Source of the DNA: Trichosphaerium sp. ATCC 40318
Taxonomy: Eukaryota; Protista; Tubulinea
Direction: 5' to 3'
Length of the DNA: 64,000 nucleotides
Assembly: GCA_038496445.1 (NCBI GenBank)
Contig: JALMLS010000381.1
Span: 2,432-66,431 of the forward strand
Shown here: positions 1-64,000 of the stretch, in pieces
How positions within the stretch are numbered: position 1 is the stretch's first letter
How the letters are laid out: every line of letters starts with the position of its first letter
The notes under the pieces: model-generated
Seen by the model: only the letters and a program-made list of their open reading frames with translations
Told to the model about the DNA's origin: nothing
Database searches by the model: none
Program-made: the position numbers and the translations under genes

Positions 1-407
1 TAATTTGCGTGAGGGTTTCTGACTAGGCCGCTCGTTTTTACTCACCAATGAGAAGGATGGCGGACAAAGAATTAATTCCAATCCATAAAAACCATCTTGT
101 TTATAATGAGTCTTGTTGATGACCACCCCTATTCCATATAACTACGAAATTCCATTCAAAGCGTTTAATGTCATCTTCATGAAACACACTGGTACAAGAC
201 AGACTGAAGCTGGGTATCAGATTAATATCATAGAAAAAAGGTGTTGCTTGCTTTTATGTTCTGCTTTCTGGTATACGTTTAGGTTAATGTTGACTCTGTA
301 AGAGCCTATTGTAGCTGATGCAGTTTGTAATCACATGTACACATATTAATCCTTGTGAACACATCAAGAATATTAGCAATGTAGAAAGTACTGATTTACT
401 TCTTATT

Positions 408-2281
408 TTACATACGTAGTACAAAGCTACTTGATGCTTTATCTTTTGAAGGGAACACAGCTTGGTTTAATTCATTACGTTTTTCTGATCTATCATCTTT
501 TTGTGGCCATGTTTGCATAAACTCAGGGTCTGTTGGTAAAGGAGACTCTTCAAAGTAAGCATGTCTTACAGCGTCTTTTGCTTTTATTCTTTTTTCAGGA
601 TTGTAGCACAACATATTCATTAACAGTAAAAATCCTGTTTCACTAAGCCTGTCCTTGGCTATTTTAGAGCGTATGTTATTATACGGCTGATTTTCGAATT
701 TTATCTGAGTGGTAGTTAGTATGCAAGTTGTTACTTAGTAAAAAAAAACCCGTAAAAAGTAGGTTCATAAGTATGGTTTAGAGCAAGGCTAGTAGATTGA
801 CGTATCTTTTTCTCACTAAAAAATGATAGAAAACACGTGATTTGTGAGTTGGAAAAAAACGAGATTAACACCAAAAAATTGAGAATTTGAACGAGTGAAG
901 TAAAATCCTTCAACCAATTGACAATAAAAACCCTGTTTGACTTAATATGACGTACTTTTTGTACATTAGGCAGTTTGGAAAATCCAGGCCACAATTTCTC
1001 GTTAGGCGTTCCAAGTAGCTTGAACATCTGAAAAAACTTAGAAGATAATTAAAAAACAAACACGAAGCCGTACTAGGACAAGCTGTTCGATTTCACTATG
1101 GCCGCTTATAAGAGGTTCTCCAATAAGTAGTTCTGCAAAAACACATCCTACAGACCACATATCTATTGCTGTTGAATATATGCGTTGTCCAAGCAACAGT
1201 TCAGGGCAACGGTACCTTAGTATGGGTTAGAAAGAACGTCACATCAAGCTATCTTTTTAAGTACCATAAGGTAACAACTGGTTGTGACATCGCTTCTAAA
1301 GGATCACTATAGGCTCTTGCAAGGCCAAAATCACATATTTTAATTACACCCTCGTTATTTAGAAGAAGATCTAGTGTTAAGGAATAAAAAAGAACTTGAA
1401 GTTTTAGCGGTAAATGACCATGAAGAAAGAACGGATACTAGCTGTCTTGATATCGCGATGGATCAACCAACTTTCATGTAAATATTCAAGTCCTTGTAAT
1501 AGACCTAGCATGAGTGTTTTAACCTGTGTAAAAGTATCAGTGAGCAAACTTGGTTCAGTGAAAAAATTCTGATTGCAAACGCTGTGACACTTCTGTGTAC
1601 CTCTCCAATCTTAAATGGTGATTTCATATGTTCCATTAAACCCTTTAGATCATGGTCCAAAAATTCCATAACAATGAATATGCTACAAAAGGGTAAGACG
1701 AGCTTGAATTGGAAAATTTTTCATTTTCTTTCTTTTGGCTTATTTATGCTTTACCTGTTGCCATTAGGACCTGTGACGATTTCTTTTACGTCTACAATAT
1801 GTGGATGTTTACATTTGAGAAGTATATCCACTTCACGAAGACTTGTGAGTGGAAATCCTTCTTTTTCTTTTTGCATTTTTACTTTCTTTAATGCAACGAT
1901 TTCGCCTGTTTGTTTGTCCTTTGCTTTATCTGTTACTGTTTTAGCTTTGTGAGGGCATGTAAAAATCGTTTTTCGTACAGACAACACCGAATGTGCCTTC
2001 TTCTATTTTATTCTCTTTAGAGAATGCGTCAACAGATCTACATGCTTGTAATACGGCGTTGGCTGGCACTTTTGGCTGTCTATAAACTAAAACTGCCTTT
2101 TCTTCTATTGGCGCTTCAGTTAGTTCATCTACCTTCTGTTTCTTTGACGTGTGGTCTGTTTTGTCTAACATCTTGTTATATTTTCTCAAACTAAACCGAA
2201 ATAACGTGGATGATTAGAATACGTGCTTTCATCGTTTCTAGGACGCTTTTCACCAACAATCTCTGCATTTTGCTCTGACAT
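408..2281 (-). CDS. CDK11: CDK11/CDK10 (PITSLRE-family) cyclin-dependent kinase, multi-exon
   Basis: Spliced exons give [66 protein letters not shown] and [17 protein letters not shown] at 2281. Confidence 0.88.
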
Positions 2282-2588
2282 GTGGTATGACACGGAGACA
2301 GTGGCAACAAAACAGTATTCACAATGTCAAGGGAGTGTACCAGGTAGTTTTCGGTGGATAAGCCGCTTCTAAGAGGTTACTAAGATGACAACTTTAAGTT
2401 GCATAGAAATGGTAAAACAGGATTGACAGAAATGACAAGGTATTTCATTTTTAACCAGCTTTGATCGAGATGATCATGTTCTGCTTTTAGGACGAACACA
2501 ACAGAGATATAAAAGATGAAAAATAAAGTTATAAGTGCAAAATCTGTTCCTTAAGCTCCATAATTATCGCACCCACGAGTGACACAAA

Positions 2589-3457
2589 ATGCGTATTCTT
2601 TTGATATGTACCATCCTCATAGTACTTAGTATTACTACGAAAGGGCAAATTGATTTTAGTGTACGTAAAGGCTGTAGTCGTTGCTCTTTTCGTCTTATTG
2701 TGCTTTAGATATATGAAGGAGCCTTTTGTGACGGCATACCGTTTAAAAATTTTACACGTGATTATAACACTTGTTATGGCGCTAAAAACACTATACCTGC
2801 TCTAAACCAAGACATACAATACGTTAACTGCGAGAGCGATAAACAGTCTTCAACTGTTAGCCTTAAAACCATAGAAATGCTATTGACGGGTACTTTAGTT
2901 GATATACAGGACATACAAGGACAATGCAACAAAGTGTCAAGAGTTTTTCGAAGAAGATACAATCTCTACAAACTTTTGTATTTCAGCTGGTCCTTTTGCG
3001 TACAAAATAACTTGTAAGCCTAACCCTGTACGTATATTTCAGTTCACTTCCAAAAAGGAAAGATCTTTACACGTGTAAAGCGTAAGATAAACTTCTATTT
3101 ATCTTTTTTTTTTAATTCAAGTCGCCTCCAGCTCCGTTGAAGATATCATCGTTGGGTTACTTAAACTCTGACTGTTCTGGTAACCCTGCTTATATTGCAA
3201 ATTTTACTAGTGGTAAATGCTCTACGGATAAAAAAGGAACGGCGTTTAGTGTAACGTGCTATGGTGTACGTTTTAACAAAATCTTTTTTTTTCTTAGTTT
3301 CTGCTCACTCCGAATTAAGGGCTCTCTTCAACAAACCCAGTTCTTTGATGCCGAATGTAAACAACCAATTGGAGGTGGCGGTTTTATGAATAGACAAAAA
3401 TGTAGTACAACACCTGGGATTGGTTTATCTAATAGCGTTGTTTGTACAGAAAAATAA
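2589..3457 (+). CDS. Small secreted cysteine-rich hypothetical protein, multi-exon
   Basis: Signal-peptide-like start MRILLICTILIVLSITT. Later Cys-spaced exons (SDCSGNPAYIANFTSGKCS, FFDAECKQP...KCSTT...VVCTEK) are separated by GT-AG introns. Confidence 0.55.
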
Positions 3458-3620
3458 ATGGCTCACACAAAACACTTGGTAGTTTGTTTCAAATACCATG
3501 AATTGTAACACAAGCGAAATTAAACAGTATTGAAGTACACAACTTTGTTGCAGTCACGTGTTGAACTTAAAATTGAAAAGTAAGGCAAGTTAGAAAGAAC
3601 TTTCTGTGGTACGTTGGGGG

Positions 3621-3872
3621 CCATAGTTTTATCGAATTTTCCGAAAACAAAAATTCGAAAAAATAGAATTCGTAGAAAGATGCATAGCTAGGGCAGTCCA
3701 CTTAACTAGAAAGCGCCTGGTTCACTTACGGTCGGGTCCTCGCTGTGCTCGGAACTAGAACCCGACCTTCGCTCACATATAGTGATCCATTGGTGGGTAT
3801 AGGCATTCGGTTTTTGTATCGAATTCTATTTTTTCGAATTTTTTCTTTCGAAAAATTCGGAAAAAACGTGGG
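3621..3872. mobile_element. MITE-like element with ~52-bp imperfect TTCGAA-rich inverted ends and an internal hairpin
   Basis: 3621-3672 is an imperfect reverse complement of 3820-3872. The core contains the stem ggtcgggtcct/agaacccgacc. No clear target-site duplication is visible. Confidence 0.5.
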
Positions 3873-4194
3873 ACCGGAACGTTGCATGATACACATCTAT
3901 AAACTTCTGCAAAAGTCTATTCACATTTGGAACTGATGGGGCTTTACACGACGCCTGTTTGTAACTGAATATTTTGTAAATGCTTTGTGCGCATTACACT
4001 AGTACAGGTAAGTTCAGGCAAAGCACAACCCTGAATGGGACTGAAATCACAATTTAGGCATTCTATTCTTTTCTCTTTACGCCTACGTACAGCGTTTAAC
4101 TATTACTATTAAGTTCAATCACTTACAAAACTCCGGTTACACAATCTGATTATTGTTTTTACAAACAATAGTAATACACCACTTCACTGCCACA

Positions 4195-5504
4195 ATGAGC
4201 TTGGTATTATTCCAATTATATATAATTGTGACTGCATGGCTTGTTTCTGGTTCGTTTAGGAATACAGCAATGAAATTAACAACCAAACCGCAGACCACCA
4301 ATTATACGCCCAACCGGTGTTACCTCAATCTCGTGGCTGTAAGTGTCAATGTGAGGCGTGTAATGGATGTATGTTTGAAGATTCGACCGCTTGCCCGCGT
4401 CAAAATGGCGGTGGAGACAGTACGAACTTATTTCTGTAATAACACGTGTTTTGGTTAATGTTTTCCAAAAGTTGACCTTGGATCACTTGGCGTAGATTGT
4501 GTCGTTGTTGACGCAAGTGCTGGTACAATTGTAGGAACGGATGGTGCTGATTGTATAATGATTACTGGAAGCTCTACAATTATATCTGGTGAAGTTACAG
4601 GAGAAAGAGGAAACGACTGTATCATAGTACAAGATAAAGCAACTGTGATGAATTTACGTGGAAGTATGTCCAGTTTTGTAGCTATTTATAGCTGACACAT
4701 GCTTACCAATCTATCAGACCAAGATGATGACTGTATAAGAGTTATTGATTCAACAACTTCTAGGGTAATCGGTAGCAATGGAGTGGACGATATTATCTTC
4801 GAAGGAGTAAGAACAGATTCAACTGGCTCGTATGACTATGTACGCACATCACATTCTAACATTATCACAGGTTTGCGGACATAGAGGGTAGAGCAGGAGA
4901 CGATTGTATACGAGTCTTACCCTACAATGGAGTACCTTCGATTCTTAGAGACATACAGGGAGACACAGAAAATGATTGCATTGAAGTACAAAATAGCGTA
5001 ATGGAACGAATAAGAGGTAATAATAGAATCGGCTCTTGAATAATGACCAAAATTATAGCTGGCGATGGCGATGACATAATAGATGCAAGGTGTTCATCAA
5101 TATTCTCTGCTGAAGGTAGAGGTGGAGATGACGTAATTATCTTATCTTCAATAACAGTTCGCACGTGACAATTCCTCAATTAAATCTTATTTTGATCATA
5201 GCTGTGTCAGCATCAGAAGTTCGAATTGTACGCGGTGGTAATGATCGGGATTTGATTATAATAGAAGATGAGATTCAGAACTCAAGAGTTGATGGGCGTA
5301 TAGATGGAGGAAACGACGAAGATGTGTATGTAGACTATCTTTTAGTTAAACTAACACTATTTAAGGTGCTGTTTGGCAGATCAAATGGGTACTGAAATAA
5401 GAGACTGTGAGATTCCCACGACATGTGTATCACCTTGTCCAATGATGCGAACGCCTTCAATGTGCAATAGACGGCTTAGTACTTGTATTGCATTGACAAC
5501 CTAA
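4195..5504 (+). CDS. Secreted protein with Cys-rich ends and RTX/hemolysin-type Ca-binding-like GxGxD repeats
   Basis: Signal peptide MSLVLFQLYIIVTAWLVS, then CKCQCEACNGC. Repeats include GTDGADCI, GERGNDCII, GSNGVDDII, GDGDDIIDA, GRGGDDVII, GGNDRDLII and GGNDEDVC. About 9 short introns. Confidence 0.7.
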
Positions 5505-5698
5505 GTGCAAATACTAAAACAAAAAATACAGTTCATTCTCTATGGGCGAATGTAATCATATCACGCACAGTGTAGTGTGCACACTTGAATTTATATACAG
5601 TCTTTTTCCTTACTACAGGGATTAATATAATTATATCACTAACAGAGCAATGGTTGTTGCTTTAAGTAAGACAAATTCATATATTTTACGGTGAGATT

Positions 5699-5781
5699 TT
5701 GGTGGGTATAGGCATTCGGTTTTTGTATCGAATTCTATTTTTTCGAATTTTTTCTTTCGAAAAATTCGGAAAAAACGTGGG
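5699..5781 (+). repeat. 83-bp exact direct copy of 3790-3872
   Basis: Base-for-base identity from ttggtgggtataggcattcgg to aaaaaacgtggg, offset 1909 bp. Confidence 0.95.
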
Positions 5782-5857
5782 TCTGTCAAATCGCAGTTTT
5801 AATGTTTGACAGCTTTTGACCAACAACACCAAGCGCTAGAAGTTATATTCGGCGTGA

Positions 5858-7046
5858 ATGGAACAGTTACCGCCTGAAATATTGCTTTACATCGTCGAAT
5901 ACGTTAATAGTCCATCGTATTTAGCAAATACTATGCAAACATGCTCTTTGCTTGCGTCTGTTGCTAAATCATGTCCCTTATACAAAGTACAACATTATGA
6001 AGCCAATTTTCGGCTTGTTTATTTAGTTTAGTTTATGACTAGTGACCACAAGGTAACGAGAGTAGCAGGGAGTGGAGAAGGATACCAAGATGGTAATACT
6101 AATGCTTTGTTTAATTATCATCAACTCAATTATTTGTGGGTTAGGAGATGCTATTACAACTGCAAGGTTTGATTTCATATACGCTCTGGCATTTGATAAT
6201 AATGGTGACGTATGCCATAAATGTTTTAGGATTGAAGTATTAAGATTATCATCAACTAACTTGTTTCTATGTAAGCTCATTATATCTGATAGTGTGAATC
6301 AAGTGATACGAAAATTATGTATGAAGACAAATATAGTGAGTACATTTGAAGGCGTTCAGTATAAATTACGACATCCTGAGGGCATTGCAGTTGATGAATG
6401 GAATAATATTTTTATAGTAGATGGTGCATATGTACAATATTGGGTGAACTCAAACCTTAATTTACGTAATATTTTTAGCGGATAGTATACTTGGACAGTC
6501 AGTCTGGAGAGCTCAAGGAACTTGTAAAATATCCTGGCAAATGGATAAGAAGAATTGCGATTGCTCACGGGTATGTTCTATACACCTCAAGAAACAGTTA
6601 CTATGTAGAATCTACCAAACACCCTCGAATGACTCAATCCATATCAGTGAATACACTTGAATTTCCAAGAGCAAAAGACTATATTTGTTGCATCGCAGTT
6701 GATGATAATGAGAATATTTACTTCAGCTGCTACAAGTATATTTATAGAACAGACAACAACTTTGAAACAAAGATTATCTATGAGATGCCAGCTGAAGCAA
6801 GCGAGTTCTTTTCTTATGCAAAAGGTATGACGTGTAATCATAGAATGTATTTTGCTGATATCTTCTGCAGGGTGTTTATTTTTTGGTAGTACGGCTAACT
6901 TGTATTGTTTGTTTGTTGAATCAAAGGATTTGTTAAAGATTAAACTAGATGGAGTTTCCCATATTGATCACGTGACATATTACGGAGAATCGTTGTATTT
7001 TACTCACGCTGGAACTCGCATAAGCAAGATTGATATGAACATTTAA
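5858..7046 (+). CDS. F-box protein with NHL-type beta-propeller repeats
   Basis: MEQLPPEILLYIVEYV is F-box-like. NHL-like segments follow: RVAGSGEGYQDG, LAFDNNGDLIISDSVNQVIRKL, HPEGIAVDEWNNIFIVD. Confidence 0.75.
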
Positions 7047-7772
7047 AGGTCAATACACATTGCTTTCAATAACCTTGATGTCTTCCTTGCAACCCTCCCT
7101 CATGTTTGGTCCAGAGACTGGCTACAGCCAGATTATGTAGTTACTCCCACTTTTAAAACAAATTTTGACGTTGAAAATAGTTTGTTATGATTAACGCTTG
7201 AGTAAATTGTATTACATACTATAAATAACATATATAGAGTATATAAAAATTCATTAATAGTAGCGTACTCTACAATGACTCTAAAAAATAGTTTAATTTG
7301 TGTGACTTAGCTGGTTTTTTTTTTTCACAGGATTTTGTACCCAAATTTTCAATTAGAATTTTTAATGTCGGAATGTTACTCTAGAGCCATTTTACTACCC
7401 AATCAAGTTGTTTAGAGTGAAAATAAGGATTGATTGATTAGTGATTTTTAAGGTAAACATGGTCTTTTCATGAACGAAAATGGCAAAAACACAGAAAATA
7501 AGTAAATAATTTTTTTTGCCCTTACAACGTAACTTTATACTCTCACGCTCCACCACCTAGTTTAACAGCACCTTTTAAAGCCGATAAGCATGTGTGAAAT
7601 GCTTGCGTAATTTGGCTCTAGGTCAATTGTTTTAAATAAACCTAGACAGTTTTGGAAGGTATTTATTAGATAGCAACCATTGGTAGTGTTTGCGGGTTTT
7701 TTTTTTGCTCCTTGTGTAGATTGAAATAAATATTATTAAGGAGAACGAATAAATATTTCTATGTTGCTTCAG

Positions 7773-8694
7773 CTATTCTTCGGTCGTCATGGGTAGGTTA
7801 TCATATAACCAATCAAATTCTTGCATATATTGTTGTCCTACTTGTAAATGTACATTTTCTTCTGATAGAGCGGAGCAGTCCACAAAATCAAAATTCTGCT
7901 GCTGGAAATCACGATATTGACACTGTCCATCAATACCAAGCTCACGTTCGTCAAGACAGTTTGTCTCTTCTGTAGCGTGTGGGTATGTAGTGTCCATGGG
8001 GGTTGGTTCCAAACGATTCATCTGTGATGTTAAGGCGCTGTAGTCTTGGCCCATGTCATTGAGATTGAACGCCAGTTGAGTATTATAGGCTGTTTGTGTG
8101 GTATTAGTATCGAGCAATTGTTTATTTTCCTCCACTGACGTATCATTTGCGTTTATTGTAACTGTTTGAAATCCTAGAGAGTGATAAGAAGTCAAGATTT
8201 TCTAGAAATGCTGTAAAACATCTTTTTTTAAGTACCCTTCATTATATGTTGCCTAACTAAGCTGAACGCACAAGGATTAAAATGCGACGTCATATCAGGT
8301 ACTTCAGGATGGAATATAACGAACTGATATATGCATTGGCCACCGTGTAGCACTTTTTTGAACTTCATACGCTTACCCTAAAAACAGGTTTAAAAAAAAA
8401 AAAATTTGGAGAAAAGCGGCTCACTGATATTGTAGACCGTATACAGAACTTGTATAGGTTTCTGATCATAGTATTTTTAGTTGTGTACATCTGTTCGAGT
8501 GTTTTATAGCTTTCATCGCTAATGTAGACTATGTATCCCTTGGTATCGAAGTCTGTAAAATGAACCTATACCAGGGTGTTAAAAAATACGTTTTGAAAAG
8601 AATCACGTGCGCAACATTCTTTTGAAAGGTGCCTGTAAGGTAATACCATCCTTAAGAAGCGCACTAGTATAGTCTCTTTTTTGGTGGCGCTCAT
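7773..8694 (-). CDS. Divergent HSF-like winged-helix transcription factor, paralogue 1 (4 exons)
   Basis: Spliced N-terminus ...GYIVYISDESYKTLEQMYTTKNTMIRNLYKFCIRS...KFKKV...FVIFHPEVPDM, followed by an acidic/Q/T-rich tail. Same intron positions as paralogues 2 and 3. Confidence 0.55.
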
Positions 8695-9479
8695 AACTTG
8701 TCTGTTAGTTTGGAGAATGAGTTATTCAAATATTACCAAAAAAATGGACCGCCCACGTTGGAAGTTTCCAAAAAGTTTCACAGATTCGCGAATCTTGGGT
8801 TTTGTGTTTTTCTAAAAGATAAATCTGCAATCACACCTACATTTACAAACACAACAATCTTTTTTTGTTACTATTTTAGCGTCATAATTTTTTAGCGTGA
8901 AATAATTCACATTACTCAGGAGTTGATTCTAAAAAGAGTAAAAAATTCACACTGGTCTTTCTTGAATAAACGAACTTTGTATTGTTGTGTTTGATCATTT
9001 ACGAAGCGTTACTATGGATGCCAACCAGAACTTCCGTTGGATATCTTTTTATCATAACGGTGACAGACTATGGTTGTATTTTTGTACCACTTAGAGATGG
9101 CAGAAATACATGGTTTGAACCAATTCAGGTCCAAAAAAACCGGTTCATAAACGGTCCAAATAGTCCGCTGTCAAGGAAGTTTGGAAAATGAGAAATTAGC
9201 TGAAAAGGAATTTTTGTGTTTCCCTTGATTTTTATCAGTCAAAACGGTACTCTGTCACAAAATCTCAGAGCTGCCTACTCACTGTGTGAATGCACATAAG
9301 GTGGCTGTAGAAAATACTCCATCCCACCTGTTCAAAAACGTTCAGAATCATCTCAAATTGAACCTCGTGAGCTGTTAGCGATGTGTTTCTATTCTTCCTG
9401 AAAATACCAAGAGATGTTTGGTTCGAAAACTGTAGTGTACTGGAATTTTACATTGCGTTCGAAAGTCTTATTGGTGTGC

Positions 9480-9800
9480 GTTTCTATTACGAGCAGTTAT
9501 TTTTAACAATTCACTGAAATACAAGTCTTGAACTAACATATTTCCTCAAATGTCCATCAATATTTTTGACTGAAATACAGAGCAATCTCGAATTCTGGGT
9601 CCCTTAGCAGAGCTCTACCGCCACTAAAGAATATAGGAAACACTACAAGAGCTCTTAATTCCTTGATCTACCAATTGTTGAGGCAAACTTCAATCACACG
9701 ATAATTGTTAGCTGCAGCTACCAAACTCAATGGTAATTCCCAGGCGCTACCAATCTCATTTATAATCTGCTCGAGCTTGTATAGGATCTGCATTCATCTG
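9480..9800 (-). pseudogene. Degraded ankyrin-repeat-like relic
   Basis: LPLSLVAAANNYRVIEVCLNN is followed by in-frame stops. Weak motif similarity only. Confidence 0.3.
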
Positions 9801-10078
9801 ATTTGATAGAAGCTGAACATAGAAGACGAGTACACTTAGAGATCGGGCAAGCTGGTGATTTTTTTCGATGCATTAATCTTGTAATTATTATTATGAATAA
9901 AGTGGGCTACGGCGCTGGCCTCTTGTTTGAAAAAAAACATAGAAGACGTAGCAAACAGTCTCTTGCGCTAGCAGCTTTTTTTGTTCGCCACCAAAGCTGC
10001 TGTAGTCATCACATGTCAACACCAAATTAGGAAGCGTACTTTAAATTCTAACTAGTTGTTTATTAAACATTACATTTT

Positions 10079-11040
10079 TCAGTATTCGCTAGCAAGCACA
10101 CTATTTTGCATTTGCTGTTGGTTCAATAGCCATATTTTTCTTTCGCTTTTTAATAGCTCGTTTTCTTCTTGAACATCGCTAAACATAACCAATAAATCCA
10201 AGTACATTTGCTGCCAATCACACTCTTGTTGTCCAAGAGTGCTAGTTACAAAATGACATCGGTTGTTTGTACCATGGGTATAGGAAGAGTCGATTGCCAT
10301 TGGGTCTGGTGAGTTACCTTTGGAAGGATTGGAAGGTTGTTCAACGCACTGAATGTTGGGTTGATACTGATCTTTGACGACATACTCGCCTTTGTACTAA
10401 GGATTAGAAGATTCAAAAGTACAGCTTATTGGCACGTACCAGTAAAACAGTTGTAAAAGTATCCATTCTGGGGTGTTACAAGTTCCAGTATTGTATGTTC
10501 TTGTGGAAAAACATCACCGCATGCTTGTATATTTTTAAACCCTAAGAGTTGATAAGTCAAGCTTAGATTTGCCTTAAAATGTTAAGTACCGTTTATTTGC
10601 GCTTGTCTTACAAGTGACAGAGCACTTACTTCATAGTTTGAATTCATATCAGGAACTTTAGGATGAAACACAACCAGTTCACACAACTCCTCGCCGCTAC
10701 AAAGAACCCACTTGAAAACCACGCGCTGACCCTTTACAATGAATTAATGGTTTGTTTAAGGGTTCATTAGTAAACACGTGCCGGACAAGTGGACTTGATA
10801 CAATATTTGTACATGTTATTAGTTATTGCCTTGGGATTCGCATATTTATGGAAAATTTCATCGTAGGTCTGTTTATTGATGTAAATAATCCAGCCCTTTT
10901 GGGGTTTACCGTATTTAAACACAGCCTATGACTGTTAGCGTAGGAGAATAGAGGAACCATACAGCACATTGTTTAGCAAGGTGTCTATAACGCTTTGCTG
11001 CAGTTAAAATTATCTTGAAGAGAGTTTGTGTCCTACTCAT
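10079..11040 (-). CDS. Divergent HSF-like transcription factor, paralogue 2
   Basis: MSRTQTLFKIILTAAKRYRHLAKQCA|AVFKYGKPQKGWIIYINKQTYDEIFHKYANPKAITNNMYKYCIKSTCP|GQRVVFKWV...VVFHPKVPDM. The C-terminus has a coiled-coil-like stretch, YLDLLVMFSDVQEENELLKSE. Confidence 0.55.
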
Positions 11041-12649
11041 GCGTTGTTTGTTGGAAAGTGAAAAACAAAAAAATAGTCTAAAAGTGGTTTGGTTCACATT
11101 TTACTTCGGAGGCTAAACAATTTTTGAACAATACCAAATCTTGGTGGCCACAACAACTTTTTATAGTTCTATGCGAAGCCACATCAAGTAAGGATGGTAT
11201 TTTTTGTACAAGCAAATTTTTCTTGAACAGAAGCCTAAATTCTTTGTAAAAAACTCCCACAATGAAAAAACCAAACAACTGGCTGAAGTGACTCTATTTG
11301 TGTTATGGTAACTGTAAAAAACTAAACGGAGCTTTGTAGTAGCGTTGTATTGATATTGTGAGCTAACCATTCTAAAAACAGAGGGAAAAAAAAAGTACTT
11401 TTTGTTAGCTAACATTCCGTTACCTTGGTTAAAAACTCATCGCTAGTTTCTTCCACAAGTTCACTGTCATCGCACTTAGAATGGCAGCAAAATTGTCCCT
11501 GGGCTTGTTCACGTGATGAGCACGTTATGAGCATACATGTAGATTTCTCGATGAAACATACCCAGTAATTTCTTACACTACTTTTGTAACGCTAGTCACG
11601 TGCACATATTATTATGTAAACTGGAATCTATGCGTTTGAAAATGCAGCAGAACCTTCAATAACAAGCCGGCAGTATTTTGAAAAAAAAGCTGTTATGAGT
11701 GTACATTTTTTTGATAGCAAAAAACGCATGTATACAACTCAACGTAATCAAATTAAGCAAGATAACTGAAATTTATACAAACACATCAGTTTAAACCGGA
11801 ACCTATCCGAATAATAACATCATTGTACATGGCAAGATATTCGTGGGTTGAGTGTATCTATGACTTTTTAATCACGGGATTAAAATAAAATCCGGTGTTT
11901 ACCTCAACTTTGCGGAGTTTCTGGGAGAGCGTCTGCTTTAGTAGGTCACTGAAAGGCGTCTAACCAAGCCGAATTGCCTAGCATAGTTATTTCCGTTGTA
12001 TTATGTGCACTAACGTGATGATCATGTATAACAGCGGGAAGCAGTTAAGCAATAAATACACTTCCAATGGTCGCATGGATTGATGTTTGTATTCCGAATC
12101 TATCCAGGTAAATTCTTTGTATATAAAGTCACTTGTCAGTAGTGCCCTACACGTACCCTGGGTACAATGGAATTTATAAGCGGTTTATATATATTGTAGG
12201 TCACGTGATAAAATAAAAAGAAAAAAAACCTAAAAAATTAATCACACCTTCACGCCTTCAGTTCACCCACTTTTAGCTCAACCAACGCTCTTATTTGTTG
12301 CTAAGATTTTTGCCAGATCTGTTTAGCCAGCGTATTTTTTATGAGTTTCAAAAAATATTCCGTTTACCGAGCCTCAAAATAAACTTTTGCGGTATATGTC
12401 ATGCAAAGAGTCGTACCGTACTAAACACGTGTTGTAAACTATTGTGTACACAGTGCGGTCTTGTCTTCAGTTGGAAAAACTTGCTAGCCGCGTAACGCTT
12501 CTACGTCCTTCCAAGTAATGAGACGAACTAAGGTTAATGTAAATAAAGCGAGTTGTTCAAGTGCATGTACAATCTAAAGTTGAAAACTAAAAACTTTTCA
12601 TATTTTATCATTCGTACAACATGCAACTCCTCAATTATCGAACTTATCC

Positions 12650-13270
12650 TTGTCACGATATGACAAATATTGAGATATTCCTTTTGGACGCCTTTCCTTG
12701 CCTGGATTATGTTTAGTATTAAGACAAGGAACCGACAGTACAAGACATTTAAGACTAGCAAGTCTCAAAAAAAAAAAAGAAAATCGACCACTTCAGCGTG
12801 TAAACACTAAAACATGCTTTTGAGCATTCTATGTACGTAAAACAGGCGTCAGTGTTCGTATTGTTTAAGTGTTGTAGTTGATAAAGGCCCAAACCGCTGC
12901 GAAGAGTGTTGCTGAAGGTATATAGACTTTCTAGATAATCTGCGCTAAAATATACTCATACAACACTCTTCAACACTAAAAACTTCCATCTAGATGAAAA
13001 ATCAGTGTAAACACGTGCCCTTGGAACGTTAAAACGTGCTAGAGCACAAATTAAAAAAAAACATCTAACACCCCTAAAAGTTATGCACGCCAAGAACCAA
13101 CGCCACGTAATCGATTGAGGTATGTTTGACGTACCCAAAATCAAAACTATCTTACTAACGGCCTTGTGTAGCTGTTATTGCTGTTGAAACTATGCTCAAA
13201 AATAAATAGCGATTCTGTTCTTGAAGGGCGTGGTTTCTTTTTGGCCGAGGACTTAAGTTAACTTCACAGC
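12650..13270 (+). repeat. Diverged ~600-bp segmental duplication, copy A (copy B ~15750-16310)
   Basis: Collinear shared blocks: attgagata...ccttgcctggatt, acactaaa...gcattcta, acacgtgccctt..aacgttaaaa and tatgttt.acgtacc.aaat.aaaact.tctt..ctaacg.ccttgtg.agctgttat. Confidence 0.75.
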
Positions 13271-14261
13271 GGTGATAAGAGTTTGAAAAGTTATATCCAT
13301 AAGCAGAGTACATAGGGAGTTGTCCAGAGATTTGTAATCTGAATTTACACTATCATTGCTTTCATAAGTTTTGAGAGTTTTTTAAGCTCATTATCGTCTC
13401 TAGTGAACTGGAAGGAGCCCTGCCCTAACCCCAATAGTTGTTCCAAGTACTAAAATAACCAAAAAACGATGACTTTTAATTCGACGCTGTCACAAAAGGA
13501 ATATTAAGTACGGGAAATTGCAAACAAAATTAAACATACAGAACCCATACCAGACAAATATAGTCAATATGGATGCCTCTAAAGCCTCCCCGGTTTGTTG
13601 AATCTGTAAAATGTATCATTACAGATTGCACTACATAGTTTGCTTTCCAGCGAACCATCCCAGAAGTTACAAACTCTATGTCCAGAGAATATTGTTCAAA
13701 TTAATCCAGAGGTGCCTTGGTTGGTAGGCATCCGTAGCTGTAATGACTAATTTATGTTTTAAAGGAGTATTCGTTCATGCTGATTTTAAGATAAGAACGT
13801 GACTAGTTTTTTAGCAAAGAAAATGCTCAACTCAAGTTGTTCTGAAATAAATAAATTCGCCTTGCTTTCAAGTTCACGAAACTTCAACATTTAACACACA
13901 GAAATAGTGAGATACTCCTTGTGGCAAGCAGATTTGGTCTTGGATAGTGTAGTAGCAAGGCTTGTTTAGTAGGTTTTTGTAAAGCGATCACCTACTTTAT
14001 AGCCTCTAGAAGAAAACTAAGATAAGCAAAAAAATTACCAACACATTTAAAATCTCAATAGCAGTAAAAAAAAAAGAACAAACAAAGATTAATCACAAAG
14101 AATGTCTGTGTACTACTTCAGTCTTTGGTACTATTAGTCAGCACTTTAAATAAGACGTTCCAACAAAGAGAACAACTAGTGGTACATATGGAAACCCCAG
14201 CCATACCAGTGAACATGACACTCATCACATCAAAAAAAACTAAACAACAACAAAATACGCA

Positions 14262-14692
14262 ATGCATCGCCTCTTGCTCCTTCTGTTGGTATTATGCTCC
14301 TTTACAGCATCGATCTCTGCACTTGTGCAGTTCCAAAGAGGAGGGATTAACATTGCGCTATGGAAGCTCCTATTAGCACTGTGAGAATGCAAACTATAGC
14401 TTTTAGCACCTCAGTGTCGCCATCACAGTACTGGTTTCAAGTATCTCGCCCAGGAGGAACAGCTTACAGAAATTATCAAACACGGAGGTGCCTTGAATTA
14501 GACATCAACTTAACAAATCCTAATCTTTACGTTGGAACTTCTGCATGCACTTTCTCTAACAAGCAATTGTTCAATCTTGGTAGTGATAAAAAGCTAAGGG
14601 CTGTTGCTGGTGGATGTATAACCAGCGGAGGCGCTGGTGGTCGTGTTCAAGGAACTGGTTGTAACAACGCTCCTCAGTGGTTTCTCGTATAA
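14262..14692 (+). CDS. Secreted ricin-B (beta-trefoil) lectin-like protein with a 1-nt frameshift near 14349
   Basis: Signal peptide MHRLLLLLLVLCSFTASISA is in a different frame from the ORF carrying SQYW, RNYQTRRCLELD, KQLF and CNNAPQW motifs. Confidence 0.65.
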
Positions 14693-15749
14693 AAACCTTT
14701 TCACTCAAATAAATGATGCTATTCATTTCACCAAGCCTTAGTTTTTAGCCAAGTTCCTAGAGTACGATCATGTTGATAATAAGTTGATTTACGTTCGATT
14801 TCATCGTTGTGAAATATGTGTGACTTTTTTGGTCCGATTTTTTATGTGTCACGTGACTAGAAAAAGTTGACAAAAAATTGCATGTTGAAACTATGAAAAC
14901 GCCTATGTCCTTGTTAGCTGAACGTCTTGACACAACAATATCAAACGCGTTAATATTGAAGAAATTTGATTGCAGATTGCACGTTAACATATTTCTGATA
15001 TTCCTGTAATTACTGCGTTGACATTGAATGATTTTTTTTTATTCCGGTTTCAATGAACAGCTGCAGATAGAAAAGTTTTTGCCACGTGCCAACATGAAGA
15101 AAGGCCAGACGCTCTTTAATATCTTTGTCATGCTTTGGAAGTTCTAAAAAATAACAAGAAAGTGATTTGTAATCAGGATACAAAACGGAAAACTTGCCCA
15201 CATGACCTTCTCTTGGTTCAGGAAGCCAATAAATATGAATTTATACCAAAATATGAGTGTACAGGCAGTCTCGAGTTCAGTTGAACCTAAAATGGACGCA
15301 TCTGTACGAGGGTGGTTCCACTTTGGAAGTAGGTAGGCAGTGTTGGTCAAAAACACGTGAAAAATACTTCAAAATGTAACGCACTAACTCCGTGTCCTTG
15401 TTTAACTGTTTAGAAAGCCACGTGTACCAACGGGTTTTTTGTAGGTTAAAGACCACCAGTTACCAAAAATAAGCAACTGTGCGGTAAATCTCACTACAAA
15501 CAGTCGTAACATAGCTAGCACAAGATACTGTGTGTAGAGTATTGTGCACATACTACTCCGTTTGCAGCGCACAAGTAGGAGAAAACTGCTTCGGTTAGTT
15601 TTATCAGATAGATAAAGCGGTGTAGCTCCTTTTAATGTTTCTTTATGTGTACGACTACTGAAGGTGAACTAGCGAAAATTCATAATGTTAGTTGGGTTTT
15701 TTTACCTCAACTTCATCTGATGAGCTTGCGTATAACATAACGTTCCAAG

Positions 15750-16310
15750 ATACAACTCCTAGATAGAAACATTGAGATAGTCTATATTTTTATGCCTTCC
15801 TTGCCTGGATTCATGTCAATACGAACTAACCACGAGCAACAAGGTAGTGTTTGGTCCAAACAAAACAAAAAATTATCAAAAAAAAAACGACATTGTAAAA
15901 CACTAAACGTACTTGTGGCATTCTACATACAGCGCCAACGCCATCGTTTGTTTTTGAAGCCTACAAACTGCGTTGTAGGCAAACAAGCTTGTATACTCTA
16001 AAAACTTTCGTTAGTGTAAAAAATGGAGTTACACGTGCCCTTAAAACGTTAAAAACGTGTCAGCAAACTAAACCAAAAAAAACGACATTATCACAACATT
16101 TTGTGTTCACCCAACGCTGAGCGAACACCGGTAAAGCATTAAACAGCTGATACGCTATGTTTAACGTACCGAAATAAAAACTGTCTTCTAACGACCTTGT
16201 GCAGCTGTTATAGCGCTTGAAACTTTGCACAAAAGCACTACACATTTATGCAGGGCTTCTGTTATGAAACAGGAGGTTGGCTGGGCTGTGTTTTTGGAGA
16301 CTTAACTTCA
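15750..16310 (+). repeat. Diverged segmental duplication, copy B
   Basis: Same collinear blocks as 12650-13270. Confidence 0.75.
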
Positions 16311-16339
16311 AAACGTTTGGTAAAAAAAAATACACTATT

Positions 16340-17341
16340 TATTGTACAATGATTGATACCTTATGTAAATGATGGCGCTTAAACAAGTCAACTTCTCTCT
16401 AGTAGTAAATATTTACAGCGTTCCAGTAAGCGTCGTACGTGTGTTCCTTTTCTTCCATTTGCAAGGGGTCGCCACCAGCTTCTTGCCCTGTGCTGAATCA
16501 GAATTGTACTGCTCTTTTTCCGTACCTTGAGGGTTATCGATTACCATTGGTTCAGTAGGCTCACAAGCAAGGGATTGTGGTTCGTCAACGAACAAGGAGT
16601 TGGACTTGTCCACAAATGAATTGGGCGGCGCGGTGTTTTGGATCATAGCATCAGGATTGATACACTTGCTAACGTTATTTTGGTGAGTTGGTGAATCGTT
16701 ACCAATCTTTACTTCTTTATCTGTCGAGACTTTAAGAAACTCTACATAGAAAATATGAGTAAGAAATACTTTTGAAAAAAGGATTTAGTACTCCGTATGT
16801 AGCATTCCTTTACTTTTTTATAGTGATGTGGCTCTAATTTTAGACTCATGTCAGGTGCGTTAGTGTTGAAAATAACAAATTCAAACAGTTCTCGGCCACC
16901 AGCTGTAATTTTTTTGTAGCATCTTCTTTTTTTCTACAAAAAAAAAAATTAAAACTAGTTTTTCCAAGTTTGTTGTTGTTAAACACTCACAGCAATGCTA
17001 CTTCTTATGCCGTACTTGTATAAGTTGTTTGTGAAGGATTTTGACGATGTATAAAGTCGTTGAAGGGTACGAAAGTCTGACACAGCTATGTAGAACAACC
17101 ACGCTTTAACGACTTTTATACTACCTCCATCTCTAAAAAGAGCCTATACACATTGTTAGTTGTTTCAAAAAACAAAGCGAAACAAGTAAATGAAGTTAAA
17201 AAAAAACCCGGAAAAGCAAAAAAGCAAAAAAAGCAAACCATCACGCACAAAACACTTCTTTGACAACTGAGGGTTCTTTTGAGCAAGTTTTAAAACTTTT
17301 TGTATCAGAGGTTTATTATTTCTTTCTTTGCTGTGACTCAT
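16340..17341 (-). CDS. Divergent HSF-like transcription factor, paralogue 3 (3' end approximate)
   Basis: MSHSKERNNKPLIQKVLKLAQKNPQLSKKCF|ALF...AWLFYIAVSDFRTLQRLYTSSKSFTNNLYKYGIRSSIA|...YKKITAGGRELFEFVIFNTNAPDM. SFTNNLYKYGIR resembles the HSF helix-3 motif SFVRQLNMYGFR. Confidence 0.55.
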
Positions 17342-20270
17342 GCTTTGTTTGGTAAAAATAAAACACACTTAAGTGTGTTTAAGTCAAACACCAACGATAT
17401 TTTTCAAAAAACTTACCATTTCTGAGTGGTGAAAGCTGGTTTTGTAGTTATTTTGCAAGTGTTGTGAGTTATTATCGCCTGCTTTCAGGAAGTAAATCTA
17501 TAGATTGAAAAGTCAAAGTTAGGGTTCAAAACAACATCAAAAAGTTTTTCAATGATGGAATGTGACAAACACGTTCTAGTGGGTTAGTCAAAAAAACCCG
17601 GTACACACCGGAGTTTTAAAGAAATGTGAAGCTGGTTTTGTGTTGAATAAAGGGAGTGAAAAACATGGCGTCAAACAGCCTATTTGAGACTGAAAAGAGT
17701 TTGAAAAGGGGTTTTTTTTTCGGTTTCACAAAAAAAACGTTAACTGTTTTTCAAACCACACTTACCTGAGCACCGGATTGACTCATATTTGCTGCTTACT
17801 CCTTTCTGATGTGTACCTCTGCTGAAACATTTCGTAACAACTGCTTTTACTACAAAATTTTTCCGTTTGGCTCAGGCGAGGCACAGCAAGTCACATTACA
17901 TCTGGGTTAGTAAACAGAAGAAAAGATTGATACTGTGCTATATTTTTAGCTTAGCACCTATCAAAATATCAGATGCGACAATAACGATAACAGTACCTTT
18001 TGGAACATACCATAAATTACATTGCTAACAATAAGATTTACTGTTGGCGTTGTTCACTCCACAAATGTCAACCATTTTGGCCTTTACATACATATACATC
18101 ATTGAATGTTGTACCACACACATTCTGAGCTACTGCTCGATGAAAAGCGATAAAAAAAGCCAAAAACTTTTACCTATCCGTGTATCCTTTTGTCAATTGT
18201 TCATGAGCCTAATATGAATTTAGACAAACACCGAAACAGTTTAGAAAACAAAAAGCAAACAACAAAATAAACGAAAAAAAAAACCGCTCCAACAAGGAAT
18301 CTTCTTGGAAAGCATTTTGAAGCTCTAAGTTCCAGTTCATTTCTGAAACAAATAAAAAATCCTTCTACACCTCTTTTTGTACAATCAATGATCCCCTATG
18401 GAAGATAGTACTAAGGAGACCTTGTTTAGGGCCTTTTTAAAAGACACGTGCACCAACGGGTTTTTTTGTCGTTTCATTTGAAAAATCAATAAATAATTGC
18501 TGCAAACAGTTGTACAGTTACTAACACAAGGTTTACCTTGTAGTAACGCAGTTGGAAAAAGCCATGTTGAAGCCTGTCATTGTTTTAGTATGCAATTAAA
18601 AGGGACAGCTTTATACATATTCTTGAGGTGTAAACCTGTTTTTGAATTTGGTTATAAAGTGAGTAGAGATTATTGCTTGTTTGTGATAAAGATGGTATTC
18701 ATCCCGCTAGTAGGGCGGGTATGGCCAAATTACTTTCTGACAATACGGTTTTTTCTAGCGAAGAAAGAAAATAAAAAAGCTATGTTCTGCCACGGTAAAC
18801 TCAAAACATAGAAAGTTGTGAGCAAAGAAAAAGTGACATTACAATTTTGCAGTGGTAGCTTTTTGTGCACAACACGGGAAAAAATCACGAAGTATTTAAT
18901 AGTATTCTCCAAACAAAAGGATGTTTAGTAAGAATTTTCAGCCTACTGGCATCATACTTTTTTCTATGAACTTGGTGAAACAAGAATCGCAAACAATAGC
19001 TGGAGGTTACCAGTGTTTTCCTATCTTTTTGGTAATCTCGGTGGTAATTTACTCCGATGATAGGCTCTCGCAATGCACATTCCAGTTGGCTTTTTGTAAA
19101 ATGAAAACAAACGTACTATTTTGTACTCCAAACACATGGAAAGGTTTTTTTTAGAGGCGTAATCTACGTGATTACTAAACAGTTAAGAAAATCACGTTTG
19201 TCCTACTTGAAACAATTGCTCACGAAAACAAAGTTCTCCACCACGTAAAACGCCAAGTTGTAATACTATAGCCATGCACAGAGCGTAAAGCACTGGTCGT
19301 GTATTCTTACCGCAAAACTTTCTCAAACCCTCATCATACTTCAAATTGAAGAGCTCCAGTGGGTCCTAGATTACAAAACATAAAGTTAGCCTCCGCTGTA
19401 TTTGTTACTAACTTTGAATTAAAAAAAAGAACAAAAAAAGATTTGTGGTTTCGGAAACGTAGGGATCCATCACGTGATTAAAACGTGACAACTACGCCGC
19501 TAATACAAACGCATGGAAAAAGCTCACAGTTCTATATAATATGTTTTACTATGGCTTAAAAGAACCTAAACATGTAAAACAATTACCAGGAGGTTTTTAA
19601 TACAGTTTTGTATAACCAGGCTTTTAATGAGTTTTGACACATGGATTTTTTTTTGTGCCAAAACACAGAAGAATTTTCAAGCGAAAAAAAAGATCGAAAC
19701 GGCTTATACACACCAGTCTTGAGGATGTAGATGGCATGGTTTGTCATTTTTCCAAAAAAGCACGCACGTATCGTTGGTTGTGAACAAGCCACTTTTTTAC
19801 CATCGCTGATAGTACGAGCCATAATAATGAATATATATGTCGACGCAGCAGAATAAGAACATTCCGGCGGTTTTTTTTTGTGCGTGAAGAAAAACAAGCG
19901 TAGTAAATAAAAACTAATCTTCATACGCACTAATTTGTACTCAAAAATAGTTGGAAAGGGTTTTTAGAAGGTATAAAAAAACCGTTACAATTTTTTTCAA
20001 TACTAGCGTACTCTCACTCCAAAACCGCTCACGTTCGCGGTTATACGTTGATGTATACGTAACAATTACGGCTATACCAAAGCCTGCTGTTTGTAATATG
20101 GCGACGCACATAACGAATGTTGAGAAAGAAGATAGCGTCTGGCATATTTTTACACTTTAACCCTATCAAAAAAATTGTTACACGTGACAATAACATAACA
20201 GTACCTAGATAACAGCTGTATATCACCATCTCACCATAAATTAAAACTGGCACAATAGTAAGGGTATACT

Positions 20271-23200
20271 TTACTGATGAGTTGTAATTATAGCACTATG
20301 CGATGACAACCCCGGAGAAGTTGCTGTAACAACAATAGTCCCAGAAGTAAAATCGGCTTGAACAATTGCACGTGATAAACCATTGAATGAAGATCTCTTT
20401 GTCGCTTTATCTGGCTCATGACAACTAGGGTCTCCATTACCAACACCAATTATTGAACCTGGTCCAGTAATAGCGAATGAAATCATATTACTGGCAGTTG
20501 GTACAACTCTTCCGACGTCATCAACAACAGAAGCCTAAAATTCTCATACGTAAGCCATAAAAAAAAACCTGTTGTTCGTCTATTCTTACAGATATCATCG
20601 CTGAATCCTGTCCATCTGCTTTTATTCCACCGCCTCCGACTTCAACCACCAGTTTTATACTATGTGGCACACCGGTCGTCTAGAAAAAATAAAAACAAAA
20701 AAAAAACTGCAACATTACGATTTTCTCACCTCTACTGTTTCTGAAGAAACTTGTGTTCCACTCCCATCGTAGCCTTTTGCTGATACACTACCTTTTTCGT
20801 ATAAAACACTCCATGATACATGTCCATAAATAGGAACGTCTTTTTTGCCTTGAGAAACACCTACAAAATAACAGTTAATAAGCACAACTTTAGTTCTGTT
20901 GAGCGGTTACCATTGATGAATAGCTCAACTGACTTGGCATTTGAGTACACCCACACAGGCCTTATAGAACCGCTGTTAGTTAGACACCTATCGCCTGCAG
21001 CGCCTGAAACGATTGTTTGACCTTTCAAAGTCCATTTTTGATTTGATCCTTCATCGCACGTGTACACACCAACCTCAAGTGATTTTAGTTTGTTTCTTAT
21101 TTGCTTTTTAAACGTACGTTTGGTCCTTCTCCTGAATCCCAAAGATCCATACAACCACCATTAGCAACGTTTTTAAATGATCCGCCTTTTTCGTGAGTGA
21201 AAAGCTGGTTTTTATCGTCTAGTTTACATTCCGCAAGTGTCAATGGTTCACAGCCCTTAGATACGTCATTGCATGTAGCATCAACACACATGCCAGAGCT
21301 ATGCTGGATAGTTCCTAGAAATAGTTAAGAGCATACTAGGCAAGAAAAAGGAAAAACTGTTTTGCATACCTGCGGATCCTTCACTTCCTGAGAAAGTAAA
21401 TGCTTGCTCTTTGGAGAATGATCCACATAAAACAGCGCTTAAATGAAGTGATGATGAAGCTTTCAATTCATTCCAATGAGGAAAGATATGTAACACAGGC
21501 TCAGAAGTCCACCAAGACTACAAATAATAAAGTCAACTTAATTCTTTAGGTTTCCAAGTCTTTTCTAATTTCGTACTTGGTAGTACCAAAAGGCGTCCTT
21601 TGGAAATCCAGCTAAATCTATAGCGCCAAAGTTGCTATTAACACAAGGCCAATTGTAAGGCGTTGGTTCACCTTGACTTGTTAGAAATGCGGTTTTTTGT
21701 AGTTTTGTTTAGTGGTTACCTTTGTAATCGAATCCTGTCCAAGCAAATCCTCCGGCGATAAAATCACGTGTTGAATCTACGGTCCACCAATTTTGCATGC
21801 AACTATCAGCAGAAAATACAGATTTATGTGCCGCAGTATCATTTGTAACATAAATACCTCTTGCACACGTGCAACTTGCTGTCTCGCTCTAACGAAATGA
21901 GAATATTTCTTCTTGTTAATAGGCCAGCTGGACGTACTTGAATCATAGGTTTATCTGGATATGTTTTATGATACACATCCAGTTCTTCGTAATTATAGTT
22001 GACACCTTGAACATCCATAACCTGAGGAAGAATGATAAGTCTTCTTCGCTCTTTTTTTTTATTAAGTTACCTTTGGTCCCCATCCGTAGAGTAAGTCTTG
22101 TAACTTTGCATTCCAGGCACCACTTACAGGCCTCGTATCGTCTATTTTATCAATAATAGACTTAAGTTCCATGGCAATATCTAGAGCTTTGGTATCATTT
22201 GCTGCCTCCGAGCAACCTATTTTTTAAATGTCTTTAGTGAGTTCTTAGAAATCAAAGTAGCTCATATAACCTACCTCCTTCGTTACACAATGACCAAATT
22301 ATAATCGAAGGATGATTTCTATCCCTATGAGGTAACACAGCAACATCAGATAAATACTGAGATGTATCACCAAAGTTTCTATTCTCATCCCAAACCAGCA
22401 TACCTTAAAAAAACGTGTTTGTTTCACAAGGTGATGTTTACGAAGTACCATTTTCGTCCGCGAAATCCAAGAGTTCTGGATTTGGAGGATTATGTGACAT
22501 TCTCCATGCGTTAGCACCCATTGACATTAATTTTTGAACCCGGAATAAGTTGATACGATCAGGTACAGCTGTTCCAACACCAGCAAAGTCTTGATGATTG
22601 CAAAATCCTAGCAGTTTATTATTAAAAAGGAATGACATGATTCATCGCTACCTTTGACTTTTACAGATTGATCGTTGAGTATCAGACCTATAAAATAATC
22701 AATACTAGTGGCTCTTGTAGGAACGGTTTTTTTACAAGTACTGGTGCAAACCACAGAAGACCTGTTTTAAATTAAAGTTTGAGATGTACCTTTATCTTTA
22801 TCAAAAACTACTTTGCGTACACCTACGCGAGTACTGACTTCGTCTATGCTAGAAGCACCATTCATGATACTACTTACTAAGGTGTACAGATATCCATCTC
22901 TGACATGCCATAGATTCACCTTCAAAGAGATGAGTTAGCAAAACATGTTTCTGTAACAAAAAAACACATCCCGCACATCGTTCATACTTATTGTCAATAC
23001 TGCCGTGGTTGTGCCTTTTGGACCCAATTGAAAGGACTTCGTTGTATTCGATCCAACAATCTTCATTTGAGCATCTTTAATAGATGTAGAAAGCTATCAC
23101 CACAGTTAGATTAAGGAATAACACTTTTTTATAAATGTACTGTGAAAGTTTCCGTTGATGAACCGTCGTTAATAATGTCTATGCTGATATCAAACATCGC

Positions 23201-24661
23201 ACTACTTGAAACAAGTCCATTTGCAGTACTAGCAATAGTACCAGTCACCAGAGATTTAGCATAACTACAAAGTGAAACATTAGAACTTCAGTCAGATTCA
23301 AAGTGCTTTTGAGGAAAAAACGTACACTCCCCAAGGTACAATATGTAAAGGATTCGCTGTAGTTAGCCATACATGCCTGTATACACCACCACCTTCATAC
23401 CTAATTGGTAGAGTGAGATAATTCATCTACGAAGCTGACTGTTATCAACATTATATACAACGTACCACCATCCTTCATTGTGTGTTGAATCTACTTTAAT
23501 AGCAAGTACATTAGGACCATCATACCGTAAATAATCTTGGATGTAGTATCTGAAACTAGTGTATCCAGAAGGGTGATTTCCTAGTTCCCAAATAAACACA
23601 GTAAGCTTGAAATCTGTGTACAACAAAAAGAAAAAAACAGAAATTGTACCGAGAAGATGTCCGTTCAAATAAGCTGTACTATCACGGTATACGCCATCAA
23701 AATCCAACCAAATCGTTTGGCCTTCAGAGTCAGAAGGCGCATTAAATGTCTTTCTGTACCAAGCGATACCCTACGAGTTGCTGTTAAATCGATAAGTTGC
23801 TAGTGCCAATTAAGTCAAACGGAAAAGTTGAAGTAAAAAGTGGAATTGTGCTTTGGCTTGTTTCAATTTTTCCAGCTTTGTCTCCTGAAGAACTTCGTAG
23901 ATTGTACCTTTGGTAGGTATCCATGACTCCTGTCACCATTCTCGTTAAATGTTCCCTCTATTACAAAATCATGTGGTACGTTCAAAGACCTCCAAGATGA
24001 ATCATTAAAATCATCCATACAATACGGATCACCACATGTTTGATTATTCAATGGAGGTTTTACAGTTCTCCCTTTTGAAACCCATCCCTTACCCGGTTTA
24101 CAATCCGCCGTACTACCTACCCAGCAAGTCCCAGCAGGCGTACATTCAGTAGATCCAGGTGGACACCTACGAAACAGTTTAGTACCACGTGACCTAATAA
24201 CTCACAACAAATATGTACCACTGCCACGTGCCGCATTCTACATCTGCGCAACAGGCGTATCGACACTCATCTACATTTTTCGCTGCGTTGTATTGAGAAA
24301 GGCCAAAACACTGCGTATCGTTCATGTCGATCGGAAATGTACTCGAAGGGCATACAACAGTCTTTTTCAACAGATAAAACTTCCATCTGCGACAAAATAA
24401 TATTAGCACGTGATTTTAAGCGTTAAAAACGTGTTGGAGTGCGATTAACGAACTGAAAGAATCAGTGATAAACCGTTAGAAAAGTTTTGCGTTCACCAAA
24501 GATCAACCCAAAGCGAATCCAAATAAATAGACCAACAGTGCTCCAGAGTGGTATTAACATACCCAAAGTCAAAACTAGATCGCTGGCGACCTGATACAGC
24601 TTTTGCTGAGCTTGAAGCTATAATCAACGCTACCAAGCAGCAATACTGTAATGCGTAGCAT
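20271..24661 (-). CDS. Secreted glycoside hydrolase family 2 (beta-galactosidase-like) with an inserted ricin-B domain
   Basis: RQRSSFDFGWKF, WRSLNVPHDF, FDGVYR, HPSGYTSF, WWYEGGGVYRHV, NHQDFAGVG, RMSHNPP, WSLCNE, WTGFDYKGEPTP and GVGNGDPSCHEPD. Ricin-like GGCMDLWD/NQKW at ~20960-21300. About 20 introns. Apparent 1-nt frameshift in the signal peptide. Confidence 0.92.
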
Positions 24662-24889
24662 GTTTATGGAAAGATCAACACTTAAACTCAATGTACCTTT
24701 GACTTAACGGTTACGTTACACATAAAGCAGCCCGTGCTAGATAAATTATGTCTCCAGAGACCTACGTGATTGTGCTTGAGTTTCCAAAGTGTGTATTCTT
24801 GTGGTTGTCTAAGGTGGTCGAGTCGGTGTGTTGCTTACACCCAAAAACAGTTTTAAAATTATGTTTTATTATTACTTATTTCTTTTACA

Positions 24890-27800
24890 CTAAATTGGTG
24901 AATGCATACCAAGCCTTGTATCAAAATCAAGCTTAAGTATACGTTGTTTTCTTGTATATAGTGATGCATACATCTTCTTACATATCTGATCAATTATAAC
25001 AATGATAGGCACCCAAGCGAATATTACTACATACGTATACCATTTGATTTTATCAAATAACTCATTGTTCTGTGTTGTAGATACAGCAAAGAAACCGACT
25101 TGCAATACCACACTAAAAATAGAATATGAGCAAAATATTCACGTGTTGATGATTTATAAAAATGAGTTTGAACGCAGGAAGATCAAGACGAATACTAACG
25201 TTTTTTTGTTTCTTCGCGTTTTAAAGCTGGCTGGTTTCTGATTCTTGATCACGTGCCTGATTGATACACATGCCACCCATGGTAAGTTAAGAAGCGGATT
25301 GTACTGAAAAATTGTTCTTGATGGGTGTTGGAAACTCAAGGAGCTCACCGCTACAAGCTTGTTAAATATACACCAAAATTGAAACAACAAGGTTGTTATG
25401 CATACCAGTGAACAAAACAAAGCTAAAAAGCGCAATGTTTTGTGAAAAATCTTGAGCAGAGTAAAATAATGCATCAGGGAAAGTGTTTGGTAGTTTGGCA
25501 CCAAATATAGCCTCAACTGGACCTCCCCAAGTTTGTGAAATTGACCTGTACAAAAAGTTAATTACTTCAAATCAACAACACTCCACAGAAAAACATCTCG
25601 TACAATGCGAATATAAGGACTAGCACTGATATAGTTGGTATAACGCGTATTGAAAACCACTTAAGGTACGTCTTGAAATCATTCTTAAACCGCGTGTTAT
25701 TCTTCGCTGTATAACAGACATTAACAAAGAAAAGGAAGAAAGAATGATGTACCCGAAATAAGCTCGATAATCTTGGATTCTGCACGTGACGATAGTAGTG
25801 GAATTGTTATCAAAGGTATTATTACAAAAATTAACCATAATATCTGTAGTCCAGATAGCGGTTGTGGTAATAGAATAACGTTGCTTACAAGCAAGAAAAA
25901 ATGGAGTGATAACAAAACTGATAAGAAAAAAAGCACAGCCTATAATTTACAGCGGTAAGTGACTTATCAACTTATTAACAAGAATTGACGTACCTGTTTA
26001 GTATTGCGTGATACACGTCTACCTTCCCATAACAGATTCAATAACCGTTCGAACTTTGGCTGTCCGAAAACAAGATCACAAGCAAGGCAATTCAAGTCAA
26101 CACCAAAATTGGATGTTGTACCTTGTGCTTTAAAATGCCTTGAAGAAATCTCGCCAGTCTTATAAAACAAAAAAGTTAGTAAATGGTTGGCACGTTTCTT
26201 TTTCGTTCTTTGACGTACAAAATATTGTGTTCTTGGTGTCATTCCAATAGCTAGATGCGCTTGACTGAAAGATGGTACATTTTTGTGCGTAAGGGAGCTT
26301 CCAGCAACCATTACAACCTCTCCATTTTCACGCAAGATTTTTATCTACAACGTTTGAGTTTAGGATACTAATTTGGTACAATACGTACCATCTCCGAAGC
26401 CGATGATGCATCTACGTCACAAAATAACTTTACCAAGAGCGGTACATTATCAACATTTTTAATGTGATCACGAATAGACGAGATACCAACTGGTAATTTT
26501 TCTGCAAACAAAATGGTCAGGGTCAGAGCCAACTACAATCCTTCATGTGGACGTACGTATTTCTGATTCTGTTTCTGGTTTCTTAGACTTTGGTGGATCT
26601 CTCAAAGTTACACAACAATTCCAGTCCTATTAAAACGAAGTTTAAAAAAAAAGGCAAAAAATTAAAGTTGATTCGTACTGTTTCTATTCCAAGTTTTTCA
26701 CCAAAACTCTTGATAACGGATTCTGAGTTTGGAGAGAAATACATGAATCGTATACTTGCTGAATTTAGAGCGTGCTAGATGGTGTTAAAAGGTGAACAAA
26801 AAACTTAATTTTATTTACCAAGGCAGCTACAGCTGTTGCTTTTGGAAGTAACCGTAGGGCTGCCATACCTAAAATAATATTAAAAATAGCTCAGTATTAG
26901 ATATAAGTACCAATGAAAATTTGTTTGTGTGTCAAGGACTCGAATTCTTCAGCAACAGAACCATCTAAATGAAGATTAGTATTTTAAAATGCAGTACAAC
27001 TAAATACCTTGTTCTACTTCACTTTCATCCAAATCCTCTGTATCACTATCTTCTGTAGTCCCTTGATGAACTACTTTGGAATATTTCTTATCTATAGATT
27101 TAAAGCTTTGAATGAGTTAAAGAAAGGTCGTTTTGTAATCCAATGAAAAAAACAAAAGACGTGGATACGAGAATCCCAACAACTTGTAATCAGTAAGGTT
27201 CCAGTCGCTCACTACCTTTTTTAGAGTTTTCCTATCTGATTTACGAAGCTTTTTAATACTCTTGCCATCCCAAAACTCTAATCAAGTTATGACTAAGTGT
27301 GCTTGAATGTACTTACCAGAGCAAGACTTTAGAATATCAAGCGGAGGACCAACAGCCAACAATTGCATGTTGCCACTGTTTTTATCTTTAACAACTAAGC
27401 TTACACCATCATTGTGAGGTATCCATCTCGGTTAAACTGTAAGTAATTGACCATAGCAAGAGAATAGCAATACCGTATTGGTACAAAGTTATATTTTATA
27501 TCTGATTTAAATCCAATTACTGTTGCTAGATCATCTAAAGCTCCATGGTAATGCTTGACACCAAGAAGCGTTGTAAGCTCGCCATAATACCCTGTTAGAA
27601 TGCAATTCAAGCCAAGAGGCTTAAGTGCTCTTAAGGTCGTTAGTCGAACAGAAAACGATTTTATCAGTCGGCATACGGAATAAGAGCTTGCCATTCTTGC
27701 ATTTTAAACGACAGAACGCCATCATCAGCCTCTAAACTGAGTAGCTTCGGTGTTCGTTTTTCATCCATAACACAAATAGACTCAACAAAAGGTCTTGCCT

Positions 27801-40791: not shown

Positions 40792-41025
40792 GTTATTCTT
40801 GTTGGTGTTTGTTTATTTTGATTTCTTTTTTGTATTGCTTTTATCTTAACGCTTTCAGTTTCGCAAACACAAAACCGAAACGGTTCGAATTAGCTTCAGT
40901 GAAACCCCAAAATACTCCTTGAAACTCCTACTTGTATTAATAGCATGACAAAATATGATGAGGTAACATATGCTGCCAGGAGCACTTTAATATTATTTTT
41001 GAACGAATAAATTTGGTACAAAGGT

Positions 41026-41265
41026 GTCCGAAAAGTTCGAACAAGTTCGAAAAAAAACAGTTCGAAAATTTAGACTAACTAACAGGCGGTTCACTTTCTA
41101 CCAGGACCCGCTTGAGGACTCGCTCCAGTTCGCAAGAACTCGGTATTGATTCACAAATTGTCAGCTGTGTACAGAACAATTTCTGAATTTAGGCTTATTC
41201 TAGAAAACACGTGATTTTTGCAGTTCGAACGACGAGTTCGAAAAAACTGTTCGAAAAATTCAGAC
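41026..41265. repeat. Paired gTTCGAA triplet arrays (41026-41075 and 41221-41265) flanking a GC-richer core
   Basis: Two direct imperfect copies of gttcgaac..gttcgaaaaaa.c.gttcgaaaa.tt.agac. Confidence 0.7.
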
Positions 41266-41698
41266 AGCATTCGTTTTCCCTCTAGTTGTCAATCATTGTT
41301 TTGACCAAAAAGAAAACGATTGGAGTTTTTTTTGAAAACCATCGCAACCACATTAACACGTGCTCAATGAAACAAGCACCAGGATGGGTTCTGTTGTAAG
41401 CATCAGTCATAATAATAGTTATTTTTCAACAAAACTGATAAACATAGCTTCAGAAGCCTCACGGCGTGTCATTTCTGTTAAATTAAGTCAGAGTTACACT
41501 AAGTGTATTTCTGCGACCATAATTAGCAGGTTTATAGCTGTTAACGTATATATCTGGTATGTACATCAAATAAGCTACAATTGCGAGCAAATTCATTGTA
41601 ATAATTCAGTAATGTTTTCTAGGCGTACTGTACAGTGTGAGAAAGCCACAAACGCACTTTGTAGTAAATGGCGTAATTTCCATTGAAACTAGTAAATA

Positions 41699-44600
41699 AT
41701 GTTCAACGATACCGCTAAGCACTTCTACGGAAGTATTACTGCGTATACGTTTATTTGGTTCATTTTGCTCTTTGTAAGGCTTCAATGTCAAGAAAATGAC
41801 CCCGCAGGTGGTTTTACCGCGTATGATAACTCTTTTGCGCATTTATCCGCTTGTAGTAGCTTACTTTCACAGAAACTTACTGTTGGGTACATAACTTACG
41901 ATTTCACCTAACAACGCTCTCAATGCGTACAACCACAAATAACTGACTTTTTTTCTTCGGGTTAAAGGTTTTTTAATGATTCGGATTCTCATTCTTCTGT
42001 TTCTCTCATGTGTAATGCAACCGCACCAATACGTGATATAGCAGTATATGGATCACAAGTATTTATGATCCAAGATTCACGTGATATAGCTGTGTACACG
42101 TTCAACACTACGCACGTGTCTAAAACAGCTACTTTGTTTATTTACCCAGTATGTTGTTTTTTTCTTATTTCTTTCCGTTCCGCTTTCTGTACTACGAAAA
42201 AAGTGGTATTCGTGTAGTACTACGTTATGTTATCAGTCTTTTGGACACTACGTATTGATTGTTCTTTTTAAAGGTGCATGGCCAGTTAAGAAATAAAATT
42301 GCTGCAAAGTACTCTACACTTGTCGTAAGCACTGAGAATGAAATGATTGTTTATAATACTACAGACTTAACTGCTATGCCATTAAGAAACGTTTTTATGA
42401 AAACTTCACAGTTTGTAAAAACAGAACCTATCATATGGCACATAGGACTCGATGGTAAAAGAATAATGGTACTTCCAAGTTCTGGAAAAAAAATAAAAAA
42501 AGAAATTATTAGCCAAGCAAGTTTCCTCTGTACCAAATGACATAACAGAGACAGACGTCGGCAGTTTTTTATCGCATTGCCAAAGGTTTGATTCTCATCT
42601 TTTCTCAGAATGGGATCTAATCAAGATCTTTTGAAGCGAAGGAACAAAGAGTCTTCAAAAACTACTTCTCTTTTCTTAATAGTTGTCTTCAATCATAACT
42701 TACTCTATTTGCAGGCTGTATGGCCCGATGGTGTTTTAACATCGTTGGTATTTAATGATACATTAACAGTTAGTGTTATTGGGGAAGAAGAAGGTAGAAT
42801 CCTAGATTGTATCGTTGATAAACCTTATCAAGTAAGGTGGTTTACAAAACGTGAAGGTGCAGTGTATCTAGAACAATTGTATATTGGGTTTGATTTAGCA
42901 GTGCAAGGTGAACATGGCGGTTATGTTTTAGGTAATTGTGGTAGCAATAAAACACGCAAGTGTTTGTATGTCTTAACAAAGGATAAAAATGGGTTTGTGT
43001 ACTTAAAGAAGGTATTTGTTATGTACTTGTTTTTTTTTAATTTCTTTGTTAGATAGACAATGGAACAGTTCGTATTGTTGCTCCAACTGTTTATTATGAT
43101 AGTATAGAGGTTATTTACAGGAAAAAATTTTTGAGGATTTTTCGCGCCAAAGATGGGTTACATGTTTATACAGAAAATAATTTTAGTGTTGTTCAAAATC
43201 ACCTTTGGACAGTGCCTGTGCCGAAAGGACATCAACACACACCTCTAAATCTTATTCCGTGTAATCCTGGTACTTACAAAGATACAACAGATATTGGACC
43301 ATGTCTTTTATGCCCTTATGGAACTCATCAGCCTAACCATGGTACAACAAACAAATCTTTTCTTTTTTTTGGATTTTAAACTTACCTTCGTTAGGTTCTG
43401 AGTCATGTATACCCTGTAAATATCCTGATGAATGTAGAGGGGGATCAAGAATACCATCAAAGCTCTCTAAGGGAAACCCATCATCGTTTTATCCTTTCAA
43501 ACCAACGTTTCAAGCATCTTCCCAACAGCAATTTCTGAGGCTTATTGGACACCCAGATTCTGTTGTGTTCTTCTCATTAACAATCACTCTCGTAATTGCT
43601 TTGCTTGCTATTGGTATTACTTCATCTATACTAATTTTATGCGGTTGCGAAAACTTTTTTGCTGTAAGACTATTATGTGCTATTGATATATCAAAGCAAC
43701 TCGTTCTTCATACCTCACCTGTTTGGAAAGGTGATATTTTTGGCGGATTGGTTACTCTTGCCATAGTAGGCATGTGCTTGCTTGCTATTAGTGCTGAGAC
43801 ACACATTTATTATACATACGAAGCAACGCCTTTTGATATGAACAGCACAATTCACAAAAAGATCAAGAACACTTAGAAACCCTCAAGCGGGATTTATTGA
43901 TGATACAACAATGGATCACTATGAAAACCTACAACAGTAAGAGTGTTGTTTGATAAATACTAAATTCTACATCATGGCTTATTCCTCTATTTTAGAACAC
44001 TATTTTTAAATATCACGTGGTACGTTTAATTCCAACAATCTTTCTCATCTCTTGCCTTCTAGGAGTGACTTGTTTATTTTTGTTCCTGGTTGCGCTATTC
44101 AAGTGTTTAGTACTGATGACTTACTCAATGTCAAAACGTATTCACTTAACAACACACAAAGGTATCGCCATATTCCATTGTTTATCCTATTTTTAGTTTT
44201 AACTACTTTGCTAGTGTAGTTATTGAAGCAAAACTTCAAATGTCCTATGTAATTCAGTTGATAGCATGTCCAGCATCATATAATGCAATATCGCTTAGAG
44301 CGTATACAAACTTGACTCACCGTACTTGTTTTTTTAACCAGATTTGTTTTTGGTTCTAATAATGGGTTTTCTTAGCAACATCTGTCGAAGTACATATGCC
44401 TTCAAAAGGCCAATACCTTCCTTACCAAGATCACTCTATTGATATTATAACGACAGCAGTAATTAGAAATACACAAGGATATACTGCATCACGTGTAGAT
44501 GGTGAGCATGAAAACTTTAAAAGAAATTTTGATGTTTTTTACTAGTTTTGATTGACGTTCTCGTAGAGTATTTAGGATTGATTGCAAAGCGTTTTAAGTC

Positions 44601-44933
44601 ACAAGGAAAGAGAATGGAATGTTGCAACGATACAGAAATTTATGCTTTTAACAATAATATAATGGAGTCTCAGTAAGTTTTTGTTTGTGATGTTTTTTTC
44701 TCTTCTTTCTCTTGTTCTTAACTCTTGTTGTTAGTTTGACAATTAATATTGTTGGTAACAGCGCTCTTTATGATGAACAAGATAGTGTATACTTTACACG
44801 TGTTGGACTATTATCAGCTATACTTGTCATATTTACTGTTGTATTCAACACAGGCATAGTATTGAACATGGTAGAGAAGAAAATTAAGTTTCTTACTTGC
44901 CAGTGTATAAAAAACAAAAGAAAACAGGTATAG
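41699..44933 (+). CDS. Multi-pass membrane protein with an extracellular Cys-rich (ephrin-receptor-like/GCC2-GCC3) repeat
   Basis: Hydrophobic N-terminal segment, CNPGTYKDTTDIGPCLLCPYGTHQPNHGSESCIPC, two central TM helices and one C-terminal TM helix. Many introns. Confidence 0.65.
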
Positions 44934-45193
44934 GAGAACATGTACGTTCAAGAGATATTTCTCATTTGCAACATAGTATGAACAAGTGAATTGATTGATG
45001 AAAAATCTAAGCTAACTGGCCAGTCATCCTTAAACATGCAATGACTGCTAGACTGTAGGTTTTTGAGGTATTATGCTCACTACGCTATATGTTGGTATAG
45101 CCTATGTTTTATTACATGGTCCTTGAACACACGAAATAAACAACTTTAAAACAATATTAGTGGTTTTTTTTTACAGTCCGTATTTGAAGAGTC

Positions 45194-45957
45194 TTAAAAT
45201 GTCAACCAACCTTCCATGAATGCCTCACTCAATAAAGTGCATAGTTCTTGAATATCAGATATCAAACAGGCTTTAATGATACGAAATCTTGTTCGTGCTA
45301 GCAAGTCATTGTTCCTAAACCAAGTTGGTATTGCTTTGATGAATTGATTACGTGCTCGCACAGTTTTTTCTCCACTATGTTCTATGAATTTCATGACCTC
45401 TTCAGGTTTGATTGGTGTGTTCCACGATGCATTATAGTTCGGATTGGTTGTTTGGAATTGTGCAACAAGTTGTTTCCGCTTTTCTTCACATGGTAAAACA
45501 CGTGATTCCAAATGTTTTTTTTTTTTACAAAACCGTACATAGACTTGTTTTGTAGGTGAGCACACTGTTAGATTGAATGCGTGGCACTGCGTTTTGGAGT
45601 CGTAGCCATCCCCAGAAGCTCTTTAGGATCCAAACCGTTTTTTGGAGTTTAACTCCCCCTGGTCAGAAACAAACCCGCCCAGACACCGTCCCTGAGCGGC
45701 ACTGACTTTATGTGAGATCCTACTGTAAAAGGACTTTGTTGACTGTACCAGAATAAACTGAACTGAACTGATACGAAAAAATAGAAACAACTTACTTGTA
45801 GGCAAGAGAAGCAGGTCGATCTTAACCTCCTCCCTTACCTTTGCCGCATTTTGAACGTCCTTTCAATAAACAAGCTACCCCATGCGCTTCGCCAGAGCAC
45901 CTCTTTCTTTGCTCTTTGAGCCTTTTGTTTCCTTTTGGCGCTCTGGTAGGCTGACAT
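45194..45957 (-). CDS. Hypothetical protein, multi-exon (boundaries uncertain)
   Basis: 123-aa ORF plus upstream exon-like segments with GT-AG signals. No recognisable family. Confidence 0.35.
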
Positions 45958-46370
45958 TTGCATGTGCTTTTATCGCCAATCACGTTCCTGTTCAATCACT
46001 ATCAGTTTTCTTTGCTATAGTCAACAATCTTTTCTCGACCAATCTTCTAGCCATTGCAATTGGTAATTTAATACAAGTAGTGCGTCAATGAACCTCAACC
46101 AACTTTTGCAGAGGATTATCCTTAATATGGTTTACGTCCATTACTTGTTCGTAACCCAGTTGTTGCTTGGATTCTGTATGATTGAATTTACAAGAACTTT
46201 CATAGCTTTTTTGGCCTTGCGTATATCCCTTTTGGGTGTAGTTTTTGCCACCACTGATCCCTTTGTTGACTTGCAATAAAAAGGTCTAAAATGGTAAACA
46301 AGTTTAAGCACTATTGCACTAAAAGTCATACTTTAGCTGTTAGACGAAGTTAGTTTGAATTTTCGGTACA

Positions 46371-47942
46371 ATGTTGGAAATGGTGGAGATGGTTCTTCAC
46401 CACAACCCATTATCTGATGATCAGAAATTTCTTATACTATGGGTAATGTCAGTAACTTCCACTGTGTCTATGATAGGTGCTGCATGGATGGCATGCTGTA
46501 TAATACGATACGGTACTAATAAACCTTGTTTTCATTTAACATGACGCTTTACGCTTCAAAATCGTTTCAAATCACGTGAAAACGATCAACAGTCTTTTTT
46601 TGAACGAATTGTCATTAAAAAACTTATAGGTCGATTGAGCATGTTATCGAACCGTTTATTGCTTTATTTGGCACTGAATGATATTATGTTCAACGTTAGC
46701 GATTTATTAATGCTCGTGACAAATTACACTACAAATGAAGGTGAGTTTTCTTTGGATTTATATAAACCGTTTTTCCTCTCTTTATGACATTGTACAAAGG
46801 GATATGTATAGCTCATGGCGTGTTTTATTCGTTTGCTCAGATGACGATACCGTTATTGACGTTTGTCATTGCTTTTAATCTTTTTTCTGTTGTTGTTATG
46901 AAGAGGTATGCGTAACACTCCAACGTTCTTGTTTTCTTTTTGTGTACCAACAACAGTTGAAGGGAAAATATGGCACGACGAGAAAAGTATTATTTGTTAT
47001 TTGTATATGGACTATCAGCATTCTTAGCGTTACTGCCTTTAACTACACAGGGTTATGGAAAGGCAAACTCTCAGTATAGGTATGTTTTACACCGACATCT
47101 TCACTTTTTTTTTCAGTCACACCTGACTACCTCTTAAGGTGTTGGATACGTATATCACAAAATCAAACAGATAAAGAGATAAGTATAGCCCACATGTACG
47201 TTAACTATTGCACAAAACAAGACGTGAAATGAACAGAGGTTTTAACACTTGAAACAGGTGGCGTTCTATTAGTGTTTTTATCATACCTCTTCTTTGTATG
47301 TTTGGTATCATATTCTGCTACACGTGTATTTATCTTCGCGTAAAGAAACTGACAAGACTAGCTGTACGTCCGATTAAAATGCCGTTCAACATAACGAACT
47401 GAGATCTATTTTTAGAATGCTTCCAACAGAGAAGAAACTTCTCTTCAAACGCATATTCGTAAGGAACAAAGGAAGAGACAAGGATCTCTCTTAAAGAGAC
47501 TTTTTTGGTATCCAGTAATATTTGTTTGTTTGTGGATAACTCCTATAATACGTCGACTGTACAACTTTAATAACGGTCACGAGGTAAGGAGTTTAGTTTT
47601 AAAAGTATGGAGACAATAAATTATTTTTAGGTAATCGCACTCATTGTTCTTCAATACGGAACGTACACACTTACTGGGTTACTTAACGCTATAGTATGGG
47701 GTATTCTAAACCCCGAGCTTGTGATTTGCGTAAAGAAGATCCCAGGCACGTGTACTAAGTTTATAACTCAAAAAAAAACGAAGACAATATTTTTCTCTAA
47801 GTTATCTAAAACAATTAATGTAGCTTCTGAGCCTTCATACGATAGTTCTACTATCTCAAACTTTTCAAAAGAATCGATGGATACAAATAATTCAATAACA
47901 CAGACCGATAAACCAAACTATCAATCTCTGGATGTTGCATGA
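46371..47942 (+). CDS. 7-TM G-protein-coupled receptor of the cAMP-receptor-like (CAR/Crl) type
   Basis: Spliced translation: TSTVSMIGAAWM, NRLLLYLALNDI, ICIAHG, REKYYLLFVYG, LPLTTQGYG...CWI, RLFWYPVIFVCLW and LTGLLNAIVWG. Confidence 0.85.
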
Positions 47943-48194
47943 CACTTGTTAAAAATGCTGTAACTTGTTTTTGTTACTGAAAAAATAAATGTAAAATAAT
48001 TCCTAATTAGATTCTCCGCCGCTGAGGATAAAATAGTCTTACAATGGAAACTAAGTATTATTTCTTGGTAATGGACATGTATGTACATTTTTATTTACAC
48101 GTGGTATGGTTTGTTTTCACTTTTAAAATACAATTTTTTTTTTTTTCTCCTCGTGTGAACCCTGTAAGGAACATAGACAAGATGAGACGCTCAA

Positions 48195-48980
48195 ATCGTG
48201 GTTCTCTGGACCTTCTTTTTCTTCCACTTTAAACGGAAGTATACTTTACGGTTATGTTGTTCAAACTGCCCTTTTGGTGATACTTTGACATGAACAACGT
48301 CTATACACTTCTTATAGAGCTTCAAACAATCCGGCATGTCGAGGTCAAAAGAGAAAGTATTTAACCCCTATTTATCGAATAAGTTTATAACCTTACGACC
48401 AAACAAAAGGATGTGGCGGACTGAAATTTCCAAAAAACCTGCACGCAGCAAAATCGCGTCATTTGTTTTTTGATTGAATTTTTTTTTTTTTTTATCTCTT
48501 CAAAAAGTACTCCTAGCGTACCTCTGATATCAAGGATATTGTTCCTTCTGATCCTTTGCGCCAAAACACGTTTTGAAATATTACGCGAAGGTTTTTATCC
48601 GCAAGTTGCTTACCAGTGTAACTCTTTCCTAAGACGTGTAAGAATTGCGTAGGAGAAGTTTTTAAGAGGGTTTAATATCATTTTATTCTCTTAATGTGTG
48701 GTGACGTACCATCAACGCAGAGCTCATATCTGGTTAGGCCTTGGGCGTGGAACCCCTTTTCTTTAGTTATAGTTATATCGAAGAGACGCAGCATAAGTAA
48801 TGTAACAATTCTAAAAAACCTAGCCCAAAACAGATTTTGGCAGGCAAACTCAACAAAGCAATCTATGAAGTTTTGTATAACTCCTTACGCACGGCTATCG
48901 CCAAGGTTACTTTGGAGTTTTATTAGGAACCTGCCAAGTACTTTTCACTTGTTTACGGTCCATTTGGCTTCTCTGAACAT
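48195..48980 (-). CDS. Hypothetical basic protein, multi-exon (boundaries uncertain)
   Basis: Open exon-like segments between GTACG/GTAAG donors and AG acceptors, e.g. LRLFDITITKEKGFHAQGLTRYELCVD and DMPDCLKLYKKCIDVVHVKVSP. Confidence 0.35.
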
Positions 48981-49416
48981 GTTTTCGAACTCGGCTTCTT
49001 AAACGCTACGTTTAAACAACACGTGATATATTACGGCGTTTGGAGATTTTTTGGCTTTGCGCAAAAAATATAAGTCCGAAGCTAAAAAAACTACTAAAAG
49101 CGTACAGCGCTAGTGTAGTAGTGTCGTTTTAAAACGTGGTAGCGTGTAATGCACCATGACTGCCTAAACGGCAAAAAGGTTTAAGTTTAAGGCCTACAGT
49201 AGCGCTATGTGTAGTAAGGGGACGAAAAACTAAACAACACAAAAAAAGGTAAGCACGAAAATACGCGAAGAAGTTAGGAACGTCACACAAGTACACTAAG
49301 ATGTGAAGTGTAAGAACACTGAATATCTCATGAGGATTTAATACACTCACTGCATTTTGAACCTCCAGAAAAGTAAGATGAATCTTTGTTTGAAAAAAAG
49401 TTCGTTTAGTTTTTTA

Positions 49417-51959
49417 TTACAGCTCATTTCTTGTGTAATCCTCTTCATCTTCGCTCTCTTCTACTATCTCAATATCTTGTAGAGTTTTTTGAGAACCTCC
49501 ATTAGTATTTTGTTCCTTTAATCTCCTTTGTGGTGTTTCTTCTTCTACAGGAGGTGTAGGAGGCGCTTCGACATTCTTTTCACTGGGAGCAATCTCCTGC
49601 TGAAGAAATTACTAACACTCACTCTTTTGTGTTCCTACCTCAAATACTTCCGAAATAAACGCTAAGAGTGGCTTTGCATACTGTTCTTCATCGTACCTAA
49701 CGGCAAGATTAAACTCTTTAACTTTAACTGAAACTAACCATAGCATTCGAAAATCTGCGCGCATGTGCCACTCCTTCAGTTTCTTAGGCCTGGCGTCTTT
49801 ACCAGTTTTATAGTACCGAACTACTGGATGTAAATACTTGGAGTCTTCGTTCTCACCACTGAGATCCACTGACGGTAGTTAGCGAAGTATTTCACAATCT
49901 CCTACTATCGCACGTTCGGATACATCCACGATACCATCGTAAGACTCTCTTGCTTCGTGATTGTACTGAAAGTGTAAAGAAAACCAATGCGTTCCTTCTT
50001 CAGCTTGTTGATCATACAGCCCTAAAAACAAGAAAATTTAATCACGTGATAGTCACGTGAACCGAAAAAAAAATACCTTTCAGAGTCAATTCTTCAATAT
50101 ATTGTCCTACATCATCGCCATCAAACAATACAAAAACATCAGATAATATCTCAAAAGCGTTGTAAAGTCCTGAAAGAGAAAGTAAGCTAACACTAAGTTT
50201 TCTTCTAGTTTACCATCTGATGTTCGAATGCGACTCATGATTTTATTTGATAGCGCATCTGGTGTAGGTTCAAGGTGTTCGCTACCATAAGGAAGAGACT
50301 CAACTATAAACAGAAGGGTCCTGACAGCGTAGCGTATTAAATAGCGAAAAGTTCTTATATTACCTAGACACAAGTGATTGACTTTCTAGTGGTTCGCTAA
50401 TTTCGTTTCAAAAAGCCGTACTTGTGGATGTCTCTCTTACACCCTTTCGCTTCATCAAATCGCCAAGAAGGTACATGTTAGGTCTGTTCTTACTCTCATA
50501 GGATCTACAAAAAACCTCTGTCAGCTTAAATTCTATTTTTAAGCAAAAACAGTACGATGTTACAATTGGATAGTGTGATAGTTTATCCATTTGTGGTGCG
50601 CTATCCTTAAATATAGATGTATTCATACGCCATCCGAGACATGAGATAACAATATCATACGGATCTTTAAATACAGAAGGTACACTAGCAGCTGAAGGTT
50701 TAAAGAAAATGCCGTCCTCAGTTTTTTCCAGAGATGCTAATACTTGTTACACATTATTTTATACTTATTCTGCTGTACCTTCTTTCATATTGATGCCTTG
50801 TACTACAGTATCCAAGGTGAGTGTAGACTCAAATTCAGATTTACGAGCTATCCTAAAGCTGTAAGCGAAAATAGCCGCTCCAAAAGCGAATGAAATACGC
50901 ACAGTAGATTTCGTTGTCAGTATGTTTGAGGCCTACCATGTGTACGTAAGCTGCTCTTTGAGATATAAACTAATTCCAGTCACTATAGGCCAATGTTTTT
51001 TATTACAATAGACGTACCTGAGCTGATTCAAACGCAGACGTTCCTAGCCCTAATATGAGAACTTTTTTATTTTCGTAGTCATCCAAACTTGTTGATTGCT
51101 CAGAATACATTACAGCGTTCTCAATGCCTTTCATTTTAGGCTTATACTCCTAAGATACGTCACCGACAAGGATTACCTTTATATTGCGTACCATAGGCAT
51201 TGAAGTTGCAATGAGTACGGCATGACAAACACTTATTTTGTGAGAAGCATCTTCGAGCAAGAAGGTATTACTTACGTAATTTTCTATTATAGTTATTTCT
51301 CTGTTAAACTCAATATTGAGATCATGTTTCTTTGCGAATGCTTTTAGATATGCTGAGTAATCTTCACGAGAAGGAAACAAATCGCTTGAAAAGTCCTGAA
51401 CTTTTGGAGCGTCTGTCAAGTTCGAAAGTAATCCGTAGCTATCAAAACGCATATTAAACGCATCATCACTTCCAGTGAACCTCTTGTTCCTCGACAATAA
51501 TCTACCTAACTTATGTTTAGCGTAAAGGAAAGAAAAGTATGTTTATAACATGTAGTGCCACGTCACGTGTTAGAAAAGTCGAAGAGAAGAGAAAATGTAC
51601 CATGAACAGGAAACTTATCAAAAAAAGAACCAACCTACGCGTATAAATACGTGGTGCGATGATATCACGTGTCAAAATGTTACCTCTGCTTCCTTTTCAA
51701 TTATTTTATACCGTGATCCTTGTTGTGCTAGTAGAGCGCCCGCTTGAAGCCCAGAAGGTCCTATTCGTCAATCGTTTAATTAGAATCAAAAGAAAAGCTG
51801 TATTACGCTTACCTGCGCCTATAATAATAAAGTCCCAGTGGTCTCCCTGCGCTGAAACACTTGATAGTAGTATAAACGCTAAAAGTATGCCTAGTACACT
51901 TTTTTTGGATTAGTGTGTAAAAACAACATTTGCTTTGCTTACCACGTGTTGCGAAGCAT
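49417..51959 (-). CDS. FOXRED2: FAD-dependent oxidoreductase FOXRED2/ERFAD homologue, ER-luminal
   Basis: Signal peptide, FIIIGAGPSGLQ, GSFFDKFP, SRNKRFTG...FNMRFD, YDIVISCLGW, SKYLHPVVRYY and C-terminal ER-retention-like RNEL. Confidence 0.85.
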
Positions 51960-52399
51960 TTTCGTCAAAGTAACAAACAAACTAAAGAAAGAAAGAGGCT
52001 TAAATCGACGTGCTTAGACTAGGCGATTTGGTCCATACTCGCAAGTGGAAATAACACTTGTACTATAAAAACTGAAAGCCAAGTAACCCACCTATCCGGA
52101 TAAGAGGAAGAGATATAATATCCTGCTAATGCTCGTGGTTATGAAGAATTGTTCAAGTTTGTGGACTGACTGTTAAATCAATTTCTTTCAATTATAAAAC
52201 GCAATCACTCTAGAGATATTTAACAGGTACTATGCGTATCTAGAAGGAGCTCCTCTTATGCAATTAAGGGAAGCGTGCAGAACAGAAACTCCAATAGTAC
52301 TACAAACTGCAAATAACAAGTCATTGTTGTAATTGTCTCGTTATGTGTGGGAAGGGCGAGTGGAGTGATTACATGTAATGTGTTTTAGTGTAGTTTAAG

Positions 52400-55300
52400 T
52401 TATTCTCGTGATATCCTATTTGCTGATACCTCCTTTCGCGAACCTTTTCAAAACAATGTCTATACTGCTTCACCGCAAAGATGTGAAGAGGTACAACAGA
52501 ACTGATGAACCTGAAATTATACAGGAGGTTTTTAAATATGAAAGAAGCACGTGACAAACTATGTGACCCCAACACATATCTAAATAACACCTGGTTAGAG
52601 TATTACGCCATAGAGTATTACTTTCCTTGAGAACATCCAAGTCAAGAATTAAAGGCTCATCTACTCTATACGCCACACTCAGATCGAATGTCTGACCTCC
52701 TAGCAACTCTTTAGCACTTCTGTTTTTACCAACAATGAGCCATTTACATACATTTGTTAGGAATCTTTGTGACATTCATCTCTAGACATAAAGCAATTGC
52801 AGGTACAGGTTCTGCTTAAAGTATAATTAGCAACGTATAATACATGATGTGAACTGTACCAGCTGTAGGGGTTGAAGGCGCAGTTGGAGCTTTTGGAGCA
52901 GTAGGAGTACTTGGTGGTGCATCTGTTGTTGGAGTATGCGTTGGGGCATTTGTTGTAGGAGGAGGCATAGGTGGTACTACACGTTGCATACTACAAGGAT
53001 TGTCACTTTCAAAAGCGTTCGTGCCTGCTTGTAAAGTGAAAGAAGGTGCAGGTAGCCATGGCTCCTAGTTGTAAGTTTGTTAGAACAGGACCTATTTTTA
53101 AGTGTAGTACTTGTGAAGATAATTTGTTGTACAGGTACACAATGCCAATGTTGTTGTTAGCGTAGGATACACTCTGAACAGTAATATGTTGTGATACTTC
53201 TAGTGTCAATACATGCTTCATTACACCATCTCTCAATACTGTTGTAGCATTAGCTACAGGTATATGACTAATGTTGAGTTAATGTGGCTTTGTTCTTTGT
53301 TGCTGGAAAAATGAGATAGAAATTGTAAAAGACAACACGCACACCATGTTGTTACTATCAACAACTTCAAACCTTATAAAAACAATCAGGTAAACAACTG
53401 AAAATAATAGAATTATGTACCCAGCACACTGAGATGTAAGAGGACTAGTCCACTCAGGACATACAGCTGACGTATTCAAGTACAATCCATCAGCTACTGT
53501 ATCATCATAAAAGAACACTGTGACAACAGTAGGTGCAGATACCGGCATGGCCTAAAGGGAAAAGAATAGGTTTGAAGTTCATTGTTTCAAGTAGGCAGTA
53601 CAGGTGTTGTTTCAAAGTAGTGCGCTACAGGTCCATATGCATTTTCTGAAGTGTTATATATCATTCGAGATATCACACGTTCCATACGTTCACCTACTTG
53701 TAACTTGTAACGAGGGTGAATAGCACCGCCCGGGCTGAAAAGATCATAAAGATCAAGACCACTTGCAAACCTTATCATAAAGTAAGTTCATTTTAGTGTC
53801 TTCATTTACTTACCCAACATCATCCAATTCACATGCTTCACGTTGTGCTATTCGCATAGAAGATATGGATAATTCTGGTTCCACTGGGTATGGTACTAGG
53901 TTCATGAAGACGAAAGGGAATGAAGCTCCAGTTGCTGAACCTGCATCCCATTTTAGACGCCACTCCTTTATCATTTCTTTGACCAAGCACCCATACTGAA
54001 CAGCAAATCCAGTAATAACATTCGTTTCTCCTTGGTACCATAAAGCACCAGTGATGGTCATCTACAACAGAATGTAAGATATTCTTCAAAGTTCAACTAT
54101 TCATACCTTTGTAAGCGGAAACATCATAGCGCCCCAATTTCGAGTTTTGCTTCCATCAGCCTCAGTGTGGGGACATTTACTTAGTACTGAGGCACTTGAC
54201 CATGACTACAGTAAGTTAGCATTGAATGAGAATAGGCCTTGAAGAATAAAGTGTTCACGTGCCTCAATTGAAGACCCGCCAAATGCACTTGTTATCAAAC
54301 CAACAGGTATGCCTGTACGTCTATGTAAAGCTCTTCCAAAGTACCAACAAACACCACTGAATCCTAGATCGTCAAATCTATCAACAGAGTCTGGTGACGA
54401 AGGAACCCAGCCTTGCCAAATGGTATTGAATTCTTGGAGTTCCTTAGCAATCAATGTCAGTTTTAGCACCTCTTTTTGTTTACTTACAATGTTGCTTCCA
54501 GTAAGTCTACCAACGGTAAATAACCTTATTCATGGGATCCCTGCTTGTGGACGTAGAGCCATAAAGTCACTTGTTCGGAGAATAACCACTCCATGTTACT
54601 GGAAAGTATACAAATTAGTTACACCCGAGAATGCTTTTTTTTTTTACCTTTGTCCACTACAAACGAACACATCTCCAAACGTTACATCCTTTGTATAACT
54701 ATTTAATACTCTCTTACGAAAATATACAAGTACTACTTACTGTAATTTCATCCTCAACAGCCAGAGTATCATTGATGCCAGGTAATGAGAAGATTACTTT
54801 TGCACGTATTCTAAATGTTGTAAACAATTACATGTCAAATAAAAAAAACCGCTTGACACGCACGTGTGGGTACCACCAGCAGGTTGAGGAGGCAGTCTAA
54901 CATTCCACCCACCCTGAAAGAGTTATGTAAATGTTATATTTATGTGTAGTTATTACCAGTTCATCTGCGGTAGTAGTGTATTCAACGAGTCCAAAAGTCA
55001 CAATTACCTATGTTTACAAATTTAAAAAATGTACTCAACACCTCTTCAAATACATACTTCATCCTGAAACAGCTTTACCCCATATATTTGCTTGCTTGGG
55101 TGCTCTATGAAGTACCTTATGACTTCCCATAGCGTTCGAAAACAGATCCTTGCAAGTAGAGTTAACTCGAAGCTTCAAACAACACATACGCAGCCTTTGC
55201 AACTGTAGGCGTGAGTCACAGCAGTTGTACATTCTCCAGGGGTTGTAGAGCAAATTTGGTACAATGGTTTAGCTGGACCACAGTAATCTGCACCAGACTC

Positions 55301-55636
55301 TATTTTTGCAGCGTATACGCGCCCTGATGGCGCAGGAGTGCATTTACTGCAGTTGCTAAAGATTTTGTGCGCTTGTACTTCTTCGTTGGTGCACGGAGCA
55401 ATTGGGAATTCATTTACGCTGCAAATTCTTGGTGCTGTCCATGTACAAGGCTTTTGGATACCGTCAACTGTTTGAAATCCTCTATTGCAACAATTACGCG
55501 TAAAACTTCCGCTACCGTCGTTACAAACGGAAAACTGGACTTGAAACGCAGTATTGCATCTGTACAGAAGATTATGCTGAGATTTCACTGTACTGGTTAC
55601 TAGTAGAAGCAGTACGCTAACACAGAACCAGTGCAT
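52400..55636 (-). CDS. Secreted sialate O-acetylesterase (SASA/SGNH) with Cys-rich N-terminal domain and Pro/Thr linker (3' end uncertain)
   Basis: Signal peptide MHWFCVSVLLLLV, then FSNAMGSHKVLHRAPKQANIWG, GDVFVCSGQSNME, FSGVCWYFGR, GGSSIESWSS, LWYQGETN and AIHPRYKLQVGERM. Confidence 0.85.
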
Positions 55637-55919
55637 AGCTCTTGGTTGTTTTTTATAATTAGTAAGAGCAGCAGATTTGGAAAATGTTGCCTTAACCGAA
55701 ATCTTTGGCAAGTGGCTAGAAGTTGGTCGTCCGCTACAAAAATCTGTAGACAGAAAGGCAAGGTGGGAATTAAGTAGTAGACGGCTCGACCCAGTACGAC
55801 TTATTCGCTAAATCTAGATTGATCGCGTCTATTCCAGCAAAACCTATACGTTGCCGTATTTTAGCTCTTCGCAAGCAAAGTAATCGCTTGTATAAGTTCT
55901 TGGTCACAATTTCACGCCT

Positions 55920-56494
55920 AACGCTTCGACAGTACATCTCAAGGGTATCACAACAAGACTTTTGCTTTGTGGGGAGGCGTTCCAGTAAAAGGAGACGATG
56001 CGAATGTACCATTTATTTGCGCAGGTATCACGTTTTTTTAAGCAGTTACAAACGAGTTTTTAATTAGAAATAGTGAATGGGTAAGGGACCTTACTCTTTG
56101 TGGAATCCAAAACCTATTTTTCAAGGTTCAAATGGAGTAGAAGTTGTACCCATTGAAGATCCTTATATGTGGAAGGATAACCGTGGATACCATATGCTTG
56201 TACACGCTGAACGCAATACTCCATACGTAGGAGGGTAAGCTATTTGAATATAGATGAGTACAACAGTAATGTTATCAAACAAGGTATGGCTATTCTGAAG
56301 ATGCTTATAATTGGGTATACTCTCCAGCAGCATACGCTAGAAGTCACATTTGAAGGAGACTATTTTAGAAATACAAAAGACGTGAGCGACCACAAATATA
56401 TGTCGAGCAAGGGGAACCACCCTACCTTTTTAATGGTGTGGAATTACCTGATGCTGGTGCTGCATCTTATACTGCTGTACAGCAATTCAAATAA
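55920..56494 (+). pseudogene. Internally deleted, frameshifted five-bladed beta-propeller glycosidase (GH43/clan GH-J-like)
   Basis: WGGVPVKGDD/MYHLFA is joined directly to C-terminal IEDPYMWKDNRGYHMLVH, YSEDAYNW and RRERPQ...YLFNGV. At least three frameshifts. Confidence 0.7.
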
Positions 56495-57024
56495 ACTCAT
56501 TCTCATGCCACATCTACAATAGATTGCATTATTTACAGGCAGGCATAGAAGAGGAAAGCTAGTTGCTGGTAATTTCTGTTTGTTCGTTGAACTAGCATAT
56601 CAAACTATCACTTGTTGCCCAGTGCTGTTCAATGGTAATTACCATACTTACACGTGCTTTTGAAAAATGTAAATTGCAGCAGTTTTATCCAACAAGCAAA
56701 TGCTACGTATTTGTACTTTATTTTTTCTTTTTAATATATTTTCATTTTTGCGAATGCTATTGTAGAGCAGGTGTATTGTCGTGCATTGCTCTCTTTAGCT
56801 ATGTACGGTGGAGCAGGCTCTATATATCTTGTCTGATACAAATCATGGCTTATGTGATCTTTGCGAATATCTACAAAAAGAAACAAAGTTGAGACATCAA
56901 GTAGTGATGAACAGATATTTCAACCTTTACTTTACATAAACATGTAACAGAATTTTCAGTAGCCAATTACAACCAATAATACATGTTCAATTAAATTTTG
57001 ATTACTTCCTGATGAGTTCATCTC

Positions 57025-58454
57025 TTATTTCCCTATTCTTTGCTTAAGCATTCGGTTTAAAGATCCATCTTCATTCCATTCCTTGTACAGACCTTTCTCT
57101 AAACCATTGATAAACTCACATTCAACATGTTGCTGTCCATTTCTATGCCATTGTTTAAAAACACCATCCTTTTTACCATCATTAAATGTACAATGAATAT
57201 GGAGTTGTCCATTATCATAATACTGTTTGAAATCCCCGTTCCTTTCATCATCAGTGTAAATACACTCCAACTCAATCACACCATTCTCATGCCATTGCTT
57301 ACTCTCACCTAATTTTTTACCATTTACATACATACACTGCATAGTAAGTTGTCCATTCTCATACCACTGCTTAAACATACCATTTTCCTTACCATCAACA
57401 TACGTACTTTGTATTTGTAGTTGTCCATCCTCGTACCACTCTTTATACTCGCCATTCTCTTTACCATCAACAAACATACTCTGTATAATAATATTACCAT
57501 TTTCATACCATTCTCTATGCATACCATTTTCTTTACCACCAGAAAAAGTACACTGGATATTAAGTTGTCCATTGTCATACCATTCTTTGTACTCACCATC
57601 TATTTCACCACCAACATAAGTACACTCTATTCCTAGTGTACCATTATCATGCCATTGCTTGAAATGTCCATTTTCTTTGTTGTTAACATAAACAATTTGG
57701 ATACTAAGTTGTCCATTCTTATGCCATTCTTTGAATAATCCTTCTTTTTTATCATCAACAAACATCCACTTGCATTTAAGTTGTCCACTCTTAAACCACT
57801 TGAAATACTCTCCTTGTTTTTTACCATTAACAAACATACATTGACCAAGCAACTGTCCACATTCATAATACTGCTTGAACTCACCATGCTTCTTACCATC
57901 AACAAAAGTAAACTCAGTCCTCAGTTGACCACCCAAATACCAACTTCTATAATCACTATTTTCTTTACCATTTACATAAGTAAAGTTTCTCTTTAGTTGC
58001 CCATTCTTGAACCACTGTTTAAACTCACCATTTTATCATTAACATACATATACTCTGTCTCAAGCTGTCCGTCCTCACACCATTGTTTGAATTCACCATT
58101 TTTTCTCCCATTGGCATACATACACTGTATATTAATCTGTCCATTCTTATACCACGTCTTGTAATACCCATTCAACTTTCCATTGATAACATTGAATTGT
58201 TGCTCTATTTTTCCGTCTGGGAACCATTTTAACCAAATACCATTGGGTACAAGCTCATTATTGTAGTGAGTATTGATTGCAGCTCTTTTTGATAGCACGT
58301 GATACTTATTAAACACTTCTGCATTGAAAGTACGTAAATATACTTGAATATCACTTGGTAGGTCTAATATACTGCTACAAGTAGTATCTTGTACAAGACA
58401 TAGACCTCTCTTTGGCAGCACGTCAATTTCTGAGTTATCTAAGGTAACCATCAA
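57025..58454 (-). CDS. Intronless MORN-variant (YwqK-like) repeat protein with F-box-like N-terminus; frameshift at ~58032
   Basis: 24-aa repeats of YVNGKENGEYKEWYENGQLxIQC. ILDLPSDIQVYL near the N-terminus. The repeat continues across the two ORFs after a shift in a short A run. Confidence 0.8.
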
Positions 58455-59291
58455 TAAATTAGATTACAACATGAAAACAAACTAATCAACAAACGTTTCT
58501 AGCGCTATATTGGAGTTTTAGAGCATTAAAAAATACTCTCATTGCATGTAACAAGCTAGGTATACTACATATGCTCATCTCCGATGAGAACGGAAATGTA
58601 TAGCTGTGAAAAATATGATGCAAGGGTTTTTTCAAAAAGTGATTGGTTTCACACTTGTACAACATTGATGTGGTTTTTGTGTTAGGCCGTAAAAGGAGAT
58701 GATTTTTATAAGGCGAGGATGTCTTATCTAGGGTTGCTGGGAGATATGTAACGAAGATTTTGTACCGCTCACATAAAGGAAAAAAAAAAATCACGTGGAC
58801 TTACTAATTACGCGACTCGTTATATTTATCTCTTTTTACGGTCTAACAGTTGCGCTTATAAATAGACGGTTCATATTCATTTTGTTGTGGGTTTTCGTTA
58901 AAACTGAAGTAAAGTAATAGTGTGGTATTTGCGCGTATTAAATAGCGGTAACGATGTTTTTGCATTAAACGGAGTAAAAAACAATTGGTTATATGAGAAG
59001 CTCTTTTCTGCGATGTATTTAGTCTTTTGCGTACGTGAACTCATCTTTGTCGACTGAATTGCGTCTGATGGACTAATAAAGCCTATGTTGGTTAGTTTTA
59101 TAGTATTTTAAACAAATAATAAACTAGAGCATACCGCAGCTATACTGCCTTGTTTGTGCGAACTTCAATCTATTAACTAGAGGACACTACCTCCCCAATT
59201 TAGTTCAGGAGCTAAATGATTGTACTCTTGCGGAACAAATAAAAGTCAACGCAGGTAACTTCGTTAGTGTCAAAAAAATACAGTTAAAACG

Positions 59292-61378
59292 ATGATTCAC
59301 ACTTTCAGTTTAAAACGTGTTTCCTATGACGGCACTCTTGAACTTAGGTAAGAAGCAGATGAACCCATTTTAACCGTTTTTTTTTTAATGGTTACGTTGT
59401 TTTTGATGCCATCCCTTGTTCCGCGCGTTTATTGTCTTTAGCGAAGGAAAACACGTGATTGGGAGAAATAAACTTGGAGTCACATCCAAAACAGTATCGA
59501 GGAAAGTATTCGCGCTTATAGTTACTCCCTCAGACGTGACAATCTATGTTGAGGTACGTTCACAACAATAACGTACTTTTCTCCCTTGTTCTTTCTTTAC
59601 CTTGGATAAAGTAGAGCACAAGTGGTGATTGCGAATTAGTCTGTGTTTATTTTTTTTTTGTTGTTGTTGAGTGTTTTTTATCTACTGTGTAGCCTGAATC
59701 CAAAAACGATATGTTTATTCGTGGAGTAAAACTAGAGAAAGGAACCCAAGTGCGTGACTCCATCCATTAAAAACAAACATTATTAAAGTACTAACTTTTG
59801 TTTCGATAGCTCGTTGCTCCTTTAGATGAGTATATTCAAGTTGATTCCAAAGGATGCGGTACAACTTATGTAATCTCTATAGTATCTTCTGAGGCAGTTA
59901 AACCGCCTGAGCCGCCACCACCTGTGCCTCAACTGAAGTACTTGCGCCAACAAAAAAGTTTATAGTAAACTCTCTAACGAAGCGTTCTTAGACTTGTTGT
60001 GGCATCTGATTATACTGACATACCTGAACTACCAGCTCCTCAAAAGTACATTGATCTCATTGATACTTTACACTCTAAAAACAACGCAGAATTTTCGTAC
60101 AAAAAGAAAGAGCAGTAGAGTCAGAGGAAGACATTTTTGTTGATTCTCAAAAAGAAACTGACGCAGAAAACCAACCTGACTCGTACGTATACACGTCATA
60201 CAAAAACCTCCTCACTCCGGGTTTTCCAGGCAAGCTGAAACTCAAATTCATTCCCAAAACTTTCTTGATATAGACGAATTGCTTGGTATAACCAATGAAC
60301 ACCAACAAGTTGAAATAAAACAAGAACTTGAGGCAGTCACTAAAAATGTGGAAACGCCATCTAAAAAAAGAAAAAAACGCTATGCACGTGCTTCTTATAC
60401 AATGATATTTTTTTGAATGACGTGATTGCTTCCTTAGATTGAATACGAAGACCTTGAAAGCGACAATGACCTATCATACATGAACTATACTCCGAACCGT
60501 ACAAAGCCACAAGGGCATCCAAATGATGAACCAATAGATGTTGATGATTTTGAGCCCCAAAGGAAAAGAGATCCACCGAAAAAAACGGGTTCTATTCGGA
60601 AAACAAAGGCTACTGGGAAGAAAGTTAAACCGTCCTTCATTCCATATCAGTGCGCCAAGAAATCAGGTTACAGTCCAAAAAAAGGGTCGTTCAAGCGGGC
60701 ACTAGCAAGAGGAGGAATGACTGTCGTGGATTCAAACGAAAGTCCTTCATTGTCAGAAAGCTTTGACGGTGATAGCGCTGATTCATTTGTACCCATACAA
60801 CAACAAAACACACCAATTTCTCTATCCAACTCTGGTGCGGTTAAAAAAGATGTGGAAAAAAAAAGTCATTATGAAAGTACTAACCTACAACAACTAGAAA
60901 GTGAAGAGGAAGAAGACAAAGAATTTGATTTCGAAGATAATGAGATTTCTCAAAACAGCATTGGCAAGGTATATAAGCCCAAAGAACTTGAAAACGAGGA
61001 ATCTCTTAGAGATATATTAAGGGTAAACAAAACAAACAAAAGAAAGAAAAAACCAAGAAAAACCCTTTCCACGCACCACTGCAATTATCTATCGCTATTC
61101 TACAACTTACCTCTTCATATCTTATATTATTTTAGCATTACCATGAATTCATGAGCGAATCAAATTCTTCCTCAAATGAATCAAATGATGGAGATTTCGT
61201 TTTAGATTTCGAAGAAGATGATATCATTTTTCCTCCACGCAAAAAGTTTAGAGAGTGCAAGAACGAAGCAGTGAAAAAAGGATTCAGCCCACAAAAGAGA
61301 TTAGCGTATGTTATTCGCGAGAAAAGAAGGAAAAGCCAAAATACTAAACTTACCAACAACTGCCGAAGAGAGCACTAA
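59292..61378 (+). CDS. FHA-domain protein (PNKP/APTX/APLF-type FHA) with long acidic/basic disordered tail (3' end approximate)
   Basis: Spliced N-terminus LELSEGKHVIGRNKLGVTSKTVSRKVFALIV...SKNDMFIRGVKLEKG shows the GR, SR and N FHA motifs. Confidence 0.65.
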
Positions 61379-61534
61379 GGTTTAGAACTACAAAGAGAAC
61401 TGTTGCAAGCTTGATAATGGTAAGCATTTTGAATTACAAGAGCGCACAAGCACGTTTTCAATCACCACAAACCTGGTCAAAACAAAAAAAAACAAATGGC
61501 AGCCTGTTACAAAAGTTTTTCTTTTTTTTATTGT

Positions 61535-63067
61535 TTAATATGATACAAGACTACCAAGACCTAGTCCACCTGTTTCTTCTTCCTCTTCTTCTTTTTTCTT
61601 TACAACTGCACTTTTTTTCTTGATAATAAACTTTGGTTTCTTTGATTTCCTTTCAGGCTTCTTTCTGATAATGAAAGAATGTTTTTTTGGATATGAGCTC
61701 TCTTTTTTTGGATCTTCCATAATCGAAACAATTTCAGCTGCAGCTGCTTTTTTATCCTTAGGCATACGTGGTCCAGGTTTTTTAAAACCATCTTCACTTA
61801 GACGTTGCTTTTTTCTAGGCTTTAATAGTTCCTAAGAAGTAACGTAAGCCAAAAAGGAAACAGCATTGTGATGAGTAAAACATAAAAATAAAAAGCTTAT
61901 TTCTTTTTTTGTTTCCGAGTGTTTTTGTAAATTAAAACTCTCAAGCAAAATATGAATTGTCATTAATCAAGGACATGATAAATAATCCGCTCGAGTTTGA
62001 ACCATAATAATAGTTTTGATCACCAAAAAAAAAAAAAAAGAAAGAAATGTCACAAAAAAAATTTAAATGTTTGTTTTCTCTTCATGCTTACCGCTTCCCA
62101 ATTATCGTTATCAGAAACTCTTTTTTTCTTTGCTTGAGCTTGTAAGAAATTAGAGAATTTTGCAGATTCCTCTTCTGTTAAGCGGTCTGCCTCTTGAGCT
62201 TGTTTCATTAAATTTTCTTGAATGACAGCTTCAATATCGACATTTTCATTTCTTGCATTTTCTGTTCGTATCTCATCTAATGCATCAAGAATATCCATTT
62301 CTTGCTTAGAATCTATTTTATATTATTAATACACATTCAAAAAATAAAACAAAGAAACAAAGTCGCCTACAGAGGCGTACAAAACAGAATGAAAAGAAAA
62401 AAAATTAGTTCTTTACCTAATGTTTTTGTTTCCAACTTTGTCATTGCGTCTCCTTCTTCAACTTGTTTCTTATCATCTCTGTGTTCCTATTATATAACGT
62501 ATAAGTAAAGAGATGATACTCAGGTAACGTTAAAAGACTTCAGAAGGGCGTTAACTGATTAATTTGAACATACCTCCAATGCCTTTTCTTTTTTACGCCA
62601 TTCTTCGACTAGACGTTGTCCGCCGGCTTCTACAATATAATCTGAATTCTTTGGGTCGGTTCTAAGCGTTAGTTCGCTAGCACAACGCGTGCATTTTAAA
62701 TAAAAACGGTAAATCCTAATGCCAAGGTATTCTGCGCCTTCCACAGTTTCCTAGACGGTTTTAGAATATAATTAAAACGATTATTACCAATTTACCTTGC
62801 GAGCATTAAATTTACGTCCTCTACCCATATATTCGCACGTAAAACATCTAAATACTATGTAAACAAAATAATGGATTTCGCAATGCAATTTACCTTATAC
62901 TGAACGGTATCATAGTCCTGACTTTATATTGATCATTTTTCGGCTTATTACCTTTGTAAACATTTAATACTCTGATAATTACATCAAAAACGATTCATAC
63001 CGCGTGGTAATAACCTAGGGTCAAAGTCTGGTGGGTAATACTTGTTTAAAACCTTTCTCTCACCCAT
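61535..63067 (-). CDS. YJU2: Splicing factor YJU2/CWC16 (CCDC94)
   Basis: [57 protein letters not shown]...RTDPKNSDY, MDILDALDEIR and a terminal GLGSLVSY. Confidence 0.93.
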
Positions 63068-63269
63068 CTTGCAAAGTTGTTGGTGACACTGACGAGCCGC
63101 ACTTATTGCAACACCGGCTAAACTTAAAACCGGAATTTTATGTGCCCGGCGAAATTACAAACATTTTCTCTACACCCGGATTATTTTTGGCTCAGGAACA
63201 AGTTTCAAACAGTAAAGGAAGGTAATTCGTATTCGGATAAAAAGTTTTAAGCCTTTTATGAAACGTGAG

Positions 63270-64000
63270 ATGTCGGCGAACATTTAGCCGATTTGCGGAG
63301 TTCCTCGCTGGTCAGTTCATTTACTTTTAGGAACTTGTCGATGATACACACTTGCAAATAATGTTAGGAGTATGCACACCGTTCGGTATAATCGGGTATA
63401 CTGAGGATAAAGCTACAACACCTTCTACTATACCTACGACAACGTTCGAAGCCAGAGAAGTACCTCAAGTAGCTGCCTGCGAAAACGTGGAAGCGCATGA
63501 ACAGCCAACGTTTGAGAAACCTCTGGAAAGCCAATCAATAACCCTTGGGGCGTAGCTGAACTACTATTAACCCTGCATGACGCTCCAGATTGTTTTGTAA
63601 CGCATTTATATTACACAAAAGCTACACAGAGCGCAAACCGGTCTAAGCGAAGCCATCGTAGTAGCAGGTACGCCCACTGTCTAAAATTGTAATACCCAAA
63701 AACAATTTCCTTGATCGGGCAAATAAATGGGTTATTTCCCCAGTGACCCCATGTAGGTACCCTGGATATTACAAGGCACCTGTTAACACTTCAAGTGCTT
63801 CTAAACCAGGATATTCTTCACTATTTACTGGAGTACGTTAAAACAACTTCAAAACACTGTTTCCTTGGTTTGACAATAGTTTCCATAGTTTTGTGTAACG
63901 TTTTTAGTAATCTCGTTTTAAACCAGTTTGTTTTTTTTGTTTTTTCTTATTTTACGTCTCTACGACGCGTTAAATAATAAAACCGGATTCGTAAAGTTAT
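63270..64000 (+). other. Possible start of a divergently transcribed gene, with an F-box-like fragment at ~63795; truncated by window or degenerate
   Basis: Short ORFs with splice-like signals. LLNQDILHYLLEYV resembles an F-box. Confidence 0.25.

Follow-up and report, generated by a model that had tools for sequence, protein, structure and literature searches.

The seven GC-AG introns identified in a 64-kb stretch of DNA from Trichosphaerium sp. ATCC 40318 (here termed the window) all begin with the same heptamer, GCACGTG, and are most likely ordinary introns of the U2 type. They have probably been created by a genome-wide pressure for the palindrome CACGTG that acts on the DNA itself, without any special snRNA. 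This reading is drawn from the enrichment of CACGTG everywhere, from an equal C:T ratio before ACGTG and an equal rate of completion of ACGT cores in donors and elsewhere, and from an exonic GCACGTG at position 24231 that is skipped. A preliminary description of this DNA had listed seven such introns and a possible eighth, and the heptamer is present at all eight on the strand given. Of the seven, two are confirmed as GC-AG introns by RNA-type contigs and five are supported by reading frame together with length and donor score. GCACGTG occurs 27 times in the window where 3.8 copies are expected, a count reached in 0 of 100 shuffles. GC-AG introns make up about 5% (about one in twenty) of the introns in the predicted census of this one 64-kb window and carry ACGTG at +3 to +7 in 7/7 cases.

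The RNA evidence consists of spliced RNA-type contigs from the public runs X1, X2 and X3 (three studies), which were compared with positions 22000-27999; the X2 contigs stem from a related organism with an exon divergence of about 1-5%. The contigs verify 17 introns with lengths of 42-144 nt. Two GC-AG introns are testable in this way, both in a large multi-exon membrane-protein gene on the minus strand, and both are removed with GC and AG as their ends and not at a nearby GT donor, which had been considered beforehand. The 144-nt intron 25113..25256 (donor cag/GCACGTGAT) is skipped at the joint 25112/25257 in contigs of X1, X2 and X3, and GC..AG is the only boundary reading that fits. The 44-nt intron 27799..27842 (aag/GCACGTGAT), which follows the peptide ...DKKGILTK, is skipped at the joint 27795/27840 in X2 and X3 contigs; the boundary has an ambiguity of 5 nt, none of the six readings begins with GT and GC..AG alone is canonical-like. 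Searches of Pfam, PDB and Atlas for the suggested TMEM94 identity of this gene gave nothing.

The introns of the whole window were predicted with a self-trained, crude Viterbi gene finder, which replaced a codon-usage scoring of intron candidates that was too weak to discriminate. Stricter first settings gave 51 introns and 12 of the 17 verified ones, and the tuned settings recover 16 of the 17. When the finder was relaxed to accept nine non-GT dinucleotides at equal penalty, GC yielded seven donors and the other eight together yielded six. The census is to be read with two false GC calls in mind, both outside CACGTG: at 1996 (minus strand) reading through gives a kinase glycine loop (GTFGVV) followed by a GTACGA donor, and the call at 52547 (plus strand) is antisense to a minus-strand gene. 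A further call at 42517 (plus strand, GCAAGT, 198 nt) is a doubtful candidate.

The five frame-supported GC donors (5161, 8610, 10781, 54262 and 60384) score 3.3-8.3 bits, well above their GT alternatives; use of these would remove coding sequence or leave an intron of 24 nt. The 41-nt intron 5161..5201 (plus strand, ttc/GCACGTGAC) is called by the gene finder and restores 40 + 63 open codons; its GT alternatives score below 0 bits, and an in-frame acceptor 9 nt further on would lengthen it to 50 nt. The 50-nt intron 10732..10781 (minus strand, ccg/GCACGTGTT) is called at relaxed penalty and restores 48 + 49 open codons, with a donor of 7.3 bits compared to at most 1.5 for GT alternatives. Frame and donor score support the 45-nt intron 8566..8610 (minus strand, tgc/GCACGTGAT). 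Frame also supports the 54-nt intron 60384..60437 (plus strand, tat/GCACGTGCT, with the 8-nt palindrome GCACGTGC), which joins 68 + 238 open codons and whose best GT alternative scores -2.5 bits. The 57-nt intron 54206..54262 (minus strand, gag/GCACGTGAA) rests on frame, score and a gene-finder call. It had been placed within an esterase motif, GGSSIE; the upstream exon aligns to residues 144-211 of the sialic acid acetylesterase 8f9q, through ...GGTPIE, and ends at the GG(S/T)xIE motif. The gene, which is sialate O-acetylesterase-like, also has a weak Pfam SASA match.

The eighth listed site, 47746..47823 (plus strand), has the tandem donor GCACGT/GTACTA and may be a GC-AG intron (78 nt), a GT intron (72 nt) or coding sequence, since its length is a multiple of three without an in-frame stop and the GT donor at +6 keeps the same frame. 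Two further candidate GC-AG introns lie on the minus strand in diverged 3-kb tandem units, at 12976..13018, probably in a 5' leader, and at its paralogous counterpart 15998..16038; the two still have GCACGTG and the 3' end AAGTTTTTAG in common, whereas their flanks have diverged. A tblastn comparison of the tandem units at the protein level found nothing. Elsewhere in the window the protein of an intronless LRR open reading frame (38445-39647) matched only distant LRR proteins. Several other copies of GCACGTG were rejected as donors. At 24225..24231 (minus strand) the motif is exonic in the sense strand and is read through by an X2 contig notwithstanding its donor score of 7.1 bits; the donor used is a weak GTACAT (24218) located 13 nt downstream, which starts the intron 24167-24218. 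The copy at 30478, as judged from sequence and frames, sits within a GT-AG intron (30459..30506, plus strand, donor GTACGTC) of a cobT-like gene whose upstream exon has a Pfam DBI_PRT match. At 21872 an in-frame GTATTT 15 nt downstream gives an intron of the modal 55 nt, and at 56657 a perfect GTAAGT is present in tandem.

The 5' splice-site consensus of the species, taken from 15 RNA-verified and 128 predicted GT donors, is AG/GTACGT, with C at +4 in 59% of the 128 predicted donors and exact GTACGT in 27 of them. The GT donors had been described as variable, which they are, although they are not featureless. It had further been assumed that GCACGTG lacks a strong match of the U1 type; this is wrong for the species, whose own consensus has ACGT at +3 to +6, and GCACGT is therefore the usual "perfect-consensus" GC donor. 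As in U2-type GC-AG introns, the rest of the donor is matched more strictly than in GT introns, with ACGT at +3 to +6 in 7/7 GC donors compared to 27/128 (21%) GT donors (chance about 2e-5). The G at +7 is a separate feature. It is present in 7/7 GC donors and in 2/27 GTACGT donors (Fisher p=6.7e-6), yet it is the least used base at this position in GT donors (16/128, 12.5%). Among the predicted GT donors of the gene-finder census, GTACGTG occurs just twice, at 29759..29765 (plus strand) and 10433-10439 (minus strand), and of the 18 GCACGT[A/C/T] sites none was called as a donor by a finder that is blind to +7. In other respects the GC introns resemble GT introns, with ordinary lengths (41-144 nt) and a mean acceptor score of 2.3 compared to 3.3 (sd 2.7). 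Their mean mutual local alignment score is 8.2 compared to 8.0 for random GT pairs (maximum 11), and an introner or transposon-derived family was rejected, as they share nothing past the first 7 nt. U12-type introns (donor [A/G]TATCCTT, branch site TCCTTAAC) were likewise dismissed because the GC donors read GCACGTG[A/T/C] and none has ATCC.

CACGTG is the most enriched hexamer in the window, with 63 sites compared to 7.4 expected (8.5-fold), and it is found in exons (0.69 per kb), introns (1.46) and elsewhere (1.15). In front of ACGTG, C outnumbers T by 5-7 to 1 irrespective of the preceding base (AC40:AT8, TC48:TT7, CC11:CT2, GC27:GT5), and this ratio is alike in donor and non-donor contexts. 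Overall 63/300 ACGT cores (21%) are completed to CACGTG, and in donors (27 GT and 7 GC) the figure is 7/34, or about 21%. The flanks carry at most 0.15 bit of information, in a weak palindromic extension A-T/A-CACGTG-T/A-T, and inside genes they show no strand asymmetry except the donor G. The palindrome thus exceeds expectation many-fold both inside and outside coding DNA and has no longer repeat unit, which is the pattern of HIP-like sequences. Its one-mismatch neighbours are all out-competed 5- to 18-fold without being depleted themselves (TACGTG 22 compared to 25 expected), so that a simple route of T-to-C repair is not specifically supported.

It is proposed that a force acting on the DNA keeps CACGTG about 8-fold over-represented throughout the genome. 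A GTACGTG donor would be under roughly the same pressure as other TACGTG sites to undergo the T-to-C change that completes the palindrome, and the slight loss of splicing that GC brings to an otherwise perfect donor would not prevent it. Loss of the T at +2 would be tolerated only where the rest of the donor is perfect, which would explain why every GC donor has ACGT at +3 to +6; compensation by a near-perfect remaining donor is a known rule for GC donors. Once formed, CACGTG would be retained, so that donors with G at +7 would accumulate in the GC state, and the invariant G would be a mark of the palindrome with no splicing requirement behind it. We infer that the direction of change is from GT to GC. 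The force could be symmetric protein binding or methylation-linked repair, as proposed for HIP1. A more specific version, in which a sequence-specific nuclear drive for CACGTG such as directed methylation with word-biased mismatch repair is strong enough to overwrite the near-invariant T at +2, is rather doubtful. If it were true, the ratio of GC to GT at ACGTG donors (about 7:2) set against that of C to T elsewhere (about 6:1) would gauge the strength of the drive against the cost to splicing.

Mis-annotation, whereby GC introns without RNA backing use nearby GT donors or are no introns at all, is very improbable. It can point to the in-frame GT alternative of 8566-8610, to the tandem GT and absence of a stop at 47746, to the finder's errors at 1996 and 52547, and to GCACGTG copies at 21872, 24231 and 30478 that proved not to be donors. 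However, the 8566-8589 alternative, at 24 nt, is shorter than every verified intron, none of the five frame-supported introns has a GT option that combines a positive donor score with normal length, both RNA-testable introns are GC-AG, and the finder calls GC several-fold above each control dinucleotide. The preliminary description had itself offered two causes, a variant U1 or U6 snRNA and CACGTG overwriting a GTACGT donor, and the latter fits the consensus, the 8.5-fold enrichment, the C:T ratio and the completion rate.

The former would make GCACGUG a distinct donor class that is read at the RNA level, by variant snRNAs or a CACGUG-binding protein, and in which G at +7 is required. That one heptamer is common to all GC donors would suit such a class, as would the consensus C at +4, which does not match canonical U1 or U6 and hints at altered snRNAs. 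It is nevertheless unlikely, given that +7 G is the base least used in GT donors, that the enrichment of CACGTG extends equally to places without splicing, that the C:T ratio is the same in all 5' contexts, that splicing ignores GCACGTG at 24231 and uses a weak GT site at a distance of 13 nt, and that the GC introns are ordinary in length, acceptor strength and sequence family. An Rfam scan of the 64-kb window found no snRNA and no other family, and because the snRNA genes lie outside the window the variant-snRNA option is unsupported rather than refuted. It is also improbable that the donor palindromes are E-boxes or G-boxes (for bHLH or bZIP proteins) selected gene by gene, with the GC donor as the price; an intron-borne enhancer or a coupling of transcription to splicing are examples of such selection. 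The two short CACGTG-bearing islands conserved between the diverged 3-kb tandem units and the weak palindromic flank extension are in keeping with this idea. Against it, the sites occur at a nearly uniform density of about one per kb along gene bodies and through exons, without concentration at promoters, and this together with the out-competed one-mismatch neighbours points to a cause that acts on the whole genome and not on particular genes. Ordinary GC-AG introns shaped by a general pressure for CACGTG are the favoured reading.

Few signals of eukaryotic genes are as conserved as the GT with which introns begin, and in this organism about 5% of introns appear to have had it rewritten, always in the identical manner, by a force that has nothing to do with splicing. 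This would imply that GC costs a donor next to nothing provided that the remainder of the site is perfect, and it would offer a concrete explanation, independent of base composition, for a surplus of GC-AG introns. Unless GCACGTG donors are allowed, gene finding in the organism will break up about one gene in five. What maintains the palindrome is the deeper question, and splice donors may in turn offer a sensitive means of following it.

A literature search for CACGTG in connection with GC-AG introns, for GTACGT donors in amoebae and for over-represented CACGTG in protists found no such report. The U2-type GC-AG introns of animals, plants and fungi account for about 1% of introns. Like these, the present introns start with GC, end with AG and combine a stricter donor with ordinary length and acceptor; unlike them, they reach a share of about 5% and have an invariant G at +7 which lies outside the donor consensus and completes a genome-wide palindrome. 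Introner elements are transposon-derived intron families of Micromonas and Aureococcus and likewise have an unusual boundary feature common to many introns, whereas the GC introns described here are alike only in their first 7 nt. GC-AG introns average 1.3% over 61 species, with 39.6% in Aureococcus anophagefferens, 22.2% in Micromonas pusilla and 7.7% in Chlorella; these GC-AG-rich algae have a G+C content of 65% or more, and their excess has been linked to base composition; in some algae it continues to be described as an enigma (Iwata and Gotoh 2011, PMC3033335). The share in Trichosphaerium is similarly far above 1%, but the excess goes with one hexamer in an AT-rich genome (36% G+C). The closest parallel to the hexamer itself is HIP1 (GCGATCGC), the highly iterated palindrome of cyanobacteria for which a link to orphan methyltransferases has been proposed (Elhai 2015, PMC4390886). 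Both are short palindromes that occur many times more often than expected, within coding sequence as well as outside it, and both lack longer conserved flanks. Unlike bacterial HIP1, CACGTG resides here in a eukaryotic nucleus and collides with a splice signal.

Contigs from three public RNA-type runs, taken from three studies, were placed on positions 22000-27999 of the window, which hold two of the claimed GC-AG introns within one large minus-strand gene, and contigs of each run align there in spliced form. A 3,076-nt contig matches at 100% identity and lacks more than a dozen short introns, which shows that the contigs derive from processed RNA. At the joint 25112/25257, 144 nt are missing from contigs of all three runs, and GC..AG on the minus strand is the sole canonical-like reading. 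At the joint 27795/27840, where contigs of two runs lack 44 nt, the boundary is ambiguous across 5 nt; none of its six readings starts with GT and only that from 27799-27842 gives GC..AG. The introns 25113-25256 (-) and 27799-27842 (-), proposed in the preliminary description, are thus borne out by spliced RNA from three and two runs, respectively. The other joints in this region are 15 GT..AG introns of 42-60 nt. Contigs of one run, listed under a different organism, are 90-99% identical and have the same two GC-AG introns removed; the two positions are common to a close relative, as seen in spliced contigs where the donor DNA itself is not visible.

For the five further introns, 5161-5201 (+), 8566-8610 (-), 10732-10781 (-), 54206-54262 (-) and 60384-60437 (+), reading frame and donor score argue in favour: long open frames are restored at each, and the donors score 3.3-8.3 bits on a matrix that was trained on GT donors and is blind to intron positions +1, +2 and +7. 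GT alternatives at these sites combine poor scores with loss of coding sequence, or give the previously suggested intron 8566-8589 that at 24 nt is below every verified intron length. The exon upstream of 54262 has a weak Pfam SASA match and follows sialic acid acetylesterase 8f9q as far as the GG(S/T)xIE motif, which ends on the last residue of the exon. The possible eighth intron, 47746-47823 (+), does carry GCACGTG, and its status is left ambiguous by a 78-nt stretch that is in frame without a stop and by a tandem GT 6 nt downstream. Tandem donors of the form GCACGT/GTA, 6 nt apart and in frame, occur at 47746-47757 (+) (GCACGTGTACTA) and 56646-56657 (-) (GCACGTGTAAGT), where the final G of the palindrome CACGTG is the first base of the GT donor, and could permit alternative 5' splice-site use.

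A self-trained gene finder that recovered 16 of the 17 RNA-verified introns was, as a control, permitted nine non-GT donor dinucleotides at equal penalty and called 128 GT donors, seven GC donors and six for the remaining eight dinucleotides combined. Once the seven GC introns accepted here are counted, about 5% of some 135 introns are of the GC-AG type. Neither of the finder's two GC calls outside CACGTG held up: the one at 1996 is false, as reading through yields the kinase loop GTFGVV, after which comes a GTACGA donor, and the one at 42517 is doubtful. The mistaken donor lies 18 nt upstream of a probable 34-nt GT-AG intron at 1945-1978 (-) (GTACGA...AAAG), right after the glycine loop of a CDK-like kinase and below the shortest RNA-verified intron of the window (42 nt). 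The GC introns are ordinary in length (41-57 nt, one of 144) and in acceptor score (mean 2.3 vs 3.3, sd 2.7), and since their pairwise similarity shows no excess over random GT-intron pairs they do not form a transposon-like family.

GT donors had been described as variable, and they do vary, but around a clear consensus: the 15 verified donors are mostly GTAC(G)(T) and the 128 predicted donors give (A/C)AG/GTACGT (+3 A 91%, +4 C 59%, +5 G 62%, +6 T 54%), with 27 exact GTACGT. GCACGT thus differs from a perfect local consensus solely by its C at +2, and a perfect remainder is the familiar pattern of compensation in GC donors. ACGT at +3 to +6 is found in all seven GC donors but in 21% of those with GT, for which the probability by chance is about 2e-5. 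What stands out is G at +7, present in 7/7 GC donors compared with 2/27 GTACGT donors (Fisher p=6.7e-6) and 16/128 of all GT donors, and none of the window's 18 GCACGT[A/C/T] sites is called as a donor by the gene finder. The C at +4 is not expected to pair with the U1 5' end or the U6 ACAGAGA box in their canonical forms, which would suggest that the snRNAs have co-evolved or that another factor takes part in recognition.

The window has 36% G+C and densely packed short introns, and CACGTG is its most over-represented hexamer, with 63 sites vs 7.4 expected (8.5-fold). The sites are distributed along gene bodies, at densities per kb of 0.69 for predicted exons, 1.46 for introns and 1.15 for the remaining sequence, each well over the 0.12 expected, and their flanks conserve nothing longer than a weak A-T/A ... 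T/A-T extension. GCACGTG itself is present in 27 copies on both strands vs 3.8 expected, a number attained by none of 100 dinucleotide-preserving shuffles, and these include all eight sites named in the preliminary description. G precedes CACGTG at 27 of 126 strand-sites (21%), near base composition, so GCACGTG is not more enriched than ACACGTG or TCACGTG. Nor is the heptamer sufficient to make a donor, because a sense-strand copy at 24231 (-) scoring 7.1 bits is read through in favour of a weak GTACAT 13 nt downstream, and another at 30478 lies within a GTACGTC intron.

Of the two causes previously offered for the constant donor, a variant U1 or U6 snRNA reading GCACGTG is unsupported; U1 and U6 lie outside the 64-kb window, in which an Rfam scan returned no family and hence no snRNA gene. 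The other, CACGTG overwriting a donor, fits the ratio of C to T before ACGTG, which is alike in every 5' context (AC40:AT8, TC48:TT7, CC11:CT2, GC27:GT5), and the completion of ACGT cores to CACGTG, which is 63/300 (21%) overall and 7/34 (about 21%) at donors (27 GT and 7 GC); given these equal rates, donor status confers no visible protection from CACGTG. The GC-AG introns are thus likely to be of normal U2 type, and it is probably the CACGTG word rather than the spliceosome that explains their constant donor. A donor reading GTACGTG would need a single T-to-C change to gain the favoured palindrome, and an otherwise perfect site with GC might splice efficiently enough to let that change persist, the proposed direction being from GT to GC. 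As a crude gauge, GC:GT at ACGTG donors is 7:2 vs a C:T of about 6:1 at other NACGTG sites, which suggests, with the wide uncertainty of nine donors, that the cost of a GC donor is small relative to the pressure for CACGTG. CACGTG out-competes each of its one-mismatch neighbours 5- to 18-fold, with no specific depletion of any of them, a pattern better fitted if the exact word is selected or retained than by a single mutational route.

The largest gap between CACGTG sites, 30480-40589, spans 10.1 kb vs a mean of about 1 site per kb (roughly p=0.003) at the same G+C as elsewhere, and covers the end of a cobT-like gene (whose DBI_PRT phosphoribosyltransferase match, E=4e-36, lies before the gap at 30006-30470 (+)), one or more large multi-domain genes (31.3-37.7 kb), an LRR gene without introns and a portion of a Rho-like gene. 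Other genes of the window encode a MORN-repeat protein (57025-57936 (-), E=1e-44) and a DUF4982/ricin-B lectin segment that probably belongs to a glycoside hydrolase (20861-21154 (-)). Nearest-neighbour gaps among the 63 sites cluster at 586-748 nt (16/62, scan-corrected p=0.0065) and the distances between all pairs of sites have minor peaks around 0.6-0.9, 1.5-1.7, 2.3-2.7 and 3.3-3.5 kb, which may reflect a preferred spacing or gene structure. Binned from the 3' end, seven of eight copies in predicted introns begin 24-36 nt upstream of the acceptor, about the expected branch-site location (for example CACGTGGTACTAAAC, intron 24167-24218). Two units separated by about 3.02 kb are too diverged to be recognised at the protein level, yet retain short CACGTG islands, one at 15409-15440 and 18435-18466 (AAAAAACCCGTTGGT[A/G]CACGTG, readable as a GT donor in which the palindrome occupies +4 to +9) and one at 12976-13050 and 15998-16070 (CACGTTTTTAACGTT..AAGG/GCACGTG...AAGTTTTTAG).

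GT-AG introns account for 98-99% in animals, fungi and plants (PMC7072748), and GC-AG introns average 1.3% across 61 species, with extremes in Aureococcus (39.6%), Micromonas pusilla (22.2%) and Chlorella (7.7%), all with genomes of at least 65% G+C and an excess that was termed an enigma (PMC3033335). The situation here differs in that the excess occurs at 36% G+C and is linked to one palindrome, a combination for which literature searches found no published report. The closest analogue of the palindrome is cyanobacterial HIP1, for which a link to methyltransferases has been proposed (PMC4390886).
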